In this document: piece by piece, positions 1-64,000 of the stretch | Layout of the letters: each line of letters begins with the position of its first letter | Numbering within the stretch: position 1 is the stretch's first letter | Origin: Escherichia phage MRostami-2023e | Direction: 5' to 3' (one strand) | DNA: 64,000 bases | Sequence record: OQ031495 | Made by a program: the position numbers and the translations under genes | Notes under the pieces: generated by a model | What the model was told of the DNA's origin: nothing | The model's database searches: none | Seen by the model: the letters and a program-made list of their open reading frames with translations, nothing else

Positions 1-2214
1 ATGATTATTGAAACGGCTAAAGAAACGATTATTGGTTCAGGCGGTAAGAGCACAGCATTCACTATTCAAGGCAATAGTAAAGTTTATAAGATTTTGTCTA
101 ATGACCTTTATACAAACAAAGAATTGGCTTGTGTACGTGAATTAATCACAAACTGTATCGATGGACAAATTCTTAATGGTTGCACTGATAAGTTTATTGT
201 TCAGGCTCCAGGTCGTTTAGACCCGCGTTTTGTAGTTCGAGACTTTGGTCCTGGTATGAGTGATTTCACCATTCGAGGTAATGACGAAGAGCCAGGAATC
301 TATAACTCATATTTTGCTTCAACTAAAACATCGAGTAACGATTTCATTGGTGGATTCGGACTCGGCTCTAAAGCTCCACTAGCATATACCGATACGTTTA
401 ACCTTACGTCTTATCACAACGGTGAAGTTCGTGGTTACGTAATCTACCAAGATGACAGCGGTCCACAGATTAAGCCAACCTTCGTAGATAAGATGGGTCC
501 TGATGACCGAACCGGCGTTGAAGTAGTTGTGCCTGTTAACCCAGAAGATTTTGAAAAGTTCGCATCCGAAATTGCTTATGTTATGCGTCCTCTCGGCGAT
601 ATTGCAGAAGTTCGGGGAGTTAAAGATATTAAATACTTTCCTGAATTTGACGATGTATATTTGGCCAAGGAAGCTCCATGGGGTGAACGTGGTAATATCA
701 TGGCTGTTTATGGTGGTATTGTATATCCAATCGGAAGTGTTATTAAAGAACAAACATGGATGATGACGCGATGCACTACAGCTTATATTAAATTCCCTAT
801 GGGTGAACTAGATGTAGCCCCGTCTCGTGAAGCATTGTCATTTGATAAACGTACAGTAGCAAATATCCATAAACGCGTTGCAGAAATCGATGCTAAATTG
901 TTCGCTGAAGATTCTAAGAAATGGATTGATTGTAAATACCCACGTCATGTGTTCCGTGAAATTGATTCTCTTGGTTATACCGCTCGTAAATACATGGAAA
1001 AAGCCGGGTCTAATATTGAATCACTGAAATACTCTAAAGAACAACTAACTTATTCCGAGTTGTACAAACGTTTTAAAATGGGGCCCGAATGGTGTAATCT
1101 TGGCGTCGTATACGATATCGTTGAATCCCCACGTCTTCGGCGTATTCGTGAAAATGGTAGCTCATCTGCAACTATTTCAATTAACAGTCTGATTGGCATT
1201 AACATTAAAAACGTTGAAATTGTTATTGATGACGTTAAGGGACGTGTTCCATTAATGCGAGCTCTTAANNNNNNNNNNNNNNNNNNNNNNNNNNNNNNNN
1301 NNNNNNNNNNNNNNNNNNNNNNNNNNNNNNNNAGCGTACTATTCGTTGACCCTACAGACGAAGATGCAATGAAACTTCTGGAACGCCTTAAAGTTATCTT
1401 TGATGGCGACAACATTAACATGTACAAGACTTCAGAGCTTTTACAAATCGTTAAGCCGTGGATTGAAGTCAAGACTCGTTCTAATGGGCCTCGTCCTAAA
1501 TCCCCAAGTGCTCATCGGTTCTTTAAGAATGAAAACGATGTTTGGGTATCGGAAGATCTCTTTATTCCAGCGAGTGAAGCTGATGAAATCCAAGGTTATG
1601 CTATAGTTCGTAATCGTTCTAATGCTGAATGTCTTGACGCAGATAAAGGTTGGTTGAACTATGACTCCAATTTCTTGGCCCGTATTGCTGATTTGTCAGG
1701 TATTAAAGAGTTCACTGTAGTCCGTCCACAGATTGCTAAGAAAGTTCGTAAACTTGGTGAAGTAGAATGCTTGTTCGAAAAATCAATTAACGACTATATT
1801 ACGCTAATTGATAAAGTGGATTATGATGAGTATGTATCACCAAGTCGTAGAGCACAGCCTTATTTGAATCATATTACTCGTAACGAAGAGCTTAACTTCC
1901 TTAGTAAGTATTTTAGCTCTAAGAACAAAGAAATCAGTAAAGATTTTGCAAAACTCTCCACAGTAAATAATCGCTGGGGATGGAATCGATTCGCAGGTGC
2001 TACTAATACAGACCTGAATAAGAAGTTAGAATTGTGTGCTAAAATTTTCGATAAGCTTAAAGATAATGCTTACGATAATGATGATAAAATGGTTATTGAA
2101 TTCGAAACCAATTATCATATTGTGTCAGAATACATGGGACGACGTGGTACTCTTTCTAAAGAACAGGTCGCTCAAATCGTTAAATTCATGAAGGCCGTGG
2201 AAGCGGCCAAATAA
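1..2214 (+). CDS. rIIA: rIIA protein (membrane-associated; lysis inhibition / Rex exclusion sensitivity)
   Basis: 737-aa ORF starting at window base 1; N-terminus MIIETAKETI.. and length match T4 rIIA; rIIB follows; 64-nt N block inside keeps frame. Confidence 0.93.
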   Translation: MIIETAKETIIGSGGKSTAFTIQGNSKVYKILSNDLYTNKELACVRELITNCIDGQILNGCTDKFIVQAPGRLDPRFVVRDFGPGMSDFTIRGNDEEPGIYNSYFASTKTSSNDFIGGFGLGSKAPLAYTDTFNLTSYHNGEVRGYVIYQDDSGPQIKPTFVDKMGPDDRTGVEVVVPVNPEDFEKFASEIAYVMRPLGDIAEVRGVKDIKYFPEFDDVYLAKEAPWGERGNIMAVYGGIVYPIGSVIKEQTWMMTRCTTAYIKFPMGELDVAPSREALSFDKRTVANIHKRVAEIDAKLFAEDSKKWIDCKYPRHVFREIDSLGYTARKYMEKAGSNIESLKYSKEQLTYSELYKRFKMGPEWCNLGVVYDIVESPRLRRIRENGSSSATISINSLIGINIKNVEIVIDDVKGRVPLMRALXXXXXXXXXXXXXXXXXXXXXXSVLFVDPTDEDAMKLLERLKVIFDGDNINMYKTSELLQIVKPWIEVKTRSNGPRPKSPSAHRFFKNENDVWVSEDLFIPASEADEIQGYAIVRNRSNAECLDADKGWLNYDSNFLARIADLSGIKEFTVVRPQIAKKVRKLGEVECLFEKSINDYITLIDKVDYDEYVSPSRRAQPYLNHITRNEELNFLSKYFSSKNKEISKDFAKLSTVNNRWGWNRFAGATNTDLNKKLELCAKIFDKLKDNAYDNDDKMVIEFETNYHIVSEYMGRRGTLSKEQVAQIVKFMKAVEAAK

Positions 2215-2223
2215 GGAAACATT

Positions 2224-3160
2224 ATGTACAATATCAAATGCTTGTCCCAAGAAGAACAGTTAGAAGCTTACGACCTGGTCAAATCAGGCAAATGGACTCG
2301 TAAAGAAATTGCCGATTACTTCGACATTTCAACAGATACTCTTCGTAAGATTGTTAAGAATTTTAAAGCTGAAGGAGAAAGCAGCTGAATTTGAAGACGA
2401 AGAACAGGTCCCAGAAAATGATGAACCTATTATTACCGGCCATCGTCCTGAAATCGTATGGAACGCGTCATCTAAATTTATTTCAATTATTGAAGGACGC
2501 GTAGCATACAATGCGACTCCATCAAGTCATGCAAATTTTGAAGAAATTAAAGCTAATCTGGTCGCAGGAAACCTTAGTAAAGCTGTCGAACTTATTAACA
2601 TCAAGAAAGCTATTACTAAGTTTGTTGATGGTAATGTTACTATTGAAGGTGGTAGTTTATTTTATCAAGGTATAGAGATTCGTTCAGGGCTGGTTAACCG
2701 TATTATTGATTCCATGGAAAAAGGTGAAGACTTTAAATTCTATCTGCCATTCCTTGAAAACCTGTTAGAAAACCCAAGCGAAAAAGCTGTACAACGTTTA
2801 TTCGACTTCTTGGTTGCAAACGATATTGAAATCACTGAAGATGGGTATTTCTATGCGTGGAAAGTAGTTCGTAAGGACTATTTAGACTGCTATAGTGGTA
2901 CATTTGATAACTCGCCTGGTAAAGTTGTTTCAATGCCTCGTACTCGAGTTAACGACGATGATACTCAAACCTGTTCTCGCGGTCTCCACGTTTGTGCTAA
3001 ATCTTATATTCGCCACTTTGGTTCAAGCTCAGATAAAGTTGTTAAGGTTAAAGTTCATCCACGTGATGTTGTATCCATCCCAGTTGACTATGGTGATGCT
3101 AAGATGCGTACATGTCGTTATGAAGTAATTTCAGACGTTACTGAATTGTTTGCAGAATAA
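2224..3160 (+). CDS. rIIB: rIIB protein, reading frame interrupted by an apparent 1-nt insertion near 2378-2380
   Basis: ATG 2224 gives MYNIKCLSQEEQ.. (rIIB N-terminus) in frame 1, stop at 2388; frame 2 ORF 2309-3160 carries the conserved rIIB C-terminal part; total 937 nt = 312 codons + 1. Confidence 0.85.
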
Positions 3161-3165
3161 TAATT

Positions 3166-3190
3166 GGGGACTTCGGTCCCCTTTTTCTTT
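3166..3190 (+). terminator. intrinsic terminator, GGGGAC-UUCG-GUCCCC hairpin plus T tract
   Basis: ggggacttcggtcccc followed by tttttcttt directly after rIIB stop. Confidence 0.7.
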
Positions 3191-3200
3191 AGGGGTAATT

Positions 3201-3488
3201 ATGATTCATCCATTTGACGTATCAGAATCCAAAATTGCTAATCTTCGTGGTCATCATAAGTGTAAATCAGTTTATTGTGCTAAATTGGTAAAACATCCTG
3301 GCGATGCACACTACGGGTGGTTAGAATGCGACGAAGTTGTTATTGAAATTCCGCCTGTAGATGCAGAATATCTTGAAGAAGGTGACCGCATTTATTTTGG
3401 CGAACTACACATCAGAGGTATCTATGGTAAAGACGAACTTGGGGCTGTTGAGGCTGAAGAGTCTTCCGACATTTATCCTGTCGAATGA
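3201..3488 (+). CDS. hypothetical protein (rIIB-denB intergenic slot)
   Basis: ORF with ATG 3201 after the terminator; the track ORF 3150-3488 would start inside the rIIB stop region. Confidence 0.5.
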   Translation: MIHPFDVSESKIANLRGHHKCKSVYCAKLVKHPGDAHYGWLECDEVVIEIPPVDAEYLEEGDRIYFGELHIRGIYGKDELGAVEAEESSDIYPVE

Positions 3489-3504
3489 GTTTTTGACTAG
3501 CGAA

Positions 3505-3981
3505 ATGAAGGTTAAGATCGCTGATACTGCTCGGTACTCGTTGAAACAAGATCCAGGTCAAATAAAAGAAGACGTTGTTCGACGTTGTAAGGTTGCAGTC
3601 TTTGCAGAGTATGTAGTAGCAAATTGGCTAGACGGATATGTTAATAAAGGTATTGAAGACGTCGAAGACCCGTACACGTATGCATGGGACGTGTTAGCTC
3701 ATCCCAAGTATTGTGGAATTCGTGTAGAAGTCAAGACGCACCAGATAGATTCTAAATGGATTTCGGTTACCACAGGATACAGTGGTGATTATCCTGGTGG
3801 TAATGGAATCAATATAGGGCCCTTCTTGAACCATCGAGTCGCAGATTGCATTATTATATTAGATGTCAAAGAAACCTCACCTGACGTCTTCTCTTATTCT
3901 ATAAAGTTTGTGGGAGACCATGAAGACCTAAAGAAAATCGTCCGCAAGAGCAACTACAGCGGGTGGTATCTTCATCTTTAA
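3505..3981 (+). CDS. denB: endonuclease IV (DenB)
   Basis: MKVKIADTARYSL..CKVAVFAEYVVANWL..KVEVKTHQIDSKWISVTTGYSGDYPGG matches T4 DenB as I recall it; position between rIIB and ndd. Confidence 0.85.
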   Translation: MKVKIADTARYSLKQDPGQIKEDVVRRCKVAVFAEYVVANWLDGYVNKGIEDVEDPYTYAWDVLAHPKYCGIRVEVKTHQIDSKWISVTTGYSGDYPGGNGINIGPFLNHRVADCIIILDVKETSPDVFSYSIKFVGDHEDLKKIVRKSNYSGWYLHL

Positions 3982-3993
3982 TTTCATAAAAGT

Positions 3994-4029
3994 GTTTACA
4001 ACTAAGTAGGACTATGATATAGTAGTCCT
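3994..4029 (+). promoter_or_regulatory. early promoter (GTTTAC -35, TG-extended TATAGT -10) with palindrome TAGGACTA/TAGTCCTA around the -10
   Basis: gtttac 3994-3999, tgatatagt 4015-4023, inverted repeat 4006-4013 / 4022-4029. Confidence 0.6.
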
Positions 4030-4049
4030 ATCTAAAAGAGGATAACATC

Positions 4050-4313
4050 ATGAAATTTAAATTTTTCTACGCAAAACATAAAGTAACAGGCGAATTTGTT
4101 TCAATGTACAACACTGCAGATGACGAAGGGATGATTTACACCCATTTGGGTCTATCTCATTGGGACTCAGACGTGCCTTATATGTCATCTGAAGCCGAAA
4201 TAACTCGTTTAGTTAACGGGCATATGAACGACCATTTTGGTGTTATTCTTTCTAAAGACCTTAAAGAGGTTATCAATAAAGGATATATGGAACTCGCGGA
4301 AGTTGAGATATGA
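4050..4313 (+). CDS. hypothetical early protein
   Basis: 87-aa ORF with RBS, downstream of early promoter. Confidence 0.55.
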   Translation: MKFKFFYAKHKVTGEFVSMYNTADDEGMIYTHLGLSHWDSDVPYMSSEAEITRLVNGHMNDHFGVILSKDLKEVINKGYMELAEVEI

Positions 4314-4396
4314 GCTCTAAAATGTGGATCGGAATATGGTTGCTTAGTATCCCAATGATTTGTATAATATTTTCAATTGTGTTGAGGTACTTATGA
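4310..4396 (+). CDS. small hydrophobic peptide (28 aa), putative
   Basis: MSSKMWIGIWLLSIPMICIIFSIVLRYL; ATGA start/stop overlap with the upstream ORF; below the 60-aa track cutoff. Confidence 0.3.
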   Translation: MSSKMWIGIWLLSIPMICIIFSIVLRYL

Positions 4397-4503
4397 AAAA
4401 TGCACTTCTTATTGTACTAAGAACAATTTGTGATACTGGTTTTTACATTGCATGTTCGTTCACTGGAACATGGTTGGCTTTAACATATTTTAATGTAATT
4501 TAA
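4393..4503 (+). CDS. small hydrophobic peptide (36 aa), putative
   Basis: MKNALLIVLRTICDTGFYIACSFTGTWLALTYFNVI; ATGA overlap with the previous small ORF. Confidence 0.3.
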   Translation: MKNALLIVLRTICDTGFYIACSFTGTWLALTYFNVI

Positions 4504-4505
4504 TT

Positions 4506-4544
4506 GTTTACATCACGGTAGGATTATGGTATAGTAGTCCTATC
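4506..4544 (+). promoter_or_regulatory. early promoter with imperfect palindrome around the -10
   Basis: gtttac 4506-4511; taggattatggtatagtagtcctatc. Confidence 0.55.
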
Positions 4545-4563
4545 AAAACACAAGGAACACAAA

Positions 4564-4764
4564 ATGGCTAAGCTTTTTAAAGATGTTGAAATTGGTGAAA
4601 AATTTGTTCTGAATAATGGTCAGCAGCTTATTCGTGTAGCTTCTATCGCCGGACAAACTCATAACTGTATCGCCCCAACGTGTTGGACTCGATTCTTTAT
4701 TGAAGATGACACTGAATGTTTAACTGTTGAAGAGCTTTTTGAACGTTCTGATATAGCCGAATAA
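4564..4764 (+). CDS. hypothetical early protein
   Basis: 66-aa ORF with AAGGAA RBS downstream of promoter. Confidence 0.55.
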   Translation: MAKLFKDVEIGEKFVLNNGQQLIRVASIAGQTHNCIAPTCWTRFFIEDDTECLTVEELFERSDIAE

Positions 4765-4767
4765 AAT

Positions 4768-4802
4768 TGTACAAACTCTTGAGAGCAGAGTATAATGCTC
4801 TC
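4768..4802 (+). promoter_or_regulatory. early promoter (TTGTAC -35, TATAAT -10) with palindrome GAGAGCA/TGCTCTC flanking the -10
   Basis: ttgtacaaactcttgagagcagagtataatgctctc. Confidence 0.55.
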
Positions 4803-4840
4803 ATGGATTACAAAAACATTAATCAATTGAGGAAATTAGC

Positions 4841-5287
4841 ATGTCCAAATATTTAACTCGTAAAGACCTTCTGACAGTTGGTGGTGAAGTTGTTGCAGTA
4901 GTTCGTAATGGCGAATACGGTTCTGAAGTTTCTAAAGAGTTTCGTTCTCGTGAAGGTTTTTACTTCTTCGTTAAAGGTTCATCTGATTGGCGACAAGTAG
5001 CAGCACGATTCTTTGTAGGACGTCAACGTTCTAAACAAGGGTTGGATGCAATTCTTTCTCATATTCGTCAAGGCCGTTCGCAACTAGCCCGTACTATGGG
5101 CACTAACAATATTGAATATGATGTAATCTTTGTTGCAGCTAAGAACATGAAACCACTGACTACTGGTTATGGTAAAGGACAATTGACTCTGGCATTCACT
5201 CGCAACCATACATCAGAGTATCAAACACTCACTGAAATGAACCGTCTTCTGGCAGATAATTTCAAATTCATTCTGCAGAGTTACTAA
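4841..5287 (+). CDS. ndd: nucleoid disruption protein Ndd
   Basis: 148 aa; ..[59 protein letters not shown] matches T4 Ndd. Confidence 0.9.
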
Positions 5288-5339
5288 TTTATACGGGCCT
5301 AGCTTAATAGGCCTTTAATTTATTTTTGAGGTAATTAAA

Positions 5340-5486
5340 ATGGTAGCATGGATTATTGCATTGCTGTGTTGGTCGTTTTTATTCGTTAACACTTTAGTTA
5401 CAGGTGAAACAACAGTATTTCAACAGGCCGTATCACAAGGTACCTTAGCGGTCTTAGCTCTTCTTAACGTATTAAAAGGCGAGTAA
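5340..5486 (+). CDS. small membrane protein (48 aa), in the ac / 52.1 position
   Basis: MVAWIIALLCWSFLFVNTLVTG..; hydrophobic; between ndd and gene 52. Confidence 0.4.
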   Translation: MVAWIIALLCWSFLFVNTLVTGETTVFQQAVSQGTLAVLALLNVLKGE

Positions 5487-5626
5487 TGATTAAGAAAATC
5501 TTAGCAGGAGCCTTCGGGCTCTTGTTGTTGCTTACGGTTCTGTACTATGGTGTGATGTTTGGACTAATCCAAGTAGTGCTTTTCATTTCAGATGTTATAA
5601 TGGCTATTCGTTCATTAATATGGTGA
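5486..5626 (+). CDS. small membrane protein (46 aa)
   Basis: MIKKILAGAFGLLLLLTVLYYGVMFGLIQVVLFISDVIMAIRSLIW; TAATG overlap with the previous ORF. Confidence 0.4.
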   Translation: MIKKILAGAFGLLLLLTVLYYGVMFGLIQVVLFISDVIMAIRSLIW

Positions 5627-5630
5627 AAAT

Positions 5631-6956
5631 ATGCAATTGAATTCTCGTAATCTAAAAAGTATTATTGATAACGAAGCCTTAGCATATGCGATGTACACCG
5701 TTGAAAACCGTGCAATCCCAAACATGATTGATGGATTTAAGCCGGTTCAACGTTTTGTGGTTCATCGTGCGTTAGATTTGGCTCGTGGTAATAAAGAAAA
5801 ATTTCATAAACTTGCGTCAATTGCAGGTGGTGTTGCAGATTTAGGTTATCACCATGGTGAATCTTCTGCACAAGATGCAGGTGCATTGATGGCTAACACG
5901 TGGAACAACAACTATCCACTGTTAGATGGCCAAGGCAACTTTGGTTCTAGAACAGTCCAAAAAGCTGCAGCATCTCGTTATATTTTTGCTCGTGTAAGTA
6001 AAAATTTCTATAACGTATATAAAGATACTGAATATGCTCCAGCTCATGAAGATAAAGAACACATTCCACCAAAATTCTATCTTCCTATTATTCCGACAGT
6101 TCTTTTGAATGGTGTTTCTGGTATTGCAACCGGTTACGCAACAAATATTCTGCCTCATAGTTTTAAATCGGTAAAAAAGGCCGTATTACAAGCTCTTCAA
6201 GGTAAAAATGTCACTAAGCCAAAAGTTGAATTCCCGGAATTCCGTGGTGAAGTACATGAAGTTGATGGGCGTTATGAGATTCACGGAACATATAAGTTCA
6301 CATCTCGCACTCAAATGCAGATAACTGAAATCCCATATAAATTCGACCGTGAAACGTATGTGAGTAAGGTTCTTGACCCGTTGGAAGACAAAGGTCTAAT
6401 CTCTTGGGAAGATGATTGTGGTGAACACGGCTTTGGGTTTAAGGTGAAGTTCCGTAAAGAGTACTCGCTTCCTGATGATGAAGAGCTACGTCATGAAAAA
6501 ATCATGAAAGATTTTAGTCTCATCGAACGTCGTTCACAAAACATCACAGTGATTAATGAAAAGGGTAAATTAGCTGTCTACGATAACGTAGTGGACTTAA
6601 TCAAAGATTTTGTTGAAGTCCGTAAGACTTACGTTCAGAAACGTATTGACAACAAAATCCTTGAATCTGAAAAAGCATTTAAACTGGCTTTTGCTAAGGC
6701 ACACTTCATCAAAAAAGTTATTACAGGTGAAATTGTGATTCAGGGCAAGACTCGTAAAGCTTTGACTGAAGAGCTAGCACAAATCGAAATGTATAAAGAA
6801 CATGTCGATAAACTGGTAGGTCTTAACATCTTCCATATCACTTCCGACGAAGCACGTAAACTAGCAGAAGAAGCTAAAGCTAAGAAAGAAGAAAATGAGT
6901 ATTGGAAGTCTACTGATGTTGTGACCGAGTACACTAAAGACTTGGAGGCACTTTGA
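5631..6956 (+). CDS. 52: DNA topoisomerase II medium subunit gp52
   Basis: 441 aa; AYAMYTVENRAIPNMIDGFKPVQRF (GyrA-type N-terminal domain); matches T4 gp52 in length and position. Confidence 0.95.
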   Translation: MQLNSRNLKSIIDNEALAYAMYTVENRAIPNMIDGFKPVQRFVVHRALDLARGNKEKFHKLASIAGGVADLGYHHGESSAQDAGALMANTWNNNYPLLDGQGNFGSRTVQKAAASRYIFARVSKNFYNVYKDTEYAPAHEDKEHIPPKFYLPIIPTVLLNGVSGIATGYATNILPHSFKSVKKAVLQALQGKNVTKPKVEFPEFRGEVHEVDGRYEIHGTYKFTSRTQMQITEIPYKFDRETYVSKVLDPLEDKGLISWEDDCGEHGFGFKVKFRKEYSLPDDEELRHEKIMKDFSLIERRSQNITVINEKGKLAVYDNVVDLIKDFVEVRKTYVQKRIDNKILESEKAFKLAFAKAHFIKKVITGEIVIQGKTRKALTEELAQIEMYKEHVDKLVGLNIFHITSDEARKLAEEAKAKKEENEYWKSTDVVTEYTKDLEAL

Positions 6957-7033
6957 GTGCCCTAGCCTTAGGATTTCTCGGTGCAATAGCTGTACTAGTG
7001 ATTTGGCTGTATTGGTTGGACAAACATGATTAG
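6953..7033 (+). CDS. possible 26-aa hydrophobic peptide with TTG start
   Basis: GGAGG RBS 6944-6948 then TTG; LSALALGFLGAIAVLVIWLYWLDKHD; overlaps the gene 52 stop; speculative. Confidence 0.25.
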   Translation: MSALALGFLGAIAVLVIWLYWLDKHD

Positions 7034-7054
7034 GGAGCTTCGGCTCCCTTTTGT
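7033..7054 (+). terminator. intrinsic terminator, GGGAGC-UUCG-GCUCCC plus T tract
   Basis: gggagcttcggctcccttttgtg after gene 52. Confidence 0.7.
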
Positions 7055-7074
7055 GCATTTTTCTCACAAAACAG

Positions 7075-7105
7075 TTTACTTTTGCTTCAAACATGATAGT
7101 ATAGA
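7075..7105 (+). promoter_or_regulatory. early promoter with embedded MotA-box-like TGCTTCA (possible early/middle hybrid)
   Basis: gtttac 7075-7080; tgcttca 7083-7089; -10 region gatagtataga. Confidence 0.55.
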
Positions 7106-7141
7106 CCTATCAAAACAAAACAACCAAATTGGAGAAATAAA

Positions 7142-7357
7142 ATGTCTAAAATGAAATTAACCCAAAACACAACTACTCGTTTCGGTAAAGTTAAACCTGG
7201 TATGAATGCTCCACGTAAAGCACTTGTTGAAGAATTAAATTTCTTAGAAGTTGAAATCAATTCTTTAGTGGTTCGCGGTTCAAATGGACATCATTTAGAA
7301 AAGCTTCGTTCTAAAAAGGCAAAACTTATTAGCCTTATTAAAGAAATGAGTTTGTAA
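7142..7357 (+). CDS. hypothetical basic early protein
   Basis: 71-aa ORF, GGAGAAATAAAATG RBS/start; MSKMKLTQ.. Confidence 0.55.
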   Translation: MSKMKLTQNTTTRFGKVKPGMNAPRKALVEELNFLEVEINSLVVRGSNGHHLEKLRSKKAKLISLIKEMSL

Positions 7358-7394
7358 ATTTTACCAGGGCTTTTGAAAAAGAGCCCAAAATAAA

Positions 7395-7426
7395 GTTTAC
7401 TTTTGCTTCAAACATGATATTATAGA
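7395..7426 (+). promoter_or_regulatory. early promoter with MotA-box-like TGCTTCA; near-identical copy of the 7075 cassette
   Basis: gtttacttttgcttcaaacatgatattatagacctatcaaaacaaa. Confidence 0.55.
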
Positions 7427-7460
7427 CCTATCAAAACAAATACTAATTTGGAGAAATAAA

Positions 7461-8093
7461 ATGTCTAAAGTTACTTACATCATCAAAGCTTCTGAAAACG
7501 CTCTGAATGAAAAAACTGCTGCAATAATGGTTTATATCATTAAGAACAACTTCACCACTGCTGCCAATGTCCGTGAAGCTCTGGAAGCAGAATACAATGC
7601 ATCGGTTGTTAACTCTAACATTGGTGTATTGATTAAGAAAGGTTTAGTCGAAAAATCCGGTGATGGACTTGTAGCAACAGGCGAAGCAATGGATATTATC
7701 CAAAAAGCTGCAGACCTCTTTGCCCAAGAAAATGCTCCAGAACTTCTTCAGAAACGTAACACTAGAAAAGCACGTGGAGTTACTCCTGAAATGCATGAAT
7801 TAGCAAACTTTGTTTTTGAAAATATTAAAGATAAAGTTGAAGTTAAAGAAATTGGTGAAAACCGTAGTAACTTGGAAGTTCGATTTGCAAAACGAGTTCT
7901 AGGTATTCGTCAGATCGAAATTCGTCGAGATGGTTCTCTTAGAATCTTTGCATACAACATGTCAGAAACTGAATCAAAGCTGTTTACTTCTCTTGAAAAT
8001 GATGTTAAGATTAAGATCGGTGGTAAATATACTTACATTGACTTCCCTAATGTGTCCAAAGAAATCATTACCCTTGTAACTAACGTACTGTGA
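7461..8093 (+). CDS. motA: MotA, activator of middle-mode transcription
   Basis: 210 aa; MSKVTYIIKAS..NSNIGVLIKKGLVEKSGDGL..ENAPELL matches T4 MotA (211 aa). Confidence 0.9.
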   Translation: MSKVTYIIKASENALNEKTAAIMVYIIKNNFTTAANVREALEAEYNASVVNSNIGVLIKKGLVEKSGDGLVATGEAMDIIQKAADLFAQENAPELLQKRNTRKARGVTPEMHELANFVFENIKDKVEVKEIGENRSNLEVRFAKRVLGIRQIEIRRDGSLRIFAYNMSETESKLFTSLENDVKIKIGGKYTYIDFPNVSKEIITLVTNVL

Positions 8094-8103
8094 GGAATAC
8101 ATA

Positions 8104-8448
8104 ATGAATAAGCTGAATATTATTAACGAACTTCGTAAATGTGCAGAACCTACTCAAGAAGGATGGGATATTTGGTACCACGGGGCTTATTTAGGGACAA
8201 TTGTAAAGATTAAAGCAGGCCAATATACGGTTATTCGTGAAAATNNNNNNNNNNNNNNNNNNNNNNNNNNNNNNNNNNNNCGTAAAAACTACATGGCAGC
8301 GATCAGTTCATTTGTTGATGCAGCTTACGAAATCTATAAAGAAGATTATAAAGAATATCAGCAGTCACAACCGGTTATTCGTTCGATTGGTGTAAATAAA
8401 CAAGCACAAAAATCTATTTGGCAACGTATTAAAGGATGGTTTAAATGA
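8104..8448 (+). CDS. hypothetical protein
   Basis: 114-aa ORF containing a 36-nt N block; ATGA overlap with the next ORF. Confidence 0.5.
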
Positions 8449-8906
8449 AAACTTTTAAAGAACGTTTAGCTCTGTTAGATAAAGCTTTGTCGCGTGAGAC
8501 TCCGGAAAGTCTGGCTGCTAAATTAGCTTCTTACGGCGGTGAATATACAGAACAAAATGTTTTAGATGAAGTTCCTGAAATCTGTTGGCAGACTCTGTAT
8601 TGGGATGAAAACCAAAAGTATCAACGACGAATTGTCTGTGCAGCTAATCGTTTTAAATTAAAAGATGGACGAACTCTTATTATTCCAGGTGCTCGTCATT
8701 ACTCTAAAGATATGGCTGAAGTACTTGATATAGTTGGTCCTCAATTAGTCTCGCAGCAAGTTTGTGGCGACGACCAAGGCTTTATTGATCAATACTCTAA
8801 TTACTGGACACGTGAAGAAGCAATGATTATTGCAACTTACGCTGGACAAGTACGTATTGAACGTGGTGGTAATGAAAAAGAACTTTACTCTGAGGATCTT
8901 TACTAA
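8445..8906 (+). CDS. hypothetical protein
   Basis: 153-aa ORF, translationally coupled to neighbours. Confidence 0.55.
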
Positions 8907-9187
8907 TGAATCTTAAACAACTCCAGATTGATGCTATTGAAGCACACATTAATCATATCAAACGCCTGAATGCTATGATGGAAGAAAATTATGGTATGTA
9001 TGCTAATCAGCCTGGTTGGGATGCTTTAGACCATCCTTATTTGGTTAATTTATGTAAAGGTGATACGTTAGCAATTATTCGTGATGGGTTAAAACCTTTC
9101 TTGCGTGACATGTATATTAAAATGAACGAAGAAATTATTAGCTCGTTGCAATATCAATTAAGGAAATTAGATGATGAGAATAATTGA
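8906..9187 (+). CDS. hypothetical protein
   Basis: 93-aa ORF, start overlaps the previous stop. Confidence 0.5.
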   Translation: MNLKQLQIDAIEAHINHIKRLNAMMEENYGMYANQPGWDALDHPYLVNLCKGDTLAIIRDGLKPFLRDMYIKMNEEIISSLQYQLRKLDDENN

Positions 9188-9389
9188 TTCTAAAGCAGAT
9201 TATTTTAATTCTGTTAATGATAAGAATAAAGCTTTAATTCGCCACTTTATTACTGAGATGGGTTATACTGACTCTAAAGATTTGAAAGAGCACATTATCG
9301 AATGTTCTGTGGCTAAAAAGTTTTCTTTCACTAGTAAATGTTTAAACGAGGTTATAAAGCATTATGAACAATCTTGTAGCAAAACATGA
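9171..9389 (+). CDS. hypothetical protein
   Basis: 72-aa ORF. Confidence 0.5.
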   Translation: MMRIIDSKADYFNSVNDKNKALIRHFITEMGYTDSKDLKEHIIECSVAKKFSFTSKCLNEVIKHYEQSCSKT

Positions 9390-9772
9390 TTTCAATAAGG
9401 CTTCCGTCCATAAGGACAAAAAGAAATCAGAACTTCAATCTAAACGTAAACAAAAACATAAGGGTAAAGACTATGCTTACTAAAATCAAAGAAAATCCTG
9501 CCACTGAACTTGTTATTCGATGTGAAGAACTTGCAGAGCTTTATCAGGTTAACCGAGAAGTGTGTCGTAGTGTTATCGTAGATATGGCAGACGAAGTATG
9601 TTCTCGTATTCCTTTTAGTGTTGATTTCAATCACATGAAGCCTGGTGAAATCACTATCGTCTTTGGTTCTGACTATACTGAAGAACGGGCTCTTAATGCC
9701 CTAGAATATGAAATGACATTCTTTGACATACAGGACTACATTGATAGTTATAAGGAACGATATGAGTCATAA
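9386..9772 (+). CDS. hypothetical protein (alternative start at ATG 9472)
   Basis: 128-aa ORF; ATGA overlap at 9386. Confidence 0.5.
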   Translation: MISIRLPSIRTKRNQNFNLNVNKNIRVKTMLTKIKENPATELVIRCEELAELYQVNREVCRSVIVDMADEVCSRIPFSVDFNHMKPGEITIVFGSDYTEERALNALEYEMTFFDIQDYIDSYKERYES

Positions 9773-9923
9773 TCTTCAGAACGTAGTAGAGGCCGAACGT
9801 GAGCGTGAGGCCTTAGTCTATAATGAATTATTAGCTCTGTTCTTAGCCTTACACTCGTACGAACAGGAAGACTATACCAATTACGTTAAAAGCGTAGAAA
9901 AAGCCGTTTACAATCAACACTGA
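9762..9923 (+). CDS. hypothetical small protein
   Basis: ATG 9762 preceded by AAGGAA; the track ORF 9723-9923 starts further upstream in the same frame. Confidence 0.4.
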   Translation: MSHNLQNVVEAEREREALVYNELLALFLALHSYEQEDYTNYVKSVEKAVYNQH

Positions 9924-9969
9924 TAATGGTACTATATCCATATCAACTAAGTGGAATGAATAAAACGTT

Positions 9970-10242
9970 ATGAATAAAGACATTGAAATCGTACGTGAAA
10001 TTATTACTATTGCTTCTATTTTGATTAAATTCTCTAGGGAAGATATTGTTGAAGACCGAGCAAGTTTCATCGGATTCTTGAATGAGATTGGAATTAAAAA
10101 AGATGGTCGGCAGCTAAATCAGAATTCGTTCAGAAAACTAATTACAAATTTAACTGCCGAAGAAAAGAAAACACTGATTAGTGAATTCAATGAAGGTTTT
10201 GAAAATATTTATCGTCATTTAGCGATGTATTCTAACAACTAA
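9970..10242 (+). CDS. hypothetical protein
   Basis: 90-aa ORF; its stop abuts the convergent holin gene. Confidence 0.5.
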   Translation: MNKDIEIVREIITIASILIKFSREDIVEDRASFIGFLNEIGIKKDGRQLNQNSFRKLITNLTAEEKKTLISEFNEGFENIYRHLAMYSNN

Positions 10243-10902
10243 TTATTTAGCCCTTCCTAGTATTCGGACCGCTTGGTTGCATATAGCCGCTAAGCGGTCC
10301 TCCTCAAGTATATTATTCCCCTTATACCAATACATCGTCACAGTTCCAGCATAGATGTTATCCAAATTAAAGTATGGACAACTATACATATAAGAAAGTT
10401 CGGCGGTCTTAGATTTTGTAGGCAAAAATGCAAATTCTGATTTAGATGAGAAATGACGGCCGCTTAAATGAATTATATATTCATCGGCCGTTTTATCCAC
10501 TGGGAATCCGCCAAGGGACTTTTCAGAAATCGTGCTAGGTAGTTTGCCTTCATAAGCTATAAGGTCGACAAAATAATTTAAGTTTTTAGGTCTGAAAGAA
10601 TACACAGCACTAAAATCTGCACCAGATGAGATATGAACTATTTGCAGTTGTTCTAGAGCCGCAGATTCAAAACGTAAAGCTCGTTCTTTTTGGATTATTT
10701 CAGTATAAGTATCATACTTAGCTCTTACATAATAATCCAGTAAAATACTTCCTTTGTACCATATTAGTGCCATTAGGAACAAAAGAATAATTACCGCTAC
10801 TCGGGACATTAAAACCTTTCCAGTAGCGTTATCTTTGAAAATACGATCTAGCAACCCAAATAGAATATCACTAAGCGAAAATGATACTTTTGGTGTTGCC
10901 AT
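10243..10902 (-). CDS. t: holin T (lysis-timing holin with large periplasmic domain)
   Basis: 219 aa; ..SDILFGLLDRIFKDNATGKVLMSRVAVIILLF..YSCPYFNLDNIYAGT..RILGRAK matches T4 T (218 aa). Confidence 0.93.
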   Translation of the reverse strand: MATPKVSFSLSDILFGLLDRIFKDNATGKVLMSRVAVIILLFLMALIWYKGSILLDYYVRAKYDTYTEIIQKERALRFESAALEQLQIVHISSGADFSAVYSFRPKNLNYFVDLIAYEGKLPSTISEKSLGGFPVDKTADEYIIHLSGRHFSSKSEFAFLPTKSKTAELSYMYSCPYFNLDNIYAGTVTMYWYKGNNILEEDRLAAICNQAVRILGRAK

Positions 10903-10911
10903 AATACCTCC

Positions 10912-11463
10912 TTACTTAAAGATATTTATAATCGCTTTGACAATAGATTTGTTTTCAAGGTCCGGGAATTTAGGGAATTCACCGCCAAGATGTTCATGTT
11001 TTTCTAAAAGGGCAAAGAATTTTTTGAGCTCTTTAAATTTTCGTTTTTCTTCTCTATTAGCAACCTCTGCGTCAATAAGAGAACTTAAAACACTGAATAA
11101 TTTATAGAGTTCATGAATTTTCTTATCACGTTGAACTACGCGTTTATATGCTTCATCTTCCTTCCACCCGTCATCGGTCCAAATGTCAAATTCACCAGGT
11201 TCTTCTGTAGTAACATTTTGAAGAGCACCTGGAGTGTCAATAACAATTTTTTGCTTATCATAAGTCCATACTGTTTTTCCACGATGGTCTTCAACATATA
11301 CCCATTCTTGCTCGCGTTCGTCAAATATAACAGCATAGCCTTCTTTAGGGTCTAAAGGTTTTTTTGATGTCGAGTGAGCCGGAAGACCCATACCTTTAAT
11401 CGGTTTGTAATTTTCTTCTTTGTAAAATTCTTTAGTGTCAAAATAATAATGATATATTTTCAT
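10912..11463 (-). CDS. 38: gp38, T4-type tail fibre assembly chaperone
   Basis: 183 aa; MKIYHYYFDTKEFYKEENYKP.. matches T4 gp38; adjacent to gp37. Confidence 0.9.
   Translation of the reverse strand: MKIYHYYFDTKEFYKEENYKPIKGMGLPAHSTSKKPLDPKEGYAVIFDEREQEWVYVEDHRGKTVWTYDKQKIVIDTPGALQNVTTEEPGEFDIWTDDGWKEDEAYKRVVQRDKKIHELYKLFSVLSSLIDAEVANREEKRKFKELKKFFALLEKHEHLGGEFPKFPDLENKSIVKAIINIFK
10923..10930 (-). promoter_or_regulatory. late promoter TATAAATA for t, inside the 3' end of gene 38
   Basis: plus-strand tatttata 21 nt upstream of the t start codon. Confidence 0.55.
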
Positions 11464-11470
11464 ATTTAGA

Positions 11471-11486
11471 AGGGGCCGAAGCCCCT
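11471..11486 (-). other. GC-rich UUCG-loop hairpin between genes 37 and 38, no clear U tract
   Basis: aggggccgaagcccct; possible attenuator or RNA stability/processing element. Confidence 0.4.
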
Positions 11487-11490
11487 CTCC

Positions 11491-14400
11491 TTATGCTAAA
11501 CGAACGATATAGTTAAAAGCAACGTTTTTAACTGTGTTTTCTGTATTACCTGTACTATTTACAGTTATTGTATGTCCATGGGAACCAATTGCAACAGTAT
11601 GAGAATGAGCACCAATACCAACAGTATGAGAATGAGCACCAATACCAACAGTATGAGCATGGTTACCAGTAGCGCTAGTAGTTCCTGACCAACTATGAGT
11701 GTGGGCACCATCTGAAGAAGTTTTGGCCATATTCGACGATGCAGTAGCACCGCTCACGGTTGCAGTGAATTTAGCGTTGCCGTTTGGACCCGCACTATTG
11801 TATCCATCATAGAATATGCTAGTGGGTATGCCGCCTTGTACCTGAGGACCTGAACGCGCGTGTTGGTGCGCACCAGCGGAACTAGTATTACCACTCACTG
11901 TATGGTTATGGTTGCCAGTGGTATTACTGGTCTTAGTACCATAATCAAAGCTTGAAGTCGTTTTGCTACCGTAATCAAAACTAGAAGTGGTCTTAGTACC
12001 CAAATCTGTGTTTGATGCACTTGCACTATGGCTATGTGACTTAACACCGTCTGCTTCTGTACTTAATACAGCACGCCCAGATGGTTTACCCTTAATAGTT
12101 TGCCCACGCATATCAGGAATAGTACCTGTAGGATATGCGATAGCAAGCTTAGGATAAGCTGCGGTATCAAAGGTCTGACCTTCCATTAAAGCAAATCCAG
12201 CAGGAATTGAATCGCTTGGCCATGGAATNNNNNNNNNNNNNNNNNNNNNNNNNNNNNNNNNNNNNNNNNNNNNATTTAATGTGGTATTCAGGTTAGCAAA
12301 GTTTCCTGAACCGCCCGTGATATTACCATCAGTGCCAANNNNNNNNNNNNNNNNNNNNNNNNNNNNNNNNNNNNNNNNNNNNNNNNNNNNNNNNNNNNNN
12401 NNNNNNNNNNNNNNNNNNNNNNNNNNNNNNNNNNNNNNNNNNNNNNNNNNNNNNNNNNNNNNNNNNNNNNNNNNNNNNNNNNNNNNNNNNNNNNNNNNNN
12501 NNNNNNNNNNNNNNNNNNNNNNNNNNNNNNNNNNNNNNNNNNNNNNNNNNNNNNNNNNNNNNNNNNNNNNNNNNNNNNNNNNNNNNNNNNNNNNNNNNNN
12601 NNNNNNNNNNNNNNNNNNNNNNNNNNNNNNNNNNNNNNNNNNNNNNNNNNNNNNNNNNNNNNNNNNNNNNNNNNNTTGTCCTAATTGCATTCTGAAATTA
12701 GGAGCAATACGACTATGACTTGCTAATACAACACGCTTACTGTCATTGTCCACAGTAATCATATTACCGCCAGCGCCATCATCTCCTAACGTAACAGAAT
12801 GGCGCATTTGTACCATACCATTATNNNNNNNNNNNNNNNNNNNNNNNNNNNNNNNNNNNNNNNNNNNNNNNNNNNNNTCTTTAGGAGTCGGGATAATATG
12901 TAATGCTGTTTCTGAACGACGGAAAATAGCACCGTATTCGGCGTTCCAAATTCTCAATGCATTTGCTGTTCCGCCAAATTTAGCTTGTCCATTTACAGAC
13001 AATCCATTATTTGCAACTAAGCTTGATTCGGTTGTAATAGAACCNNNNNNNNNNNNNNNNNNNNNNNNNNNNNNNNNNNNNNNNNNNNNNNNNNNNNNNN
13101 NNNNNNNNNNNNNNNNNNNNNNNNNNNNNNNNNNNNNNNNNNNNNNNNNNNNNNNNNNNNNNNNNNNNNNNNNNNNNNNNNNNNNNNNNNNNNNNNNNNN
13201 NNNNNNNAATGAGTTACCCCATGCCTTAATAATCACATAGTTTTTATTCTGTCCTTCGCGAGTACCACCGTTCCATTGGATAGCTCTTGTTTCATCAACT
13301 TTGCTAGGGGCGCCAAATTTAAGGCCTGCAATATTATTAGAATTATTTAAAAATAATTCATTGTCTAATTTAACAGGTTGGATAGAAGAAATAGTGCCGT
13401 CAGCATAAAACTGTACGTTATTAGAACCAGTTACCAGTTTAAGAATACCTGGGTTAATTTCCATACCTTCCTGTGTATTAATGTTGGTTTGGCCTTTACC
13501 ACGGAAATAATGGGAAAATTTACCGCCAGAATTATATCCAATGTGGGTTTGACCATCACCTGCATTGTTTGTATCAGCCTGGGTTTGAACCGATAAAAGT
13601 GCGGCGTTGGTTCCAGGCATTGTCCAGGTTCCGCCTTGGTCTTCTGAGCGTCCAAATAATGCTTTACGAGTACTACGGAAACTATCAGGAGTAATAGAAG
13701 CAACAGAATTCCAATTACCTACTAAATCATAAACACCCTGCTTAATGTATTTTAAACCAGTGGCAGCATCACCTAAAGCAATATATCTTTCTCCCATTGG
13801 AGTAGGAGAACCATAGTTGTTAGTATTTTCATCAGTGGTAATTGTGCCAATAGCAAGTGAACGACGTAATACCATTGCGCCATCATTACGAAGACCCATT
13901 AATTTAGTAGTAAGTGTATTTCCGGTCCACCAAGAAATTTCATCATTCTTACCAGTTTGAGCTGAAGCGATTTCATGGTAAATAGTTCCGCCTGATTTAG
14001 CGCGAACTTTACGAAGATAGTTTACACCATTTTCTTCGCCTGTTCCAGGATAAACATATTGAACTAATGATTGCGAATCATATTGTCCGAATGCTTTTGT
14101 GTCCAAAACAATGGTTTTCGTATTAACTTGTGGAGCAGAAACTATACCATTGGCAGAGTTAATATTGCCTGATGCAGAAATATTACCTGCGCGGACCTCA
14201 ATACTACCAGAATCTACAATAAAATTACCATTACGGTTAAAGACCCAGTGTTTAGAATTGTCTGGAGCTGTAGAATCAATATAATGAACTCTAAATGAGC
14301 CTTCGCTTACTAGTGTACCTACCGAAAAAGTACCGTCTTTATAACGTTGCTTAATCAAAGGGTGGTATTCTGAAACAGAAGTAGTTGAACTTAAATCTGT

Positions 14401-14733
14401 AAAGATAGGGGCTTTATTCGAATGTTGGTTAGCCCAAGCGCCATTACCAGCTATTTTAGGCAAGAATTCGATATACTTTCCTGCATAAACAAACTGGTTT
14501 CCATTAAGATTATATGAGCCGTTTTGTAAATAATCACCATTTTGAGTTACATTACCGTTAATATCCCCGCCCTTAGCAAAGCCTAGGCTAATAATATTAC
14601 CAAGGTCATCTTTAGTAAAAAGAGTTCGATCTTTTAAGTTTATCGCTAATTCGCCTTCGGCTAATTGTGCTGCAGTAGGATTAACTCCTGCCACTTTGCT
14701 TCTTTTAAATTGTATCTGTTTTAATGTAGCCAT
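11491..14733 (-). CDS. 37: gp37 long tail fibre distal subunit (receptor-binding tip)
   Basis: 1080 aa; N-terminus [13 protein letters not shown]..; C-terminus with HxH repeats ..[34 protein letters not shown]..; four N blocks inside. Confidence 0.93.
11585..11665 (-). repeat. three tandem 27-bp units encoding the repeated HSHTVGIGA / HxH motif of the gp37 tip
   Basis: accaat(t/a)(g/c)caacagtatgaga(a/c)tgagc repeated 3 times. Confidence 0.7.
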
Positions 14734-14741
14734 AAGTCCTC

Positions 14742-15407
14742 TTAATAATAGCCGAAATCTTGAACAGAATCTTTAATTACAATCTGGTCGAAACGAGGAA
14801 CATGATTAGCCTCAGACGCCGGATTCTGTGAGAAAAAGTTTGGTGCTGTTAAAGTACCAGTCATGGTATCGCCTTTACGCAATACACGGGAATTTGCGTT
14901 ATCCGTAACAATATTTATTCGTCCATCAACATAATCTTTTCTTGTGAGATCATTTGCTGCAACCGGAGCAGTAGCGTTAGAACGGACAGGACCAGTTGAA
15001 TAAATACCACCTTTAGTGCTGATATCACCAGTACGAGTGTTAACAACAACAGTTCTACCTGCAGATCCTTGTGATGATTTAAAACCAATGCCATACCATG
15101 AAACAATATCAATATTTGCTGTATCAAAAGTAGCAGCATCGCCATTGCCAGGATAAATACCACTTTGATTTGTGTTATTTACGGCATAAGGTACTTGCAC
15201 ACCATTATTAAATGTTACTCGAGCGGCATACGTACCACCATTTGCTTTAGAAACGAAATCGTTATCAGCCGCTTGTGGTTTATTATATTCTGAATAGAGT
15301 TTAAACGTTTTATACAGGACGTCATCACCTGCTGGCATTAAAGGGAAATTACCTTGATGCCATATAACAGCACCGCCAGTTGTACTACCAGCTTTTAAAT
15401 CGGCCAT
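14742..15407 (-). CDS. 36: gp36 long tail fibre distal connector
   Basis: 221 aa; [29 protein letters not shown].. matches T4 gp36. Confidence 0.92.
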
Positions 15408-15431
15408 AGTTGTCTCCTTATATGTATACCA

Positions 15432-15439
15432 TATTTATA
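15432..15439 (-). promoter_or_regulatory. late promoter TATAAATA for gene 36
   Basis: plus-strand tatttata 25 nt upstream of the gp36 start. Confidence 0.6.
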
Positions 15440-15446
15440 CAAAAAT

Positions 15447-15464
15447 GGGAGACCGAAGTCTCCC
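15447..15464 (-). terminator. GGGAGAC-UUCG-GUCUCCC hairpin after gene 35
   Basis: gggagaccgaagtctccc; minus strand reads hairpin then AUUUUUG. Confidence 0.6.
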
Positions 15465-15469
15465 TAAAT

Positions 15470-16597
15470 TTAGTCTGATGCTTCTTTAAATTCTTGACCA
15501 AATACCTTACCAGTATCGGTTGAAGATTGAGTAGTTAATGTCATTATGTCTGGGGCACTTAAAGATTCTGAAACATAATTTACACGAATACCATTTATAC
15601 CAAACTCGGCAGGTTTTGAAACGCTTCCATTACATGATACTTCAGTGAATATAACGTTTCTTAATCCACCTTGCCCGACTGGAGCTGTACGATAACAATA
15701 AATCGTGAACCCGTCAGCACCAGCAGGAATTTCTATGTAGTCTTCATATATCTTCCATTCACCTGCAGCCCCATCAAAGTTTGTATCCTTAAATGAAATA
15801 GGTGAAGTAGAAGGAGATTTAAAGAAACGAATAGAAAGTCGCGTCGTCCCTTGTGCTAACAAATCGGCATCGGCCATTAGTTGGAATTTCATATAAAGGA
15901 AATCTCCAGGCTTCAATTTATACCCAGTGAGAGGTGTAATAACGGACGTTGTAGGCATCCTTTTAATTTCATTATTAGCACCTCCAACAGCAGATAAAAA
16001 TGTGTCTGTCGATTCGTACGTACGTCTAGGGAAGCCGGTAGCACCAATATCATCGATCGTGTCGTACACAACATCAAGTGGTGTACTATAGTCGGTTGAA
16101 GTTTTCTTATTACTATACTTAATATGTTCTAGTGCTATAGCATTCTTACCAGAAATATAAAACGCAGAATAAGAAATGTCCACTATATTTAAAACTTGTT
16201 GAGCTAATGGAATAACAGAACTCCCAGCTTTAGTAAACCATGCGAGAACTTCAGGTGGAAAGTTTGTTTTAGCGTTAGTAACAAGAGCAAATATAAAATT
16301 TGAAGCATATGTGTCCATGTAAGTAACAAATGCACTTGACGTGGCGTCGTTTTCAGTAGAGAAATTATATGACTTAGATTCAACTACTGCACCTGTTGTA
16401 GGATTTATTACACGAACGTTTAATCCAACGGAAAAAACCTGGGACCCAAGTGGATTATCTTGAAACTTAATATAAGCAGGAGATGTTGATAGCGGGCAAG
16501 ATCCCGCTATGCTTAATTTAAATCGTACCGAATTGCTTTCCGATAAAAATGGCGTTTGGACGTATCCTTGTCCAAACTTAGCCATAAATTTTTCCAT
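15470..16597 (-). CDS. 35: gp35 long tail fibre hinge connector
   Basis: 375 aa; MEKFMAKFGQGYVQTPFLSESNSVRFK.. matches T4 gp35. Confidence 0.92.
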   Translation of the reverse strand: MEKFMAKFGQGYVQTPFLSESNSVRFKLSIAGSCPLSTSPAYIKFQDNPLGSQVFSVGLNVRVINPTTGAVVESKSYNFSTENDATSSAFVTYMDTYASNFIFALVTNAKTNFPPEVLAWFTKAGSSVIPLAQQVLNIVDISYSAFYISGKNAIALEHIKYSNKKTSTDYSTPLDVVYDTIDDIGATGFPRRTYESTDTFLSAVGGANNEIKRMPTTSVITPLTGYKLKPGDFLYMKFQLMADADLLAQGTTRLSIRFFKSPSTSPISFKDTNFDGAAGEWKIYEDYIEIPAGADGFTIYCYRTAPVGQGGLRNVIFTEVSCNGSVSKPAEFGINGIRVNYVSESLSAPDIMTLTTQSSTDTGKVFGQEFKEASD

Positions 16598-16605
16598 AAT
16601 ACCTC

Positions 16606-19600
16606 TTATTCAATCCACTCGAATTTAACAGATTTATTCACAGGGTCTGGAATAATGCGGACATTACCAATCCTTAAGAAATCCCTTATTGTCAAGTTTC
16701 CGATTGTTGCATTATCAGAAGGTAAGGCACCAATATCAGAAGGTTGAGGAGGGTTTCCGCCATCAAATACCTGAACAAAACTTGACCAAGAATTTTTAGT
16801 TTTCTGCCATGTACGTGTCCAGCGAGTGGTACGTGCGTCTGGAGTTGTTGGATAAGTAATCCAATCTTGGTAAAGTGAATCAAGAGTATTGCCAAATTGA
16901 GTCAAAGTACCAGGAGATTTAACTTCTTCACCACGTTCTAAGTATGGAAGCCCAGTCACTTCATTAGTTTTTTCAACCATTTTAAAATAACCTGGGAACT
17001 GGTTATAAGTGGCTGAATCATTAATATCAATTGACCAGAATCCTACAGTATCGGATGTTGGCGCACGAGTATATAAGTCAGATGTTTTAGTACCCTGAGA
17101 ACGAATTCTAGAGTTAACAGTCAAACCATCTGAATTTATAGTAGCACCTTTGGCAATGATTAAGCCTTCACCAATCGTTACTTGGCCGGATGCATTATTA
17201 ATAGCTAAAGGACGTAATCCATTAAATCCGCCAGTCTGATCGCCTGATGCAGTGAGCATAAAATAGGTATTAGCAGCGTCATTACGAATAAAGAATCCGT
17301 AATCACCACTAATTGCTCTGAAAGCATTTGCAGACTTACTAATGAATTCGCCATTAGCAGTAACTGAACGTCCGAATGTTGCAACGCCATTAACATTCAT
17401 CAAACCGGAAGCATTAATGTTTATTGGCATCACAGTACCATTAATGCTAAACGCTATATTCCCATCTTTATTACGTTGAGAATAAAAATGATTAGACGTT
17501 TCATCACCAACTTCAAATACAGTAGAACGTGTTGTATCTGATCCGCCACCAAACTGATTTCCCCAAACTCTGATAGTCATTGTCTGTGCTGGATTAGTTC
17601 CAGTTTGAGGTCCTTTCTCAAAAATCAGACGAGTTGCCGTTCCAGTATTAGAAATAGTTAATGTACTATTTGCCGAAACTGACCCACCAAACGTAGCAGT
17701 ACTAGATGATACAAGAGGGGCACTCAGATTAGTTTGTTTCGTTAAGGTTAGTGAACCATTAACCGTCTGTGCAATATCCCTACGAATGAACTGAGATGAA
17801 TCTATGCCATCTAATAAATTTGCGTCAGCAGCTTTTGCTTTTAATGGCAAATAGTTAGCAAGTACACGGTTTAATTCATATGGAGATATAGCATAGCTAT
17901 TTTTTTCATATGATTCTAAAGGTTGTGTTGAACCGACTGTATCATTACCAACGAATGTAATTGAACCAGATGAAGTTTTAACAAAACCTCTTATCGCCGT
18001 AGTAGCAGCCCATGTTGGTTCACTCTGGACAATCCATTTTAAATTCTTAGGCGATACAGCAGTATTAGCAGAAGTTCCTGTTACAGTTTCAGCCCGAGTA
18101 GCAACCTTAATTACACCTTCAGACGTTTCAGTGGACTTAGTCCCTAAAAGCTTTTTAGGAGTAATAAGAACATCATCTAAAGTTCCTGCATTAGATTCTG
18201 CCTGGGTCGCTACGCGAAGTGTACCACGTTGTGTTTCATTTGCTTTAGAAATATCAAGAGTATAATGGTTCCACAAGGTTCCTTCTTCAATAAGTCCGGA
18301 ATCAGAATTAACACTGGTACGGTCAGAAGAATCAAAATGAGTTTTAATTTTCAGTGGAGTCGAGATACGAGTATCATCAGTTCCAGTATCAAATTCAACT
18401 TGCGTAGCAAGTTCGGCTATGCCGGATAATCCTTCCGTAGCTTTCCTATCATTTAACGTCTTAGGCGTTACTGCCCGCGTATAATCAGTCCCAGCATTAG
18501 TTTCTGCTTGCGTAGCAATTTCAATTAAACCAATACGTCCATCAGTAGAAGTTTTCTTATGTAGTGTTTCAGGAGTTACTACAGCATGAGAATAACCTGC
18601 TTGAGATTGTCCAGCAATTACTTCACTATCGACAGCTAAAATTACTGCACCTTGTTGAGCATAAGTTGCTTTATATTGGTCAAGGGCTTTAGGAGAAATA
18701 GTTAACGTGGTTGTGTCTTTATTATAAACATTAGTGCCTGCAGCTCCACGAGTCGCGGCAGGTGTAGCAGAAGTAGTTGATACATATTTAACTATACCAG
18801 ATAGTGTTTCAGAACCCTGACGTGCCTGCAATTTCTTAGGTGTAATAATTGTTGTGTCATCAAGACCGGCATCAGTTTCAGCCTGAGTAGCAATTTCAGC
18901 AAGACCACGACGAGTTTCAGTTGCTGTACGCTCGTTTAGTTTTTTAGGCGTAACAATAGTATCATCCACAAATGCTGCAGTGGAATTCTGGTTAACTTGT
19001 GCTGTTGTAGCAATTTTAGCGATACCACGACGAGTTTCAGTTGCTGTACGATTTGCCAACGTTTCAGGAGTAATAGCCACTTCTTTAGCTGGAGTATTCT
19101 CTAAATCAACATTTGCTTGCGTTTGAGTAGCAAGAGCAATAACACCTAAACGAGCTCGTGTAGCATCAGTTCCAGCATCAACACGTTCTACCGTAGGGAC
19201 ATTCTGTTGCACAACCCAATAATGAGTGTCAGAATCGGTGTCTTCGATATACGCTAATTCTAATACAGGAACATATGAAGTAGTGCCATTGAATTCTAGT
19301 TCAGTAACAGAGACCCATTGAGTATCAGGTGGATATTCAGAACGTTTAGGGAACTGAAGTAATGCAACAGAAGAAGCAATTGTATCACCTTCGGCAGCTT
19401 TAATTTTTACTGTTTGGCCTTTACGCATGTAGTTCATTGAAATTTTAACAGTGTCACCGGTCAAAATTCCTGTAGGAAGCGTAAGGTTAATAGTTTCTGC
19501 TGTAGCGTTATTTGTACCAAAAATAAGAACTTCTTCATTTGGGCGAATATTTGAATCTGTACGGATAATACGAAGACGTGATTTCTGGTCGCCTTCCCAT

Positions 19601-20481
19601 ATACGCCATAAACTATTTGCAGCATCAAAAACAAAAAACGAGTCAGAAGAAGTTCTACCTTCGACGATATGAGTCCCGACTTCGCCAATAGACGTTGTAT
19701 CATCAAATGTTTTAATAATCGTATGATACAGTGGGTTTAATTTATCTAAATCAACTAGGCTGATTATATCACCATTGTTAGCATTACGTGGAAGTGTAAT
19801 GTTGATTGGTGCTGCACTAGTAAAACGAAGAACAATAAAATCGTTTGCTTGCGCTTGATATGGTGTAGCAGGTGTAACAGTGATTGATTCTTTACCGTAA
19901 TCAATGATATACATCTGCCACAAACGATTACTAAACACAAACACTAGTTGTGAACGCGGACGCGTCATTAAAACTGTACGAACTTGTTCGCCTCTAAAGT
20001 TTAAAATACTCTGCACAGACGCGTTAATCTGTACTTTAACTGCCCCGGTTCTTCCACCAATATCAGCCAAAACAATAGTGTCACCATCAACCGGCGCATT
20101 TGGCAACGTGAAAACCATATCATTGCCGGCACCAGTGTTAACCGAAATCGATTCACCTGAAGAAAGTTGATAAGTCCCAGAAGCTACAGTTATCCATTGT
20201 GCATCGGTACGAACTGCACGCCATTGTAAAAGGTTAAATGCCCCGGAAGGAGACACGATATCATTTATTGCTTGATATAAACGGTTGTCATAAAGAACAA
20301 CAAATCCTTTGTTATATCCACGCGTAGAATCATATACTTGAACGGTGTTTTCTTGTACCAGGAAGTCAACGTTTACGCCATCAGTACCTACTGTACGGTC
20401 GGCTAATGCTACGTTAACAATCTTGTCGCCACCGGCGTCCAGACCGTCTTCGGCTCTGAACTTACGTTTGATGTCGGCCAT
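16606..20481 (-). CDS. 34: gp34 long tail fibre proximal subunit
   Basis: 1291 aa; MADIKRKFRAEDGLDAGGDKIVNVALAD..; internal ~22-aa repeats (..ATETRRGIAKIATTAQ.. etc.). Confidence 0.95.
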   Translation of the reverse strand: MADIKRKFRAEDGLDAGGDKIVNVALADRTVGTDGVNVDFLVQENTVQVYDSTRGYNKGFVVLYDNRLYQAINDIVSPSGAFNLLQWRAVRTDAQWITVASGTYQLSSGESISVNTGAGNDMVFTLPNAPVDGDTIVLADIGGRTGAVKVQINASVQSILNFRGEQVRTVLMTRPRSQLVFVFSNRLWQMYIIDYGKESITVTPATPYQAQANDFIVLRFTSAAPINITLPRNANNGDIISLVDLDKLNPLYHTIIKTFDDTTSIGEVGTHIVEGRTSSDSFFVFDAANSLWRIWEGDQKSRLRIIRTDSNIRPNEEVLIFGTNNATAETINLTLPTGILTGDTVKISMNYMRKGQTVKIKAAEGDTIASSVALLQFPKRSEYPPDTQWVSVTELEFNGTTSYVPVLELAYIEDTDSDTHYWVVQQNVPTVERVDAGTDATRARLGVIALATQTQANVDLENTPAKEVAITPETLANRTATETRRGIAKIATTAQVNQNSTAAFVDDTIVTPKKLNERTATETRRGLAEIATQAETDAGLDDTTIITPKKLQARQGSETLSGIVKYVSTTSATPAATRGAAGTNVYNKDTTTLTISPKALDQYKATYAQQGAVILAVDSEVIAGQSQAGYSHAVVTPETLHKKTSTDGRIGLIEIATQAETNAGTDYTRAVTPKTLNDRKATEGLSGIAELATQVEFDTGTDDTRISTPLKIKTHFDSSDRTSVNSDSGLIEEGTLWNHYTLDISKANETQRGTLRVATQAESNAGTLDDVLITPKKLLGTKSTETSEGVIKVATRAETVTGTSANTAVSPKNLKWIVQSEPTWAATTAIRGFVKTSSGSITFVGNDTVGSTQPLESYEKNSYAISPYELNRVLANYLPLKAKAADANLLDGIDSSQFIRRDIAQTVNGSLTLTKQTNLSAPLVSSSTATFGGSVSANSTLTISNTGTATRLIFEKGPQTGTNPAQTMTIRVWGNQFGGGSDTTRSTVFEVGDETSNHFYSQRNKDGNIAFSINGTVMPININASGLMNVNGVATFGRSVTANGEFISKSANAFRAISGDYGFFIRNDAANTYFMLTASGDQTGGFNGLRPLAINNASGQVTIGEGLIIAKGATINSDGLTVNSRIRSQGTKTSDLYTRAPTSDTVGFWSIDINDSATYNQFPGYFKMVEKTNEVTGLPYLERGEEVKSPGTLTQFGNTLDSLYQDWITYPTTPDARTTRWTRTWQKTKNSWSSFVQVFDGGNPPQPSDIGALPSDNATIGNLTIRDFLRIGNVRIIPDPVNKSVKFEWIE

Positions 20482-20511
20482 TCGTTTTTCCTTTATTGTT
20501 TCAATAATACT

Positions 20512-20519
20512 TATTTATA
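20512..20519 (-). promoter_or_regulatory. late promoter TATAAATA for gene 34
   Basis: plus-strand tatttata 31 nt upstream of the gp34 start. Confidence 0.6.
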
Positions 20520-20522
20520 CCA

Positions 20523-20552
20523 GTTTACGCTTTCAAATGAGTGTGTTACTAT
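20523..20552 (+). promoter_or_regulatory. early promoter for rnh, back-to-back with the gene 34 late promoter
   Basis: gtttac 20523-20528; tgttactatag. Confidence 0.5.
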
Positions 20553-20584
20553 AGACAAGTTGACTAACTGAACAAGAGGTTCAT

Positions 20585-21502
20585 ATGGATTTAGAAATGA
20601 TGTTGGATGAAGATTACAAAGAAGGTATTGCACTTGCCGACTTTAGTAACATTGCGTTGGCCGCCGCATTAAACAACTTTGAAGACGGTGATAAAATTAC
20701 TGTTCCAATGGTTCGACATGTAATCTTGAATTCAATTCGTAAAAACGTAGTGATGTTCCGTAAGCAAGGCTATACAAAATTTGTATTGTGTATGGATAAT
20801 GCTACTTCGGGTTATTGGCGTCGTGACTTTGCTTACTATTACAAGAAAAATCGCAAAACCGATCGTGAAGCTTCAAAGTGGGATTGGGAAGGATATTTTA
20901 CTGCACTCCATCAAGTTGTTGATGAGATTAAGAAATACATGCCATACGTTGTAATGGATATTGACAAGTATGAAGCGGATGACCATATCGGTGTATTAAC
21001 TAAATATTTGTCATTAGCTGGACATAAAGTATGTATTGTTGCATCAGATGGTGACTTTACACAATTACACAAATATCCTAACGTTAAACAGTGGTCGCCA
21101 CCACAGAAAAAATGGGTTAAAATTAAGAATGGTTCTGCTGAAATTGATTGCATGACTAAAATTCTTAAAGGCGACCGTAAGGATGGTGTTGCATCTGTTC
21201 GAGTTCGTGGTGACTTCTGGTTTACTCGAGTTGAAGGTGAACGAACTCCAAGCATGAAAACAACAATTATTGAAGCAATTGCTAATGACCGTTCTCAAGC
21301 TGAAGTGTTATTAAGTGCTGAAGAATATAAACGGTACCAAGAAAATTTGGTTCTCATTGATTTTGATTATATCCCTGATAATATTGCTTCAACCATTATA
21401 GAGTATTATAACTCATATAAACAACAACCTAAAGGCAAGATTTATTCATACTTTGTAAAATCGGGTCTTTCTAAATTAACAAGTGTAATTAACGAATTCT
21501 GA
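20585..21502 (+). CDS. rnh: RNase H (5'-3' exonuclease / flap endonuclease)
   Basis: 305 aa; ..FKYVLCMDNATSGYWRRDFAYYYKKNRK.. matches T4 RNase H (305 aa). Confidence 0.93.
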   Translation: MDLEMMLDEDYKEGIALADFSNIALAAALNNFEDGDKITVPMVRHVILNSIRKNVVMFRKQGYTKFVLCMDNATSGYWRRDFAYYYKKNRKTDREASKWDWEGYFTALHQVVDEIKKYMPYVVMDIDKYEADDHIGVLTKYLSLAGHKVCIVASDGDFTQLHKYPNVKQWSPPQKKWVKIKNGSAEIDCMTKILKGDRKDGVASVRVRGDFWFTRVEGERTPSMKTTIIEAIANDRSQAEVLLSAEEYKRYQENLVLIDFDYIPDNIASTIIEYYNSYKQQPKGKIYSYFVKSGLSKLTSVINEF

Positions 21503-21509
21503 GGTAAAC

Positions 21510-21779
21510 ATGGCTAAGAAAGAAGCAGTTGAATTTAATCAAGATGTGCATGGTGAAGAACTGGCTAAACTAGTCAAGGAAGCTTCCGATAACAAACTTA
21601 AAATTTCTGGTTATAATGAACTGATTAAAGACATTCGTACTCGTGCTAAAGAAGAGCTTGGTGTCGATGGAAAAATGTTTAATCGTTTGTTAGCTCTTTA
21701 TCATAAAGACGCTCGTGACCAATTTGAAGCTGAAAATGAAGAGGTAGTCGAGCTTTATGACACAGTTTTCACTAAGTGA
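21510..21779 (+). CDS. dsbA: DsbA, double-stranded DNA-binding late transcription enhancer
   Basis: 89 aa; MAKKEAVEFNQDVHGEELAKLVKEASDNKLKISGYNELIKDIR.. matches T4 DsbA. Confidence 0.9.
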   Translation: MAKKEAVEFNQDVHGEELAKLVKEASDNKLKISGYNELIKDIRTRAKEELGVDGKMFNRLLALYHKDARDQFEAENEEVVELYDTVFTK

Positions 21780-22095
21780 TATTAAACCGGTTGATGAGGC
21801 CGGTTTATCTGAACAAGAATTAGCAGTAAAACACGATAAAGATGATATCGCTAAATTGCTTGACCGCCAAGAAAACGGATTCATTATCGAATCTATGGTT
21901 GAACAATTTGGTATGTCTTATTTAGAAGCAACAACTGCTTTCTTGGAAGAAAATTCTATTCCAGAAACACAATTTGCTAAATTTATTCCTACAGGAATTG
22001 TTGAAAAAATTACAAGCGAAGCAATTGACGAAAACATGCTTCGCCCGTCAGTTGCTCGTGGTGAAAAAACTAATACGTTAGATTTCTTATTATGA
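21757..22095 (+). CDS. 33: gp33 late transcription co-activator
   Basis: 112 aa; MTQFSLSDIKPVDEAGLSEQEL..TNTLDFLL matches T4 gp33. Confidence 0.92.
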   Translation: MTQFSLSDIKPVDEAGLSEQELAVKHDKDDIAKLLDRQENGFIIESMVEQFGMSYLEATTAFLEENSIPETQFAKFIPTGIVEKITSEAIDENMLRPSVARGEKTNTLDFLL

Positions 22096-22745
22096 TTAAA
22101 ATACGCATGCCTCCTGATGGAGAACGTTATATTAACGGAAAATCGGTATACAAACTATACTTGATGTGCAAACAACATTTTAATGGTCGGTATGACGTAA
22201 TCAAATATAACTGGTGCATGCGTGTTTCGGATAATGCGTATCAAAAACGCCGAGATAAATATTTCTTTGAAAAACTAGCAGAGAAATATAAATTGAAGGA
22301 ACTCACCTTGATATTCATAAGCAACTTAGTTGCTAACCAAGACGCATGGATTGGTGAGATATCAGACGCTGATGCATTAGTTTTCTATAGGGAATATATT
22401 GGACGTCTCAAACAAGCTAAAGAGACGTTTGCTGAAGACGTACGTAACATCTACTATTTCAGTAAGAAAGTTGAAGTTAGTGCGCTTCAAGAGATATTTG
22501 ATTATAATAACAACGTTCAGTCGAGCTACATATTCAAATTGCTACAAAGCAATATAATTTCATTTGAGACTTTCTTATTGTTGGACTCATTTTTGAATAT
22601 TATAGATAAGCACGACGAACTCACTGACAATTTAGTCTGGCAAAATTATTCTACCAAATTAAAGGCATATCGAAAAATACTTCAAATCGATGTAAATGCT
22701 GCTAAGAAATTGTTCATAGAAACAATAAAATCATGTAAGTATTAA
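22092..22745 (+). CDS. 59: gp59 helicase loader
   Basis: 217 aa; MIKIRMPPDGERYINGKSVYKLYLM..NWCMRVSD.. matches T4 gp59. Confidence 0.93.
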   Translation: MIKIRMPPDGERYINGKSVYKLYLMCKQHFNGRYDVIKYNWCMRVSDNAYQKRRDKYFFEKLAEKYKLKELTLIFISNLVANQDAWIGEISDADALVFYREYIGRLKQAKETFAEDVRNIYYFSKKVEVSALQEIFDYNNNVQSSYIFKLLQSNIISFETFLLLDSFLNIIDKHDELTDNLVWQNYSTKLKAYRKILQIDVNAAKKLFIETIKSCKY

Positions 22746-22774
22746 GCTTTATTTTATCTGTGTTAGAATTACCG

Positions 22775-22782
22775 TATAAATA
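22775..22782 (+). promoter_or_regulatory. late promoter TATAAATA upstream of gene 32
   Basis: tataaata 22775-22782. Confidence 0.55.
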
Positions 22783-22862
22783 AAACATACCAGCTACGAG
22801 GTATAAGTGTCGTAGCAACCAACTGTAAAATTTAATTAATAATCTAAATAAAGGCAAATAAA
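22783..22862 (+). promoter_or_regulatory. gene 32 mRNA leader: hairpin plus AU-rich stretch (translational autoregulation operator)
   Basis: gctacgaggtataagtgtcgtagc hairpin then taattaataatctaaataaaggcaaataaaATG; T4 gp32 autoregulation is established. Confidence 0.55.
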
Positions 22863-23762
22863 ATGTTTAAACGTAAAAGTACCGCAGACCTCGCAGCTCA
22901 GATGGCTAAACTGAATGGTAACAAAGGTTTCTCTTCAGAAGATAAAGGTGAATGGAAGCTGAAACTCGATGCATCCGGTAATGGTCAAGCGGTAATTCGT
23001 TTCCTGCCGGCAAAAACAGATGACGCACTTCCGTTTACAATTCTTGTTAACCACGGGTTCAAGAAAAATGGTAAATGGTATATTGAAACCTGTTCATCTA
23101 CACACGGCGATTATGACTCTTGTCCTGTATGTCAGTACATTAGTAAAAATGACCTGTACAATACCAACAAAACTGAATATTCTCAACTGAAACGTAAAAC
23201 TTCTTATTGGGCTAATATCCTGGTTGTTAAAGACCCACAAGCTCCAGATAATGAAGGTAAAGTATTCAAATATCGTTTCGGTAAAAAGATTTGGGACAAA
23301 ATCAATGCAATGATTGCAGTCGATACTGAAATGGGTGAAACTCCTGTTGATGTAACTTGCCCATGGGAAGGTGCTAACTTTGTACTGAAAGTTAATCAAG
23401 TTTCTGGTTTTAGTAANNNNNNNNNNNNNNNNNNNNNNNNNNNNNNNNNNNNNNNNNNNNNNNNNNNNNNNNNNTTCCAGAAAGAATTGTTCGAACAAAT
23501 GGTTGACCTTTCTGAAATGACTTCTAAAGATAAGTTCAAATCGTTTGAAGAATTGAATACTAAATTTAATCAAGTTCTTGGTACTGCCGCTCTTGGTGGT
23601 GCAGCAGCCGCAGCAGCTTCTGTTGCAGATAAAGTTGCTTCTGACCTTGATGATTTTGATAAAGACATGGAAGCCTTTGGTTCTGCAAAAACTGAAGATG
23701 ACTTCATGAGTTCCTCGTCTTCTGACGATGGCGACCTCGATGACCTGTTAGCTGGTCTATAA
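22863..23762 (+). CDS. 32: gp32 single-stranded DNA-binding protein
   Basis: 299 aa; [40 protein letters not shown].. acidic C-terminus; 58-nt N block keeps frame. Confidence 0.95.
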
Positions 23763-23768
23763 TAAATT

Positions 23769-23791
23769 GGGAGACTTCGGTCTCCCTTTTG
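23769..23791 (+). terminator. GGGAGAC-UUCG-GUCUCCC terminator plus T tract
   Basis: gggagacttcggtctcccttttg after gene 32. Confidence 0.75.
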
Positions 23792-23817
23792 AGTATCTGT
23801 AAATTGCCGAAAAAGTT

Positions 23818-23850
23818 GTTTACTTCTCCTCTAGGTATGATATTATAGAC
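23818..23850 (+). promoter_or_regulatory. early promoter
   Basis: gtttac 23818-23823, tgatattatag, then ctatcaaaacaaa leader. Confidence 0.55.
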
Positions 23851-23876
23851 CTATCAAAACAAACGAGGAAATCAAA

Positions 23877-24281
23877 ATGGAAGTCGGAAAAACGTACATC
23901 ATTAACCCTTTATCTAAAAATGACTTTGNNNNNNNNNNNNNNNNNNNNNNNNNNNNNNNNNNNNNNNNNNNNNNNNNNNNNNNNNNNNNNNNNNNNNNNN
24001 NNNNNNNNNNNNNNNNNNNNNNNNNNNNNNNNNNNNNNNNNNNNNNNNNNNNNNNNNNNNNNNNNNNNNNNNNNNNNNNNNNNNNNNNNNNNNNNNNNNN
24101 NNNNNNNNNNNNNNNNNNNNNNNNNNNNNNNNNNNNNNNNTACTTTACCGAGGTAACATTAGAAAAGCCTCAACAGGTTAACGAAGGTATAGATTTGGGT
24201 GTAACAAAAATTCATTGTGTTGTAGATAAAACCAACGTCGATGAAATCATTGAACTTTTACAAAAAACTTTTAAAAAGTAG
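23877..24281 (+). CDS. hypothetical protein, mostly masked by a 212-nt N block
   Basis: ATG with RBS after promoter; ends ..IELLQKTFKK; interior unknown. Confidence 0.35.
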   Translation: MEVGKTYIINPLSKNDFXXXXXXXXXXXXXXXXXXXXXXXXXXXXXXXXXXXXXXXXXXXXXXXXXXXXXXXXXXXXXXXXXXXXXXXYFTEVTLEKPQQVNEGIDLGVTKIHCVVDKTNVDEIIELLQKTFKK

Positions 24282-24316
24282 TTTACACCATGATAGGGCT
24301 ATGTTATAGTAGTCCT
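24281..24316 (+). promoter_or_regulatory. early promoter with imperfect palindrome around the -10
   Basis: gtttac 24281-24286; tagggctatgttatagtagtcctatc. Confidence 0.55.
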
Positions 24317-24342
24317 ATCAAATAAAAGTGAAGGAGAATAAA

Positions 24343-24591
24343 ATGAGATTGCAACGCCAAAGCATCAAAGATTCAGAAGTTAGAGGTAAATGGTACTTCA
24401 ACATCGTCGGTAAAGACGCTGAACTCCTTGAACAAGCTGAAGAAGCTTTACGTGAAATGGGTTGGAACGAAGAATGTGATGGATGTCCACTCTACGAAGA
24501 TGGTGAAAGCGCAGGATTCTGGATTCACCACTCTGATGTTGAATCGTTTAAAGCTGATTGGAAAGTTGTTAAGAAAAATCTGAGGAAATAA
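24343..24591 (+). CDS. hypothetical protein
   Basis: AAGGAG RBS 24331-24336 then ATG 24343; the track ORF starts at an upstream GTG. Confidence 0.5.
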   Translation: MRLQRQSIKDSEVRGKWYFNIVGKDAELLEQAEEALREMGWNEECDGCPLYEDGESAGFWIHHSDVESFKADWKVVKKNLRK

Positions 24592-24593
24592 TT

Positions 24594-24842
24594 ATGAATG
24601 TTGTTGTTGAATACTCTCAAGGCGCTGATGTCGGATATGAAGTTTATACTTCAGTTAATTTAGACCATCCGGATTTGGCCGAATTCATTGGTGACGCATT
24701 TGATTTGTCTGGGCGATACACAACAAAACCTCGCGTTTGTGTTATAGTATTTGACCCGACCGATGGTTGTCAAATCCAGACTGATTTGGTTTCTTCTAAA
24801 TCACAAATCCAAAAAGTTATTAAAGGACTTAAAAATGCTTAA
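24594..24842 (+). CDS. hypothetical protein
   Basis: 82-aa ORF. Confidence 0.5.
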   Translation: MNVVVEYSQGADVGYEVYTSVNLDHPDLAEFIGDAFDLSGRYTTKPRVCVIVFDPTDGCQIQTDLVSSKSQIQKVIKGLKNA

Positions 24843-25422
24843 ATTAGTATTCGCATGTGCTCCGTCTAAAACAGTTGATGATAAACTGGAATATGCTTTT
24901 GGATTAGGTGATGGACTTCCATGGAAGCATATCAAACAAGATATGAGTAACTTTGTTGCTCGCACTAAAAACACTGTAATGGTTATGGGTGCTAAGACAT
25001 TTGCATCATTACCTCGTCTACTCCCAGATCGTACTCATGTGGTTGTCACTGATATGGCCAGAAAACTGCCTAGGACTAAAACAAACGAACTTGCACGGTT
25101 CTATATCACCCAAGCAGAATTTATTACCCTGGTGACTGGCACTGAAATTAACCTGTTTAGCCCTGCAACTGACGTACCGTTTAAACTTTCTACTGAACAT
25201 GTTGATGTCTCGGTTATTGGCGGTCCTGCATTATTAAAACAAGCACTGCCTTATGCCGATGAAATCGTGATGACTAAAATCATTAAGAAATGTCGTGTTA
25301 ATTCCGATGTTCAACTTGATAAAGATTTCGTCCAAGATATTATGCTTCAACGTTCTATGGTAGAATCTCATTACTACAGAATCGATGAACTCACCGAAAT
25401 TACTGAGAGCGTTTATAAATGA
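24835..25422 (+). CDS. frd: dihydrofolate reductase
   Basis: ATG 24835; MLKLVFACAPSKTVDDKLEYAFGLGDGLPW..VIGGPALLKQALPYADE.. matches T4 Frd. Confidence 0.9.
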   Translation: MLKLVFACAPSKTVDDKLEYAFGLGDGLPWKHIKQDMSNFVARTKNTVMVMGAKTFASLPRLLPDRTHVVVTDMARKLPRTKTNELARFYITQAEFITLVTGTEINLFSPATDVPFKLSTEHVDVSVIGGPALLKQALPYADEIVMTKIIKKCRVNSDVQLDKDFVQDIMLQRSMVESHYYRIDELTEITESVYK

Positions 25423-26280
25423 AACAATACCAATACCTGATTAATGATATCCTAGAAAATGGCTACGAAACAGACGACCGTACAGGTACCGGCACTATTG
25501 CCCTGTTCGGAACTAAATTACGTTGGGATCTGACTAAAGGATTCCCTGCAGTAACAACTAAGAAATTAGCATGGAAAGCTTGTATTGCCGAGTTACTGTG
25601 GTTCATGTCCGGTTCTACCAATGTTAATGATTTGCGTATTCGTACTCATGGTAGTCTAATTGAAGGTAAAACTATTTGGGACGACAACTATGAAAATCAG
25701 GCAAAAGACCTTGGATATCATAGTGGTGAACTTGGTCCTATTTATGGTAAGCAATGGCGTGATTTTGGTGGTGTAGACCAATTAGTTGAAACAATCGACC
25801 GTATTAAAAAATTACCAACTGATCGTCGTCAAATTGTTTCTGCCTGGAATCCAGCTGAAATAAATCAAATGGCTCTTCCTCCTTGTCATATGTTCTATCA
25901 ATTTAATGTGCGTAATGGGCATCTTGATTTACAATGGTATCAACGCAGTGTAGATGTTTTCTTGGGCCTGCCGTTCAACATTGCCTCGTACGCTGCCTTG
26001 ACGCATATTGTAGCGAAGATGTGTAACCTTATCCCAGGTGATTTAGTGTTCTCAGGCGGCAACACGCATATCTACAGCAATCATGTAGAACAATGCAAAG
26101 AAGTTCTTCGTCGTGAACCTAAAGAGTTATGTNNNNNNNNNNNNNNNNNNNNNNNNNNNNNNNNNNNNNNNNNNNNNNNNNNNNNNNNNNNNNNNNNNNN
26201 NNNNNNNNNNNNNNNNNNNNNNTTTAGTTCTTAAAAATTACGAATCTCATCCAGCTATCAAAGCTAAAATGGCGGTATAA
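25419..26280 (+). CDS. td: thymidylate synthase; no intron; frame changes inside the 90-nt N block 26133-26222
   Basis: MKQYQYLINDILENGYETDDRTGTGT..PPCHMFYQF..; post-mask C-terminus LVLKNYESHPAIKAKMAV is in a different frame from the pre-mask part. Confidence 0.85.
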
Positions 26281-26281
26281 A

Positions 26282-26527
26282 ATGATTTTACGTTTTATTA
26301 ATTCATATGGCACCACAATTTTTGAAATGAAAAATCCAAGTGAACTGGATATCCCTTCACCGAATAGTGAAATCACAGTTAAGGGTGAACGATTCATTTG
26401 TTATTCACATGAACGAATTTATGAATATCGTGAATTTTGTGGTGGATTCGGTATAGAAAAAGAACCGTTGGTTTATTTTAATATCACGGTCTTGACTCCT
26501 AAAGAATACGAAGAAATTATTGCAAAG
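26282..26527 (+). CDS. hypothetical protein, 3' end hidden in an N block
   Basis: ORF starting ATG 26282; true stop lies within the masked 26528-26614. Confidence 0.4.
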
Positions 26528-26622
26528 NNNNNNNNNNNNNNNNNNNNNNNNNNNNNNNNNNNNNNNNNNNNNNNNNNNNNNNNNNNNNNNNNNNNNNNNN
26601 NNNNNNNNNNNNNNGAGGACAT

Positions 26623-28878
26623 ATGCAAGTAACTAAGAGCAGTGGCGTATCCCAAAATTTTGATGCACAGAAAATTATCCAAGTTCTGACCTGGCAATGT
26701 GAAGGAACACAAATTGACCCATATGAATTGTACGAAGAAATTAAGACCCATCTTGTTGACGGGATGAGCACCAAAGATATCCAGAAGATTTGTATTAAAG
26801 TTGCAGCTAACTCGATTTCTGTCGAAGAACCTGATTATCAGTATGTCGCCGCCAAAGGGCTAATGTTTGCACTTCGTAAAGATGTATATGGGCAGTTTGA
26901 ACCGCCTGCTTTTATCGACCATATTTCTTATTGTGTTAATGAAGGCAAATATGACCCTGAGCTTTTGTCTCAATATTCAGCAGAAGAAATCATTTATCTC
27001 GATTCACAGATTAAACATGAACGAGACTTTGACCTGACTTATGCTGGTGCTATGCAGCTTAAAGAAAAATACCTGGTTAAAGATAAAACAACCGGGAAGA
27101 TTTATGAAACTCCTCAGTTTGCTATCATGGCTATTGGTATGGCCTTACACCAAGACGAAACCCATGACCGTTTGAAACATATTATTCGTTTTTATGATGC
27201 CGTTTCTACTCATCAAGTTTCGTTGCCTACCCCAATTATGGCAGGTGCTCGTACTCCGACTCGCCAGTTCTCTAGTTGCGTAGTTATTGAAGCCGGTGAT
27301 TCGTTAAAATCTATTAACAAAACTTCAGCATCAATTATTGAATATATTTCTAAACGAGCTGGTATCGGTATCAACGTTGGTATGCTTCGCGCAGAAGGTT
27401 CTAAGATCGGTATGGGTGAAGTTCGACATACTGGTGTTATTCCATTCTGGAAACATTTCCAAACTGCAGTAAAATCTTGTTCTCAAGGTGGTATTCGTGG
27501 TGGTGCTGCTACAGCGTATTATCCGATGTGGCACTTAGAAGTAGAGAACCTATTAGTTCTGAAAAATAACAAAGGCGTGGATGAAAACCGTATTCGACAT
27601 ATGGACTATGGAATTCAGATTAATGACCTCATGATGGAACGCCTTGGCAAAAATGATTATATTACTTTATTTAGCCCTCACGAAATGTCAGGCGAACTAT
27701 ATTACTCGTTCTTTGAAGATCAAGATAAATTCCGTGAGCTTTATGAGAAAGCTGAAAAAGACCCAACAATCAGAAAGAAAAGAATCAAAGCACTAGAACT
27801 CTTTGAATTGTTCATGACTGAACGTTCTGGCACCGCTCGAATTTATCCGCAATTCGTTGATAACACGAACAACTACACTCCATTTATTCGTGAAAAAGCT
27901 CCAATTCGTCAGAGTAACTTATGTTGTGAAATCGCTATTCCAACTAATGATGTGAATGGTCCTGATGCTGAAATTGGTTTATGCACATTATCTGCATTCG
28001 TGTTAGATAAATTTGATTGGCAAGACCAAGATAAAATTAATGAACTTGCTGAAGTACAAGTACGTGCACTTGATAACCTGTTAGACTATCAAGATTATCC
28101 GGTTCCAGAAGCTTTAAAAGCCAAAAAGCGTCGTAATCTTGGTATTGGTGTTACGAACTATGCTGCATGGTTAGCTTCTAACTTCGCTTCATATGAAGAC
28201 GCTAACGATTTGACTCATGAATTGTTTGAGAGATTGCAATATGGCCTTATCAAAGCTTCAATCAAACTCGCCAAAGAAAAAGGATGTTGCGAGTATTATT
28301 CAGACACTAAATGGTCTAGAGGCGAATTACCTATCGACTGGTACAATAAAAAGATTGACCAAATCGCAGCCCCGAACTACGTATGTGACTGGGAAGAACT
28401 TCGAGCTGAACTCAAAGAACATGGAATTCGTAACTCAACGTTGTCTGCACTCATGCCTTGTGAGTCAAGCAGTCAAGTATCAAACTCTACAAACGGGATT
28501 GAACCGCCGCGTGGTCCAGTGAGTATTAAAGAATCTAAAGAAGGCAACTTCCGTCAGGTTGTTCCTAATATAGAACATAACATGGGTCTTTACGACTACG
28601 CGTGGAAACTTGCTAAGAAAGGTAATAAACCTTATTTGACCCAAGTTGCTATCATGTTGAAATGGGTGTGCCAATCTGCTTCTGCTAATACTTACTATGA
28701 CCCTGCAGTATTTGAGAAAGGTAAAGTGCCAATGTCGGTAATGCTTGACGATCTGCTTTACTTCTGGTACTTTGGCGGAAAAAACCTCTACTATCATAAC
28801 ACTCGTGATGGGTCAGGTACAGATGACTATGAATTAGAAACACCTAAAGCTGAAGATTGTTCTGCTTGTAAGCTTTAA
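26623..28878 (+). CDS. nrdA: aerobic ribonucleoside-diphosphate reductase alpha subunit
   Basis: 751 aa; class I RNR large subunit; matches T4 NrdA in length and position. Confidence 0.95.
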   Translation: MQVTKSSGVSQNFDAQKIIQVLTWQCEGTQIDPYELYEEIKTHLVDGMSTKDIQKICIKVAANSISVEEPDYQYVAAKGLMFALRKDVYGQFEPPAFIDHISYCVNEGKYDPELLSQYSAEEIIYLDSQIKHERDFDLTYAGAMQLKEKYLVKDKTTGKIYETPQFAIMAIGMALHQDETHDRLKHIIRFYDAVSTHQVSLPTPIMAGARTPTRQFSSCVVIEAGDSLKSINKTSASIIEYISKRAGIGINVGMLRAEGSKIGMGEVRHTGVIPFWKHFQTAVKSCSQGGIRGGAATAYYPMWHLEVENLLVLKNNKGVDENRIRHMDYGIQINDLMMERLGKNDYITLFSPHEMSGELYYSFFEDQDKFRELYEKAEKDPTIRKKRIKALELFELFMTERSGTARIYPQFVDNTNNYTPFIREKAPIRQSNLCCEIAIPTNDVNGPDAEIGLCTLSAFVLDKFDWQDQDKINELAEVQVRALDNLLDYQDYPVPEALKAKKRRNLGIGVTNYAAWLASNFASYEDANDLTHELFERLQYGLIKASIKLAKEKGCCEYYSDTKWSRGELPIDWYNKKIDQIAAPNYVCDWEELRAELKEHGIRNSTLSALMPCESSSQVSNSTNGIEPPRGPVSIKESKEGNFRQVVPNIEHNMGLYDYAWKLAKKGNKPYLTQVAIMLKWVCQSASANTYYDPAVFEKGKVPMSVMLDDLLYFWYFGGKNLYYHNTRDGSGTDDYELETPKAEDCSACKL

Positions 28879-28933
28879 GACTTTTGATTATAATTTACTC
28901 ATGGATGAGTTAATAACTAAGTGAGAAAATATA

Positions 28934-30112
28934 ATGAGTACAGTTTTTAACACGCAACAAGTCGATGTTTTGAATGAACCGATGTTCTTTGGTTCTGGTC
29001 TTGGCCTCGCACGTTATGATATTCAGCGACATAAAGTTTTTGAAGAACTTATTGAAAAGCAATTGTCGTTTTTCTGGCGCCCAGAAGAGGTAAACTTGAT
29101 GTTGGACTCTGCGCAGTTCAATAAGCTTCCTCAGTTCCAACAGGACATCTTTACAAACAATCTTAAGTATCAATCATTATTAGATTCTATCCAAGGCAGG
29201 GCCCCATCTGCGGTACTTATGGCACTGATTTCTGACCCTTCATTAGATACATGGGTTGCAACATGGACATTCAGTGAAACTATTCACTCTCGTTCGTACA
29301 CTCATATTATGCGAAATCTTTATACCGATCCATCCAAAGTATTTGATGAGATTGTATTAGACGAAGCAATCATGAAACGAGCTGAATCCATTGGACGTTA
29401 TTATGATGACGTTCTGATTAAAACCCGTGAATGGGAAAANNNNNNNNNNNNNNNNNNNNNNNNNNNNNNNNNNNNNNNNNNNNNNNNNNNNNNNNNNNNN
29501 NNNNNNNNNNNNNNNNNNNNNNCTAAACGTGCTTTAATGAAGTCTCTTTATCTCTGTTTGCATGTTATCAACGCCTTAGAAGCTATTCGTTTTTACGTAT
29601 CATTTGCATGTACTTTCAACTTCCATAAAAATATGGAAATTATGGAAGGTAATGCAAAGATTATGAAGTTCATTGCTCGTGACGAACAACTCCATCTCAA
29701 GGGTACTCAGTACATTATCCGTCAACTTCAATCTGGTACTGACGGTGATGAGTGGGTTCAAATTGCTAAAGAATGTGAACAAGAAGCAGTTGACATTTTT
29801 ATGGAAGTAAATAGTCAAGAGAAGGAATGGGCTGCACACCTCTTTAAAGATGGTACATGTCCAGGTATCAATACGCAGAGTATGTGTGCTTTTGTTGATT
29901 ACTTGACTGTGTCTCGTATGAAACAGTGTGGTTTGCCATGCCCAATCACTGATGCTCCGACCAAGCATCCGTATCCTTGGATTCGTGAATATCTGAACTC
30001 TGATTTAGTTCAAGCAGCTCCTCAGGAAGTTGAAATCAGTTCTTATCTTGTCGCACAAATTGATAATGATGTAGACCAAAATGTAATCAATTCATACAAA
30101 AAATATTTCTAA
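28934..30112 (+). CDS. nrdB: ribonucleoside-diphosphate reductase beta subunit; no intron
   Basis: 392 aa; matches T4 NrdB; 83-nt N block keeps frame. Confidence 0.95.
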   Translation: MSTVFNTQQVDVLNEPMFFGSGLGLARYDIQRHKVFEELIEKQLSFFWRPEEVNLMLDSAQFNKLPQFQQDIFTNNLKYQSLLDSIQGRAPSAVLMALISDPSLDTWVATWTFSETIHSRSYTHIMRNLYTDPSKVFDEIVLDEAIMKRAESIGRYYDDVLIKTREWEXXXXXXXXXXXXXXXXXXXXXXXXXXXXXKRALMKSLYLCLHVINALEAIRFYVSFACTFNFHKNMEIMEGNAKIMKFIARDEQLHLKGTQYIIRQLQSGTDGDEWVQIAKECEQEAVDIFMEVNSQEKEWAAHLFKDGTCPGINTQSMCAFVDYLTVSRMKQCGLPCPITDAPTKHPYPWIREYLNSDLVQAAPQEVEISSYLVAQIDNDVDQNVINSYKKYF

Positions 30113-30116
30113 GGAC

Positions 30117-30140
30117 GGGACTTCGGTCCCACTTTATTAT
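30117..30140 (+). terminator. GGGAC-UUCG-GUCCC hairpin after nrdB
   Basis: gggacttcggtccc followed by actttattat. Confidence 0.5.
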
Positions 30141-30549
30141 GAAAGATATTGCCGCCGAATATTCCTTTATTAAATATACAGAATTGGAGCTATTAGAAGA
30201 TGCAACAATTAAAACAGTTGATGTCCCTAATAAGAAAAATGTCATATACGCTATTGCTATAGATGACGAACTTGTGTATATTGGTAAAACCAAGAATTTA
30301 AAGAAACGCATTAACTATTATCGAACAGCCATAAATCGAAAAGACCAGACTTCAGATTCAAGAAAATCACTTATGATTTTGGATGCCTTAATGCAAGGCA
30401 AAAAGGTTGAATTCTGGGCCCGCCAATGTTTTGACCTTTCAGTCACCAACGAACTTGGTTCAATGACCATCGCAACAATGGACCTTGAAGAACCGCTTTT
30501 TATCAAAAAGTTCAACCCGCCTTGGAATATCCAACATAAGAAAAAGTAG
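30139..30549 (+). CDS. denA: endonuclease II (GIY-YIG family)
   Basis: 136 aa; GIY-YIG motif VIYAIAIDDELVYIGKTKNLKKRINYYR; matches T4 DenA. Confidence 0.9.
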   Translation: MKDIAAEYSFIKYTELELLEDATIKTVDVPNKKNVIYAIAIDDELVYIGKTKNLKKRINYYRTAINRKDQTSDSRKSLMILDALMQGKKVEFWARQCFDLSVTNELGSMTIATMDLEEPLFIKKFNPPWNIQHKKK

Positions 30550-30578
30550 TTTACACGCCACAAGGATTGTGGTACAAT
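30549..30578 (+). promoter_or_regulatory. early promoter with palindrome CCACAAGGATTGTGG in the spacer
   Basis: gtttac 30549-30554; tggtacaat -10. Confidence 0.55.
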
Positions 30579-30595
30579 TTAAAAAAACTAACTGA

Positions 30596-31729
<1,134 letters not shown>

Positions 31730-31731
31730 TG

Positions 31732-31762
31732 GTTTACAAACACCAAGGATGGTGATACTATG
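31732..31762 (+). promoter_or_regulatory. early promoter with CACCA/TGGTG palindrome in the spacer
   Basis: gtttac 31732-31737; caccaaggatggtgatactat. Confidence 0.55.
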
Positions 31763-31790
31763 GGTTTATCAACAACACGAGGAGAAAATT

Positions 31791-32291
31791 ATGAATATGC
31801 AATTGATTACTAACGATATGGTCGTAAACGCTTTTGGAGACACAACTGACGGAATCCGGGTCTTTAAGAAAGGACGTCCAGTTGGTTATCTTACTGACCT
31901 ACGTGTTACACTGGCCAAAAATCTTAAAAAGAAAGTAAAACAAAAAGAGTATTCAACCCGATACGCTGAAGAGAAACGCGAAGCGATGCCAGAAGCAGTT
32001 AATGCTATGGTAGAATTTCTTCAAAACAATTTGACTAAATATGACGCTAATGTGTTCGTTAATATTAGTCAACCAAACGTACATATCGCAGGTATCAAAT
32101 TCTATATTATTTGCGACCCTCTTACCGACAAATTCAACCGTCTCGGAATCTCAAGCCCATATCATACAGCAGAAGAGTTGTGTGTATTGTTTGAATCATA
32201 CAAAATCCAAACTGACGGGCCTAAAACAGTTCTTATCAATGGATTATCCCGAGACGAAATCATTGAGATTATTCAAACATGCTTAAAGTAA
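31791..32291 (+). CDS. alc: Alc, inhibitor of host transcription on cytosine-containing DNA
   Basis: GGAG RBS then ATG 31791; ..FGDTTDGIRVFKKGRPVGYLTDL.. resembles T4 Alc (167 aa). Confidence 0.8.
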   Translation: MNMQLITNDMVVNAFGDTTDGIRVFKKGRPVGYLTDLRVTLAKNLKKKVKQKEYSTRYAEEKREAMPEAVNAMVEFLQNNLTKYDANVFVNISQPNVHIAGIKFYIICDPLTDKFNRLGISSPYHTAEELCVLFESYKIQTDGPKTVLINGLSRDEIIEIIQTCLK

Positions 32292-32635
32292 ATGCATCAT
32301 ATATTGTAGTGGCAGCTTTTGCAGTTGTTGCTACTGTAACAATAGCATTTCTGAACCATAAAGTCGATTCGCTGAATACTGAATTGGCTTCTGTTAAAGA
32401 GACTGCTAAAAACAATGCTAAAGTATTAGACGACTTCAAGATTCAATATCAGTCAATCGAAGAAATGACTTATAAGAACCGTGTTTTAGTTGACCAACTT
32501 AAGGCTGAAAATGAAAAGCTCCGTAAGGATTCGAAGAAGAAGAACGTGGTGGCAAGTAAGCCAGGATTGGTCGAAAAACAAATCAACAGGTCCTTCGATT
32601 CCTTTGCAGAAGACCTCAGGAAGCTCTCAGAATGA
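32279..32635 (+). CDS. i-spanin (inner membrane spanin subunit, PseT.3-like)
   Basis: 118 aa; N-terminal transmembrane segment YIVVAAFAVVATVTIAFL then coiled-coil-like region; precedes the o-spanin with overlap. Confidence 0.8.
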   Translation: MLKVNASYIVVAAFAVVATVTIAFLNHKVDSLNTELASVKETAKNNAKVLDDFKIQYQSIEEMTYKNRVLVDQLKAENEKLRKDSKKKNVVASKPGLVEKQINRSFDSFAEDLRKLSE

Positions 32636-32922
32636 TTAAATTAACTGTGGCTGTATTATCTATTGGTCTCCTAGTTGGATGTACTCAGGATGTGCCAGTA
32701 AGCCCTAAAGAAACTTTACATCCTTCATGGCCTACGCCTATTTCCGAATACAACCAGAAATGGCAAGTAAAGGTTATTGATGGTAATCCGTGGGTTGGAA
32801 TGCCATTTGAAGACTCTCAAGAATTTCGTATCTGGTTAAACGACGTAAAAAGATATATACATGACCAGAAGACTATGTTATGTTATTATCGTAGTGGTTT
32901 AAAAGAGGAAAAATGCCAATGA
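32632..32922 (+). CDS. o-spanin (outer membrane lipoprotein spanin subunit, PseT.2-like)
   Basis: 96 aa; signal peptide with lipobox LLVGC (MIKLTVAVLSIGLLVGCTQ). Confidence 0.8.
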   Translation: MIKLTVAVLSIGLLVGCTQDVPVSPKETLHPSWPTPISEYNQKWQVKVIDGNPWVGMPFEDSQEFRIWLNDVKRYIHDQKTMLCYYRSGLKEEKCQ

Positions 32923-33137
32923 CTAAAGAACAGCATGAATACATTAAAGGGCTTATCTATGAATCTGAAATGGCGGCTATGATTTATGGACGCCAGATTC
33001 AACGATTAGAATCTTTGCCTCCGACTAATGACCGCTTGTTAGTTCAGTCTCGTGCTAATCTGAAAAATGAATATCAGAATAAGTGGGCAGTAGCGACTAA
33101 AGCTCTTCATGAGTATATTGAATCTTTAGTAAAATAG
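32913..33137 (+). CDS. hypothetical protein
   Basis: 74-aa ORF. Confidence 0.5.
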   Translation: MPMTKEQHEYIKGLIYESEMAAMIYGRQIQRLESLPPTNDRLLVQSRANLKNEYQNKWAVATKALHEYIESLVK

Positions 33138-33171
33138 TTTACAAACTCTCGGGAGCAGAGTATAATGCTCC
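33137..33171 (+). promoter_or_regulatory. early promoter with palindrome GGGAGCA/TGCTCC flanking TATAAT
   Basis: gtttacaaactctcgggagcagagtataatgctcc. Confidence 0.55.
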
Positions 33172-33194
33172 TATGGATAATTGAGGAAATCTAA

Positions 33195-33493
33195 ATGAAA
33201 ACATTACTAGAGAATTACATCAAACGGTCTGATGAGTATATTGATATCTGCCGCGGAATGTCACTTGGCAATTATGATAAAGATGCGGCAAAAGCACTAG
33301 ATGAAGCAGGTAAAGCTCTTCGTAAAGCTGCTAAAGAAAAAGGGTTGGATTTGCAACAACTCAAAAGTCATATGATTAAATTTATTTCTTCAAACGTTAG
33401 AAGTACGTCAATTAATAAAAACGTTGCTGAAATTAATAAAGACCGGCGCGAACTCAACATTCGTATTCTTGAAGCTTTCTTAGGAATCAAATA

Positions 33494-33494
<1 letters not shown>
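33195..33494 (+). CDS. hypothetical protein
   Basis: 99-aa ORF. Confidence 0.5.
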
Positions 33495-34580
<1,086 letters not shown>

Positions 34581-34581
<1 letters not shown>

Positions 34582-34772
34582 TGAAACGATTATATGAAGT
34601 GATTGAGGACATCGAACAGCATAAAGAATATTTGTTTGTAGTATGGCCTTTAGTAAATGGACGGTTCGGTATTGATGTGCTGGACTATGAACATGAAGAA
34701 TGGTTGGACGGCGGTATATTTGATAACGTCGACCAGGCAATTGAATGGTTAAATGAAAACTATGTACGATAA
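34581..34772 (+). CDS. hypothetical protein
   Basis: 63-aa ORF. Confidence 0.5.
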
Positions 34773-34977
34773 ACATCATGAAATCGAAGATGAAGCATAC
34801 AAAATGCTTCGTAAACTAGTGGGTCTTAATATGAGTCCTACATTAATCAACAAACTCGCAGGAATTCGTAATGATCTGAATACTCGTTACAAAGGTGAAT
34901 ATCATGTAGAGTTTGTTCCTGTAGGTGAACCGACCGAGCGATTTGTTGTTCGAGTTAAAGTAAATACTGTACACTGA
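34753..34977 (+). CDS. hypothetical protein
   Basis: 74-aa ORF. Confidence 0.5.
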   Translation: MKTMYDKHHEIEDEAYKMLRKLVGLNMSPTLINKLAGIRNDLNTRYKGEYHVEFVPVGEPTERFVVRVKVNTVH

Positions 34978-34984
34978 GGTAATT

Positions 34985-35260
34985 ATGTTCCCAACTTATT
35001 CTGAAATTGTAAAGGTAGTCTTCAGTCAGATTATTGCTAATAATATGTTTGAAGTGCTTGATAATGCAGCCGAACTCAGAGTTCATGCTCAACTAACTCA
35101 TGTACTCAATGCTTTGCTCCCAGACCAAGTAGATTCTATTGCTATTACTCTTCTCCCTGGGTCTGCACACGTCATCGTGGTATTTGATCTTGACGGCGAT
35201 TTAGTTATCCAATGTGATATCAATTTCGGTACACAAAAAATTGAATGCAAAGCAATTTAA
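34985..35260 (+). CDS. hypothetical protein
   Basis: 91-aa ORF. Confidence 0.5.
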   Translation: MFPTYSEIVKVVFSQIIANNMFEVLDNAAELRVHAQLTHVLNALLPDQVDSIAITLLPGSAHVIVVFDLDGDLVIQCDINFGTQKIECKAI

Positions 35261-35262
35261 TG

Positions 35263-35300
35263 GTTTACAACATGGTAGAGTTGTGATACTATAACTCTAC
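35263..35300 (+). promoter_or_regulatory. early promoter with palindrome GTAGAGTT/AACTCTAC flanking the -10
   Basis: gtttac 35263-35268; gtagagttgtgatactataactctac. Confidence 0.55.
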
Positions 35301-35321
35301 CAACACAATGAGGAAAACAGA

Positions 35322-35558
35322 ATGCTAAGTGAAAACCCAATTACAGTGCACGAATTTCAGATTAAAGTAAAAGAATTTGCTCAAGCACTCATAAATAAAG
35401 TGTCTGAACGTTTCAAGGATGCAACATTACGAGTTATTCAAGAATCTCCACGTTCTTTTCTCATAATTGTTAATCCTAAAGATGGCGACCAAATTACTAA
35501 TCTTAAATTAGGCAGTGATGGTCTTGTTGAAGCAACTCGAGTATATGGAACACTATAA
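35322..35558 (+). CDS. hypothetical protein
   Basis: 78-aa ORF. Confidence 0.5.
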   Translation: MLSENPITVHEFQIKVKEFAQALINKVSERFKDATLRVIQESPRSFLIIVNPKDGDQITNLKLGSDGLVEATRVYGTL

Positions 35559-35678
35559 TGAGAGCTATCTCATTACTATCGAGAATGGTCATAAATCTGA
35601 GCACTACCAACTTAGCCTGTCTAATCCGGTTAAAGGTATTGTTGAATCAGAATCTGTTTATATCTCCTAAGGATTGTT

Positions 35679-36671
35679 ATGTTACCTGTCGTCGGAAAAC
35701 TTATTTCTCCAAAAGAACTGGCTGAGATTATTCCTTTGTCGGAAGCTTACGCATCACAAGTGGCTTCTCATCGCGAACAAGTTAATTCGATTATGAACGG
35801 TGAAGACCCACGCAAACTTATTGTTGTAGGTCCTTGTTCAATTCATGACCCTATTGCTGCTGTTGAATACGGCAAACGTCTGGCTGAACTTCAAACTCGT
35901 CTTCCTAATGTTCTGTTAGTGATGCGCGTTTATTTTGAAAAGCCTCGAACTACCGTAGGTTGGAAAGGTCTTGTAAATGATCCATATCTTGACGGAAGTT
36001 TTGATATGAACCACGGTCTTATAGTTGCACGAACATTGTGTCGTAAACTTCTACGTATGGGACTTCCATTAGCAACTGAAGTATTAGACCCATTCACGAT
36101 TAAGTATCTTTCTGGTATTTTCTCATGGGTTGCTATTGGCGCCCGTACGACTGAAAGTCAGACACATCGTGAAATTGCTTCAGGTCTACCGATGTGCGTA
36201 GGCTTCAAGAACGCAACCAATGGTTCTATTAAAGTAGCTACAGACGCGATGTATAGTGCCGCCTGGCCTCATCGGTATATGGGTATGGACGTCGATGGTA
36301 CTGTAGGCATTGTTGAAGCTGAAGGTAATCGGAATACGCATATTGTATTGCGTGGCGGGACCAACGGCCCGAACTATCATTCTTCTGATATTCAAGAAGC
36401 TTCTAACAAAGCAAGTGCAGTAGGTCTGAATCATTATGTAATGGTTGACTGTAGCCATGCAAACGCTGATGGGCATTATAGCAATCAAATTGGTATTGGT
36501 AAAAATTTAGCAGCTAATGATTTGGTCAAAGGAATTATGATAGAATCATTCCTACATGAAGGAAATCAAAAAATTTCTGATAATATGTCCTATGGCGTTT
36601 CCGTTACCGATGCGTGCATCAGTTGGGAACAAACTAAAGAGCTGTTAACTTATATTAATAAGGTTCAATAA
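35679..36671 (+). CDS. 3-deoxy-D-arabino-heptulosonate 7-phosphate (DAHP) synthase, class I (AroG/AroF/AroH-like)
   Basis: 330 aa; GPCSIHD, MRVYFEKPRTTVGWKGL, GARTTESQ, GFKN, ILRGG, CSHAN, ESFLHEGNQ, ITDACISWE; Cys/His/Glu/Asp metal ligands present. Confidence 0.85.
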   Translation: MLPVVGKLISPKELAEIIPLSEAYASQVASHREQVNSIMNGEDPRKLIVVGPCSIHDPIAAVEYGKRLAELQTRLPNVLLVMRVYFEKPRTTVGWKGLVNDPYLDGSFDMNHGLIVARTLCRKLLRMGLPLATEVLDPFTIKYLSGIFSWVAIGARTTESQTHREIASGLPMCVGFKNATNGSIKVATDAMYSAAWPHRYMGMDVDGTVGIVEAEGNRNTHIVLRGGTNGPNYHSSDIQEASNKASAVGLNHYVMVDCSHANADGHYSNQIGIGKNLAANDLVKGIMIESFLHEGNQKISDNMSYGVSVTDACISWEQTKELLTYINKVQ

Positions 36672-37252
36672 TGAAAGCTAGCACATACCTTCAGATTGCA
36701 TATCTGATTTCTCAAGAATCAAAATGTTGTTCATGGAAAGTTGGCGCAGTCATTGAAAAAGATGGGCGCATTATTTCTACTGGGTATAACGGTAGCCCGG
36801 CCGGTGGTGTTAACTGTTGTGAACATGCATCCGAAAACGGTTGGTTGAAGAATAAACCAAGCCCGGTCATCGTTGCTGGGCATAAAGAAGGCACTACAGC
36901 ATTTGGACGGGTGGATAATTTTGTTTTGGCTAAAGAACATAGGGCCGCTCATAGTGCATGGTCTGCTAATAACGAAATCCATGCGGAACTGAACGCAATT
37001 TTGTTTGCAGCTCGTAAAGGTAATTCTATTGAAGGTGCTACGTTATATACTACGCTTTCTCCGTGTCCTGATTGCACTAAAGCTATTACGCAGTCAGGTA
37101 TTAAAAAGGTTGTATACGCGGAATTATATGACAGATCTCCTGAAAATTGGGCCGACATTCTAAAACAAGCCGGTATTGAAGTAATTCAGTACTCTCGTAA
37201 TAATCTTCGTTCTCTGAATTGGGAACAAATCCGAAACTTTTGTGGTGAATAA
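36671..37252 (+). CDS. cd: dCMP deaminase
   Basis: 193 aa; ..SKCCSWKVGAVIEK..HAELNAILFAARKG..LSPCPDC.. matches T4 Cd (193 aa). Confidence 0.93.
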   Translation: MKASTYLQIAYLISQESKCCSWKVGAVIEKDGRIISTGYNGSPAGGVNCCEHASENGWLKNKPSPVIVAGHKEGTTAFGRVDNFVLAKEHRAAHSAWSANNEIHAELNAILFAARKGNSIEGATLYTTLSPCPDCTKAITQSGIKKVVYAELYDRSPENWADILKQAGIEVIQYSRNNLRSLNWEQIRNFCGE

Positions 37253-37253
37253 T

Positions 37254-37550
37254 ATGATTTTAACTGAACGAGAAACTATGGTTCTTCGTGAACGTATTAA
37301 AACTATTCTATCTGTAGGCGTTCATTGTGTTGTATTTGAAAAGGCTAACGGTGATGTTCGTACGATGTTTGCCTCCCGCGATGAACTTGAAGTCAAATAT
37401 GAAAATAGTAACCCATCAACAGAAGTTCGTTCTGAACCTCGTGAATCAGTTCGAGCATTCGATACCGAGTTAGGTCAGTGGCGTTCTTTCCGCCTTGATA
37501 AAGTAATTTCGGTTGATGGTACTCCAGTAGAACGTTTGCTTCTTATGTAA
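37254..37550 (+). CDS. hypothetical protein
   Basis: ATG 37254; the track ORF starts at an upstream GTG. Confidence 0.5.
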   Translation: MILTERETMVLRERIKTILSVGVHCVVFEKANGDVRTMFASRDELEVKYENSNPSTEVRSEPRESVRAFDTELGQWRSFRLDKVISVDGTPVERLLLM

Positions 37551-37607
37551 TATGCTTTACGAATAGTATGGTATTATTAATCTATCGTCAAACAACAAGG
37601 AAATAAG

Positions 37608-37940
37608 ATGTCTGAAGTACAACTCCCAATTCGTGCTGTTGGTGAATATGTTATTCTGGTTTCTGAACCCGCTCAAGCAGGTGATGAAGAAGTTACCGAA
37701 TCAGGACTTGTGATTGGTAAACGTGTTCAAGGTGAAGTTCCTGAACTATGTGTAGTTCATTCTGTAGGTCCTGATGTTCCTGAAGGTTTTGTTGAAGTCG
37801 GTGATTTGACTCCACTACCAGTTGGACAAATTCGAAATGTTCCACATCCATTTGTGGCTTTGGGACTTAAACATCCTAAAGAAATTAAACAGAAATTCGT
37901 AACATGCCACTATAAAGCTATTCCGTGTCTTTATAAGTGA
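37608..37940 (+). CDS. 31: gp31 co-chaperonin (GroES analogue for capsid protein folding)
   Basis: 110 aa; [44 protein letters not shown] matches T4 gp31. Confidence 0.93.
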
Positions 37941-38064
37941 TATAAATAACTATATGAAGAGAACACTCTTCTAAGCGGTAGCCTACAACTGAGAGACTTG
38001 TCGAAAGGAAGTGAAATTCAGACGAACGTGGCTACTAAATATTATCTCGAATTGAGAATTTAAA

Positions 38065-38313
38065 ATGATTAAACAATTACAACACGCTCTTGAACTGCAA
38101 CGAAACGCATGGAATAACGGCCACGAAAACTATGGCGCATCTATTGATGTTGAAGCCGAAGCTCTTGAAATCCTGCGATATTTCAAACATCTGAACCCGG
38201 TACAGGCAGCTTTGGCTTCTGAACTGGAAGCAAAAGATGAACTGAAATATGCTAAGCCTTTGGCTTCTGCAGCTCGTAAAGCAGTACGTCATTTTGTTAT
38301 CACCCTTAAATAA
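38065..38313 (+). CDS. rIII: rIII lysis inhibition accessory protein
   Basis: 82 aa; MIKQLQHALELQRNAWNNGHENYGASIDVEAEALEILRYFKHLNP.. matches T4 RIII. Confidence 0.92.
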   Translation: MIKQLQHALELQRNAWNNGHENYGASIDVEAEALEILRYFKHLNPVQAALASELEAKDELKYAKPLASAARKAVRHFVITLK

Positions 38314-38582
38314 GTTNNNNNNNNNNNNNNNNNNNNNNNNNNNNNNNNNNNNNNNNNNNNNNNNNNNNNNNNNNNNNNNNCCCCGGCAGTTTTACGGTGT
38401 ACCTCTTGAATGTATTTTATACTATCACGCGTCAGAAAAAGGTTATCTGTCTAAGTCGTGGTTGGTATGATGACGAGGTTTATGGTTATCCTGTCGTTAA
38501 ATATCCAAAACCTATGTTCCCCTTGAGGGCTTGCGCAGGCAATGTCAATAAGTCCTGCATTTTCATTTAAAGAGAATTTATA

Positions 38583-38762
38583 ATGGCAAAACAAGCTAAA
38601 GCAAAGAAAGCAGTTGAAAAGAAAGTTGATGGTACCTCTAAACGCGCTGGATACAAGCGTGGGTCGAACTCTCGTATTAATCAAACAGTTGAGAAGATCA
38701 TGCGCAGAGCACGTGCAGTTCTTCGAGATGATGCTTCTCGTTTTGGAAAGGTTGTTGCATAA
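38583..38762 (+). CDS. small lysine-rich basic protein (59 aa), hypothetical
   Basis: MAKQAKAKKAVEKKVDGTSKRAGYKRGS..; followed immediately by a terminator; below the track cutoff. Confidence 0.45.
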   Translation: MAKQAKAKKAVEKKVDGTSKRAGYKRGSNSRINQTVEKIMRRARAVLRDDASRFGKVVA

Positions 38763-38767
38763 TTTTA

Positions 38768-38790
38768 GGGAGACTTCGGTCTCCCTTTTG
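38768..38790 (+). terminator. GGGAGAC-UUCG-GUCUCCC terminator plus T tract
   Basis: gggagacttcggtctcccttttgtg. Confidence 0.75.
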
Positions 38791-38821
38791 TGCGTTTAGG
38801 GCAGAAAAAGTTTAAAAAGAT

Positions 38822-38850
38822 GTTTACTCTCCTGTAGGATGTGTTACTAT
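38822..38850 (+). promoter_or_regulatory. early promoter
   Basis: gtttac 38822-38827; tgttactatag. Confidence 0.55.
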
Positions 38851-38892
38851 AGACTTGTACCATCTAATCAATAAAACCACCTGGAGAACAAA

Positions 38893-39261
38893 ATGAAAAT
38901 CAATCTGAACTCATACATCAAATGTAAAGACCACGATGGTTATAAAGCTATCGAAATTAAAGAATTCCAGTGGATGTTATACAAAGAGCAATTTGAGTTC
39001 GTAGGTTGTATGACCCCTGAAGGTCCTTCTGATGATTTCTCTTGGAAAATTGTGTTAGCAAACTTTTTCACAGGTGACACATACGAATTAAAAACTATTA
39101 TTACCGGTAAAATTCGTTCAGAAACATATGTTGACGAAGAAACTGGTTACTCTGAAGATGTTACATGGTATCAAAATGGACGCATTACAGCAGATAACCT
39201 GATCGAAAAAATGAAAGCCAAAGGTGTTTTAAATTTAGACAATTGGATTAAAGTTGCATAA
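38893..39261 (+). CDS. hypothetical protein
   Basis: 122-aa ORF after promoter. Confidence 0.55.
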   Translation: MKINLNSYIKCKDHDGYKAIEIKEFQWMLYKEQFEFVGCMTPEGPSDDFSWKIVLANFFTGDTYELKTIITGKIRSETYVDEETGYSEDVTWYQNGRITADNLIEKMKAKGVLNLDNWIKVA

Positions 39262-39265
39262 AACA

Positions 39266-39305
39266 GTTTACTTTGGTACAGGTTATGTTATTATAGACCT
39301 GTACC
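39266..39305 (+). promoter_or_regulatory. early promoter with palindrome GGTACAGG/CCTGTACC flanking the -10
   Basis: gtttac 39266-39271; ggtacaggttatgttattatagacctgtacc. Confidence 0.55.
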
Positions 39306-39335
39306 AACAAACAACTTAAACATCTGGAGAATAAA

Positions 39336-39701
39336 ATGAACTACACCAACTTCGAACGTAAATATGTTTCTAACGGTATCGCTGGTTCTATCGATATGGT
39401 TTGTTTGTGGAAGCATAAAAATGGTTCAGTATGTGAAATTGAGCAGTATATGACTCCTAATTATGTTTATATGCGATTTGAAAATGGCATCACGGTTTCA
39501 ATCACAATGGAAGGTTCCAACTTCAAAATTGCATTAGATGATGATTTCCGTCAACGTGATTTAGGTACTCATCCTTGCTGGAATGGTGTTAATCGTAAAC
39601 TTCTGGTTAAAACTTGGATTCGTCATATCCTGAGTAACCGAGCTAAACCTGAACATCTCGAAGCAATCTTTGATGTAGTTCTTAACGAATTTGATATCTA
39701 A
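39336..39701 (+). CDS. hypothetical protein
   Basis: 121-aa ORF. Confidence 0.55.
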   Translation: MNYTNFERKYVSNGIAGSIDMVCLWKHKNGSVCEIEQYMTPNYVYMRFENGITVSITMEGSNFKIALDDDFRQRDLGTHPCWNGVNRKLLVKTWIRHILSNRAKPEHLEAIFDVVLNEFDI

Positions 39702-39708
39702 TTTAACT

Positions 39709-39726
39709 GGGAGCTTCGGCTCCCAT
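39709..39726 (+). terminator. GGGAGC-UUCG-GCUCCC hairpin, weak U tract
   Basis: gggagcttcggctccc. Confidence 0.5.
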
Positions 39727-39736
39727 TGAGGAAATT

Positions 39737-40351
39737 ATGTTTAAAGTTAATACTTTTTATAAAATGAATTTTAAAAATGGGGATATTACTCCACGCCTTA
39801 AAAACATGTTCTCATATGATCTTATCGAGCCTTTTGAAGTTTTAGAAGTTACTGATGCTGGCTCGGTTTGTGAAATTAGAACGTCTGAAGGTAAAATTTA
39901 TCAGGCAGGTGTTGGTAAATTTAGTAATTGTTTTACTTTAATATTCTCGACTGATTTAGATGAGCATTTTATTGAATGTCCTAACCCTAAGGTCCATGAA
40001 GTTCCACATCAAGAAACTAAGAAAAACGGCCCACACGAATATACGAAGGTTGAAACTCCTCACGGCGTGATGTGGCGTCATAACTCTCCTTTTGGAAGTA
40101 AAGGAACATTTGCTCAACTGCCTAAACCTTATGACGATGAAAAATACATCGTCGCCTTTTTATCTGAACAGGGTACTCAAGACCGTGGATGTCAACGAAG
40201 TGGTTTACTAAGTGAACTTGAAGCTCATAACCAAGCACGTGAATTCGTTGAGAAAAATCCTGGCTCTGAAGCTCTAGTCATGAAAGCAATTACTCAATAT
40301 ATCACTGCTCAACCTGTTGTTCATCCGGTAGAAATTAATTTCATTAAGTAG
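39737..40351 (+). CDS. hypothetical protein
   Basis: 204-aa ORF. Confidence 0.55.
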   Translation: MFKVNTFYKMNFKNGDITPRLKNMFSYDLIEPFEVLEVTDAGSVCEIRTSEGKIYQAGVGKFSNCFTLIFSTDLDEHFIECPNPKVHEVPHQETKKNGPHEYTKVETPHGVMWRHNSPFGSKGTFAQLPKPYDDEKYIVAFLSEQGTQDRGCQRSGLLSELEAHNQAREFVEKNPGSEALVMKAITQYITAQPVVHPVEINFIK

Positions 40352-40381
40352 TTTACATCCAAGGACGGATTAGAGTATAAT
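40351..40381 (+). promoter_or_regulatory. early promoter
   Basis: gtttac 40351-40356; tagagtataat. Confidence 0.5.
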
Positions 40382-40405
40382 GATTTCTTTAGTAAGTGGA
40401 AAAAT

Positions 40406-40603
40406 ATGAAATTTTTAATAGCACAAACAGTCCAATTAAAAGGTGTTGGAATTCCTGGGGTGATTTTTAAAGTTCTCCCTGAATTTAAAACCGCCGCTGG
40501 AATTATCAATGAAGCGTATGCTGTTCAATGGGTTGATTGGACTTCTGACATACGTATGGGTAAAGAGTTATCTCCTATTAAAGGGTTGAAACATGTTGAA
40601 TAA
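40406..40603 (+). CDS. hypothetical protein
   Basis: 65-aa ORF. Confidence 0.45.
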   Translation: MKFLIAQTVQLKGVGIPGVIFKVLPEFKTAAGIINEAYAVQWVDWTSDIRMGKELSPIKGLKHVE

Positions 40604-40788
40604 ATTAATCCAGAAATTGTTTGGTACGGAAATGATCGAAGTTACTTATCGTGTAACAGACTNNNNNNNNNNNNNNNNNNNNNNNGAACCATTCGTTTAG
40701 TCAATTAAAATGCCTAAAAATGACGGAAATTTATCTATCGAAGACCGTATACCTGGATACGGCCATTGGGCTGATGTTGAAATTATAA

Positions 40789-41256
40789 GTGTTAAAGATG
40801 TCTGAATTAGAAATAAGAAGTAATTTCAAGTGGCCGTCATGTGCATTAAGTAACTTTGCTCAATGGCCTTTTGTTATGGATGGTATTCAATTCGGAGGTC
40901 TTGAAGGGTTTCTCCAAGGATGTAAGGTGAAAAATGTTGAACAACAAAGACGTATATTTGGGTTGTCTGGATTGGCTGCACAGCAAGCTGGAAGGTCTTA
41001 TGCAAGAGCTCAGGACCGTGGGACCCTCTTCTGGTTAGGAGTTCCATTTTCAAGATACTCTGAAGCGTGGAAAGAATTATACACAAATGCATATTTTGAA
41101 GCCGCGATCCAAAATAAGGGATTTCGTGATGCCTTACAAGCCTCTAAAGGAAAAATTTTGAAGCACAGCATGGCTAGCCACCTAACAAAAGATGATACAA
41201 TACTAACTGAAGCTGAATTTATTGATGTGTTAAACCTATTAAGAGACTCTTTATGA
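40789..41256 (+). CDS. NADAR / YbiA-like (DUF1768) domain protein, putative ADP-ribose-processing enzyme
   Basis: 155 aa; LSNFAQWPF..DG..F...EGFLQGCK resembles the conserved N-terminal core of E. coli YbiA / NADAR family (recalled, not searched). Confidence 0.45.
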   Translation: MLKMSELEIRSNFKWPSCALSNFAQWPFVMDGIQFGGLEGFLQGCKVKNVEQQRRIFGLSGLAAQQAGRSYARAQDRGTLFWLGVPFSRYSEAWKELYTNAYFEAAIQNKGFRDALQASKGKILKHSMASHLTKDDTILTEAEFIDVLNLLRDSL

Positions 41257-42068
41257 AGCCTACTATTTTGACTGATATTGATGGTGTATGTTTAAGTTGG
41301 CAATCTGGACTTCCTTATTTTGCCCAAAAATATAATCTTCCATTAGAACATATTTTAAAAATGATTCAGGACGAAAAATTTATTTCTCCTGGTAAACTGT
41401 TCAATACAGACGATAACCTTGGTAAACAATTAATAGAAAAATATAATAGCTCTGATTTTATTCGTTACTTAGCGCCTTATTCAGATGCTCTTCGAGTTAT
41501 CAATAAACTAAAAGAAGACTATAATTTTGTAGCCGTGACGGCGCTAGGTGATTCAATTGATGCTCGATTGAATAGACAATTTAATTTGAATGCTTTGTTC
41601 CCAGGCGCTTTCTCTGAAGTAATGATGTGTGGTCATGATTCTTCAAAGGAACAATTATTTGAACTAGCTAAAACAAAATATAACGTGATTTGTTACGTTG
41701 ACGATTTAGCTCATCACTGTGACCATGCAGCAGAAATTCTTAATGTACCGATTTATTGGTTGGCTCGTGGTGAACGTGATGCCATTCCTCGTACTGCACA
41801 ACGTGTACACACGTGGGATGATATTGAATCTCGATTGGTTCCGCCAGAGCATAATTCAGATTCAGATCGTGAAGACCTTTTAAAACGATTGGCAGATTTG
41901 CTTAAAGAATCTGGTGCAACAAGTCCAGGTGCATGGCCTAATCAAATTGGCACTCCGTCGAATCCGTATACTTGGCGAACTCCAGGACCAACCGATATGC
42001 AGCCATGGTGGACGATTCAAAACTTTCCTTTAGATTCGTCTAAATGGACTTGGTCTATAAATTGTTAA
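41253..42068 (+). CDS. HAD-superfamily hydrolase, possibly 5'(3')-deoxyribonucleotidase-like
   Basis: 271 aa; N-terminal HAD motif I ILTDIDGV; ATGA overlap with the upstream NADAR-like gene. Confidence 0.5.
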   Translation: MKPTILTDIDGVCLSWQSGLPYFAQKYNLPLEHILKMIQDEKFISPGKLFNTDDNLGKQLIEKYNSSDFIRYLAPYSDALRVINKLKEDYNFVAVTALGDSIDARLNRQFNLNALFPGAFSEVMMCGHDSSKEQLFELAKTKYNVICYVDDLAHHCDHAAEILNVPIYWLARGERDAIPRTAQRVHTWDDIESRLVPPEHNSDSDREDLLKRLADLLKESGATSPGAWPNQIGTPSNPYTWRTPGPTDMQPWWTIQNFPLDSSKWTWSINC

Positions 42069-42077
42069 GGGCTAATT

Positions 42078-42347
42078 ATGTTTGTAGTTCATGATATTAC
42101 AGATGGCAAAAACACAACGCGTGACTACGGTCATGTTAACATGTTCTTTCGAGACTGGCCGGTGTTTCGTTCAGTAAAAGACGCAGAAATATTTAAAGAG
42201 TGTGTTGAACAAGGGTTCATCTACATTTCAGAATATTATGTTGAAGGACTCGGTAAATGGATTACCACTTATCAGAAAACGCTGAAATCGCTTCTAGATG
42301 AAGTGGCTTATAATAGAACCGTAACCAAAATCGAGGACATCAAATGA
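42078..42347 (+). CDS. hypothetical protein
   Basis: 89-aa ORF overlapping the ligase start. Confidence 0.5.
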   Translation: MFVVHDITDGKNTTRDYGHVNMFFRDWPVFRSVKDAEIFKECVEQGFIYISEYYVEGLGKWITTYQKTLKSLLDEVAYNRTVTKIEDIK

Positions 42348-43837
42348 TTTTAGATATTTTAAACCAAATAGCTGCGATCGGTTCTACTAAAACAAAACAG
42401 GAAATCCTTAAGAAAAATAAGGACAACAAATTACTTGAACGTGTATATCGTTTAACGTATGCACGTGGCATTCAGTATTATATTAAGAAATGGCCGGGGC
42501 CAGGTGAAAGGTCTCAAGCGTATGGCCTTCTTGAATTAGATGACATGTTGGATTTTATTGAGTTCACATTGGCCACTCGTAAACTCACTGGTAATGCAGC
42601 AATTAAAGAGCTCATGGGTTATATCGCCGACGGTAAACCTGATGATGTTGAAGTACTACGCCGTGTAATGATGCGAGACCTTGAAGTAGGTGCTTCAGTG
42701 TCTATCGCGAATAAGGTATGGCCTGGACTTATTCAATTGCAACCACAGATGTTAGCATCTGCATATGATGAGAAATTGATTACTAAAAATATTAAATGGC
42801 CTGCATTTGCCCAATTAAAGGCAGATGGTGCTCGTTGTTTCGCTGAAGTTCGCGATGATGGCGTTCAATTCTTTTCTCGTGCCGGTAACGAATACCATGG
42901 TCTTACTCTATTAGCAGATGAACTAATGGAAATGACTAAAGAAGCTCGCGAAAGACACCCTAATGGGGTTTTAATCGACGGTGAATTAGTTTATCATTCA
43001 TTTGATATTAAAAAGGCTGTGAGCTCAGGAAATGACCTGTCGTTCTTATTTGGTGATAATGAAGAATCCGAAGAAGTACAAGTTGCAGACCGTAGCACTT
43101 CAAATGGTTTAGCAAATAAATCTCTTCAAGGGACTATTTCTCCTAAAGAAGCGGAAGGTATGGTTCTTCAAGCCTGGGACTATGTTCCTTTAGATGAAGT
43201 CTATTCTGATGGCAAAATTAAAGGTCAGAAATACGATGTTCGTTTTACTGCTCTTGAAAATATGGCTGAAGGCTTTAAGCGAATTGAACCAATTGAAAAT
43301 CAGTTAGTTCGTAATCTTGACGAAGCTAAAGTGGTTTATAAAAAATATGTTGACCAAGGTCTTGAAGGTATTATCCTTAAAAACCGTGATTCATATTGGG
43401 AAAACAAACGCTCTAAGAATCTAATTAAATTTAAAGAAGTTATTGATATCGCTTTAGAAGTTGTAGGATACTATGAACACTCTAAAGATCCTAACAAATT
43501 AGGTGGTGTCGAACTCGTATCACGTTGTCGTCGTATTACAACCGATTGTGGTTCAGGTTTTAAAGATACAACTCATAAAACAGTTGACGGTGTAAAGGTT
43601 CTTATTCCTTTAGACGAGCGTCATGATTTAGACCGTGAACGATTAATGGCCGAAGCTCGTGAAGGTAAATTAATTGGACGTATCGCTGATTGTGAATGTA
43701 ATGGTTGGGTTCATTCTAAAGGCCGTGAAGGTACTGTAGGTATTTTCCTTCCAATTATTAAAGGGTTCCGTTTTGATAAAACAGAAGCGGATTCGTTTGA
43801 AGACGTATTTGGACCGTGGTCCCAGACAGGTTTATAA
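42344..43837 (+). CDS. 30: ATP-dependent DNA ligase gp30
   Basis: 497 aa; ..FAQLKADGARCFAEV.. (KxDG adenylation motif); matches T4 DNA ligase. Confidence 0.95.
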   Translation: MILDILNQIAAIGSTKTKQEILKKNKDNKLLERVYRLTYARGIQYYIKKWPGPGERSQAYGLLELDDMLDFIEFTLATRKLTGNAAIKELMGYIADGKPDDVEVLRRVMMRDLEVGASVSIANKVWPGLIQLQPQMLASAYDEKLITKNIKWPAFAQLKADGARCFAEVRDDGVQFFSRAGNEYHGLTLLADELMEMTKEARERHPNGVLIDGELVYHSFDIKKAVSSGNDLSFLFGDNEESEEVQVADRSTSNGLANKSLQGTISPKEAEGMVLQAWDYVPLDEVYSDGKIKGQKYDVRFTALENMAEGFKRIEPIENQLVRNLDEAKVVYKKYVDQGLEGIILKNRDSYWENKRSKNLIKFKEVIDIALEVVGYYEHSKDPNKLGGVELVSRCRRITTDCGSGFKDTTHKTVDGVKVLIPLDERHDLDRERLMAEAREGKLIGRIADCECNGWVHSKGREGTVGIFLPIIKGFRFDKTEADSFEDVFGPWSQTGL

Positions 43838-44025
43838 TGAAAGCTTATTTAGAAACAGTTATTGTAGCTAAGAAGGATGGTGGAGATGTTTCCACCTCTT
43901 GCTCTCAGATTATATTAGATTTTCCTAATAACGATTCCTATAATATTTTTATGGACAATTTCGATAAGTACGAAAAAGGCTCTAATTTTGAAGTTTATCG
44001 TACTTTGCTTCCGATTGTGGATTAA
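43837..44025 (+). CDS. hypothetical protein
   Basis: TAATG overlap with the ligase stop; MKAYLETVIVAKKDGG.. Confidence 0.45.
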   Translation: MKAYLETVIVAKKDGGDVSTSCSQIILDFPNNDSYNIFMDNFDKYEKGSNFEVYRTLLPIVD

Positions 44026-44036
44026 GAGCCTTCGGG
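44015..44036 (+). terminator. GAGCC-UUCG-GGCUC hairpin plus T tract
   Basis: gagccttcgggctctttttgg. Confidence 0.65.
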
Positions 44037-44080
44037 CTCTTTTTGGCATAAATATAAATTATTACTAAAAGGAAAACACT

Positions 44081-46168
44081 ATGTCTGAACAATTAAATGA
44101 AGTGTTTGAATCTGAAGGCAGTCTTCCTGTCGTCAATTTGAACCCTAAAGCTAAAGTTCCACAAGTCTGGAAAATTGGTGATATCGATACAAATATTGTA
44201 GTTCGTTTATTCTCTTACCTTTCCGAAGGCGACGCTGTAAAACAAGTTAAACTTGGCGACAAATACGCTCATGTTGTTATTATGAGTCTGTCTGAAAAGG
44301 GTAATCTCGCTGAATTGAAAAATGGCCTTGGTCCTGCTCCTATTGATGCAATCAACACCATTTTCAATACAGTATATGAACAAGTTAAAGCTCTTCGTAT
44401 GGATGCCGTTCTGTTTCGATTCCCTACCAAGAAATTGAAAGGACGTGGACAACAGCTTCAAACTCTTCTTGCTCGTTTAGTTTCTACTAAAACCGGTGGT
44501 CGTTTTAAAGTATTGTCGGCAATGTATCAATTCACAGGTAAACACACCTATGTGATGATGGTTCGTAAAAATGCCAACATTGAAGATATTAAAGGCATCC
44601 CTAACATTAACACAGAGTTGTATACGAAAGTAGATTCTGATGTTGGCGAAGTTTATGTGAGTAAAAAGACCGGCGAAACGGTCACCAAAGAAACGGCTAT
44701 CGCTGGTTCTATTGCTGCTGTAGAAGAAAAACGTAAAGATAAGCCTGTTATTGCTCGTACTAAAATTTCTCGTCGTGCTATTGCGGCAAGTCAATCTTTA
44801 GAAGCTGACCGCCAAGAAGGTGAGTTATTCCAGAAATACGAAAATTCTGCTAAAGAAGTTAGCGGCCCAGCTACAGCCGAATTACTTCCTGAAGCATATG
44901 AAATCGTACTAGCCCAAGCATCGTCCACAGCAAAAGGCACTTTAGTTGCTGATATCGAAAATAAGATTTATAATCGTATTGATGAATCCTTTAGATTTGC
45001 TGATGAAGTTTCTTATGGTAGTGTTATTAAGCCAACTTTAGAAAAGTTTGCTAAGAAAATTAAAACTGAAAAAACAACATCTGTTAAAGCATTAGCTGCT
45101 TTTGTTGAAGCTGCAAACGAAATTGCAGACTCTATTAAAGACGAATGGTTTGAAGATTTTAGACGTGATAATTTCCAACTGGCCGACGATGTTTTAGCTG
45201 AAGTATCTGAAAAAACTTGGAAACAACGTAAATCAGCGTTCTTGTCTAATGTGATGTATACTTATGCACGAGAATCGGCTAGAGGCACCTTTAATATAAC
45301 AATGAATCGGGACCCTAAACAATACTCTGTTGCTGAAAAACGAGCTATTCGTGAATATGCCTCTTCTGCGTATACCGATATCAATAATATGTTGTTAGGT
45401 CGTTATAAACCAGATTTTTACGATGTTGCGGATGAAGATGAAGTTAAACGCGCTATTGATGGTCTTGATTCAGCGTTTTTAAATGGAGACCGTTTACCTG
45501 AAGGACTAACGTTATATAGAGCTCAGTCTATCAGAATGCCTATTTACGAAGCAATGGTTAAAAATAAGGTATTCTACTTCAGAAACTATGTTTCCACTTC
45601 ACTAGCTCCTATTATTTTCGGTGGGTTTAAAGAGAACGTTGCCCTTGGACTTGCTCCTGAAGAAGTTCGCAAAGAGCTTAACATTGACAATAATGATGAA
45701 GGTGTTACTATTTCTCCTAGTCAAGTAAGAACAGCTATGCATGCGCCAGAACAAATCCGTGTTAACGTTGGATGGGCTATTGATGGCGCCCATAAAGTTA
45801 ACGTGATTTATCCGGGACAGTTGAGTAATCACCCTAATGAGCAAGAAATTATTTTGCCTAGAGGCATTCTCTTACAGATAAATAAAATTACAGATGCGTC
45901 ATCTGACACTGGTGCGGGTTTAGAATCCAACCTTAAATTTATTCAAGCTGAAGTCATGTCCTCGGACCAGTTGGACGAAGCTGTCATTTATGATGGTGAT
46001 GTTCTCATGGAAACAGGCGAGGTGGTTGCTATGACGGGTGAAATCGAATCAGATGAGCCGGTATCGTTCTCTTCATTTGTAGAAAAAACTAGTGCACCTA
46101 AAGGATTGAAATTGTTAGCATCTTTAATGGATTTAGAATCAGTTCCGTTTAAATTTGTCCAAGGATAG
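44081..46168 (+). CDS. alt: Alt-like ADP-ribosyltransferase (virion-packaged, modifies host RNA polymerase)
   Basis: 695 aa; position next to gene 30 as in T4; C-terminal ART signature R..STS..EQE (LYRAQ, NYVSTSLAP, NEQEIILPRG). Confidence 0.8.
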   Translation: MSEQLNEVFESEGSLPVVNLNPKAKVPQVWKIGDIDTNIVVRLFSYLSEGDAVKQVKLGDKYAHVVIMSLSEKGNLAELKNGLGPAPIDAINTIFNTVYEQVKALRMDAVLFRFPTKKLKGRGQQLQTLLARLVSTKTGGRFKVLSAMYQFTGKHTYVMMVRKNANIEDIKGIPNINTELYTKVDSDVGEVYVSKKTGETVTKETAIAGSIAAVEEKRKDKPVIARTKISRRAIAASQSLEADRQEGELFQKYENSAKEVSGPATAELLPEAYEIVLAQASSTAKGTLVADIENKIYNRIDESFRFADEVSYGSVIKPTLEKFAKKIKTEKTTSVKALAAFVEAANEIADSIKDEWFEDFRRDNFQLADDVLAEVSEKTWKQRKSAFLSNVMYTYARESARGTFNITMNRDPKQYSVAEKRAIREYASSAYTDINNMLLGRYKPDFYDVADEDEVKRAIDGLDSAFLNGDRLPEGLTLYRAQSIRMPIYEAMVKNKVFYFRNYVSTSLAPIIFGGFKENVALGLAPEEVRKELNIDNNDEGVTISPSQVRTAMHAPEQIRVNVGWAIDGAHKVNVIYPGQLSNHPNEQEIILPRGILLQINKITDASSDTGAGLESNLKFIQAEVMSSDQLDEAVIYDGDVLMETGEVVAMTGEIESDEPVSFSSFVEKTSAPKGLKLLASLMDLESVPFKFVQG

Positions 46169-46200
46169 TTTACAAACACATGGATGTGTGATACTATCAT
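46168..46200 (+). promoter_or_regulatory. early promoter with palindrome ACACATG/CATGTGT-like in the spacer
   Basis: gtttac 46168-46173; acacatggatgtgtgatactat. Confidence 0.5.
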
Positions 46201-46226
46201 CCCATCAACAACATGAGGAAAACGTT

Positions 46227-46520
46227 ATGAAATCTATGCTTCGCTTTAATGGTCAAGAACTAGTAGTTGAAGATACTATCCCAGCGGATGATGCTTTTAA
46301 CGAAGCTGTGATTGACGAATTGAATCGAGTATTCCCAGGTGCATTCCATATTGCTATGGAACCTCTTAAAAACTTTCGTGACCCTGAGCACACTGATCAA
46401 ATTTTTATCGGTGTAGTGACAGGTCATTTAGAAACAGAGGTACCAATGGTCGTATTAGTTAAATACTCTAAAGATGATACTCCATTCCGAGCACCAGCAT
46501 TCCTTTCATTCCGTAAATAA
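46227..46520 (+). CDS. hypothetical protein
   Basis: ATG 46227 after promoter; 97 aa. Confidence 0.5.
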   Translation: MKSMLRFNGQELVVEDTIPADDAFNEAVIDELNRVFPGAFHIAMEPLKNFRDPEHTDQIFIGVVTGHLETEVPMVVLVKYSKDDTPFRAPAFLSFRK

Positions 46521-46529
46521 ACCCCTAAA

Positions 46530-46551
46530 GGGAGACGTTGTCTCCCTTTTT
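46530..46551 (+). terminator. GGGAGAC hairpin plus T tract between convergent genes
   Basis: gggagacgttgtctccctttttc; lies between the + ORF and gp54 (-). Confidence 0.65.
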
Positions 46552-46552
46552 C

Positions 46553-47515
46553 TTATAGTCCTAAAACTTTTGACGCAGAATTCACCACACCTGTCAATGT
46601 GTTTATATTAGACACACCACCAGCAGTCCCACCTAATCTAGAAAGTCTTGATACTGCACTTCCTAGCCCAGAATCATTCTGATTATTTCCAAACATTCCT
46701 GAAACACTACTAATAAGTCCTGATTCCAGCCATTCTAAAGCAGCCTGTCTATTTACAGCACCTGATTGCATAACGCGATAAGCAAATGTTACATCAAAAA
46801 CTGTTATCTGATTATCACCATCATACGTTAACTCAGGAGAAGAGACGCTAACAGGAATACATCCAGTGAACATGACAGCGGTATGTGGTAAACCATTTCG
46901 TGCGTGTAAATTAACCTGAATATCTGCTTCGACGTCTTGTGGTAAAGCACGAAGACCTGTTACAGGGTCTTGGACTGAGTTTACCCAGTCTTGCATTGCT
47001 CTAAAGTTAGATGCTTCGGAATCCATTCTAAAGCTTATTACTAACGGGTCCATTTCACGACCGGTAATTCGGATGTTCGGGGAGTTATAGTTGAAATCCG
47101 TTTCATAAGATAATCGGTTCTCAGGCATTTTTACAGAATAAATCATTAAACCTGTATTATTATATGCCATATTGAAGAAGTCTATCAGATAAGTTCCTAC
47201 TGTGAACTCACCTAACAAGCTTTGTACCGTACGTTGACTCATTGCTCCAATCAGATATTTACTTGCACCCGATTTTCGAATTAATTTCTGTGTTCCTGCT
47301 GTAATCAGGGTTGTTACGCCCTGATTGATATCACCTTGAGACAATCCTAGCCAATCTGAATCCAACCCTAAGTTATTATAAGCAAAACTACCAATTGACG
47401 AAATTAGTGAAGATGATTTAGTCGATGGGGTAGTAGCAAATACACAACTAAACATATTGTTTCGTTGGAAATCCGCATTTATAGCGTGGTTATTAAATTC
47501 TTCTAAAGAGTACAT
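46553..47515 (-). CDS. 54: gp54 baseplate tail-tube initiator
   Basis: 320 aa; matches T4 gp54 in length and order 48-54. Confidence 0.93.
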   Translation of the reverse strand: MYSLEEFNNHAINADFQRNNMFSCVFATTPSTKSSSLISSIGSFAYNNLGLDSDWLGLSQGDINQGVTTLITAGTQKLIRKSGASKYLIGAMSQRTVQSLLGEFTVGTYLIDFFNMAYNNTGLMIYSVKMPENRLSYETDFNYNSPNIRITGREMDPLVISFRMDSEASNFRAMQDWVNSVQDPVTGLRALPQDVEADIQVNLHARNGLPHTAVMFTGCIPVSVSSPELTYDGDNQITVFDVTFAYRVMQSGAVNRQAALEWLESGLISSVSGMFGNNQNDSGLGSAVSRLSRLGGTAGGVSNINTLTGVVNSASKVLGL

Positions 47516-48624
47516 TAGAAAGTCCCCGCATAAAGTGAAGAACGGTTTAATGTAATAATTTCTCGCATTGTTATCTCTAACGTAAATGTTGATGGTAAGT
47601 TAGGAGCAACAGCGAGACCATTAAATTGTCCATTTGGAGTTTTATCAAAACGTACGCTTTGAATTTGACATGGGCCAAATACGTCAGTTAATCCATCAAA
47701 TTTAGATGTATAACCAAAGTTTTTAACCATCCAAATTGTAGGGTTGCTTACAACTAATACGTTTGTTAATGACGCAGTAATCTTTTCAAACAATGTCTTA
47801 TTTTTTACTGCATCATCTGGCGTCATAGGCTCAATAAACGTTGAACGGTACCATTCGTCTAAATAACTTTTAATCTCTTGGGCATACTGTGATTTACCAG
47901 TCTCACCATAAGAGAAATAGTTAAAATACTGGTAAATGTTTATAATAGCCATAAGGTCTTCAGTCGAACGTGGAGTTAAATCCCATGTAAAGACTTTAGT
48001 ACGGTTCTCAGCACCGCCATACATACTACGAGAAGTCGTATAAATCTGTTCGTTGTTATCAGCCATAAGCCCTTGAGTAATAGAATCTAATGCACCAAAG
48101 ACTGCAGTAGAAGCAATGTTACTTAAAACACCTGTAGCAGTACCTCCACCTTTAGTAATAAGACTATCACCGATATCATTAAAACGATGTGAAGTTGTAT
48201 CAACGTCAGATTTGGAACGTGGCAAAAGGATATTAGCAACAGGAGTTTTATTTATAGTAGACTTATTAGCTCCGGCAGGAAGCAATCCATTTGAGAATTT
48301 AGTCACCGCATCTTTCACATTATCAGTTAAATCCGATATGATACCATTAGATGAAGTCCCGGCGTATGCCGGACGTAAATTCCTGAGGGATCCTGAATCG
48401 CGTGCAGACATATTGTACGCGGTAAATAATAATCCGTTCTTATAAAGGTCTGTTACCTGGAAGTCTCCTGTGGAGTCATTTCCGGCTGCTCTTCCTGTAG
48501 GAAATTGAGCAACATAAGTTTTAGTAGTTGTTTCGGTTTTAGTGCTTTGCCCAGCACTTTCTGAGACTGGGATTGCTTTATTTAAATCCTTTGCATCTAC
48601 TACTATTTCTTTTACACTAATCAT
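47515..48624 (-). CDS. 48: gp48 baseplate tail-tube cap
   Basis: 369 aa; matches T4 gp48; order 29-48-54. Confidence 0.93.
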   Translation of the reverse strand: MISVKEIVVDAKDLNKAIPVSESAGQSTKTETTTKTYVAQFPTGRAAGNDSTGDFQVTDLYKNGLLFTAYNMSARDSGSLRNLRPAYAGTSSNGIISDLTDNVKDAVTKFSNGLLPAGANKSTINKTPVANILLPRSKSDVDTTSHRFNDIGDSLITKGGGTATGVLSNIASTAVFGALDSITQGLMADNNEQIYTTSRSMYGGAENRTKVFTWDLTPRSTEDLMAIINIYQYFNYFSYGETGKSQYAQEIKSYLDEWYRSTFIEPMTPDDAVKNKTLFEKITASLTNVLVVSNPTIWMVKNFGYTSKFDGLTDVFGPCQIQSVRFDKTPNGQFNGLAVAPNLPSTFTLEITMREIITLNRSSLYAGTF

Positions 48625-48632
48625 AATAATCC

Positions 48633-50405
48633 TTAATTAACACCGGTGGCATGGAAAATTCCAGGAGCCGTTGTACTTGTTACAGGGGTCATATTCTGGA
48701 CTACGGTATTCTTTTTGACGACATTATTTGTGTTACTAATCGCCGCTACCGGTTGTTGTTGTTTAGATTCAGAAGCCCGTCCTTTCTCTATTGACTGAAC
48801 TTGTTTTGCTTCCGGAGATTTAGTCGAAGATTCAGGCTTAACTGTTGTCTGAGCCTTTTTGGCTTCAGCCATTTTATTATTTAGCTTTTCAAATCTAGCA
48901 TCTATTTCCTTTTTAACAACAGGAGTTTTATTAAGTTCAGGGTCTTTAATAAGTTTACTTAAATCAGCATAAGACTTCTCGACGTTTTTAGCATTTTCTG
49001 GATTAGTCATATCGATTTTATCGATATAATCCTCAAATCTAACCAGTGCCGCACGAGTTTCATTAGCTTTTATATACGCCTCTTTACGCTCCTCTTCAGG
49101 TAACTCTTTTAATTTTGCTGATTCCGCAGCACGCTCATCGCTTGTACTAAACTCTTCTTTATTGTCATTACCACGAACCCAGTTAGTAACGAATGTTTTG
49201 CCGCGTTGTAACATATCAAGACCTTTAGAAACGGTTCCTAATTCCCCATCGTCACGCTTCATTTGATATTTAGCGACTTTCTCTTGGTCTTCTTTCTTTA
49301 ATTTATTCCCAGTAGTTTCTTGGAATCCTTCCAAAGCACGTCCTTCTATTTCGTCCGCGGTATCGCCAAAACCTATAGCACGCAATATAGACGCAGAGAG
49401 TTTAGCCATTCCTAATTGAATTAGTTCACCTAAGTTCATTAATGCTGTTCCTACACCTTTGACGATAGCAACGGTTAAACCACCCCAGTCTCCAGCTTCC
49501 CACATTTGTTTTATCGAGTCAATAGAAGTGAATATATCACTTAAGAATTTACCCCACTCTTTAGCTTCATCAGAGAATTTAGTAAAGTTTTCATCAAATA
49601 AATCCCAAGCAGAAGTGAACTTGTCTGTCCAATATTTGAAATGGACTATCAATAAATCAATACCGATAACAATACCAAGAATAAGTGCGGCCATTTTTGC
49701 TGCTTCAATAGCAGCCGTTATAGTGTATTTGAAAAGCATTCCAGCAATTCTGTCTGAAATTGATATTGATTTATTAAACCCGGTTTGAACTGTTTTGGTG
49801 AGCATTGCAATTTTATCACTCAATTTAAAGCTAATTCCGCCTTTAGAATCGGAAGTAGAATTAGCACTTTCTTGAACCGGGGCCGGGAAGAAATCTTCGT
49901 CTGGCTTATTATCAATCTTTTCAGGTGTAGGTAATGCTTTAAACAACTCATCAGAAGTTTCATTCTCAACCACTTTAACAGGTATTGCGTTCTCAATTAC
50001 TTCAAGAGAGGTGCCTCCTGTATTTTGAATAGCGGTAGATGTTTGTAATTTTTGCTCTAATAATGTAGCTAATCGGTCTAACTTAGAGCTTATTGCACTA
50101 GAAACTTCGTTTATACTTTTAGTGACTTCAGTTTGTTTTTCAATAACTTCTGCGATAAGCTCTGTGCCTTCAGCAGTATTATCTGTCGAATTCTTTAAGT
50201 CTCCAATTGATTCAATAATTCCATTGCCTTTATCTTCTACACTTTGTGATGTGAGTTCAGACGCGGCTTGGACATCGTCTAGTTTTGATGAAATGTCATT
50301 CAATGCTTCTAATGAATCGGTAGCTGCTGTTGCAGCTACTTTTTGTGGTTTATTATCGGCAATGACCTTATTTCTACGCATGGATTTCATTTCTTCAGGT
50401 TTCAT
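48633..50405 (-). CDS. 29: gp29 baseplate hub / tail length determinant
   Basis: 590 aa, same as T4 gp29. Confidence 0.93.
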   Translation of the reverse strand: MKPEEMKSMRRNKVIADNKPQKVAATAATDSLEALNDISSKLDDVQAASELTSQSVEDKGNGIIESIGDLKNSTDNTAEGTELIAEVIEKQTEVTKSINEVSSAISSKLDRLATLLEQKLQTSTAIQNTGGTSLEVIENAIPVKVVENETSDELFKALPTPEKIDNKPDEDFFPAPVQESANSTSDSKGGISFKLSDKIAMLTKTVQTGFNKSISISDRIAGMLFKYTITAAIEAAKMAALILGIVIGIDLLIVHFKYWTDKFTSAWDLFDENFTKFSDEAKEWGKFLSDIFTSIDSIKQMWEAGDWGGLTVAIVKGVGTALMNLGELIQLGMAKLSASILRAIGFGDTADEIEGRALEGFQETTGNKLKKEDQEKVAKYQMKRDDGELGTVSKGLDMLQRGKTFVTNWVRGNDNKEEFSTSDERAAESAKLKELPEEERKEAYIKANETRAALVRFEDYIDKIDMTNPENAKNVEKSYADLSKLIKDPELNKTPVVKKEIDARFEKLNNKMAEAKKAQTTVKPESSTKSPEAKQVQSIEKGRASESKQQQPVAAISNTNNVVKKNTVVQNMTPVTSTTAPGIFHATGVN

Positions 50406-50935
50406 TCAAGCAATCCAATAATTTCTGCTATACCCTTAATAGGGCCATTAGGGCCTGGAATAGCAATAGTTGTCGAAAGGTCTTCTGCCCATTTGATTAC
50501 AAAAGCAGGCATCTCAAGGAAAGAAATTTCTTTCTCTTCGTCATTAACTTTTATTAAGCAATTTGATAGCATTTCACTGATTGTAGCGAATTGTTCAAAT
50601 TTGCCTGGAGGTCTAAAATAAAAAGTATTGCCTTGGAATTGGAATTCTGTTCGTTGGCATACATAGACGTCATCTAGTTTATACGTGAATCCGTCTTTTT
50701 CAACTTCAGACTTAAGTTTGTTATTAAATTCCAATATGTGTAGACATGCAAAATCAAAATCTGCAGGACTCATATTTTTACAAATAGAATCAGCTAAGAT
50801 TTTCATGTTTTCATCAGGACCTTTAACGTCCTTTAAAAGATTATAATGTTTGAGCCCTAATTTAGGAATCATTACCTTTTTATTAGACTGTGGTAGAATT
50901 ATTTTCTTTAGAGGTAGAATCAGATTTAAGTTCAT
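50402..50935 (-). CDS. 28: gp28 baseplate distal hub subunit
   Basis: 177 aa, same as T4 gp28; overlaps gp29 start. Confidence 0.9.
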
Positions 50936-52055
50936 TTTTAACCTTAACTGGGTTAACAGGTTCTAACACCATTGAGTTGGTAAACATGTACAGATGAGTT
51001 TGTGAGTTATTATTTGATAACTCATGAATAACTTCATCGACGTAAAATTCGGATTTGAATTGGTTCTTTTGGTCAACAAATATAATTTTAGTAGCAGGCG
51101 TTATGTTAAAATTACCTGTAGTAGTGCATTTAGCATATCCATCATATTGAGCCATTGTCTGAAGACGACTTGCTTCTTCAAATCCATTACGATAAGTCAT
51201 TTCGGAATATCCACCGGATCTTGACACAACAATAGCATTATCACCATCGCCTGTAACAATAACCGGAATAGATGTATCTAAAAATGAATGAGCGAATATC
51301 GTGGCGTTTTTAATAGGGTCTCTTGTAAATTGGTTAGCTTTAGTCATCCAGGTGAAATCCCATACTAATGGATACTCAAGCTCTTGAATATACTGACCTA
51401 CGGTATTTGGCTCGCCTACAATCATCTTAATGCCTTCCTGACCAATAAGAGTATCATAGTCAATCATGTTTACGCCTAAAATATCTTGCCATACGAATAC
51501 GAACTTATCACTCGCTGTAGCAAGTCCTAATTCTCTGACATATGCCAAATAATCATCAAATGTGCTTGTCCAAGGGATATCAGGAACATAAGCATTAATA
51601 GTGTTTATTGGCGGAGTAATTAACGCACGGTCTTTGTATATGACACCTAACATTTCACGTATAGATTCTCCTGCGTCCGGGAAGAATGGCCGCCCAAATT
51701 TAAGGTTCTCTATAGAATGTATTGTTCCAAGCTCAATTGCAATAATATTGTCACCTTTTGAGTCCACAGACACAGAATAATGTTTGCATCCATAAATTCG
51801 AGTTCTAACTTGGAGAGGCGTGTTTGAATTTGAAACAGAGATTTGAACTATCTGTCTACCGTCCATTTTAGTGTGGATGTTTTTAGTGTCATAAAATTGA
51901 AGAATCCCTTCATTTCTTCCATATAACGAATCTCGCATGGTTAAAGTTGTTATTGTTGCTGCGAGTTCAACGTATCTATTTTCTTGCCAAGCCGAATAAT
52001 CTTGGTATAATTTAACGCTTAAGTTAGGATATCCTGGACGTTGGAATACTTTCAT
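50883..52055 (-). CDS. 27: gp27 baseplate hub subunit
   Basis: 390 aa; T4 gp27 is 391 aa. Confidence 0.93.
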
Positions 52056-52804
52056 TTTTTATGGTCCTTTTCTACTAATGTTAAAGCAATACCACGTTCA
52101 ACAGGAATCATTTGCATAATAGAATCCAATGTGTATTGACTCTTTACCAGTGAATGGTTTATCTGATAGAATGTAAAAATCTCATCAGGGTTAACTAACA
52201 ATTTAAAAACCTCTAAGATATCAGTATATGTTTTAACATGACGTTCACAACAACCTAATCTAAGGGTCAAATTAATAGGGTTCATAGAAGCAATAACCTT
52301 CTCAAGAGAGTCAATATCTATTGCTTCTATTACTTGGATTTGGTTCTCTTCAGTCAAATCATTCCATGGGTACCATTCATCATTATAATATATTTCTTTT
52401 ATGTTTTCACTTATCATTAATGCTTTATTGTCATAAAACTTTTCAGGGAAAGAAAAACGTATTTTTATACCAGCAACATCAAGTTCAGGTTCGACTAGTT
52501 CTTTTTGATATATCTCAAATGGCGCAGTTTTTTCTTTAGAGCATTTAGGGCAAGTGAAAATAACGGGAACTTTTGTTTTGCCTATAGAGCCTGCAAAAAC
52601 TTGCAGGAATATAAATGGTTGCCATGTTTTAGGGTACTCGCCAAAATAATCATCAATCAGATCGGCAATTATTTCTTTTTGTTCTTGCGGCGAACGATGT
52701 TCGATATCATTTCTAACTAGTAAAAAGTCTCTATAATCCGCCACAGTGAACGGCTTAAAACGATGAACACCATCCGGTAATTTACAACGAATTATATTAG
52801 CCAT
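52052..52804 (-). CDS. 51: gp51 baseplate hub assembly catalyst
   Basis: 250 aa; position upstream of gp27, divergent from gp26. Confidence 0.9.
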
Positions 52805-52821
52805 AATTACTCCTTTTCTAT

Positions 52822-52833
52822 TATTTATAAATA
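52822..52833. promoter_or_regulatory. palindromic divergent late promoter TATTTATAAATA (TATAAATA on both strands) for genes 51 and 26
   Basis: tatttataaata in the 47-bp gap between the divergent gp51 and gp26 start codons. Confidence 0.6.
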
Positions 52834-52851
52834 CACAATAAAGGAGTTAAC

Positions 52852-53478
52852 ATGTACAAATATACGTTTACCGTACGTTTAGGCGATAAAGAAGTGAATT
52901 GTAGAGCCTTTACTTTAAAAGAATATTTAGGACTCATAGGTGCGCGGGCTACCGGTACTATTGAATCAGCAGTGAACAATATTATCACTAATTGCTCTAA
53001 CGCTAAAAACTTGACTAAACAAGAAGCCGAGTTATTGTTGGTAAATCTGTGGGCACATTCGTTAGGTGAAGTGAATCAAGAACACACCTGGAATTGTTCC
53101 TGTGGGCATTCATTTCAAGTCTATATGAATTTATTGCACACTCAATTAGATGAACAGGCCGATCCCTGGTATTCGTTTAGTGGTATTAAAATTAAGTTCC
53201 GTCAACCTAAATTATTTGACGATAAAAATATCGCATTAATGATTGCTTCATGTATTGAGGCCGTTTTTGTAAATGGAGAGTCCATCGCTGTTGAAGATTT
53301 AACTGAAGCAGAAATAAACGACCTTTACGGCCTTATAACAGAAGATGATATGATCAATATTAAAAATCTTTTGGTGTCGCCATCAATTTATCTGGCAACC
53401 CCTATTAAATGTCCCAAATGTGGGGCGTCACACGTTCACACAATACGAGGCCTCAAAGAATTCTTTGAGTTACTATAA
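52852..53478 (+). CDS. 26: gp26 baseplate hub subunit
   Basis: 208 aa, same as T4 gp26. Confidence 0.9.
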   Translation: MYKYTFTVRLGDKEVNCRAFTLKEYLGLIGARATGTIESAVNNIITNCSNAKNLTKQEAELLLVNLWAHSLGEVNQEHTWNCSCGHSFQVYMNLLHTQLDEQADPWYSFSGIKIKFRQPKLFDDKNIALMIASCIEAVFVNGESIAVEDLTEAEINDLYGLITEDDMINIKNLLVSPSIYLATPIKCPKCGASHVHTIRGLKEFFELL

Positions 53479-53876
53479 TGTCTAATATCAATAAACTTTA
53501 TTCAGATATCGACCCAGAAATGCGTATGGATTGGAACAAGGACGTTGCTCGTTCTGTAGGACTTCGTTCTATTAAAAATAGTCTTCTTGGCATAGTGACA
53601 ACTAGAAAAGGCTCACGCCCCTTCGACCCTGAATTTGGATGCGATTTGGTTGATGAACTTTTCGAGAACATGACACCACTTACAGCCGATACGATTGAGC
53701 GTAATATCCAGGCAGCCGTCCGTAACTATGAGCCGCGCATCGACAAACTTTCTGTAAGTGTAACGCCAGTATATGATGACTATACAGTTATAGTAGAGAT
53801 TAGATTTTCGGTCGTAGATAACCCTGATGATATCGAACAAATCAAACTTCAGTTAGCATCAAGCAATAGAGTGTAA
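53478..53876 (+). CDS. 25: gp25 baseplate wedge subunit
   Basis: 132 aa; MSNINKLYSDIDPEMRMDWNKDVAR.. matches T4 gp25. Confidence 0.93.
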   Translation: MSNINKLYSDIDPEMRMDWNKDVARSVGLRSIKNSLLGIVTTRKGSRPFDPEFGCDLVDELFENMTPLTADTIERNIQAAVRNYEPRIDKLSVSVTPVYDDYTVIVEIRFSVVDNPDDIEQIKLQLASSNRV

Positions 53877-53901
53877 TGCTTCAAGGCAACCTATGTATAA
53901 T
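53877..53901 (+). promoter_or_regulatory. middle promoter: MotA box TGCTTCA at -30 and TATAAT -10, upstream of uvsY
   Basis: tgcttca 53877-53883, 12-nt spacer, tataat 53896-53901. Confidence 0.6.
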
Positions 53902-53956
53902 GGTTTTAGGTCCTTCCGATACAGCCGGGAGATTATTAGTTAAAAGAGAGAATATT

Positions 53957-54370
53957 ATGAAGCTGGAAGATTTACAGGAAGAGTTAGACGCAGACTTAGC
54001 TATTGATACGACAAAGTTGCAATATGAGACAGCGAATAATGTTAAGTTATACAGCAAATGGCTACGTAAGCACTCATTTATTCGTAAAGAAATGTTGCGT
54101 ATAGAGACTCAGAAGAAAACTGCTCTAAAAGCGAGATTAGACTACTACTCGGGACGAGGTGATGGTGATGAATTCAGTATGGACCGATACGAGAAATCTG
54201 AAATGAAAACTGTCCTGGCTGCAGATAAAGATGTGCTTAAAATAGAGACTACTTTACAATACTGGGGAATTTTACTTGAGTTCTGTAGTGGTGCACTTGA
54301 CGCAGTTAAGTCTCGTAGTTTTGCACTTAAACATATCCAGGATATGCGAGAATTTGAAGCGGGGCAATAA
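53957..54370 (+). CDS. uvsY: UvsY recombination mediator
   Basis: ATG 53957; MKLEDLQEELDADLAIDTTKLQYETANNV..YYSGRGDGDEFSMDRYEKSEMK.. matches T4 UvsY (137 aa). Confidence 0.9.
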   Translation: MKLEDLQEELDADLAIDTTKLQYETANNVKLYSKWLRKHSFIRKEMLRIETQKKTALKARLDYYSGRGDGDEFSMDRYEKSEMKTVLAADKDVLKIETTLQYWGILLEFCSGALDAVKSRSFALKHIQDMREFEAGQ

Positions 54371-54594
54371 TGCGTTATTCAATTGAAGATGCCTTTAATA
54401 ATGATGAAGAATTTGAAACTGAAATTAAATTCTTAATGGAAAAGTATCGTCTACGTCGTCAGGATATTCGTATCCTGGCAGACCATCCTTGTGGCGAAGA
54501 CGTCCTTTATATTAAAGGGAAGTTTGCTGGGTACATCGACGAGTATTTTTATACAAAAGATATGGGTATCGATATGTGCATGCGAGTTATATAA
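54370..54594 (+). CDS. hypothetical protein (uvsY.-1 position)
   Basis: 74-aa ORF, ATGA overlap with uvsY. Confidence 0.5.
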   Translation: MRYSIEDAFNNDEEFETEIKFLMEKYRLRRQDIRILADHPCGEDVLYIKGKFAGYIDEYFYTKDMGIDMCMRVI

Positions 54595-54626
54595 ATAGAT
54601 ATGTAATTTCAACTTAGGAGGCAATC

Positions 54627-54794
54627 ATGTCAGATAAGATTTGTGTTGTCTGTAAAACTCCAATCGATTCTGCATTGGTTGTTGAAACAGACAAAGGTCC
54701 AGCACATCCTGGACCTTGTTATAATTATGTCCAACAAATGCCGGTTTCAGAAAGTTCAGAAGAGCAATTGAACGAAACCCAACTTTTACTATAG
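54627..54794 (+). CDS. small Cys-containing protein (55 aa), possible zinc ribbon (uvsY.-2 position)
   Basis: AGGAG RBS then ATG; MSDKICVVCKTPIDS..HPGPCYNY..; below the track cutoff. Confidence 0.4.
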   Translation: MSDKICVVCKTPIDSALVVETDKGPAHPGPCYNYVQQMPVSESSEEQLNETQLLL

Positions 54795-54819
54795 TGTTAC
54801 CTTTTTTGCCTATGGTTTT

Positions 54820-54850
54820 GGCCCTTCCAAAAAGGTCGGGCCTTTTTTTA
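54820..54850 (+). terminator. imperfect hairpin plus T7 tract between convergent genes
   Basis: ggcccttccaaaaaggtcgggcc then ttttttt. Confidence 0.45.
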
Positions 54851-54851
54851 A

Positions 54852-55085
54852 TTAGAAGTCTTCTTCCTCATCCTCATCATCGTCGCCTTCAAGTTCGGCA
54901 CGCTTACCTGCTAAGGCATCCCTGACAGAAATATCATCTGTATCTTTTAATTCCGTTTCTTTTATACGTTTCTTATAATAAGCTTCCAATTCTTCAAGCC
55001 CTTCTAAGGTATGACAACTAGCAATTTTACCCATGAATTCGTCAATAGATGCTTCGTATAAAAATTGTTTAAATTCAAGTACCAT
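54852..55085 (-). CDS. uvsW.1: UvsW.1 small acidic protein
   Basis: 77 aa; MVLEFKQFLYEASIDEFMGKIASC..; acidic tail DDDEDEEEDF; directly downstream of uvsW as in T4. Confidence 0.85.
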   Translation of the reverse strand: MVLEFKQFLYEASIDEFMGKIASCHTLEGLEELEAYYKKRIKETELKDTDDISVRDALAGKRAELEGDDDEDEEEDF

Positions 55086-55096
55086 TTTTATCTCCT

Positions 55097-55112
55097 AAGG
55101 GCCGAAGCCCTT
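55097..55112 (-). other. UUCG-loop hairpin overlapping the uvsW stop, no U tract
   Basis: aagggccgaagccctt. Confidence 0.35.
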
Positions 55113-56625
55113 ATAAATTAATTGTTTTCATTACATAGTTAAATTTCTCATCAGCGTAACGCTGGATACGATCAATACCGTGTTTTAACAAGTAATTAAG
55201 ATGAGTATACTTCTTTTTAGTATTTAATGATTTAGGTTTTACACCTGCGTCATCGATGAGATCCCAAACTGTAGCAACAGCTTTAGAACCATGCTTACGA
55301 AGCACACGACCTACTGTTTGAAGTACGATAATTTTTGATTTAACACCATGGGCAAAAATAACATGATGAAGATTCTTGACTGAAATACCAGTAGAGAATA
55401 CTCCATATGATGCGACAATAATAATGCCTTTACCATTTTCTGCCATGACTTTAAGCGCGTTACGTGTTTCAGTATCAACTTCACCTGATACGTAATAAAC
55501 TTTTTCGTATCCAAGCTCTTTAATAGCTTCAAATATTTCTTTACCGTGCGTAACGTGTTTAAACATTACAAAGGCGTTCTCGTCTTTCTTAGCCAATTTG
55601 ACTGAAAGTTGAGCAATCCACTTTGTACGTCGTTTTAGTCCGGTAATAATTTTAACTTCTTCTTGGTATGTTTTACCTTTTAATTTAACGGTGAATTCGT
55701 CCGGATAACGAAGGAAAATACTATTAATCTTAAGCTCAGTTACCTGTCCATCTTCCATTAATTTAGACGTGCTAACAGGACGGAAGATTTCGCCGAACAT
55801 ACCTACGTACTGCATTACATTGGCTTTTCCGTCTCTTAATGAGCCAGATAAACCGAATTTAAACATACAATTATTTAATCCTGAGATGATTGAAGAAATA
55901 CTTTTGCCTGTTGCTAAGTGGCATTCATCGTTCATCATCATACCGAACTGAGAGAACCATTCTTTAGGCTGCTTAACTACCGTTTGCCATGTGCCAACAA
56001 TAATTGGAGCGTCGTTTTTAGCTCTGTCTGCTTTATCAGCACCACCGCCAATTTTCTTAATCATTGAATGACTAAACAAGCGATAATCAACAAAATCATT
56101 AGCCATCTGAGTTGTCAATGCTGTTGTAGGGACGATAATGAGAATTTTACCTTCATAGTTCTCTAGATAATATCGAGCTAAAAGTGCTTGGATTAGTGAT
56201 TTACCTGCTGATGTCGGAAGGTTTAAAATTCGACGACGATTAACTAGTCCTTCATATACTGCATCTTTTTGATACCAATGTGGTTCGATTTTGGAGTTGC
56301 CCGAATAAATTTCTTGTTTAGAAAGCCATGCGTCAAAATCTTCCCTGGTAAGGTCTTCGGTCTCAAAGATTTTAGGGTCAATCCATACAGAGTAACTCAT
56401 ATTGTTACAGAACTTTTTTATTTGTCCTACAAGTCCATATGGTAACAAACGGTTGTAATCTAAAAGTCGAATTCTACCATCCCATTGCCCATAGCGATAT
56501 TTTGGGTTAAATTTATACCCGTCAGCTTCAAAGCTAAAAAAGTCACGAAGTTCGTAAAACGTACTTTCGTCGCATTCAATGCGCACGTGACTAAAATCAT
56601 AAAAATGTACTTTAATGTCAGTCAT
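55111..56625 (-). CDS. uvsW: UvsW helicase (SF2; RNA-DNA and DNA-DNA branch migration)
   Basis: 504 aa; Walker A PTSAGKS; DEAH-box-type MMNDECH; matches T4 UvsW. Confidence 0.95.
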   Translation of the reverse strand: MTDIKVHFYDFSHVRIECDESTFYELRDFFSFEADGYKFNPKYRYGQWDGRIRLLDYNRLLPYGLVGQIKKFCNNMSYSVWIDPKIFETEDLTREDFDAWLSKQEIYSGNSKIEPHWYQKDAVYEGLVNRRRILNLPTSAGKSLIQALLARYYLENYEGKILIIVPTTALTTQMANDFVDYRLFSHSMIKKIGGGADKADRAKNDAPIIVGTWQTVVKQPKEWFSQFGMMMNDECHLATGKSISSIISGLNNCMFKFGLSGSLRDGKANVMQYVGMFGEIFRPVSTSKLMEDGQVTELKINSIFLRYPDEFTVKLKGKTYQEEVKIITGLKRRTKWIAQLSVKLAKKDENAFVMFKHVTHGKEIFEAIKELGYEKVYYVSGEVDTETRNALKVMAENGKGIIIVASYGVFSTGISVKNLHHVIFAHGVKSKIIVLQTVGRVLRKHGSKAVATVWDLIDDAGVKPKSLNTKKKYTHLNYLLKHGIDRIQRYADEKFNYVMKTINL

Positions 56626-56654
56626 GTCAAATTACCATGTAATAAATATAGTTA

Positions 56655-56662
56655 TATTTATA
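56655..56662 (-). promoter_or_regulatory. late promoter TATAAATA for uvsW
   Basis: plus-strand tatttata 30 nt upstream of the uvsW start. Confidence 0.55.
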
Positions 56663-56675
56663 ATGAGGAAATATC

Positions 56676-57344
56676 ATGATCGATAAAGACTATATTGAAG
56701 AGTTACGTGCTCTTTCTGATAAAAAGGAAGCCAAAGCTAAACTGTTTGAATATGCGGAACAATTTGGCATTAGTGTTAAGAAATCAAAATCATTCGATAA
56801 TATTGTTATTGATATCGAAGAAGCTCTTAATGCACTGGCTGATGAACCATTACCTGAAACTGATGGATTATCTATCACCGATTTAATTACTGCCGCAGAT
56901 GATGTAGACGGTGTTAATTTCACCAACGAAGAAGTTAAAGAAGAAGCTATTCTGTTGTTTGATTCTCCAACAGAACAAGTTGAAGTATTAGAAGTTGTCG
57001 AACAAGAAAAAGAATTCGACCATGATAAATTCGAAGAAGCAATTACTCAGGTTGTTGAATCTGAAAAAGAGCCTGAGCCAGAGGTAAATAAAGAAGTAAA
57101 ATTTGTTCTGCCTGAAAATTTTAGTCCTACACTCATTAAATTAGGCAAAGGCCCAGGATATGTTACTGTTCCTTGGTGGATTTATCAATGGATAGCCGAA
57201 ACCCCAGATTGGAAATCTCGTCCAACTAGTTTTGTGCATGCTTCTGCTCACCAAACATTATTTAGCTTAATTTATTATATTAATCGCGATGGATCAGTTC
57301 TAATTCGTGAAACTCGTAATTCTTCTTTCGTAACATTAAAATAA
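56676..57344 (+). CDS. inh: Inh-like protein (inhibitor of prohead protease), by position and size
   Basis: 222-aa ORF between uvsW and hoc, the T4 inh position; acidic central region. Confidence 0.7.
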   Translation: MIDKDYIEELRALSDKKEAKAKLFEYAEQFGISVKKSKSFDNIVIDIEEALNALADEPLPETDGLSITDLITAADDVDGVNFTNEEVKEEAILLFDSPTEQVEVLEVVEQEKEFDHDKFEEAITQVVESEKEPEPEVNKEVKFVLPENFSPTLIKLGKGPGYVTVPWWIYQWIAETPDWKSRPTSFVHASAHQTLFSLIYYINRDGSVLIRETRNSSFVTLK

Positions 57345-57353
57345 GGATAACTT

Positions 57354-58484
57354 ATGGCTTTTACAGTTGATATAACTCCTAAAACACCTACTGGAGTTAT
57401 AGATGAGACTAAGCAGTTTACTGCTACACCCAGTGGTGAAACTGGGGGCGGAACTATTACATATGCTTGGTCTGTGGATGATGTTCCACAAGATGGATCT
57501 GAAGCAACTTTTAGTTATGTACTAAAAGGACCTGCCGGTCAAAAGACTATTAAAGTAGTTGCAACAAATACAGTTCCAGAAGCTGAAGCTGAAACAGCAG
57601 AAGCTTCTACAACTATCACAGTTCAAAACAAGACACAGACAACTACCTTGGCAGTAACTCCCAATAGTCCTTCAGCCGGAGTAATTGGAACCCCAGTTCA
57701 ATTTACTGCTGCCTTAGCTTCTCAACCGGTTGGAGCGTCTGCTACGTATCAGTGGTATGTAGATGATTCACAGGTTGGTGGAGAAACTAACTCTACATTT
57801 AGCTATACTCCGACTACAAGTGGAGTAAAAAGAATTAAATGTGTAGCCCAAGTAACCGCGACAGATTATGATGCAAAGGAAGTTACTTCGAATGAAGTAT
57901 CATTAACGGTTAATAAGAAGACAATGAATCCACGGGTTACATTGACTCCTCCTTCTATTAACGTTCAGCAAGATGCTTCGGCTACATTTACCGCTAATGT
58001 CACTGNNNNNNNNNNNNNNNNNNNNNNNNNNNNNNNNNNNNNNNNNNNNNNNNNNNNNNNNNNNNNNTCAACTAATGTATACACCGTTGATACATCATCT
58101 ATTGGAAGTCAAACTATTGAAGTTACTGCAACTGTTACTGCTACTGATTATGATAGCAAAACTATCACAGCAGAAGGTCAAGTTCAGGTAACTGATAAAG
58201 TTGCTCCAGAACCAGAAGGTGAATTACCTTATGTTCATCCTCTTCCACATCGTAGCTCAGCTTACANNNNNNNNGGTTGGTGGGTTATGGATGAAATCCA
58301 AAAAATGACTGAAGAAGGTAAAGATTGGAAAACTGAAGATCCAGATAGTAAGTATTACTTGCATCGTTATACGCTTCAGAAGATGATGAAAGACTATCCA
58401 GAAGTTGATGTTCAAGAATCACGTAATGGATACATCATCCATAAAACTGCTTTGGAAACTGGTATCATCTATACATATCCATAA
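57354..58484 (+). CDS. hoc: Hoc, highly immunogenic outer capsid protein (Ig-like domains)
   Basis: 376 aa; MAFTVDITPKTPTGVIDETKQFTATPSG.. and C-terminus ..LPYVHPLPHRSSAY..; two N blocks keep frame. Confidence 0.93.
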   Translation: MAFTVDITPKTPTGVIDETKQFTATPSGETGGGTITYAWSVDDVPQDGSEATFSYVLKGPAGQKTIKVVATNTVPEAEAETAEASTTITVQNKTQTTTLAVTPNSPSAGVIGTPVQFTAALASQPVGASATYQWYVDDSQVGGETNSTFSYTPTTSGVKRIKCVAQVTATDYDAKEVTSNEVSLTVNKKTMNPRVTLTPPSINVQQDASATFTANVTXXXXXXXXXXXXXXXXXXXXXSTNVYTVDTSSIGSQTIEVTATVTATDYDSKTITAEGQVQVTDKVAPEPEGELPYVHPLPHRSSAYXXXGWWVMDEIQKMTEEGKDWKTEDPDSKYYLHRYTLQKMMKDYPEVDVQESRNGYIIHKTALETGIIYTYP

Positions 58485-58488
58485 TCAA

Positions 58489-58515
58489 GGGGCTTCGGCC
58501 CCTTTCTTCGTTTTT
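58489..58515 (+). terminator. GGGGC-UUCG-GCCCC hairpin plus T-rich tract
   Basis: ggggcttcggcccctttcttcgttttt after hoc. Confidence 0.7.
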
Positions 58516-58577
58516 AAAGCATACAAAACACATCTTGAGATTGATGTATATAATGGCACAAACCAAATAATACGGGA

Positions 58578-58778
58578 TTGATTATGAGAGCTGAAGTTGA
58601 AGTTTATACATTACATGGGGCGGGATTTTCATTCGTAGAAATTGCTCAAAAAATTGGTTTACAACCTAAAGAAGTTGGATTACTATGGACTAAAGCCGAG
58701 ACAGCTCGGTCAAAGTTTAAAGCAAAAGAAAAAGTTGTATACCGTAAACGTTTGATTAACAAAAAGGTGAAGAAATGA
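58578..58778 (+). CDS. hypothetical protein
   Basis: 66-aa ORF. Confidence 0.5.
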   Translation: MIMRAEVEVYTLHGAGFSFVEIAQKIGLQPKEVGLLWTKAETARSKFKAKEKVVYRKRLINKKVKK

Positions 58779-59026
58779 GTTTTGCACAGGAATTAAGAGA
58801 AAGGGCTCTGGCCACTAAAGCTAATTTGTTGAGTGATTTTATTACTAACTTCTCTGTGATGGCAGAGAAAGCCGCTGATAAAGGCCAGACACAATTCACG
58901 TACTACCCGTCAAAGAATGATTTAACTATCACTGAGCAAGTCGGGCAGTGGTTACGTGATAATGGCTTTCAGTATAAAATTAATCACGACCAGCGTGATG
59001 GTCATTGGATAGAAATCAAGTTCTAA
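58775..59026 (+). CDS. hypothetical protein
   Basis: 83-aa ORF, ATGA overlap. Confidence 0.5.
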   Translation: MSFAQELRERALATKANLLSDFITNFSVMAEKAADKGQTQFTYYPSKNDLTITEQVGQWLRDNGFQYKINHDQRDGHWIEIKF

Positions 59027-59145
59027 TATGCTTTACATTTTTTGATGGTATAATGAATCTAGGTTCTATCCATTCAAATTAAACATCTGGTCGGAGACAG
59101 AGTCTCTGCTAATTATTTTGATATTATTATTTATAATGGTGATTT

Positions 59146-60145
59146 ATGTTTAAGAAATACAGCAGTCTTGAAAACCACTACAACTCTAAGTTTATTGAAA
59201 AACTCTACACTAATGGTTTGACTACTGGTGTTTGGGTAGCACGTGAGAAAATCCATGGGACCAACTTCTCGTTAATAATTGAACGTGACAACGTCACATG
59301 CGCCAAGCGCACAGGCCCTATTCTTCCAGCAGAAGATTTTTATGGTTATGAAATTGTACTCAAGAAGTATGATAAGGCTATTAAAAACGTTCAAGAAGTA
59401 ATGGGTAGTTCTCGAGCTGTATCATATCAGGTCTTTGGTGAATTCGCTGGTGGTGGAATCCAGAAAGGTGTTGACTACGGTGAAAAAGATTTTTATGTGT
59501 TCGATATCCTTATCAATACAGAAAGTGGTGATAATACGTATTTGACCGATTACGAAATGCAAGATTTCTGTAATGAATTCGGTTTTAAAATGGCACCAAT
59601 GCTTGGTCGTGGCACATTTGATGCTCTTATCATGATTCCAAACGACCTTGATTCTGTCTTAGCCGCTTATAATGCTACTGCGTCAGAAGACCTTGTCGAA
59701 GCAAATAATTGCGTATTTGATGCTAATGTTATTGGTGATAATACTGCGGAAGGTTATGTTCTGAAGCCTTGTTTCCCCTAAATGGCTGCCAAACGGTACT
59801 CGTGTAGCTATTAAGTGCAAGAACTCTAAATTCAGTGAAAAGAAAAAGTCTGATAAGCCTATTAAAACTCAGGTTCCATTAACCGAAACTGACAAAAACT
59901 TGCTTGATGTTCTAGCTTGTTATGTTACATTAAATCGTATTAATAATGTGATTTCTAAGATTGGGACTGTAACGCCAAAAGATTTTGGCAAAGTGATGGG
60001 ATTGACTGTTCAAGATATTCTGGAAGAAACTTCTCGTGAAGGTATTGTATTAACATCATCTGATAATCCGAATCTTGTTAAGAAAGAATTAGTCAGAATG
60101 GTGCAAGATGTTCTGCGTCCTGCATGGATTGAATTAGTATCATAA
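59146..60145 (+). CDS. rnlB: RNA ligase 2, reading frame interrupted by an apparent 1-nt insertion near 59779-59782
   Basis: [33 protein letters not shown].. N-terminal part ends at TAA 59781; C-terminal part ..[26 protein letters not shown] continues in frame +1; 1000 nt = 333 codons + 1. Confidence 0.85.
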
Positions 60146-60152
60146 CGAAAAA

Positions 60153-60176
60153 GGGACCTTACGGTCCCTTTTTTTT
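60153..60176. terminator. bidirectional terminator: GGGACC-UUAC-GGUCCC with T/A tracts on both sides
   Basis: aaaaagggaccttacggtccctttttttt between convergent rnlB (+) and gp24 (-). Confidence 0.7.
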
Positions 60177-61458
60177 ATTCATCTATAATAATTTTAGGCA
60201 ATTTAACACCGAGTAAAACAGACAAGTCTGAACGTCCTGCCATTTTATCCATGTCCCCACCATCAATTATTCTCGCTTCTTTTTCGTCTTTTGCTACTGT
60301 GTAAGGATTTGCTGATAAAGCATATCTAACCAATAATCCGATAGACGGTTGCAAGCTTTCTGGATCAACTACAACTTTAAAAGCACCGACATGTTCTGGG
60401 TCATCTAAATCTACTCCTTCAGTGTATGGAGCATAAAAGATGGACCCTACAATTTCTTTTTCGCCGAGATTTTCTACAACACCCACAATAACATAATCTA
60501 ACGGGCTGTTGGTATCGCAGTAAAGAGGTAATCCATTTGCCAAGAATCCATAAGCATTTTGTGAAAGATACTTGTCATCTTCTGGCTTATGTTTTAACCA
60601 ACCAGAAGCAGCAAGAATAGCAGCTGCACGAGCTGAGGCTACACAAAACGTTGCGGTATAAGTTGTCTCTTTTTGAATGTGTGATACCATTTCACACACC
60701 ATTCGATATAATGAACGACCTGCTTCTGGAGCGGATGCATAGCTCAAGTCAATAAATCCAGTGTCAGTAATTCCAGTAACTTTATAACGTTTCGATACAG
60801 TAATTAAAGACTGAAGAATATCTTTATTAATTTCATCTGCCATTTCAGTAGCAAGCAAATCTTCTAAGAAGTTAGGGGCATCAAATCCATTCGCTTCCAA
60901 ATCTTGCGCTAATTCAACCGTGAGGCCAGTTTTAAGTTTACGAGATTTGACTGAAGTTTGCCATTTATTAATCTGGAATCTTGCATCAGAAATTTCGCTA
61001 TCAGAGCTTTCAAATTTGCTTGTTACCGCTGCATCTGAAAATAACCGTACCTTTAAATGAACGACTGCAATCTGAAGAGCTAATTCTAGATCACTTTCTT
61101 GAATATCTGCAAATGGTGTATCTTCTAACACTTTATAGACGATATTATTATATTTGAAAAAATCGCCTTTATTTAGTGTGACTTTTGATTCTTCTGTGAG
61201 CTCAGTAATTTTTTCTCGGTCTACGTATCCAGCTTCACCCGCATAAGTAGCGCCAGTTTTAAATGTGAATTCGTTATCTGGGTTAAGATATTTGATACCA
61301 TAAAAAGCAGCAACAGGTTGATTAGTTCTTTGTGTTGCTACAATGTCAGAATATATTAATTTAGTCGTAGCGCGAGTCAAAGCAACGAGATTTGGGCGAC
61401 CAATTGAGTTGCTAGTAGACGTTGTAGATTCACGCAATAATTTTTGGATTTTACTCAT
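60175..61458 (-). CDS. 24: gp24 head vertex protein
   Basis: 427 aa, same as T4 gp24; paralogous to gp23. Confidence 0.93.
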   Translation of the reverse strand: MSKIQKLLRESTTSTSNSIGRPNLVALTRATTKLIYSDIVATQRTNQPVAAFYGIKYLNPDNEFTFKTGATYAGEAGYVDREKITELTEESKVTLNKGDFFKYNNIVYKVLEDTPFADIQESDLELALQIAVVHLKVRLFSDAAVTSKFESSDSEISDARFQINKWQTSVKSRKLKTGLTVELAQDLEANGFDAPNFLEDLLATEMADEINKDILQSLITVSKRYKVTGITDTGFIDLSYASAPEAGRSLYRMVCEMVSHIQKETTYTATFCVASARAAAILAASGWLKHKPEDDKYLSQNAYGFLANGLPLYCDTNSPLDYVIVGVVENLGEKEIVGSIFYAPYTEGVDLDDPEHVGAFKVVVDPESLQPSIGLLVRYALSANPYTVAKDEKEARIIDGGDMDKMAGRSDLSVLLGVKLPKIIIDE

Positions 61459-61485
61459 TGCATTTTTTCCTTATGTGATATAGAT

Positions 61486-61493
61486 TATTTATA
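61486..61493 (-). promoter_or_regulatory. late promoter TATAAATA for gene 24
   Basis: plus-strand tatttata 28 nt upstream of the gp24 start. Confidence 0.6.
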
Positions 61494-61499
61494 AAGATT

Positions 61500-61530
61500 G
61501 TTTACAACGTATTTGGTATATGATACTATA
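61500..61530 (+). promoter_or_regulatory. early promoter
   Basis: gtttac 61500-61505; tatgatactatag. Confidence 0.5.
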
Positions 61531-61559
61531 GACTTATCAACTACAGAGGAGTAAACAAA

Positions 61560-61829
61560 ATGACTAAAGCACGTTTCTTACGAGATACTTTAAAAGTTCT
61601 GGAAGCTGAAGCAGTTAAGTTAGTAGAAAAATATGGTGCAAAAGTTAATGGTAATGCCTTCAACAAAGTATGGATGAAAGTTGATTCTGAAGCTCGAGCT
61701 AAAGGTTATTGGGCCACTGATAAACTTGCATCATTCAAAAACAAAGACGGTTCTCCGGCATATGTCCAAGAAGGTATGCCTAATTGGCAAAATATTTTGA
61801 AAACTTACATCGAAATTGCACAGAAATAA
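61560..61829 (+). CDS. hypothetical protein, at the position occupied by segD in T4
   Basis: 89-aa ORF between genes 24 and 23; no GIY-YIG motif seen. Confidence 0.5.
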   Translation: MTKARFLRDTLKVLEAEAVKLVEKYGAKVNGNAFNKVWMKVDSEARAKGYWATDKLASFKNKDGSPAYVQEGMPNWQNILKTYIEIAQK

Positions 61830-61839
61830 AACCAAAAAT

Positions 61840-61857
61840 GGGAGACCGAAGTCTCCC
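61840..61857 (-). terminator. GGGAGAC-UUCG-GUCUCCC terminator after gene 23
   Basis: minus strand reads gggagacttcggtctccc then atttttgg. Confidence 0.7.
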
Positions 61858-61881
61858 AAAATAAGATTTAATCAATTAAGA

Positions 61882-63450
61882 TTAGATGCCTTTTACATAC
61901 ACACGGCGGAAGTAAGCGTTCTTACCAAGGCTGTTCAGGATAGACGGCATACCGGACTGGATGCGAGCACCTGGAGCCTGCAGGGAACTTTCAGCAAACG
62001 GGTTAACACCGATACCGTAACGAGTTTTAAAGCCCATTACCGGCTGGAAGTTCTTAGGATCGGAACCACGCAGTGGGGTAAGTGCAACGTAAGGAGCATA
62101 GTAAATACCTGCATCCATTTCGTTAGCGCCTTTGTAACCAACGGTGAAGTAATCCTGTTTAGCATACTGGTCGATGTATACGCGGTATTTACCACCAAGT
62201 ACACCGGCAAATACAGACTTAGTAGTGTCGGTATTAAAACCAGAAGCCAGACCCTGTGCAGCGTAAGAAATACCAGTATCAACTGAAGCCAGTACGTTAA
62301 CTACGTTACGGGAAGCGATAATGAAGTTACCTTCACCACGACCGGTTTGACGAGCAATTTCAACTGCTTCTTTATCAATCTGGAACAACAGAGATTTAAA
62401 GCTTTCACCAGCCCAACGAGCACCACGGATATCAATCGGGTCCTGGAAGTCAAATACACCAGCTTTAGAACCCGGAGTCAGGGTCATACCGGATTTACCA
62501 ACCTGTGCTGAGTAGTTAATCCAATCAACAACTTCACGGTTGATTTCTAGCATAATTTCTGTAGCCAGAATACCGCTCAGTTCAGCATCAGCATCCATAC
62601 CGTGTACTGCACGGAGGTCTTGTGCTAATTCGATAGAGTAAGCAGCTTTCAGCTGGCGAGATTTAGCTTCGATAACTTGTTTATCGATACGGAAGCCCAT
62701 TTCATTCCATGGGTTATCGGTAGAACCGTTGAAACCTTCCTGGAGTTCAGCGATAGAAGTAGCCATACCTTCAGCGATTTCTACCAGTGCACCAGCTTCC
62801 ATTTGTTTCTTAACTTCTGCATCTAATTTAGCTGCATCAGTTGCACTAGAATCAAGTGTTACGATAGCAGAAGCTTGCAGATATACGGTACCAGTTTCTT
62901 GGAAGAAGTGAGTATAGATATCACCTACAACAGTAGTAGTGTCAGCAGCCAGAGCTGGGAATTTCTTAGCAGCACCCTGACCAGAGAACATCGCGTCCGG
63001 GGCATACATCGGATGGAAAGCTTCTTTAGCGCCTGCAGCGATAGGGTCTTTACCATATACTGCACGGAGAGCAAATACCTGACCGGTCGGGCTGTTCATA
63101 GGCTGAACACCACAAATATCAAAAGCAATCAGATTAGGAATAGCACGACGAACCATACCCATAACTGCCGGCCCAATTTGGGTTACTGCACCAGAGGTTT
63201 GACCTGCTGCGATGTTCTGAGCATTATAACCATGGTCACCACCAATTTCAGCTTCGGTCAAGAAAGAACCAAATGCCTGAGCGATTTTCTCGTCTTTATA
63301 TTCAGGGGATACTTCGAAATCTTTTTCCTGGTTTTCGAAGATTTTAGCGATAATAGCCTGCTTGCTATTAGCGATTTCCGGCAGGCCTTCACCTTCCAGC
63401 AGTTCTTTCCATTTGTCTACGAGCTGAGCTTTAGTTTTGATAGTAGTCAT
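61882..63450 (-). CDS. 23: gp23 major capsid protein
   Basis: 522 aa; MTTIKTKAQLVDKWKELLEGEG.. matches T4 gp23 (521 aa). Confidence 0.96.
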   Translation of the reverse strand: MTTIKTKAQLVDKWKELLEGEGLPEIANSKQAIIAKIFENQEKDFEVSPEYKDEKIAQAFGSFLTEAEIGGDHGYNAQNIAAGQTSGAVTQIGPAVMGMVRRAIPNLIAFDICGVQPMNSPTGQVFALRAVYGKDPIAAGAKEAFHPMYAPDAMFSGQGAAKKFPALAADTTTVVGDIYTHFFQETGTVYLQASAIVTLDSSATDAAKLDAEVKKQMEAGALVEIAEGMATSIAELQEGFNGSTDNPWNEMGFRIDKQVIEAKSRQLKAAYSIELAQDLRAVHGMDADAELSGILATEIMLEINREVVDWINYSAQVGKSGMTLTPGSKAGVFDFQDPIDIRGARWAGESFKSLLFQIDKEAVEIARQTGRGEGNFIIASRNVVNVLASVDTGISYAAQGLASGFNTDTTKSVFAGVLGGKYRVYIDQYAKQDYFTVGYKGANEMDAGIYYAPYVALTPLRGSDPKNFQPVMGFKTRYGIGVNPFAESSLQAPGARIQSGMPSILNSLGKNAYFRRVYVKGI

Positions 63451-63467
63451 TTGTGTTAACCTTTAAA

Positions 63468-64000
63468 TTAGAAACGAGATGCGACTTTCGCATATAAACT
63501 TACATTAGAATTCTGTTCTACCTGAGTTGTGGTAGTGTCAACTGCTTCGGCAACAAAATTAAGACCGGCAGCGTCATTGTCAACTGTATTTATACTTTCG
63601 GTAATAGCGGCTTCTTCTTTAGTAGAACCTTTAACCATTTCTACAATAGCAGTTAACTTAGTACCAAATGCGTCAGAATAATCCATACCTTCAACCAGGC
63701 CAATAACTTTTTCTTTCTGAGATTCAGTCAGGTCTTTTACGCTTTCATTAATAGCGGTTTCACGCTGAACGTAATTGATATATGCATCACGTTTGGTAAC
63801 TTCTTCGAACAAACGAGCGGTTTCTTCTTTATGTTCGGCCAGCTCTTCTTCCATTTCTGCTACAACATCTACAGATTCTTCTGGAACAACAACGTTATGT
63901 TCAACAAACAGTTCTTTCAGACCACCAAGCATGGATTCGAACAAATCAGCTTTAATGCCTTTATCAACTGCGATTTGGTTTTCTGCGAGCCATTCTTTTG
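63468..64000 (-). CDS. 22: gp22 prohead core scaffold protein, C-terminal part (5' end beyond the window)
   Basis: minus-strand frame open to the window edge; ends ..LYAKVASRF; directly upstream of gene 23. Confidence 0.75.
   Translation of the reverse strand, partial: KEWLAENQIAVDKGIKADLFESMLGGLKELFVEHNVVVPEESVDVVAEMEEELAEHKEETARLFEEVTKRDAYINYVQRETAINESVKDLTESQKEKVIGLVEGMDYSDAFGTKLTAIVEMVKGSTKEEAAITESINTVDNDAAGLNFVAEAVDTTTTQVEQNSNVSLYAKVASRF

What the first reader, a model, noticed from the sequence alone, without database searches (positions are those of the whole stretch)
2368..2390. rIIB reading frame broken by an apparent single-base insertion
The rIIB N-terminus (MYNIKCLSQEEQ..) is read from ATG 2224 and stops at TGA 2386-2388. 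The conserved remainder of rIIB is in the +1 frame (ORF 2309-3160). The switch point is the short A run in gaaggagaaagcagct around 2378-2380. Total length is 937 nt, one more than the 936 expected for a 312-codon gene. This is either a genuine frameshift mutation in a classic non-essential gene or a sequencing/assembly error.
Basis: seen in the sequence. Interest (0 to 1): 0.5.

Follow-up and report, generated by a model that had tools for sequence, protein, structure and literature searches.

The report
One extra G breaks phage rIIB
An RB69-like E. coli phage carries a single extra G that cuts its non-essential anti-defence gene rIIB off after 50 codons; this is an ordinary knock-out allele or a sequencing slip, not a new mechanism.

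Summary
The broken rIIB is real in the sequence. ATG 2224 reads 54 codons to TGA 2386-2388, and the rest of the gene (to 3160) is in the +1 frame; the total is 937 nt. Deleting it gives a 311-aa protein 100% identical to RIIB of the nearest relative, phage vB_EQ1. The G is the only single-base indel in about 62 kb comparable with vB_EQ1. It is absent from all 152 related phage records and from three other collections. It falls at the end of the N-terminal helix-turn-helix domain, so the conserved core (64 of 67 invariant positions) is not translated. There is no in-frame restart codon before codon 164 and no recoding signal. The site is also the boundary where two natural linker cassettes of Mosigvirus rIIB diverge, and the extra G matches the first base of the other cassette. 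My best reading is a recent genuine loss-of-function mutation (about 0.55). rIIB is dispensable without RexAB, and null alleles are known to be selected. A consensus or assembly error remains a strong rival (about 0.4), because the window also carries 15 N-runs. Reads or Sanger sequencing would settle it. Interest is low.

The parts
1..2214 (+). rIIA (upstream partner gene). It appears intact, with a 64-nt N-run at 1269-1332. The window starts exactly at its ATG.
   Evidence: ORF 1..2214; 100% identical to vB_EQ1 rIIA outside the N-run
2213..2217 (+). Shine-Dalgarno (AAGGA) of rIIB, overlapping the rIIA stop codon TAA 2212-2214
   Evidence: read directly from the sequence; a ribosome-binding site is annotated at the same place in phage 55
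2224..2373 (+). rIIB codons 1-50 in the native frame: the complete N-terminal helix-turn-helix domain
   Evidence: Pfam HTH_23 at 30.7 bits for the 54-aa product. The AlphaFold model has helices at 9-21, 26-32 and 37-50 with pLDDT 84-90. Foldseek matches to the DeoR and CENP-B DNA-binding domains.
2374..2375 (+). GG where all relatives have a single G. One of these is the inserted base (+1 frameshift in codon 51).
   Evidence: alignments A1 and A4; whole-window diff; all full-length matches among 152 phage records are 80/81 with one gap
2224..2388 (+). The truncated reading frame as it stands: 50 native residues plus GESS, then TGA
2372..2377 (+). AAGGAG, a consensus Shine-Dalgarno-like hexamer created by the insertion. 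No usable in-frame start codon follows it.
   Evidence: sequence; start-codon scan
2375..2407 (+). Variable acidic linker cassette, 'allele A' type. Its left boundary coincides with the inserted G.
   Evidence: alignment A4: allele A (vB_EQ1, F2) and allele B (G53, ST0, mar005p1; 12 nt longer) diverge immediately after GAAG. Model pLDDT is below 50 for residues 53-77.
2375..3160 (+). rIIB codons 51-311 plus stop, now in the +1 frame and not reached by ribosomes that start at 2224. It contains the conserved RIIB core.
   Evidence: 64 of 67 invariant alignment columns lie here. Residues ~100-306 are the part conserved out to Felixounavirus, Vibrio and jumbo phages. Pfam PF26926 Phage_T4_rIIB is recorded on homologues.
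3166..3190 (+). Intrinsic terminator after rIIB (GGGGACTTCGGTCCCC followed by a T-run)
   Evidence: a terminator is annotated at the same place in G53 and NRG-P0074

Best explanation
This is the rIIB gene of an RB69-like (Mosigvirus) T-even phage carrying a private duplication of one G in codon 51 (GAA GAG -> GAA GGA G). Shown: translation from the normal start yields the 50-residue helix-turn-helix domain plus four wrong residues and stops at TGA 2386. The remaining 261 codons, which hold the whole conserved RIIB core, are out of frame and have no credible restart. As written, the phage is therefore rIIB-null. Inferred: the insertion is a genuine, very recent spontaneous +1 frameshift. It is tolerated because rIIB is dispensable on hosts without RexAB-type exclusion. 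It may also have been favoured, either by the picking of larger, sharper r-type plaques or by escape from a host defence that senses RIIB. Predicted phenotype: normal growth on ordinary E. coli and failure on lambda-lysogenic or RexAB-expressing hosts.
For: The insertion is the only difference from vB_EQ1 in block 1333-8244, and the only single-base indel in about 62 kb of comparable sequence. All 286 homopolymers of 5 or more bases in the window agree with vB_EQ1 wherever the two can be compared. The assembly is therefore not indel-prone, and a G -> GG change is not a typical homopolymer error. Removing the G gives a protein 100% identical to vB_EQ1 RIIB, so there has been no secondary decay and the event is recent. 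There is no in-frame ATG, GTG or TTG between the stop and ATG 2714 (codon 164), and none of the candidates has a Shine-Dalgarno sequence. Loss of function follows because 64 of 67 invariant positions lie downstream. From the literature: knock-down or transposon disruption of rIIA/rIIB does not harm growth without RexAB but does with it, in five genera (PMC11879866; bioRxiv 10.1101/2025.11.20.689424). Five of six T6 escapers of a CARD/gasdermin defence were early rIIB frameshifts (PMC10312443). r mutants arise at 1e-3 to 1e-4 and give larger, sharper plaques (PMC6832632). Frameshift alleles of rIIB already sit in public assemblies: P0031, with 24 member sequences, is reproduced exactly by adding one A to the A6 run of T4 rIIB.
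Against: No reads are available, so a consensus error cannot be excluded. The window is not a clean finished sequence: it has 15 N-runs, most of them on hypervariable cassettes. The extra G lies exactly at the boundary of a polymorphic linker cassette and equals the first base of the alternative allele. An alignment or merging artefact would produce that pattern, and I estimate a random mutation would land there well under 1% of the time. The allele is private: it is absent from 152 related phage records and from the viral, genome and metagenome collections, and its products are not on record. Split rIIB genes are uncommon in deposits (0 of 60 evenly sampled records).
Confidence: 0.55

Rival explanations
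1. Sequencing, consensus or assembly artefact. The phage has an intact 311-codon rIIB, and the extra G was introduced when the sequence was built. One route is at the edge of the variable linker cassette, where reads or contigs of two alleles, or a reference carrying the other allele, are merged.
For: The G sits exactly where linker alleles A and B diverge and is identical to allele B's first cassette base; ST0 (allele B) aligns to the window straight through GAAGG. The window has 15 N-runs. For 8 of 10 tested, the hidden segment is a cassette where vB_EQ1 is only 27-78% identical to ST0/PNJ-9. The N-run length equals the ST0/PNJ-9-type length to the base (36, 212, 87, 64, 23) while the flanks are 100% vB_EQ1, and the few SNPs cluster at N-run edges. 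This suggests a consensus built with low-depth masking rather than a finished de novo assembly. The allele occurs nowhere else.
Against: It is the only single-base indel in about 62 kb, and no homopolymer is miscalled. The linker cassette itself is complete, N-free and 100% allele A, and the allele-A-specific T at 2370 is kept. A reference or co-assembled genome with allele B would therefore have contributed only one base, whereas other cassettes of similar size were turned into N. The tail-fibre islands at 12274-13044 differ from all four relatives compared, so the window is a genuinely distinct phage. No collinear reference was found (NRG-P0074 was excluded). The N-runs may simply be masking applied to the data.
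Confidence: 0.4
2. Functional rescue. The gene is still expressed at a useful level. Ribosomes could shift +1 somewhere in the 2264-2388 overlap of the two frames, helped by the new AAGGAG and the TGA. Alternatively, terminating ribosomes could reinitiate at TTG 2351 or TTG 2309 in the downstream frame. Either route would give an N-terminally altered RIIB that works, because the N-terminal segment of T4 RIIB is classically dispensable (r1589 fusion; from memory, and PMC8594841 describes such a fusion as hypomorphic).
For: The downstream frame is open from 2264, so a 125-nt overlap exists (read). The insertion creates AAGGAG at 2372-2377, 5 nt before the last sense codon and the TGA. TTG codons in the downstream frame lie 35 and 77 nt upstream of the stop. 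Many distant RIIB homologues align only from residue ~70-100 onward, so the HTH is not universal.
Against: The arrangement is not conserved: every relative has the plain uninterrupted ORF, so it cannot be an evolved recoding site. There is no slippery codon (AGC before TGA re-pairs poorly in +1; inference). The SD-to-P-site spacing is 5 nt, not the 3 nt of prfB (from memory). Local RNA folding is no better than shuffles (z = -0.54), and there is no Rfam recoding element. Neither TTG has a Shine-Dalgarno sequence. At best this route would give a leaky mutant.
Confidence: 0.04

Closest known systems
Classical T4 rIIB frameshift mutants (Crick-Brenner FC series; Benzer's spontaneous rII mutants)
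   Same: A single-base insertion in the N-terminal part of rIIB, followed shortly by an out-of-frame stop. The gene is non-essential on ordinary hosts and required on lambda lysogens (PMC11879866; PMC8594841).
   Different: The phage is different (RB69-like Mosigvirus; its RIIB is 66% identical to T4 RIIB). The allele was found in a sequence rather than selected. The phenotype is untested. It does not lie at a T4 hot spot: the T4 A6 runs at nt 253 and 371 do not exist in this gene.
T6 rIIB early-frameshift escapers of the Lysobacter CARD/gasdermin defence (PMC10312443)
   Same: Early frameshifts in rIIB are viable null alleles. Those escapers show that losing RIIB can be advantageous, and that it costs RexAB resistance.
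   Different: Those were selected in the laboratory on a known defence system. Here no selecting host or defence is known, and selection is only inferred.
Phage contingency loci (homopolymer tracts of 6 or more bases that frameshift reversibly; bioRxiv 10.1101/2025.10.21.683753), including the A6 run allele of T4-type rIIB seen as P0031
   Same: A +1 frameshift that switches off an rII gene.
   Different: The site here is a single G becoming GG, not a tract of 6 or more. The window's rIIB has no run longer than A5. High-rate reversible switching is therefore not expected.
prfB (RF2)-type programmed +1 frameshifting
   Same: An SD-like hexamer (AAGGAG) shortly upstream of an in-frame UGA, with the productive frame at +1.
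   Different: It is not conserved in any relative, has no CUU-U-type slippery codon, has the wrong spacing, and was created by the very insertion it would need to correct.

Membership tests
RIIB (Pfam PF26926 Phage_T4_rIIB; PHROG 609) | Full-length sequence homology to RIIB proteins | tested here: met
   The repaired product hits PHROG 609 at E 1.1e-106 over residues 1-310. It is 100% identical to vB_EQ1 RIIB and 66% identical to T4 RIIB. Homologues carry PF26926.
RIIB (Pfam PF26926 Phage_T4_rIIB; PHROG 609) | Position immediately downstream of rIIA, with its own SD and followed by a terminator | tested here: met
   rIIA at 1..2214, rIIB ATG at 2224, terminator at 3166-3190. Relatives have the same order.
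RIIB (Pfam PF26926 Phage_T4_rIIB; PHROG 609) | One uninterrupted reading frame of about 311 codons | tested here: not met
   The +1 G at 2374/2375 splits it into 2224..2388 and 2309..3160. As written, it is a pseudogene or null allele of the family.
RIIB (Pfam PF26926 Phage_T4_rIIB; PHROG 609) | Function: counteracts RexAB-type exclusion together with RIIA | not testable with these tools
   Needs plating on RexAB-expressing or lambda-lysogenic hosts.
Programmed ribosomal frameshift / recoding site | The frame break is conserved among relatives | tested here: not met
   None of 152 related records, and none of the 7 relatives aligned base by base, has the break.
Programmed ribosomal frameshift / recoding site | A slippery sequence plus a stimulatory element (correctly spaced SD or a downstream RNA structure) | tested here: not met
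   No slippery codon before TGA. AAGGAG is present, but 5 nt from the last sense codon. The fold z-score is -0.54. There is no Rfam match in the gene.
Phage contingency locus (hypermutable simple repeat) | The frameshift lies in a homopolymer or simple repeat of 6 or more bases | tested here: not met
   The site is G -> GG within GAAGAG. The longest runs in this rIIB are two A5 runs elsewhere.
Classical rII- mutant (genetic definition) | r plaque type on E. coli B and no growth on K-12(lambda) | not testable with these tools
   Phenotype only. It is predicted from the genotype, not shown.

The most novel reading that the evidence does not exclude
The extra G is real and is not a random slip. 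It would mark the boundary of a swappable linker cassette (alleles A and B diverge exactly there, and the G is allele B's first base). On this reading, cassette exchange between co-infecting Mosigviruses can misjoin by one base and knock out rIIB. The resulting RIIB-null phage would then persist in nature because it escapes a host defence that senses RIIB (as CARD/gasdermin systems do), at the price of RexAB sensitivity.
Probability: 0.08. Interest if true: 0.45.

Novelty: new member of a known kind. Interest (0 to 1): 0.15.

Why it matters
If the insertion is real, this isolate is a natural or laboratory-arisen rIIB-null RB69-like phage. That matters in practice. It should be excluded by lambda-type RexAB lysogens and may show rapid-lysis plaques. 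It may also evade RIIB-sensing defences, so its host range and any therapeutic use would differ from its near-identical relative vB_EQ1. If the insertion is an error, the record needs a one-base correction and the gene should be annotated as intact. In either case no new biology is implied. The finding is mainly a quality and annotation flag on the gene that historically defined frameshift mutations.

Tried and rejected
(1) Exact 33-mer with the extra G in viral contigs, genome contigs and metagenome contigs: no hit. The wild-type 32-mer is also absent from viral contigs, so that collection gives no denominator.

(2) Exact look-ups of the 54-aa, 283-aa and 269-aa products to trace the source: none is on record.

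(3) Recoding: RNA folding of 2350-2450 is no better than shuffles. Rfam gave only a sub-threshold TarB hit on the terminator. Rejected.

(4) Restart codons: none is credible.

(5) Solved structures by sequence: none. By fold, only the HTH matches.

(6) Literature on rIIB reinitiation, r1589 end-points and FC0: the searchable library returned nothing usable. Statements on these rest on memory and are marked as such.

(7) Hypothesis that the window is a reference-guided consensus whose reference carried linker allele B. The N-run pattern fits. However, NRG-P0074 is not collinear, the tail-fibre islands are unlike all relatives, and the linker itself is not N-masked. This remains unresolved and is neither adopted nor excluded.

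(8) Scaffold-gap explanation for the N-runs: rejected, because the lengths match relatives to the base.

(9) Templated origin from the nearby 7-mer TGAAGGA at ~2490: considered and dismissed, since it is expected by chance.

Full report
**What is in the sequence**

The window is part of a T-even-type phage genome of the RB69 group (Mosigvirus). It starts exactly at the ATG of rIIA (1..2214). rIIB follows at ATG 2224, behind an AAGGA ribosome-binding site that overlaps the rIIA stop.

- The conserved remainder of rIIB lies in the +1 frame (ORF 2309..3160).
- The span 2224..3160 is 937 nt.
- A hairpin plus T-run terminator follows at 3166-3190.

**Where the extra base is**

Megablast against 50,697 phage records found 193 related records. 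The best is Escherichia phage vB_EQ1 (PQ516281.1), at 99.9% with 1200 bases against our 1201. rIIB is annotated as a 936-nt gene in vB_EQ1, phage 55 and F2.

- Alignment with four relatives shows GCTGAA-GAGAAAGC in all of them and GCTGAAGGAGAAAGC in the window.
- The inserted base is therefore a G at 2374/2375 in codon 51.
- Deleting G2374 gives a 936-nt ORF whose product is 100% identical to vB_EQ1 RIIB.

**How unusual it is within this sequence and in public data**

I compared the whole window with vB_EQ1.

- Over 1..40661, the alignable blocks contain two substitutions and one indel, which is this G.
- In block 1333-8244 it is the only difference in 6.9 kb.
- The other length differences are a 5-nt change in a T-run at 60174 and a divergent, repeat-containing patch in the Hoc gene (57.6-58.3 kb).
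- The window holds 243 five-base, 38 six-base, 4 seven-base and 1 eight-base homopolymers. None shows a length difference from vB_EQ1 where the two can be compared.
- An 81-nt query centred on the site matched 152 phage records. Every match covering the full query is 80/81 with one gap, so none has the extra G.
- The exact 33-mer is absent from the viral, genome and metagenome collections, and the broken products are not on record. The allele is private to this sequence.

**What is lost**

Pfam recognises residues ~7-50 as a helix-turn-helix (HTH_23, 30.7 bits on the 54-aa product).

An AlphaFold model of a 94%-identical homologue, built on 24 sequences, gives three parts:
- a three-helix bundle at 9-50 (pLDDT 84-90);
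- a disordered linker at 53-77 (pLDDT below 50);
- a folded core at 80-315.

Foldseek against the PDB matches only the HTH (DeoR DNA-binding domain, probability 0.99; CENP-B, 0.98). It finds nothing significant for the core, and sequence search finds no solved relative.

- In the 24-sequence alignment, 64 of 67 invariant columns lie downstream of the break.
- tblastn shows that residues ~100-306 are the part shared with very distant phages.
- The frameshift therefore leaves an isolated HTH plus GESS and removes the conserved core.
- Downstream in the correct frame, the first ATG, GTG or TTG is ATG 2714 (codon 164), and it has no Shine-Dalgarno sequence. The two TTG codons upstream of the stop (2309, 2351) also lack one.

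**Recoding**

- The insertion creates AAGGAG (2372-2377) shortly before the TGA, which superficially recalls the prfB +1 signal.
- The break is absent from every relative.
- There is no slippery codon.
- The region folds no better than shuffled sequence (z = -0.54).
- Rfam finds no recoding element.

At most, this route could make the mutant slightly leaky.

**An unexpected detail**

Mosigvirus rIIB genes carry one of two linker cassettes:
- Allele A (vB_EQ1, F2 and the window; RB69 gave the same one-gap 80/81 match, which fits allele A) reads GAAG|AGAAAGCAGCTGAATTT...
- Allele B (G53, ST0, mar005p1) reads GAAG|GCGTTGTCCCTGAAGC... and is 12 nt longer.

The two alleles diverge immediately after GAAG. 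That is exactly where the extra G sits, and the G equals allele B's first base; ST0 aligns with the window straight through GAAGG. The window keeps the allele-A T at 2370 and a perfect allele-A cassette.

I estimate a random insertion in the gene would fall at a cassette edge well under 1% of the time. That figure should be softened because I noticed the coincidence only after looking. The coincidence fits either a misjoin at the homology boundary during recombination or a merging/consensus artefact, so it does not discriminate between real and artefactual.

**Quality of the sequence**

The window has 15 N-runs of 8-337 nt.

- They are not scaffold gaps. Several equal the corresponding segment of a relative to the base.
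- For 8 of 10 tested, the hidden segment is a hypervariable cassette: vB_EQ1 is 27-78% identical to ST0/PNJ-9 there, against about 95% genome-wide.
- The N-run length follows the ST0/PNJ-9-type layout (36, 212, 87, 64, 23) rather than vB_EQ1's (21, 194, 296, 91, 29).
- The flanks are 100% vB_EQ1, and the few SNPs cluster at N-run edges.
- This looks like low-depth masking in a consensus, or deliberate masking of the data. I could not tell which.
- The tail-fibre islands at 12274-13044 differ from all four relatives compared (73-88%). The phage is therefore a genuine distinct mosaic, and I found no collinear reference.

The upshot is that the sequence cannot be treated as a finished assembly.

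**Biological context from the literature**

- Knock-down of RIIA/RIIB in five genera, and transposon insertions in T4 rIIA/rIIB, are harmless without RexAB and deleterious with it (PMC11879866; bioRxiv 10.1101/2025.11.20.689424; also PMC8594841).
- Five of six T6 escapers of a CARD/gasdermin defence had early rIIB frameshifts and became RexAB-sensitive (PMC10312443).
- r mutants arise at 1e-3 to 1e-4 and make larger, sharper plaques (PMC6832632).
- Phage contingency loci are homopolymers of 6 or more bases (bioRxiv 10.1101/2025.10.21.683753). This site is not one, and this rIIB has no run longer than A5.
- Public assemblies already contain rIIB frameshift alleles. P0031 (24 member sequences) is reproduced exactly by adding one A to the A6 run of T4 rIIB. 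P0002 is a Mosigvirus rIIB with an aberrant C-terminus.
- In an even sample of 60 of 2,178 phage records, rIIB was never split.

**Verdict**

As written, the gene is a null allele of rIIB.

I favour a genuine recent loss-of-function mutation (0.55) for four reasons:
- it is the sole single-base indel in an otherwise near-perfect match;
- it is not in a homopolymer;
- the gene is dispensable on ordinary hosts;
- null alleles of this gene are known to be selected.

A consensus or assembly artefact is nearly as likely (0.40), given the N-runs, the cassette-edge position and the privacy of the allele. Functional rescue by frameshifting or reinitiation is unlikely (0.04).

This is a new allele of a very well known kind, and its interest is low. 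Reads, a Sanger amplicon, or plating on a RexAB host would settle it.

Noticed in passing
window 1269-1332, 8245-8280, 12229-13207 (four runs), 23417-23474, 23929-24140, 26133-26222, 26528-26614, 29440-29522, 38317-38380, 40663-40685, 58006-58067, 58267-58274: There are fifteen N-runs. Eight of ten tested cover hypervariable cassettes, and their lengths equal those of ST0/PNJ-9-type phages to the base, while the flanks are 100% vB_EQ1. Two (1269-1332 and 26133-26222) lie in conserved sequence. They are not scaffold gaps. Their origin (data masking or low-depth consensus) is unresolved.
   Followed up: partly
window 2375-2407; L009, L010, L011 (G53, ST0, mar005p1): Mosigvirus rIIB exists with two alternative linker cassettes between the HTH and the core. 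Allele A reads EEKAAEFEDEEQ and allele B reads GVVPEANDASYVIEE (12 nt longer). Judging from the identity bands, the split is roughly 100 versus 50 records. The linker is predicted to be disordered.
   Followed up: partly
window 12229-13207 (distal long tail fibre gene, minus strand): The non-N islands (12274-12338, 12676-12824, 12878-13044) are only 73-88% identical to vB_EQ1, ST0, PNJ-9 and NRG-P0074. This phage therefore has its own receptor-binding tail-fibre variant, despite being about 100% identical to vB_EQ1 elsewhere.
   Followed up: partly
P0031 (protein collection); T4 rIIB nt 253-258 in L007: A 231-aa T4-type rIIB gene call with 24 member sequences starts MHLKKFISITV. Adding one A to T4's A6 run reproduces it exactly. 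A +1 hot-spot frameshift allele of T4-type rIIB is therefore widespread in public assemblies.
   Followed up: yes
L008 (ENA ERZ27296280 k119_281789), gene 282-1157: A Mosigvirus rIIB on a 1.3-kb metagenome contig has an aberrant C-terminus (…VVSRGYWMRC) and an overlapping downstream ORF. This is another broken or chimeric rIIB.
   Followed up: no
window 26528-26614 versus vB_EQ1: vB_EQ1 has 296 nt where the window, ST0 and PNJ-9 have 87 nt. This is a ~209-nt insertion in vB_EQ1 between td-region genes.
   Followed up: no
window 57626-58274 (Hoc-like head decoration gene, minus strand): This is a patch of dense substitutions and small compensating indels relative to vB_EQ1, with two N-runs inside it. 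It probably reflects Ig-like repeat variation, or megablast aligning paralogous repeats.
   Followed up: no
window 60174: There is a 5-nt deletion (TTTTG) relative to vB_EQ1 in a T-rich tract after GTCCC. It is the only other indel in uniquely alignable sequence.
   Followed up: no
RIIB core, residues ~80-311 (window 2462-3157): The conserved RIIB core is confidently modelled (pLDDT 72-95), but Foldseek finds no significant counterpart among solved structures and there is no sequence relative in the PDB. The fold of this 70-year-old model gene still appears to be structurally uncharacterised.
   Followed up: partly

What the first reader, a model, noticed from the sequence alone, without database searches (positions are those of the whole stretch)
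3994..61530. Seventeen early promoter cassettes, many with palindromes around the -10 (PeSL-like)
At least 17 + strand sites share a GTTTAC -35, a spacer of about 17-19 bp and a TG-extended TATAAT-like -10. Many are followed by a conserved leader (CTATCAAAACAAA...GGAGAAATAAAATG). In most, an 7-8 bp inverted repeat brackets or overlaps the -10, for example TAGGACTA/TAGTCCTA at 4006-4029, GAGAGCA/TGCTCTC at 4781-4802, GGTACAGG/CCTGTACC at 39275-39305 and GTAGAGTT/AACTCTAC at 35275-35300. This matches the promoter-early-stem-loop elements described for T4-type phages as mobile regulatory cassettes. They cluster in front of the small unknown ORFs, marking modular shuffling sites. The palindromes would form hairpins in the transcript or in single-stranded DNA.
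Basis: partly seen in the sequence, partly recalled or inferred. Interest (0 to 1): 0.55.

Follow-up and report, generated by a model that had tools for sequence, protein, structure and literature searches.

The report
Phage early promoters with overlapping hairpins
This stretch of an RB69-like (T4-type) phage genome holds 18 strong early promoters, seven of them overlaid by a conserved hairpin-forming repeat, a composite signal of a kind already described in related phages and so real but mostly known.

Summary
The window is a Mosigvirus (RB69-like T-even) segment running from rIIA to beyond uvsW. The motif is real. Eighteen + strand sites score at least 12 bits with a −35/−10-only matrix, against none on the − strand, and each lies 18-38 nt before a gene start. 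They match the GTTTAC-type early-promoter consensus for which 57 sites were predicted in RB69 in 2006.

"Most have a palindrome round the −10" is overstated. Seven of 18 carry a significant helix (RNA fold z −2.8 to −4.85). About four have a stem inside the spacer. Three have a canonical terminator just upstream.

The helix sits at a fixed register: 5' arm about −23 to −16, loop TGnTATA, 3' arm −7 to about +4. The same register stands out in T4. Pairing is kept by compensatory changes at orthologous promoters. Its only internal mismatches are G·U on the sense strand (19 G·U, 0 A·C), which points to a single-stranded, probably RNA, structure.

Because the 5' arm lies upstream of the start site, the hairpin can exist only in read-through transcripts from upstream promoters. 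One indel shows recombination between two tandem cassettes.

Verdict: PeSL-like composite cassettes, a new member of a known kind. Their function is inferred, not shown.

The parts
3994..4052 (+). Early promoter cassette P3994 (GTTTAC, 18 nt, TATAGT at 4018; ATG 4050; 87-aa ORF of unknown function). Bracketing helix 4006-4015 / 4022-4031.
   Evidence: (dG -13.2, z -2.95)
4506..4566 (+). Early promoter cassette P4506 (-10 at 4530; ATG 4564; 66-aa unknown ORF). Bracketing helix 4517-4527 / 4534-4544, with G.U pairs.
   Evidence: (dG -13.7, z -4.03)
4767..4843 (+). Early promoter cassette with a TTGTAC -35 (-10 TATAAT at 4791; ATG 4841 = ndd). Bracketing helix 4780-4787 / 4796-4803.
   Evidence: 12.4 bits; dG -13.9, z -2.8; the orthologous ndd promoter of Gaprivervirus TH57 has three compensatory double changes.
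7033..7058 (+). Canonical intrinsic terminator GGGAGCTTCGGCTCCC plus T-run, immediately upstream of P7074.
7074..7144 (+). Early promoter cassette P7074 (-10 TAGTAT at 7097; ATG 7142; 71-aa unknown ORF). No bracketing helix. It is the first copy of a tandem cassette repeat.
   Evidence: (z -0.7)
7395..7463 (+). Early promoter cassette P7395 (-10 TATTAT at 7418; ATG 7461 = motA). It is the second copy of the tandem cassette. Relative mar005p1 has a single cassette fused to motA and lacks the 71-aa ORF.
   Evidence: (z +0.8)
9906..9972 (+). Early promoter cassette P9906 (-10 TACTAT at 9930; ATG 9970 = asiA). It has only a weak, interrupted stem.
   Evidence: dG -6.2, z -2.1
20523..20587 (+). Early promoter cassette P20523 (-10 at 20547; ATG 20585 = rnh-like exonuclease). 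It is the first + strand promoter after the - strand tail-fibre block. No hairpin.
   Evidence: (z -0.1)
23769..23796 (+). Canonical terminator GGGAGACTTCGGTCTCCC plus TTTT, just upstream of P23818.
23818..23879 (+). Early promoter cassette P23818 (17-nt spacer beginning TTCTCCTC; -10 TATTAT at 23841; ATG 23877; small hypothetical ORF, partly N-masked). No significant helix.
   Evidence: (z +0.6)
24281..24345 (+). Early promoter cassette P24281 (-10 TATAGT at 24305; ATG 24343; 82-aa unknown ORF). Bracketing helix 24291-24302 / 24309-24320. The upstream stop codon overlaps the -35 (TAGTTTAC).
   Evidence: (dG -16.9, z -4.71); the T4 and TH57 orthologous promoters each have a different helix.
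30549..30607 (+). Early promoter cassette P30549 (-10 TACAAT at 30573; ATG 30605 = rnlA). Stem wholly inside the spacer, 30557-30563 / 30567-30573 (CCACAAGGATTGTGG).
   Evidence: (dG -7.5, z -1.6)
31732..31793 (+). Early promoter cassette P31732 (-10 TACTAT at 31756; ATG 31791 = alc). Short spacer stem CACCAAGGATGGTG at 31741-31754.
   Evidence: (z +0.1)
33137..33197 (+). Early promoter cassette P33137 (-10 TATAAT at 33161; ATG 33195; 99-aa unknown ORF). Bracketing helix 33151-33157 / 33166-33172. It is a paralogue of the 4767 cassette, with an A-U to G-C compensatory change.
   Evidence: (dG -12.2, z -2.81)
35263..35324 (+). Early promoter cassette P35263 (-10 TACTAT at 35287; ATG 35322; 78-aa unknown ORF). 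Bracketing helix 35273-35285 / 35290-35302.
   Evidence: dG -17.2, z -4.85; the T4 ortholog (protein 70% identical) keeps the helix, with a U.G change.
38768..38795 (+). Canonical terminator GGGAGACTTCGGTCTCCC plus TTTT, just upstream of P38822.
38822..38895 (+). Early promoter cassette P38822 (17-nt spacer; -10 TACTAT at 38845; ATG 38893; 122-aa unknown ORF). No bracketing helix.
   Evidence: (z +0.4)
39266..39338 (+). Early promoter cassette P39266 (17-nt spacer; -10 TATTAT at 39289; ATG 39336; 121-aa unknown ORF). Bracketing helix 39273-39287 / 39292-39307.
   Evidence: dG -17.9, z -4.25; the same helix is present at the T4 and TH57 orthologs.
40351..40408 (+). Early promoter cassette P40351 (19-nt spacer; -10 TATAAT at 40376; ATG 40406; 65-aa ORF). 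It has only a 4-bp spacer stem, ATCCAAGGACGGAT.
   Evidence: (z +0.2)
46168..46229 (+). Early promoter cassette P46168 (-10 TACTAT at 46192; ATG 46227; 97-aa unknown ORF downstream of alt). It has a 5-bp spacer stem, ACACATGGATGTGT.
   Evidence: (z +0.6)
61500..61562 (+). Early promoter cassette P61500 (-10 TACTAT at 61524; ATG 61560; 89-aa unknown ORF). It starts a + strand unit after a - strand ORF (60175-61458). No hairpin.
   Evidence: (z -0.1)

Best explanation
The 18 motifs are the host sigma-70-dependent early promoters of an RB69-like T-even phage. Each has an A-rich UP-like tract, a GTTTAC −35, a 17-19 nt gap to a TGn-extended TAnnAT −10, a C/A-rich start region, and then an SD and ATG.

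Seven compact cassettes have the upstream gene's stop codon 0-13 nt from the −35. In these a second signal is written over the promoter. It is a 7-13 bp helix at a fixed register: 5' arm in the spacer at about −23 to −16, loop = TGnTATA, 3' arm from −7 to about +4.

Pairing is selected on the sense strand only, so the helix acts as a single strand, most likely RNA. Its 5' arm lies upstream of the start site. It therefore exists only in transcripts that read through from upstream early promoters.

Inferred role: it punctuates the upstream message, by attenuation or by defining and protecting its 3' end. This is the job done by canonical UUCG-loop terminators at the cassettes with longer intergenic spaces. 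The same DNA meanwhile launches a fresh, hairpin-free transcript for the next gene.

The repeated cassettes are also occasional substrates for homologous recombination that adds or removes the flanked small ORF.

Shown here: the motif, its strand bias, the helix, its register, covariation and one recombination event. Inferred: promoter activity, read-through, and what the RNA hairpin does.
For: Promoters:
- Strand-exclusive hits of the −35/−10 matrix: 18 v 0 at 12 bits or more in the window, 57 v 1 in a whole relative genome, 37 v 0 in T4.
- All sites lie 18-38 nt before a gene start.
- The consensus is the one published for RB69 and T4 early promoters.

The helix is real:
- Fold z is −2.8 to −4.85 at 7 sites.
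- Swapping halves between promoters gives P < 2e-4.
- The same excess is seen genome-wide: mar005p1 20/44, T4 13/37, against 8-12% in swaps.
- Over 123 distinct promoters, Watson-Crick pairing is 0.42-0.45 at one register and about 0.27 at all others.
- On 78 promoters not selected for stems, 59.4% of cells pair against 53.1 ± 1.0 shuffled and 31-45% slid. Covariation is 0.304 against 0.217 ± 0.013 (0 of 500 shuffles).

Compensatory changes at orthologous promoters:
- ndd: TGAGAGCA/TGCTCTCA in the window, TGGGGTCA/TGACCCCA in Gaprivervirus TH57.
- The helices at 35263 and 39266 are kept in T4.

Sense-strand specificity: internal non-Watson-Crick pairs in 33 helices are 19 G·U, 0 A·C and 1 other. 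Chance helices give 17%/16%/67% at random positions and 32%/19%/49% in swaps.

Punctuation role:
- A bracketing helix and an upstream canonical terminator never co-occur: 0 of 21 against 10 of 60 in mar005p1 plus T4, Fisher P = 0.04.
- All 7 helices are at promoters with a co-oriented early promoter upstream.
- The two promoters that open a unit after opposite-strand genes (20523, 61500) have no hairpin.
- In RB49, one PeSL stem-loop lowered downstream lacZ as much as rrnB T1 (PMC2839356).

Recombination: mar005p1 has one cassette where the window has two flanking a 71-aa ORF, and the junction lies inside the repeat.
Against: - No transcript data exist for this phage. Start sites, read-through and 3' ends are all inferred.
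- The helices are followed by UAUCAAAACAA, not a U-run. The terminator scan flags none of them on the + strand. Efficient intrinsic termination is therefore unlikely, and 'punctuation' remains vague.
- 11 of 18 promoters lack the helix, so it is not required for promoter function or for every gene junction.
- The mutual exclusion with terminators is only marginally significant.
- The G·U asymmetry would also fit a hairpin in the non-template DNA strand.
- Orthologs are not independent. About 12 independent G·U events give P of about 0.004.
Confidence: 0.6

Rival explanations
1. The palindromes act in double-stranded DNA. They extrude as cruciforms or otherwise mark the cassettes as recombination hot spots, as in PeSL mini-circle formation or endonuclease VII cleavage. 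Their purpose would be modular shuffling rather than RNA function.
For: [quoted passage not shown] One cassette-to-cassette indel is seen here. The stems have short A/T-rich loops.
Against: A cruciform needs both strands to pair, yet every transition-type mismatch is G.T on the sense strand (19:0), which is A.C on the other strand. The one recombination event involves two cassettes that have no bracketing helix. The helix-bearing cassettes share only 15-18 nt of exact identity. Five of the six indels examined carry no cassette.
Confidence: 0.12
2. The stems are efficient intrinsic transcription terminators, as claimed for the RB49 PeSL stem-loop. They would fully insulate each small gene as its own transcription unit.
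For: One RB49 stem-loop reduced lacZ like rrnB T1. The helices occupy the same place as canonical terminators at other cassettes and never co-occur with them.
Against: There is no U-tract after the 3' arm, and the + strand terminator scan does not report them. The stems are A/U-rich (dG -12 to -18 kcal/mol), unlike the G/C-rich UUCG terminators nearby.
Confidence: 0.1
3. A hairpin in the non-template DNA strand presents the -10 in a loop and modulates open-complex formation or the early-promoter shut-off.
For: The loop is exactly TGnTATA. The strand asymmetry of G.T pairs fits the non-template strand as well as RNA. The shut-off mechanism of T4 early promoters is described as not completely understood.
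Against: The 5' arm (-23 to -16) stays duplex in an open complex. T-7, which sigma must flip out, would be paired. Most promoters, including strong consensus ones, lack the helix. No precedent was found in the reviews read.
Confidence: 0.08
4. The inverted repeats are a by-product of the promoter consensus, of a dimeric DNA-binding protein site, or of chance.
For: The commonest arms (TAGGnCTA / TAGTCCTA) overlap the consensus start region TAGaCCTATCAA.
Against: Swapping halves between promoters, which preserves the consensus, destroys the signal. At least five unrelated arm sequences occupy the same register, with compensatory changes, which rules out a sequence-specific operator.
Confidence: 0.03

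Closest known systems
[quoted passage not shown] 2010, PMC2839356)
   Same: Both are composite intergenic cassettes: an A/T-rich tract, a sigma-70-type early promoter, a stem-loop that can lie between -35 and -10 or overlap the -10 (with G-T pairs), then SD and ATG. Both sit mostly before small ORFs of unknown function. Recombination between tandem copies adds or removes the flanked ORF.
   Different: RB49 promoters are near-perfect TTGACA/TATAAT and the stems are G/C-rich (polyG/polyC) in five variable positions. Here the -35 is GTTTAC, and the stems are A/U-rich and sit at one fixed register. Only 7 of 18 sites have them. Terminator activity and mini-circles were shown experimentally only for RB49/phi1. 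The authors regard the T-even elements as analogues, not homologues.
PeSLs of T4/PST (Comeau et al. 2014, PMC4122927) and the early-promoter/stem-loop elements at T-even internal-protein loci (Repoila et al. 1994, as cited)
   Same: Same promoter consensus (TTTACW-N17-TAYWAT), same phage subfamily, A/T-rich stems, and association with variable small ORFs.
   Different: The 2014 paper places the T4/PST stem-loops just upstream of the promoter (AGNA-loop-TCNT). That corresponds to the UUCG terminators seen here before P7074, P23818 and P38822. The fixed -10-bracketing helix, which I also find in 7-13 of 37 T4 promoters, is not described in the texts I could read. The 1994 paper is not held.
Predicted early promoters of RB69 (Nolan et al. 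2006, PMC1524935)
   Same: Same genus and same motif: GTTTAC at -36 to -31, an A-rich -40 to -44, T-12/A-11/T-7, and C-rich -3 to -1. That paper predicted 57 promoters, many before novel ORFs; I find 57 matrix hits in a relative.
   Different: That paper does not mention stem-loops, hairpins or palindromes at the promoters.
T4 genes e, soc, 49 and I-TevI: a hairpin in the long upstream transcript, with a promoter inside it that frees the ribosome-binding site (my own knowledge of the T4 literature, not read here)
   Same: The logic is the same. The structure exists only in read-through RNA, because the internal promoter starts transcription inside or after it.
   Different: In those cases the hairpin sequesters the SD and the internal promoter is late or middle. 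The seven helices in this window end at +1 to +4 and leave the SD free. SD-pairing variants occur at early promoters in the relative genome and in T4, but not in this window.

Membership tests
PeSL-type composite cassette | A/T-rich tract upstream of the -35 | tested here: met
   The 14 nt upstream are 77% A+T and 46% A, against 62% and 31% for the window.
PeSL-type composite cassette | Sigma-70-like early promoter (sequence level) | tested here: met
   GTTTAC/TGnTAnnAT sites: 18 v 0 by strand, all directly before genes.
PeSL-type composite cassette | Promoter active early in infection | not testable with these tools
   No transcript data. The RefSeq T4 record carries no promoter features.
PeSL-type composite cassette | Stable stem-loop within or next to the promoter | tested here: inconclusive
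   Met at 7 of 18 sites (bracketing the -10). A further 3 sites have an upstream terminator and about 4 have short spacer stems. Four to five cassettes have none.
PeSL-type composite cassette | SD and start codon at the 3' end | tested here: met
   18 of 18.
PeSL-type composite cassette | Preferential location in plastic regions before ORFs of unknown function | tested here: met
   12 of 18 sites precede 65-134 aa ORFs of unknown function. None lies in the tail-fibre or baseplate blocks.
PeSL-type composite cassette | Indels between close relatives have endpoints in the cassettes | tested here: inconclusive
   There is one clean case (7074/7395 against mar005p1). Five other indels carry no cassette.
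PeSL-type composite cassette | Stem-loop terminates or attenuates upstream transcription; mini-circles form | not testable with these tools
   Shown only for RB49/phi1. Here there is no U-tract after the stems.
PeSL-type composite cassette | Homology to the RB49/phi1 PeSL sequence family | not tested
   RB49 sequence was not fetched. Arbiol et al. state that the T-even elements are analogues, not homologues.
T-even (T4/RB69) early promoter | GTTTAC at -36 to -31, an A-rich -40s tract, TGn, T-12 A-11 T-7, all on the early-gene strand | tested here: met
   The same matrix finds 37 sites on the early strand of T4 and none on the other strand.
Intrinsic (Rho-independent) terminator | G/C-rich stem followed by a U-run | tested here: not met
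   The seven bracketing helices are followed by TATCAAAAC-type sequence and are not reported on the + strand. The three UUCG hairpins upstream of other promoters do meet this feature.

The most novel reading that the evidence does not exclude
T-even early promoters routinely carry a second, RNA-level signal in the same 46 nt of DNA. It is a register-fixed hairpin or, in a second class, an anti-SD stretch in the promoter spacer that pairs with the next gene's ribosome-binding site. Either one exists only in read-through transcripts. Read-through and promoter-proximal copies of the same gene would then have systematically different fates in processing, stability or translatability. This would extend the e/soc/49 logic of T4 from a few late genes to a large share of early genes across several genera.
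Probability: 0.35. Interest if true: 0.55.

Novelty: new member of a known kind. Interest (0 to 1): 0.35.

Why it matters
If the inference holds, about a third to nearly half of T-even early promoters are dual-coded: one stretch of DNA serves as a promoter and, read from upstream, as an RNA hairpin. That would help explain how dozens of tandem strong promoters in the plastic regions avoid piling up read-through expression. It would also give a simple sequence rule for annotating transcription units in the hundreds of T4-like phages now used for therapy. The sense-strand-only covariation offers a clean way to tell the RNA model from the DNA recombination model of PeSLs, a question the original papers left open. 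For the window itself the result is mainly a confirmation of known elements.

Tried and rejected
- IMG/VR searches with Ndd and polynucleotide kinase returned only 3 and 6 loci, too few for ortholog statistics. I used whole genomes from the phage collection instead.
- The RefSeq T4 record has no promoter features, so curated T4 promoters could not be cross-checked.
- Repoila et al. 1994 is not held.
- A literature search for T4 start-site or terminator maps found nothing usable.
- Rfam gave no hit in the window.
- A generic TTGACA/TATAAT scan does not separate these sites from shuffles.
- Hidden promoters under the 15 masked N runs: none in the matching vB_EQ1 sequence.
- SD-sequestering (anti-SD) stems: none of 7 or more pairs in the window.
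- Rejected, on the swap controls and the multiple arm families: the palindrome as a consensus artefact or a protein operator.
- My first coordinate transfer from vB_EQ1 was wrong, because the window differs from that record by small indels and N runs. It was corrected by BLAST.

Full report
**What the window is.**
Window 30000-36000 is 100% identical to Escherichia phage vB_EQ1 and 98-99% identical to many Mosigvirus (RB69-like) genomes. Across the full window it matches vB_EQ1 at essentially 100%, apart from small indels and 15 masked N runs. Read on the + strand it runs from rIIA through rIIB, denB, ndd, motA and asiA. It then crosses the − strand tail-fibre block and continues through rnh, frd/td, nrdAB, denA, rnlA, alc, pseT, cd, ligase and alt. 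After the − strand baseplate block come uvsY and the genes beyond.

**The observation.**
- Seventeen + strand sites have an exact GTTTAC followed after 17-19 nt by a TAnnnT hexamer. An eighteenth has TTGTAC.
- A matrix built only from the −35 block and the TGn/−10 block gives 18 hits on + and none on − at 12 bits or more. It gives 57 v 1 in the whole genome of the relative mar005p1 and 37 v 0 in T4.
- Fifteen of 18 sites have TGn, and the upstream 14 nt are A-rich.
- Every site is followed by an SD and ATG, with a predicted 5' UTR of 18-38 nt.
- A generic sigma-70 scan is not enriched over shuffles, so the signal is the phage-specific motif.
- This is the early-promoter consensus published for RB69 and T4. 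Nolan et al. 2006 predicted 57 sites in RB69 and did not mention hairpins.

**The palindromes.**
- Folding the 46-nt cores as RNA gives z of −2.8 to −4.85 and dG of −12.2 to −17.9 kcal/mol for seven sites: 3994, 4506, 4767, 24281, 33137, 35263 and 39266. P9906 gives z −2.1. The other ten are at chance level. 'In most' is therefore overstated.
- The excess is still strong. When the 5' half of one promoter is paired with the 3' half of another, which keeps the consensus, the mean best stem falls from 6.6 to 4.8 ± 0.28. None of 5000 permutations reaches the observed value.
- Three cassettes without a helix have a canonical UUCG-loop terminator immediately upstream (7033, 23769, 38768).
- About four others have short stems wholly inside the spacer with a recurrent AAGGA loop.

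**The helix has a fixed register and is not peculiar to this phage.**
- Taking the first base of the −10 hexamer as 0, paired positions sum to 1, or to 2 with a 17-nt spacer. The 5' arm is at promoter positions about −23 to −16, the loop is TGnTATA, and the 3' arm runs from T−7 to +1 to +4.
- Over 123 distinct promoters from the window, three Mosigvirus genomes, a Gaprivervirus and T4, Watson-Crick pairing is 0.42-0.45 at that register and about 0.27 at every other one. This holds in T4 alone as well.
- T4 has 13 of 37 promoters with such stems, against 9% in swaps.
- On an ungapped alignment of 78 distinct 18-nt-spacer promoters not selected for stems, 59.4% of cells pair against 53.1 ± 1.0 in shuffles (0 of 500) and 31-45% when slid. 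The covariation score is 0.304 against 0.217 ± 0.013 (0 of 500) and 0.11-0.20 when slid.

**Conservation at orthologous promoters.**
- The promoter of the 78-aa ORF at 35322 has the same helix in T4, where the protein is 70% identical. It differs by one U·G.
- The promoter of the ORF at 39336 has the GGTACAGG/CCTGTACC helix in T4 and in Gaprivervirus TH57.
- The ndd promoter has TGAGAGCA/TGCTCTCA here and TGGGGTCA/TGACCCCA in TH57, which is three compensatory double substitutions.
- The promoter of the ORF at 24343 has a helix in all three genera, but with different arms and register.

**Which molecule folds.**
In 33 helices scored with equal penalties for every non-Watson-Crick pair, the internal mismatches are 19 G·T, 0 A·C and 1 other. 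Chance helices give 17%/16%/67% at random positions and 32%/19%/49% in swaps. About 12 of the G·T cases are independent, giving P of about 0.004. A G·T on the sense strand is an A·C on the other strand. A symmetric double-stranded DNA structure (cruciform) or a dimeric protein site is therefore disfavoured. The structure is selected on the sense strand, either as RNA or, less likely, as the non-template DNA strand.

**Consequence.**
With transcription starting about 7 nt after the hexamer, a promoter's own transcript contains none of the 5' arm and at most 4 nt of the 3' arm. The hairpin can form only in transcripts arriving from upstream. The context fits this reading, although the numbers are small.
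- All seven helix-bearing promoters have a co-oriented early promoter upstream and no canonical terminator in between.
- Their upstream stop codon is 0-13 nt from the −35, which leaves no room for a separate terminator.
- A bracketing helix and an upstream terminator never co-occur (0 of 21 against 10 of 60 in mar005p1 plus T4; Fisher P = 0.04).
- The two promoters that open a unit after opposite-strand genes have no hairpin.
- The helices lack a U-run and are not flagged as terminators on the + strand.

I infer attenuation, or 3'-end definition and protection of the upstream message, rather than efficient intrinsic termination. This step is inference.

**Modular shuffling.**
- The window, vB_EQ1 and TH12 have two tandem cassettes (7073-7150 and 7394-7469). 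They share 47 nt with one mismatch plus 22 identical nt that include ATGTCTAAA, and they flank a 71-aa ORF.
- mar005p1 has a single cassette joined directly to motA. That is what recombination between the two copies would produce.
- Five other indels against four close relatives carry no promoter hit.
- Other cassette pairs share only 14-27 nt of exact identity.
- Twelve of 18 promoters precede 65-134 aa ORFs of unknown function. Six precede ndd, motA, asiA, rnh, rnlA or alc.

**Comparison with what is known.**
- PeSLs of RB49/phi1 are defined as an A/T-rich tract, a sigma-70 promoter, a stem-loop in one of five positions (most often between −35 and −10 or overlapping the −10), then SD and ATG. 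They lie in plastic regions. One stem-loop was shown to lower downstream expression, and recombination between copies yields mini-circles.
- The 2014 paper extends PeSLs to T4/PST but places the stems just upstream of the promoter.
- The 2010 discussion notes that Repoila et al. 1994 saw analogous elements, built on T4 early promoters with A/T-rich stems, at the internal-protein loci. It calls them analogues, not homologues.
- The window's cassettes fit this kind. The fixed register, its presence in T4, the sense-strand-only covariation and the exclusion from the promoter's own transcript are not stated in the texts I could read. They refine a known element rather than define a new one.

**Verdict.**
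This is a new member of a known kind, of moderate to low interest (0.35).

Noticed in passing
window 1269-1332, 8245-8280, 12229-13207 (four runs), 23417-23474, 23929-24140, 26133-26222, 26528-26614, 29440-29522, 38317-38380, 40663-40685, 58006-58067, 58267-58274: Fifteen runs of N mask parts of the window. In vB_EQ1 the matching stretches are mostly coding and hold no promoter hit. Some lengths differ, for example 87 N against 296 nt at 26528-26614.
   Followed up: partly
mar005p1 (L012-L015, reverse strand) 1947, 116499, 119737, 158002; T4 (L020-L023, reverse strand) 30752, 33360: Early promoters with a 17-nt spacer carry TTCTCCTC... in the spacer. It pairs over 8-11 bp with the SD region of the downstream gene, with compensatory changes (CTCTAG/CTAGAG v CCAGTAG/CTACTGG). 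Read-through RNA would have its ribosome-binding site sequestered, while the promoter's own transcript would not. Counts are 5/44 and 4/37 against 1.8 and 1.0 expected from swaps. None reaches this strength in the window.
   Followed up: partly
window 30557-30573, 31741-31754, 40357-40370, 46176-46189: Short stems lie wholly inside the promoter spacer, with a recurrent AAGGA loop (CCACAAGGATTGTGG and similar). They are also present in T4. Stems of 5 bp or more occur in 17/123 promoters against 3.6% of random 19-mers. AAGGA occurs in 14/123 spacers against 1.9%.
   Followed up: partly
window 7033-7048, 23769-23786, 38768-38785, 39709-39724: Near-identical UUCG-tetraloop terminators, GGGAG(A)CTTCGG(T)CTCCC plus a T-run. 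Three of them sit directly upstream of early promoters that lack a bracketing helix.
   Followed up: yes
window 7073-7150 and 7394-7469: A tandem duplicated promoter/leader/ATGTCTAAA cassette flanks a 71-aa ORF. The relative mar005p1 has a single copy fused to motA.
   Followed up: yes
window about 38300-38440; vB_EQ1 (L001) and mar005p1 equivalents: The intergenic stretch after rIII is partly masked in the window. In the relatives it is about 140 nt long and looks G/C-richer with possible internal pairing (…GGTGATTCGCTACC…GATTAATGATTTGCGAATCATTA…). It may be a structured RNA. No Rfam hit was found in the unmasked window.
   Followed up: no
window 22093, 25967, 29608, 56626: Relatives carry insertions of 0.67-1.1 kb at these points (TH12, TH12, BEU50 and mar005p1 respectively) with no early-promoter hit. 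They look like mobile endonuclease-type insertions, but their content was not examined.
   Followed up: no
window 24279-24286, 30547-30554, 33135-33142, 46166-46173 and others: In 10 of 18 cassettes the upstream ORF's stop codon is within 4 nt of, or overlaps, the -35 (TAGTTTAC). Many downstream SDs contain GGAG, the target motif of the RegB endoribonuclease.
   Followed up: partly
window 58657-58692: An intermediate-scoring + strand promoter-like site (18.4 bits; GTTTAC, 18 nt, TACTAT). It appears to lie inside coding sequence and has no SD or ATG after it. It is conserved in mar005p1.
   Followed up: no

What the first reader, a model, noticed from the sequence alone, without database searches (positions are those of the whole stretch)
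7065..7465. Near-identical ~80-bp promoter/RBS/start cassette duplicated 321 bp apart
The sequence agtttacttttgcttcaaacatgata(g/t)tatagacctatcaaaacaaa...ttggagaaataaaatgtctaaa occurs at 7073-7150 and again at 7393-7470, the second copy driving motA. Both downstream proteins start MSK. Each copy contains both a GTTTAC early -35 and a MotA-box-like TGCTTCA. Duplicated regulatory cassettes of this kind could arise from, or promote, recombination that inserted the 71-aa ORF at 7142-7357.
Basis: seen in the sequence. Interest (0 to 1): 0.5.

Follow-up and report, generated by a model that had tools for sequence, protein, structure and literature searches.

The report
Duplicated early-promoter cassettes flanking a swappable gene
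In this RB69-like T4-type phage, the promoter and ribosome-site cassette of the transcription activator gene motA is present twice, bracketing a small accessory gene that about half of the closest relatives lack, which is a clear but ordinary example of the known "PeSL" way these phages gain and lose genes.

Summary
Two about 85-nt blocks (7065-7150 and 7386-7469) are 88% identical. The other early promoters in the window average 60% to each other, and the best other pair reaches 74%. The window is a Mosigvirus, 100% identical to phage vB_EQ1.

Each block has the same parts: a stable stem-loop, an A/T-rich stretch, a T4-type early promoter (GTTTAC, 17 nt, TGn-TAKTAT), an unstructured leader of about 33 nt, a GGAG ribosome site, and ATG-TCT-AAA. 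Copy 1 drives a conserved 71-aa gene of unknown function (dN/dS about 0.2). Copy 2 drives motA.

- About 75 of about 155 close relatives carry both copies plus the gene. The rest lack exactly one unit of about 320 bp.
- The deletions have two junction types: a crossover in the promoter block (RB69 only) or in the ribosome-site/start block (all others seen).
- Gene conversion between the copies is visible.
- Other genera hold unrelated small genes in the same slot, again between motA-type cassettes.

This matches the published PeSL (promoter-early stem-loop) modular-shuffling model, so it is a new member of a known kind.

The "MotA box" is a perfect consensus match, but it lies 7 nt from the -10 instead of 11-13 nt. 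It therefore does not make a middle promoter. Its conservation across genera is unexplained.

The parts
7032..7052 (+). Stem-loop 1: AGGGAGC-UUCG-GCUCCCU followed by UUUU. It is the terminator-like hairpin after gene 52 and the small ORF 6953-7033, and it forms the stem-loop part of cassette 1.
   Evidence: RNA fold gives -12.9 kcal/mol, z -3.1. The matching hairpin is annotated as a terminator in phage MM02. T4 and JS98 have a positional equivalent.
7065..7150 (+). Repeat copy 1: A/T-rich lead-in, early promoter, leader, ribosome site and the first three codons.
7074..7079 (+). -35-region hexamer GTTTAC of copy 1 (T4 early-promoter signature).
   Evidence: Read directly from the sequence. GTTTAC lies at -36 to -31 in T4-type early promoters (PMC1524935).
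7080..7089 (+). TTTTGCTTCA: a perfect match to the MotA-box consensus WWWTGCTTYA, lying in the promoter spacer of copy 1.
   Evidence: It is 7 nt from the -10, not 11-13 nt. TGCTT occurs in the spacer of only these two of the GTTTAC early-promoter candidates in the window. A GCTTYAAA core is conserved in motA-type cassettes of several genera.
7094..7102 (+). TGn extended -10 plus the -10 hexamer TAGTAT of copy 1. The inferred transcription start is near 7109.
   Evidence: Sequence, with a 17-nt spacer after GTTTAC. The start site is inferred, not mapped.
7131..7141 (+). GGAGAAAUAAA: the Shine-Dalgarno GGAG and a candidate RegB/S1 cleavage site for copy 1, 7 nt before the ATG.
   Evidence: It matches GGAGRAYARAA at 9 of 11 positions (PMC1702504). 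The leader is unstructured.
7142..7357 (+). 71-aa accessory gene (PHROG 6200, function unknown). This is the cargo between the two cassettes.
   Evidence: dN/dS is 0.21-0.25 against JS98 and VR5. The model shows a disordered basic N-terminus followed by a helical hairpin. No fold match or remote sequence homologue was found.
7367..7386 (+). Stem-loop 2: GGGCUUUU-GAAA-AAGAGCCC, followed by AAAAUAAA with no U-run. It forms the stem-loop part of cassette 2.
   Evidence: -12.3 kcal/mol, z -4.1. The pair G-C here is A-U in JS98 and G-U in VR5. Analogous hairpins precede motA in CGG4-1 and Merlin.
7386..7469 (+). Repeat copy 2: A/T-rich lead-in, early promoter, leader, ribosome site and the first three codons of motA.
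7395..7400 (+). -35-region hexamer GTTTAC of copy 2.
7401..7410 (+). TTTTGCTTCA: MotA-box consensus match in the spacer of copy 2.
7415..7423 (+). TGn plus the -10 hexamer TATTAT of copy 2. The inferred transcription start is near 7430.
7450..7460 (+). GGAGAAAUAAA: the Shine-Dalgarno GGAG and candidate RegB site of motA.
   Evidence: Sequence. T4 motA mRNA is cut by RegB in its Shine-Dalgarno sequence (PMC2988021, PMC1702504). A 39-nt stretch spanning the ribosome site and the first codons of motA (AATTGGAG...ATCATC) is 100% identical in Klebsiella phage PhiKpNIH-6.
7461..8093 (+). motA, the activator of middle transcription.
   Evidence: Pfam MotA_activ and MotCF; PHROG 1345.

Best explanation
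The two blocks are tandem copies of the ancestral motA expression cassette. Each consists of a stem-loop, an A/T-rich stretch, a T4-type early sigma-70 promoter, a short unstructured leader, a GGAG ribosome site and a start codon. They bracket a small accessory gene. This is the arrangement published as PeSLs (promoter-early stem-loops).

The proposed mechanism has two parts.

(1) Expression. Host RNA polymerase starts at both promoters immediately after infection. The 71-aa gene therefore gets the same early timing and the same GGAG leader as motA. Stem-loop 2 has no U-run, so transcripts from copy 1 probably read on into motA.

(2) Evolution. The 46-nt and 22-nt identical blocks are substrates for the phage's homologous recombination system.
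- A crossover between the copies removes one unit of about 320 bp (cargo plus one cassette). In the published model this unit can leave as a mini-circle, and the reverse reaction inserts cargo.
- Non-reciprocal exchange (gene conversion) keeps the copies alike.

Shown here: the repeat, its anatomy, the presence/absence polymorphism, two junction classes, conversion tracts, purifying selection on the cargo gene, and unrelated cargo in the same slot in other genera.

Inferred only: promoter activity and start sites, read-through of stem-loop 2, RegB cleavage, and mini-circle formation.
For: - Repeat beyond consensus.
- Anatomy: hairpins of -12.9 and -12.3 kcal/mol lie just upstream of each promoter. 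Each promoter is GTTTAC-N17-TGnTAKTAT. Both copies carry GGAG, 7 nt, then ATG.
- Identity of the window: it is a Mosigvirus, 100% identical to vB_EQ1, and copy 2 precedes motA.
- Polymorphism: 75 of about 155 records with at least 90% identical flanks cover the whole region. The others match over about 680 bp, that is minus about 320 bp. The ORF is found in 76 Mosigvirus-like and 17 Dhakavirus records, against 153 records with MotA at 95% identity or more.
- Junction types: RB69 has the copy-1 upstream flank joined to the copy-2 leader, and this type is unique to RB69. phiE142, mar005P1, O157tp3, p000v, HY126 and L007 have the copy-1 promoter and leader fused to motA, and this junction is common.
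- Repeated events: the single cassettes carry three different copy-1 haplotypes (TTT+TAGTAT, ATG, ACG). Each haplotype is also found as copy 1 in a two-cassette genome. mar005P1 equals copy 1 of APCEc01, a phage of the same species.
- Gene conversion: both copies share TTC in JS98, TTA in VR5 and TTT in the window. In UGJNEcP2, copy 2 carries the copy-1 leader.
- Age of the arrangement: dS is 1.1 for the ORF and 0.9 for motA between genera, with dN/dS about 0.2.
- Same slot, other cargo: unrelated PHROGs 10955, 13302, 18576 and 10840 occupy it elsewhere. CGG4-1 has its own duplicated motA-type cassettes.
- Published model: the PeSL definition, and crossovers mapped between the -10, the Shine-Dalgarno sequence and the ATG, are in PMC2839356 and PMC4122927.
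Against: - No transcript data exist for this phage, so promoter use and start sites rest on similarity to T4 early promoters.
- Stem-loop 2 lacks a U-run, so it is not a canonical intrinsic terminator. The published PeSL stem-loops of RB49 were described as effective terminators.
- The motA-type cassette is under strong purifying selection across genera (43/46 identical to PhiKpNIH-6, whose MotA is only 65% identical). Part of the similarity between the two copies therefore needs no gene conversion.
- In 6 of the 11 two-cassette genomes examined, the spacer triplets of the two copies differ (for example HX01, ATG vs TTT). Homogenisation is incomplete.
- The direction of each event, deletion or insertion, cannot be proved from sequence alone.
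Confidence: 0.8

Rival explanations
1. The similarity is only the shared consensus of strong T4-type early promoters. There was no duplication and no exchange between the two sites.
For: T4-type early promoters share extended consensus regions (PMC2988021). Other promoters in the window, at 23809 and 39257, are 71-76% identical to copy 1 over 55 nt.
Against: The pair is a clear outlier: 88% against a mean of 60% (sd 4.4), with a next-best pair at 74%. The non-consensus spacer is 13/13 identical. The identity continues through the leader, ribosome site and three codons. The pair-specific 32-mer occurs nowhere else in the window.
Confidence: 0.03
2. The copies stay alike only because each is independently held by selection to the same optimal motA-type promoter sequence, possibly including an operator. 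Recombination between them plays no real role.
For: The cassette is conserved across genera far more than the coding sequence. It is 43/46 identical to PhiKpNIH-6, whose MotA is 65% identical, and about the same to JS98, whose MotA is 70% identical. In several genomes the spacer triplet of copy 1 differs from that of copy 2.
Against: Variable positions change together in both copies of a genome: TTC/TTC in JS98, TTA/TTA in VR5 and TTT/TTT in the window. In UGJNEcP2 the leader of copy 2 has been replaced by the copy-1 type. The single-cassette genomes are exact hybrids with two different junctions. Selection alone does not explain these patterns.
Confidence: 0.1
3. The cassettes are dual early/middle promoters. 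The TGCTTCA MotA box lets MotA/AsiA-modified polymerase keep transcribing the 71-aa gene and motA in the middle period.
For: TTTTGCTTCA matches the MotA-box consensus WWWTGCTTYA perfectly in both copies. MotA tolerates deviations within the box itself (PMC2988021).
Against: The box ends 7 nt before the -10 hexamer, whereas middle promoters need 11-13 nt (PMC1524935, PMC2988021). No TAnnnT lies 11-13 nt downstream of it. Six other boxes in the same window do have a -10 at 11-13 nt. T4 motA is an early gene whose mRNA is inactivated by RegB within minutes (PMC2988021).
Confidence: 0.05

Closest known systems
PeSL (promoter-early stem-loop) cassettes of T4-type phages: RB49/phi1 (Arbiol et al. 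2010, PMC2839356); PST/T4 and nt-1/KVP40 (Comeau et al. 2014, PMC4122927)
   Same: The composition is the same: a stem-loop just upstream, an A/T-rich region, a sigma-70-like early promoter (TTTACW...TAYWAT in the T-even group), a Shine-Dalgarno sequence and a start codon. Two copies flank a small ORF of unknown function. Close relatives differ by exactly one ORF plus one cassette, as with RB49 ORF192 against phi1. The crossovers fall within the cassette, between the -10, the Shine-Dalgarno sequence and the ATG.
   Different: The site is the promoter of an essential regulator, motA, next to gene 52. The copies belong to one conserved motA-type sub-family, and the -35/-10 spacing is 16 nt counted from TTTACT. 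Stem-loop 2 has a GAAA loop and no U-run, so its terminator function is doubtful. Mini-circles were not and could not be tested here. This locus is not mentioned in the passages of the two papers I read: a term search of Arbiol 2010 found no 'motA' or 'RB69', and the parts of Comeau 2014 that I read (parts 1-2 of 3) do not mention it.
T4 motA early promoter and RegB-sensitive motA leader
   Same: The gene order is the same: gene 52, a small hydrophobic ORF, a terminator hairpin, then ...CACAAAAC-GTTTAC promoter, GGAG and ATGTCTAAAGT. motA is an early gene whose Shine-Dalgarno GGAG is cut by RegB (PMC2988021, PMC1702504).
   Different: T4 has a single cassette, no 71-aa ORF, and a different spacer (AACCAAAGCATACTGTGG) with no TGCTTYA on the top strand. 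The leader here, GGAGAAAUAAA, matches the RegB consensus at 9 of 11 positions. Cleavage has not been tested in this phage.
T4-type middle (MotA-dependent) promoters
   Same: The cassette contains a perfect WWWTGCTTYA MotA-box sequence and a good -10 hexamer.
   Different: The box-to-(-10) spacing is 7 nt instead of 11-13 nt, and the box sits inside the spacer of a complete early promoter. This is not a member of the family.

Membership tests
PeSL (promoter-early stem-loop) cassette | A stem-loop lies just upstream of the cassette's own promoter. | tested here: met
   Hairpins at 7032-7049 (-12.9 kcal/mol) and 7367-7386 (-12.3 kcal/mol, z -4.1) end 24 and 8 nt before GTTTAC. The same is seen in JS98, VR5, MM02, CGG4-1 and Merlin.
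PeSL (promoter-early stem-loop) cassette | A sigma-70-like early promoter (T-even type TTTACW...TAYWAT) follows an A/T-rich region. | tested here: met
   Each copy reads TTTACT, 16 nt, then TAGTAT or TATTAT, with TGn, preceded by A/T-rich sequence. TAGTAT in copy 1 departs from TAYWAT at one position. Promoter activity was not measured.
PeSL (promoter-early stem-loop) cassette | A Shine-Dalgarno sequence and the start codon of the downstream gene lie at the 3' end. | tested here: met
   Copy 1 has GGAG at 7131-7134 and ATG at 7142. Copy 2 has GGAG at 7450-7453 and ATG at 7461.
PeSL (promoter-early stem-loop) cassette | Copies flank variable ORFs, and close relatives differ by one ORF plus one cassette. 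| tested here: met
   About half of the Mosigvirus records lack about 320 bp, and they show two hybrid junction types.
PeSL (promoter-early stem-loop) cassette | The stem-loop acts as an effective transcription terminator. | tested here: inconclusive
   Stem-loop 1 is followed by UUUU and is annotated as a terminator in MM02. Stem-loop 2 is followed by AAAAUAAA and is not terminator-like.
PeSL (promoter-early stem-loop) cassette | Recombination between neighbouring copies forms mini-circles. | not testable with these tools
   This needs inverse PCR on infected cells or lysates, as in PMC2839356.
T4-type middle promoter | A MotA box WWWTGCTTtA lies 11-13 bp upstream of a TAtaaT -10 and replaces the -35. 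| tested here: not met
   The box is present, but the spacing is 7 nt and a full GTTTAC -35 region is retained. No alternative -10 lies at 11-13 nt (consensus from PMC1524935).
RegB/S1 cleavage site | An 11-nt single-stranded site GGAGRAYARAA in an early mRNA leader. | tested here: inconclusive
   GGAGAAAUAAA matches at 9 of 11 positions in both copies, and the leaders are unstructured (consensus from PMC1702504). Cleavage was not tested, and I did not look for a regB gene in the window.
MotA (activator of middle transcription), the gene after copy 2 | An N-terminal activation domain and a C-terminal DNA-binding domain. | tested here: met
   Pfam PF09114 at 2.4e-39 and PF09158 at 2.1e-08.

The most novel reading that the evidence does not exclude
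The perfect MotA box in the spacer of the motA-type early promoter (7080-7089 and 7401-7410) may be an operator through which MotA shuts off its own promoter. It is misplaced by 6 bp for activation. A GCTTYAAA core is conserved in motA-type cassettes of Mosigvirus, Dhakavirus, Marfavirus, Kanagawavirus, Moonvirus, Gelderlandvirus and an unclassified Klebsiella phage (the T of TGCTT is C in the Moonvirus and one Gelderlandvirus copy). T4 has an inverted TGCTTT in the same spacer. By copying this cassette, the phage would place any cargo gene inserted in the slot, here the 71-aa protein, under the same brief MotA-limited and RegB-limited burst of expression as motA.
Probability: 0.15. Interest if true: 0.55.

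Novelty: new member of a known kind. Interest (0 to 1): 0.35.

Why it matters
This locus gives a clean, well-sampled natural example of promoter-cassette-mediated gene gain and loss in T4-type phages. Roughly 150 near-identical genomes are split about evenly between the two forms. The crossovers can be placed in two short sub-blocks, gene conversion is visible, and unrelated cargo occupies the same slot in other genera. That makes the locus a convenient place to measure the rate and the genetic requirements of PeSL recombination. It also flags the 71-aa gene as a dispensable early accessory gene, co-expressed with motA, that is worth testing for a host-specific role. For annotation, it shows that the 42-aa CDS called across the terminator and promoter in vB_EQ1 is almost certainly not a gene. 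The mechanism itself is already published, so the result extends existing understanding rather than changing it.

Tried and rejected
- Searching IMG/VR with the MotA protein returned only 2 loci. I used the phage collection and a degenerate DNA pattern instead.
- Function of the 71-aa protein: no Pfam hit, and only PHROG 6200 of unknown function. A profile search of 1.8 billion representative proteins found no homologues outside the Mosigvirus/Dhakavirus family. Its two marginal hits are an RTX-repeat protein and a chemoreceptor, which I judged spurious. The AlphaFold model (pLDDT 76) is a generic helical hairpin with no PDB match at E <= 0.001.
- The middle-promoter reading was rejected on spacing.
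- A formal covariation count for stem-loop 2 across genera was abandoned, because MAFFT put the Gelderlandvirus and Moonvirus hairpins one column out of register. I report only the fold energies and the single compensatory pair between Mosigvirus and Dhakavirus.
- The RB69-type junction was searched for and found only in RB69. I therefore cannot say how often promoter-block crossovers occur.
- Literature searches for MotA autoregulation found nothing usable. One search failed on a term that was too short.
Full report
**The observation.** The repeat finder reports 7065-7119 against 7386-7440 (55 nt, 93%, spacing 321) and 7114-7150 against 7433-7469 (37 nt, 84%, spacing 319). The pairwise alignment shows a 46-nt core that differs only at the G/T inside the -10 hexamer. 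A diverged leader with a 2-nt indel follows, and then the identical block TTGGAGAAATAAAATGTCTAAA. The 32-mer covering the promoter occurs exactly twice in 64 kb, against 0 expected.

This pair is 88% identical over 86 nt. All other pairs average 60% (sd 4.4), and the best other pair reaches 74%. The non-consensus spacer is 13/13 identical, against a mean of 4.4 and a maximum of 9. The repeat is real and goes well beyond the promoter consensus.

**What the window is.** The region is 100% identical to Escherichia phage vB_EQ1 and 96-99% identical to many Mosigvirus (RB69-like, T4-type) phages. On the + strand the order is:
- ndd
- two small membrane ORFs
- gene 52 (topoisomerase II medium subunit, Pfam DNA_topoisoIV)
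- the 71-aa ORF
- motA (Pfam MotA_activ and MotCF)
- arn.4-like genes

**Anatomy of each cassette.**
- Copy 1 is preceded by a hairpin at 7032-7049 (AGGGAGC-UUCG-GCUCCCU, -12.9 kcal/mol) followed by UUUU.
- Copy 2 is preceded by a hairpin at 7367-7386 (GGGCUUUU-GAAA-AAGAGCCC, -12.3 kcal/mol, z -4.1) followed by AAAAUAAA.
- After each hairpin come an A/T-rich stretch, GTTTAC, a 17-nt spacer, TGn and TAGTAT or TATTAT.
- An unstructured leader of about 33 nt follows, then GGAG, 7 nt and ATG TCT AAA.
- GTTTAC at -36 to -31 is the T4-type early-promoter signature (PMC1524935). T4 early promoters combine UP, -35, TGn and -10 elements (PMC2988021).
- T4 has the same layout upstream of motA: a hairpin...CACAAAACGGTTTAC..., GGAG and ATGTCTAAAGT. 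Copy 1's upstream context is therefore the ancestral motA promoter context.

**The cargo gene.** The 71-aa ORF has homologues only in Mosigvirus (88-100% identical) and Dhakavirus (72-76%). Between the two genera its dN/dS is 0.21-0.25. Its dS (1.1) and dN (0.24) equal those of motA (0.9 and 0.24). It is therefore a real gene under purifying selection that has diverged in step with its neighbour. The AlphaFold model (pLDDT 76) shows a disordered basic N-terminus and a helical hairpin. No informative fold or family match was found, so its function remains unknown.

**Comparative evidence for recombination.**

*Presence or absence.* Of about 155 records with at least 90% identical flanks, 75 cover the whole region 6750-7750. 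The others match over about 680 bp, which is one unit of about 320 bp fewer. This agrees with 76 Mosigvirus-like ORF hits against 153 records with MotA at 95% identity or more. Both states occur within one species: APCEc01 and MM02 have two cassettes, while mar005P1 has one.

*Junction types.* RB69 joins the copy-1 upstream flank to the copy-2 leader, so its crossover lay in the promoter block. A dedicated search found this junction only in RB69. phiE142, mar005P1, O157tp3, p000v, HY126 and an IMG/VR contig keep the copy-1 promoter and leader fused directly to motA. Their crossover lay in the 22-nt ribosome-site/start block, and this junction is common.

*Repeated events.* The single cassettes carry three copy-1 haplotypes (spacer triplet TTT with TAGTAT, ATG, ACG). 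Each haplotype also occurs as copy 1 in a two-cassette genome. This suggests repeated events, or exchange between phages.

*Gene conversion.*
- Both copies read TTC in JS98, TTA in VR5 and TTT in the window.
- In UGJNEcP2, copy 2 carries the copy-1 leader.
- In Mosigvirus the first three codons and ribosome site of the ORF equal those of motA, whereas in Dhakavirus they do not (MNK...).
- A 39-nt stretch spanning the ribosome site and first codons of motA (AATTGGAG...ATCATC) is 100% identical in a Klebsiella phage. This suggests the motA initiation region was copied onto the ORF.
- Homogenisation is incomplete, for example ATG against TTT in HX01.

**The same slot in other phages.**
- T4 and one Dhakavirus-like contig have nothing in the slot.
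- Other contigs hold a 75-aa ORF, found in both T4-like and Dhakavirus-like contexts.
- Others hold a 73-aa ORF.
- Kanagawavirus IME523 holds a 217-aa ORF and a 51-aa ORF.
- Gelderlandvirus CGG4-1 holds an 88-aa ORF between its own pair of motA-type cassettes.

All of these ORFs except the 51-aa one, which matched no family, fall in different PHROGs of unknown function. Where cargo is present in Mosigvirus, Dhakavirus, Gelderlandvirus and Moonvirus, the motA-proximal cassette is preceded by a hairpin of 8-10 bp with no U-run. HY126 switches from Dhakavirus-type to Mosigvirus-type sequence at the terminator.

**Comparison with what is known.** Arbiol et al. 2010 and Comeau et al. 2014 define PeSLs as a stem-loop, an A/T-rich region, an early promoter, a Shine-Dalgarno sequence and a start codon. 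For the T-even group they give the promoter as TTTACW...TAYWAT. They show ORFs flanked by two PeSLs that are absent from close relatives, and mini-circles with crossovers between the -10, the Shine-Dalgarno sequence and the ATG. Every sequence-level criterion is met here. Terminator activity of stem-loop 2 is doubtful, and mini-circles cannot be tested with these tools. A term search of Arbiol 2010 found no 'motA' or 'RB69', and the parts of Comeau 2014 that I read do not mention this locus. I class the finding as a new member of a known kind.

**The MotA box.** TTTTGCTTCA matches WWWTGCTTYA perfectly in both copies, but it ends 7 nt before the -10. Middle promoters need 11-13 nt (PMC1524935, PMC2988021). 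Six other boxes in the window do have a -10 at 11-13 nt, so these two cassettes are not middle promoters. Even so, TGCTT occurs in the spacer of only these two of the GTTTAC promoter candidates in the window. A GCTTYAAA core is conserved in 11 of the 13 aligned cassettes (11 motA-type cassettes; the exceptions are T4 and the motA-proximal copy of IME523), from seven groups of phages. The cassette is 43/46 identical to that of PhiKpNIH-6, although MotA is only 65% identical. This is unexplained. An autoregulatory operator is a possible reading at low probability, and I found no literature on it.

**RegB.** T4 motA mRNA is cut by RegB inside its Shine-Dalgarno GGAG, which limits MotA synthesis to a short burst (PMC2988021). 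The RegB/S1 site is GGAGRAYARAA (PMC1702504). Both leaders here read GGAGAAAUAAA, a 9 of 11 match, and are unstructured. The 71-aa gene therefore plausibly shares motA's post-transcriptional control. This is inferred, not shown.

**Verdict.** The mechanism is already published, so the finding is of modest interest.

Noticed in passing
window 3994, 24281, 33137, 35263, 39266 (and others): Many early promoters carry an inverted repeat whose arms bracket the -10 hexamer, and the arm sequences covary. Examples are 39266 TTGGTACAGGT/ACCTGTACCAA (11 bp), 35263 TGGTAGAGTT/AACTCTACCA (10 bp) and 3994 TAGGACTA/TAGTCCTA (8 bp). The mean best arm is 5.9 nt, against 4.3 (sd 1.05) in random segments. Arms of 7 bp or more occur in 4 of 16 promoters, against 3.8% of controls. 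The meaning is unknown.
   Followed up: partly
window 6953-7033 (+): A 26-aa hydrophobic ORF (MSALALGFLGAIAVLVIWLYWLDKHD) with a TTG start overlaps the stop codon of gene 52, and a GGAGG lies just upstream. It is the positional counterpart of T4 motA.1 (49 aa) and of the 34-aa MSLGVEFLLL... peptide seen in Dhakavirus-like contigs. It is not annotated in vB_EQ1.
   Followed up: partly
window 7026-7154 (+): The vB_EQ1 record annotates a 42-aa CDS that spans the terminator hairpin, the promoter and the ribosome site of copy 1. It has no PHROG or Pfam hit and is almost certainly not a gene.
   Followed up: yes
window 8245-8281: A run of 37 N (masked sequence) lies inside the arn.4-like ORF 8104-8448.
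   Followed up: no
L028 (phage HY126) 300-520: This locus is a mosaic. A Dhakavirus-type small peptide and terminator (GGAACCTTCGGGTTCC) are joined at the T-run to a Mosigvirus-type A/T-rich region and a single motA cassette. That places a recombination junction at the stem-loop.
   Followed up: partly
L014 (IMG/VR 3300045988) and L013, L016: T4-like gp52 and MotA.1 are present in L013 and L014; L016 is too short to show them. In L014 a T4-type motA promoter drives a 75-aa ORF (PHROG 10955). In all three loci that ORF is followed by a hairpin and a Dhakavirus-type motA cassette. The same ORF sits in a Dhakavirus-like context in L018. This suggests cargo moves between genera through the cassette.
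   Followed up: partly
L031 (Salmonella phage CGG4-1) 264 and 633: A Gelderlandvirus has its own pair of motA-type cassettes around an unrelated 88-aa ORF (PHROG 18576), and a hairpin of -10.7 kcal/mol precedes the second copy.
   Followed up: partly
window 11570-11677 and 11928-12015: There are tandem repeats with periods of 27 nt and 30 nt. The reverse complement of the 27-nt unit reads ...GIGAHSH..., which resembles the His-box repeats of T-even distal tail-fibre proteins. That resemblance is from my own knowledge and was not tested.
   Followed up: no
window 15440-15469 and 61833-61862: Two 30-nt hairpin-containing stretches (CAAAAATGGGAGACCGAAGTCTCCC...) are 97% identical and lie 46 kb apart. 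They look like a shared terminator-type stem-loop.
   Followed up: no

Follow-up and report, generated by a model that had tools for sequence, protein, structure and literature searches.

The 3' end of gene 37 in Escherichia phage MRostami-2023e most probably encodes a T4-type receptor-binding tip, and its tandem DNA repeats would be the coding footprint of a periodic needle rather than a mutational device; we assign this explanation as a whole a probability of about 0.85. The analysed window is a 64,000-nucleotide stretch of the phage genome (OQ031495), in which the genes are ordered 36-37-38-t-asiA as in T4. The T4-type tip architecture is already known, and gp37 proteins with seven to nine His-x-His (HxH) motifs (PMC6563267), the Mosigvirus gp37/gp38 type and OmpC targeting have all been published; the findings on this tip do not overturn current understanding.

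Architecture of the gp37 tip

The gene and the parts of its product that were assigned to the tip are as follows, from the N-terminal to the C-terminal end of the protein.

11491-14733, minus strand: gene 37, long tail fibre distal subunit, 1080 aa (ORF list; vB_EQ1 annotation; BLAST)
12040-12228, minus strand: Collar domain (N-terminal part of T4 domain D10), aa 836-898, from IPWPSDS to just before HxH 1 (Pfam PF07484; 2XGF alignment)
12028-12036, minus strand: HxH 1, HSH (H900-S-H902), equivalent to T4 H883/H885
11917-12006, minus strand: ascending-arm tandem array, 3 x 30 bp (repeat search, family at 11928-12015; unit analysis; 10-aa T4 gap against 2XGF)
11902-11910, minus strand: HxH 2, HNH, equivalent to T4 H915/917
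11860-11868, minus strand: HxH 3, HQH, equivalent to T4 H929/931
11704-11859, minus strand: head (tip) domain, aa 959-1010, 52 aa, hypervariable, predicted receptor-binding (head comparison; PMC6957217, PMC10844046)
11566-11703, minus strand: descending arm, HxH 4-8, including the 27-bp array (TRF, repeat search, motif scan)
11695-11703, minus strand: HxH 4, HTH
11653-11661, minus strand: HxH 5, HAH
11626-11634, minus strand: HxH 6, HSH
11599-11607, minus strand: HxH 7, HSH
11572-11580, minus strand: HxH 8, HGH
11494-11565, minus strand: C-terminal return strand, 24 residues, near-identical to the 2XGF C-terminus

A phmmer search of the PDB matched the last 245 residues of gp37 to 2xgf_A (E=1.6e-74; query 1-245 against chain 35-242), and the Pfam Collar family PF07484 was matched with 5.8e-10 (39.4 bits; cut-off, 24). 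The seven HxH positions of T4 (883, 915, 929, 966, 980, 989 and 998) are all conserved, and one more is present. These three results bore out the view of the earlier note that the region is a T4-type needle tip. Collar, ascending arm, head, descending arm and return strand can all be aligned with T4, with an overall tip identity of ~60%, whereas the heads are essentially unrelated (52 aa against 34 aa in T4, with 10 of the 52 positions aligning). In the T4 structure (PDB 2XGF), domain D10 forms the collar and D11 the needle and head, with seven Fe ions (PMC6957217, PMC12609058, PMC9659904); the chain turns back on itself in the head, and the number of HxH motifs tracks needle length (PMC12609058). 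The T4 counterpart of the return strand, D10 residues 1010-1026, rejoins the collar (PMC6957217).

Eight HxH motifs were found, three in the ascending and five in the descending arm. The longer His-x-His series reported earlier is thus real, but its count was too low, five or six having been noted and the first and the last missed. HxH 2 and HxH 3 (11860-11910) are 14 aa apart, and the spacings from HxH 4 to HxH 8 are 14, 9, 9 and 9 aa.

Both arms contain a tandem array. At 11584-11661, Tandem Repeats Finder (TRF) detected an array of 2.9 copies with a period of 27 bp (score 135, 94% matches), and a second repeat search found it again in register at 11570-11677. The longest run of identity at a distance of 27 nt was 39 nt, whereas 2000 shuffles gave at most 14 (periods 6-60). 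Its minus-strand product of 36 residues contains two exact copies of GIGAHSHTV with one degenerate unit on each side, the two exact units (units 3 and 4) being identical at 27 of 27 nucleotides. The array of three GIGAHSHTV units previously placed at 11585-11665 therefore exists, but as two exact and two degenerate units, not as three identical ones. The 30-bp array at 11917-12006, overlooked in the earlier note, is translated from the minus strand into 30 residues and gives three ascending 10-aa units, compared with two in T4 (starting at D893 and F902/D903). In the 2XGF alignment, T4 gaps of 10 aa and 9 aa fell exactly at the two arrays; the MRostami-2023e tip exceeds that of T4 by a single 10-aa unit in the ascending arm and a single HxH-containing 9-aa unit in the descending arm. 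TRF analysis of the whole fibre module (10200-20500) yielded no other array scoring above 40, barring a trivial 15-bp x 1.9 repeat in gene 38.

In the proposed structure, three chains would each climb from the collar, fold into a small head and descend again, producing a six-stranded needle. Metal ions, Fe2+ in the case of T4, would hold its core together, and the six histidines binding each ion would presumably come from one HxH motif in its three copies. The ascending 10-aa unit (D-x-G-x-K...) would lie beside the descending 9-aa unit (G-I-G-A-H-x-H-x-V), and closer to the head the pairing would be between 14-aa HxH units, one from each arm. Published T4 contacts, G921-F970 and G964-H929 (PMC6957217), give i+j of ~1892, which would place the descending HxH motifs 998/1000 and 989/991 opposite D893 and F902/D903. 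The ascending and descending arms span 59 and 44 aa (difference 15), compared with 49 and 35 aa in T4 (difference 14).

This arrangement predicts eight metal sites, compared with seven in T4, and a needle that would be one layer longer, by ~9-10 residues or ~3 nm. With eight ions per fibre, a virion would carry 48, against 42 in T4. The extra layer and the eighth site were deduced from sequence periodicity, since the AlphaFold2 monomer model of the 245-aa tip was poor (26-sequence alignment, mean pLDDT 58.9, pTM 0.24); the protein is an obligate intertwined trimer.

Equal copy number of the two arrays

Three independent samplings yielded 222 unique homologous tips, in which we surveyed the coupling of the two arms, taking the longest HxH gap, with the first gap excluded, as the head. 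The number of 10-aa units equalled the number of 9-aa units, and the number of ascending 14-aa units equalled that of descending ones, in 221 of the 222 tips. Ten copy-number combinations occurred, nine of which obey both equalities, and the number of 10|9 modules per tip ranged from 1 to 6; MRostami-2023e has three such modules and one 14|14 module, whereas T4 has two and one. The spans of the two arms were correlated with r=0.994 and differed by 14.7 +/- 0.9 aa. A few proteins with a single ascending HxH (e.g. P0237) were misparsed automatically and obey the pairing by eye. Equality of ascending 10-aa and descending 9-aa units is a rule for T4/lambda-type fibre tips. The arrays would be held to equal copy number because the hairpin must stay in register, and the same constraint would keep the count from varying among close relatives.

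The rule also holds for side tail fibres of the lambda Stf/Tfa type, encoded by E. coli prophages and other temperate phages; these proteins made up the large majority of the best 120 database matches to the tip. Their tips are homologous (57-77% identity over 245 aa) and their chaperone is likewise a Caudo_TAP protein, whereas most of their needles are shorter, (42 | 9,9,9) or (32,14 | 14,9,9), their heads differ and their N-terminal shafts are unrelated.

The tenth combination came from an IMG/VR metagenome contig, L003 (3300030021_000020), which has three ascending units and only two 9-aa spacings. This contig falls short of all its relatives by exactly 27 nt. It has intact ORFs for g37, g38 and t, and its remaining GIGAHTHTV unit is that of T4 in DNA. 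Either the pairing constraint is not absolute, or the contig is defective or misassembled.

The paired 10/9 (and 14/14) modules might make needle length a quantised, selectable parameter, a reading that we consider unlikely. If it were true, needle length would tune the reach of the head through LPS/O-antigen to the porin, the number of modules would affect host range independently of the head, variants in a single array such as L003 would be transient intermediates, and equality of ascending and descending units would be a design principle for engineering fibre tips. The equal-number rule itself should be useful for grafting or resizing T4/lambda-type tips in phage engineering.

Constancy and homogenisation of the 27-bp array

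An alternative function for the 27-bp array, put forward in the earlier note, is that of a slippage or recombination hotspot, a contingency-type locus at which changes in tip length would alter host range. Its central units are identical in DNA and could serve as a slippage substrate, unit number spans 1 to 6 in the wider family, and the metagenome contig is short by exactly one 27-nt unit. However, the array has only 2.9 copies, and the count of repeat units across isolates that had been proposed as a check gave an invariant number: 158 related phage records aligned gap-free over 11530-11720, so that copy number was not polymorphic among these close genomes, and the metagenome contig was the one exception among all the sequenced relatives examined. 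Across the wider family, 9-aa units vary in number only in step with the 10-aa units of the opposite arm (221/222 tips), a joint change that a single slippage event cannot produce. Host specificity, moreover, maps to the head, between HxH 3 and HxH 4, and not to the needle (PMC6957217, PMC10844046). A host-range switch in the array is thus not supported; we consider it very unlikely and largely refuted already.

The perfect duplication is a recent local event and not a maintained feature, since units 3 and 4 were only 20-24/27 identical in the relatives APCEc01, moha, O157tp3, Bas42, C6, F2 and VR25. Among the relatives with eight HxH motifs, vB_EQ1 shares with MRostami-2023e the DNA identity of the two units, and both MRostami-2023e copies equal unit 4 of APCEc01. 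This pattern shows lineage-specific homogenisation, in which unit 4 was probably copied over unit 3 in the MRostami-2023e lineage by short-patch conversion.

Short exact tandem repeats are sometimes miscounted, and the duplication could in principle be an assembly or sequencing artefact. A 1317-bp region is nevertheless 100% identical in the GenBank genome of vB_EQ1, and the moha record annotates a repeat_region on the 27-bp array, on which grounds we rejected an assembly artefact. In addition, every relative has an equal number of units with diverged sequences, and a repeat of 54 nt fits within any sequencing read, which leaves this explanation scarcely credible.

Mosaicism of gp37

Comparison by BLAST showed that residues 1-508 and 836-1080 of gp37 are 100% identical to those of phage vB_EQ1, whereas the shaft block between them (aa 509-835) differs and the vB_EQ1 protein has 1177 aa instead of 1080. 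The protein is collinear with gp37 of phage JS09. The masked runs of the window are as follows.

12229-12273: masked run
12339-12675: masked run
12825-12877: masked run
13045-13207: masked run

They correspond to aa 509-563, 619-637, 687-799 and 821-835, within the shaft block that is mosaic relative to vB_EQ1, the closest relative. A suggestion that the masked parts of gp37 hide the most variable region was therefore correct as to the mosaic shaft block, but the hypervariable head at 11704-11859 is unmasked.

Relatives with eight HxH motifs occur in Mosigvirus and Tequatrovirus (vB_EQ1, moha, APCEc01, JS09, AV110/112/113, MM02, WFbE185 and Bas42); they share the (42,14 | 14,9,9,9) layout and are 90-100% identical in nucleotide sequence over g38 and the 3' end of g37. 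The head is identical to that of moha at 52 of 52 positions and to that of Bas42 at 41 of 52. Relative to moha, the head and ascending arm are 98-100% identical and the descending array 82-90%. The descending array as a whole is probably a recombinant patch, which would fit histidine motifs as crossover points.

The HxH-coding stretches could accordingly act as short homology blocks, or 'His boxes', for recombination among co-infecting T-even phages and prophage fibre genes that swaps heads and whole needles, the repeats being kept partly because they promote modular exchange. Recombination at such a 'His box' was reportedly proposed by Tetart et al. in 1998. This explanation is compatible with the structural one, and we hold it tentatively, at somewhat short of an even chance. 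Breakpoints flank the descending array, the head and ascending arm being moha-like and the descending units APCEc01-like; the GIGAHTHTV unit of the metagenome contig shares its DNA sequence with T4; and one tip module is found on T-even, lambdoid, P2-like and Felixounavirus fibres. A lambda-like phage has also been described as the source of T4 g38 and of the 3' end of T4 g37 (PMC3157838). The mosaicism, however, spans ~160 nt in three or four genomes and is suggestive, not statistical; recombination was deduced from the mosaic pattern, and structural constraint alone explains the conservation of the motifs.

Gene 38 and receptor binding

Downstream of gene 37, two features were assigned.

11464-11490, minus strand: 37-38 intercistronic region, 27 nt (RNA fold; relatives' alignment)
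10912-11463, minus strand: gene 38, T4-type tail fibre assembly chaperone, 183 aa (T4 gp38 identity; Caudo_TAP; PHROG 105)

The gene 38 product is identical to T4 gp38 at 122 of 179 positions (68%, E=1e-93), and both proteins have 183 aa. It matched PHROG 105, 'tail fiber assembly', with 4.4e-50 and, marginally, Pfam PF02413 Caudo_TAP (23.4 bits, cut-off 22.1), and no T2/T6-type gp38 adhesin family was found in Pfam or PHROG scans of the product. The gp38 adhesins of T2, T6 and S16 are also encoded downstream of g37 and carry out receptor recognition at the fibre tip, but they are ~260 aa long, contain glycine-rich motifs and hypervariable segments, stay on the gp37 tip and are unrelated in sequence to gene 38 here. 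These results agree with the earlier assignment of gene 38 as a T4-type chaperone and not a T2-type adhesin. gp38 would thus act in folding and be absent from the finished fibre.

Since gp38 is a T4-type chaperone, gp37 itself is the predicted adhesin, as the earlier note had held and as has been published for the Mosigvirus phages AV110/112/113, which have a T4-like gp37, a chaperone gp38 and predicted OmpC binding (PMC10844046). In a screen of 73 phages, all 17 of 17 OmpC-specific Straboviridae had a T4-type Gp37 C-terminal domain, and the 54 phages with a Gp38 adhesin target other porins (bioRxiv 10.64898/2026.04.02.716166). The head at 11704-11859 would set the receptor, which, judging from these relatives, is most likely OmpC. 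A literature search found no receptor reported for a phage with the exact MRostami-2023e head, and that of Bas42 is absent from the main text of PMC8594841. The annotation of the window is thereby settled: gp37 carries its own predicted adhesin, gp38 is only a chaperone, and the putative host-range determinant is the unmasked 52-aa head.

As in T4, gene 38 lies behind a ribosome-binding region with a UUCG hairpin. The 37-38 spacer contains GGAG at 11487-11490 and a GGGGC-UUCG-GCCCC hairpin at 11472-11485, followed by the AUG of gene 38 at 11461-11463. It folds with -15.6 kcal/mol (z=-2.7) and is almost invariant in T4, moha, Bas42 and C6.

Composition of the tail-fibre module

A T4 long-tail-fibre module, in T4 gene order, occupies 10243-20481 on the minus strand of the window, with asiA on the opposite strand. 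It comprises the following genes:

16606-20481, minus strand, gene 34
15470-16597, minus strand, gene 35
14742-15407, minus strand, gene 36
11491-14733, minus strand, gene 37 (1080 aa)
10912-11463, minus strand, gene 38 (183 aa)
10243-10902, minus strand, holin gene t

Over gene 38 and the 3' 740 nt of gene 37, Escherichia phage vB_EQ1 (PQ516281) is 100% identical to the window, and many Mosigvirus isolates, including moha, TU01, JS09, p000v, APCEc01, AV110/112/113, MM02 and WFbE185, are 90-96% identical.

The gp37 tip and gp38 form a known kind of system

The crystallized T4 gp37 tip (PDB 2XGF) matches the last 245 residues of gp37 over their whole length (E=1.6e-74), and this region also contains the Pfam tail-collar domain. 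All seven His-x-His (HxH) motifs of T4 gp37 (883, 915 and 929 on the ascending arm; 966, 980, 989 and 998 on the descending arm) are conserved in the window gp37. Papers citing the T4 structure place the T4 collar (D10) at 811-881 and 1010-1026 and the needle with the head (D11) at 882-1009, the chain doubling back at the head to form a six-stranded trimer needle with seven Fe ions on HxH motifs (PMC6957217, PMC12609058, PMC9659904). The gene 38 product shares 68% identity with T4 gp38 (E=1e-93) and matches Caudo_TAP and PHROG 105 'tail fiber assembly', and no T2/T6 adhesin-type features were found in it by these three comparisons. These results support the identification, in the earlier note, of a T4-type tip with a T4-type chaperone rather than a T2-type adhesin.

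All of the features flagged there, including the T4 needle with its HxH/Fe sites, have already been described. Mosigvirus phages possess a T4-type gp37 with a chaperone gp38 (PMC10844046), related isolates, among them MM02 and WFbE185, have seven to nine HxH motifs in gp37 (PMC6563267), HxH number has been linked to needle length (PMC12609058), and the GenBank record of moha annotates a repeat_region on the 27-bp array. The tip and chaperone cassette is common to virulent and temperate phages: among the 120 best protein matches, nearly all of the closest (P0003-P0120) were side tail fibre proteins of prophages in E. coli, Shigella and E. fergusonii rather than T-even phage proteins, and a lambda origin has been reported for the T4 g37 3' end and g38 (PMC3157838). 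In Escherichia and Salmonella phages of the genus Felixounavirus, tail fibre genes also contain DNA 70-84% similar to the HxH array (H126-H155), several records having two to four places that each match the array.

Two tandem arrays encode parts of the needle arms

Tandem Repeats Finder detected a 27-bp repeat (2.9 copies, 94% matches) at 11584-11661, which a second repeat search recovered in register. The run identical at a 27-nt offset was 39 nt, against a maximum of 14 in 2000 shuffles at any period of 6-60. The array, which encodes part of the descending arm, yields two exact 9-aa units between degenerate flanking units, and gp37 contains eight HxH motifs (aa 900, 942, 956, 1011, 1025, 1034, 1043 and 1052), confirming the repeats and the HxH series of the earlier description, which was essentially right. 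A further tandem array (3 x 30 bp, 11917-12006), missed in that description, encodes 10-aa units in the ascending arm. Outside the head, T4 gp37 shows gaps against the window gp37 at exactly two places: 10 aa of the ascending arm, corresponding to an additional DYGxKTTSSF unit in the window gp37, and 9 aa of the descending arm, corresponding to an additional GIGAHSHTV unit.

Copy numbers of the two arrays are paired

Tips were sampled in three independent ways, from the best 120 matches among 5.8 billion proteins, from 80 IMG/VR loci and from 149 representatives of 50%-identity clusters, and together they gave 222 unique tips that could be parsed. In 221 of the 222, the His-free ascending spacer held as many 10-aa units as the descending HxH array had 9-aa spacings, and those 221 also had equal numbers of 14-aa HxH spacings on both arms. 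Ten copy-number combinations were found, with 1, 2, 3, 4 or 6 paired 10|9 modules and 0, 1 or 2 14|14 modules, and nine of them satisfied both equalities. The spans of the two arms were correlated (r=0.994), with a difference of 14.7 +/- 0.9 aa across the 222 tips.

The tenth combination was represented by a single tip, from a metagenome contig (IMGVR_UViG_3300030021_000020, 1501-2205), which has three 10-aa ascending units but, compared with all its relatives, is short of one 27-bp descending unit. The g37, g38 and holin t ORFs of this contig are intact, and its remaining GIGAHTHTV unit is that of T4 at the DNA level. This tip may be a true product of slippage or recombination, or it may be an assembly error.

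The contacts G921-F970 and G964-H929, published for T4 (PMC6957217), imply a hairpin register of i+j ~1892. In this register, the descending HxH motifs 998/1000 and 989/991 of T4 would align with D893 and F902/D903, where the two ascending units begin. Read most simply, each 10|9 pair would make up one needle layer with one metal site. The units of the window gp37 would then be physically paired in three such layers, versus two in T4, which would predict eight metal-binding sites and lengthen the needle by roughly 3 nm. The monomer modeled with AlphaFold2 was too poor (pLDDT 58.9) to inform this reading. The quantitative pairing rule, which was not found stated in the gp37-tip literature examined, is a modest addition and follows naturally from the hairpin topology.

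The 27-bp array is constant in number among relatives and homogenized in the window

The earlier note proposed that slippage or recombination in the 27-bp array could vary tip length and host range. In 158 phage records, a 191-nt probe covering the array (11530-11720) aligned with no gap, T4-class genes leaving the alignment where the unit is missing, and the descending-unit count was identical in all seven relatives compared (APCEc01, moha, O157 typing phage 3, Bas42, C6, F2 and VR25). The proposal is therefore not supported, and among relatives the array is not a variable hotspot.

Units 3 and 4 are identical in the window (27/27) versus only 20-24/27 in those seven relatives, and unit 4 of APCEc01 is the same as both copies. 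From these sequence comparisons, the perfect repeat is the result of recent homogenization in the vB_EQ1 lineage by conversion over a short tract, changing GIGAHTHSV to GIGAHSHTV with the count unchanged. This evidence for unit homogenization is the other modest addition of our analysis. In the ascending array of phage VR25, the 30-bp units 1 and 2 are 28/30 identical, versus 22/30 in the window (11917-12006), so neighboring units were also homogenized in this array, in a different lineage.

Identity to moha is 98-100% over the head and ascending arm (11685-12124) but falls to 82-90% over the descending array (11525-11684); APCEc01 is 98-100% identical to parts of that array. The tip region thus looks mosaic, which fits histidine motifs as crossover points, as reportedly proposed by Tetart et al. 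in 1998.

The masked runs lie in a recombinant shaft block

gp37 aa 509-563, 619-637, 687-799 and 821-835, masked runs of N, all in the shaft

All four runs fall within aa 509-835 (12229-13207). JS09 gp37 is collinear with the window gp37, with 1080 aa in both and 81-95% identity in the unmasked shaft pieces. In vB_EQ1 gp37 (1177 aa), this block is replaced by a different sequence, with 39% identity in the sole alignable piece (125 aa), and both flanks are 100% identical; the masked part therefore lies in a recombinant shaft block. The suggestion that masking may hide the most variable region of gp37 holds to that extent, but the hypervariable receptor-binding head (11704-11859) lies entirely in unmasked sequence. 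This head is the same as that of moha and matches that of Bas42 at 41 of 52 positions, whereas the 34-aa head of T4 gp37 aligns at only 10 of 52.

In a screen of 73 Straboviridae phages, the 17 OmpC-specific phages were those with a T4-type Gp37 C-terminal domain, and 54 phages with Gp38 adhesins targeted other porins (bioRxiv 10.64898/2026.04.02.716166). OmpC is used by Mosigvirus AV117/118 and is predicted for AV110/112/113 (PMC10844046), the latter being ~92% identical to the window over gene 38 and the gene 37 3' region. Because of this screen, use and prediction, the primary receptor of the window phage would most likely be OmpC.

Translation start region of gene 38

The 37-38 intercistronic region (11464-11490, minus strand) contains GGAG, a GGGGC-UUCG-GCCCC tetraloop hairpin and then AUG, and is nearly invariant in T4, moha, Bas42 and C6. 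A distance of ~23 nt separates the Shine-Dalgarno sequence from the start codon, and the hairpin presumably brings the two closer, an arrangement resembling the split ribosome-binding site for which T4 gene 38 is a classic example. At 11404-11432, in the 5' portion of gene 38, lies a weak tandem repeat (15 bp x 1.9, TTTGTAAAATTCTTC), which probably arose by chance or at the codon level.
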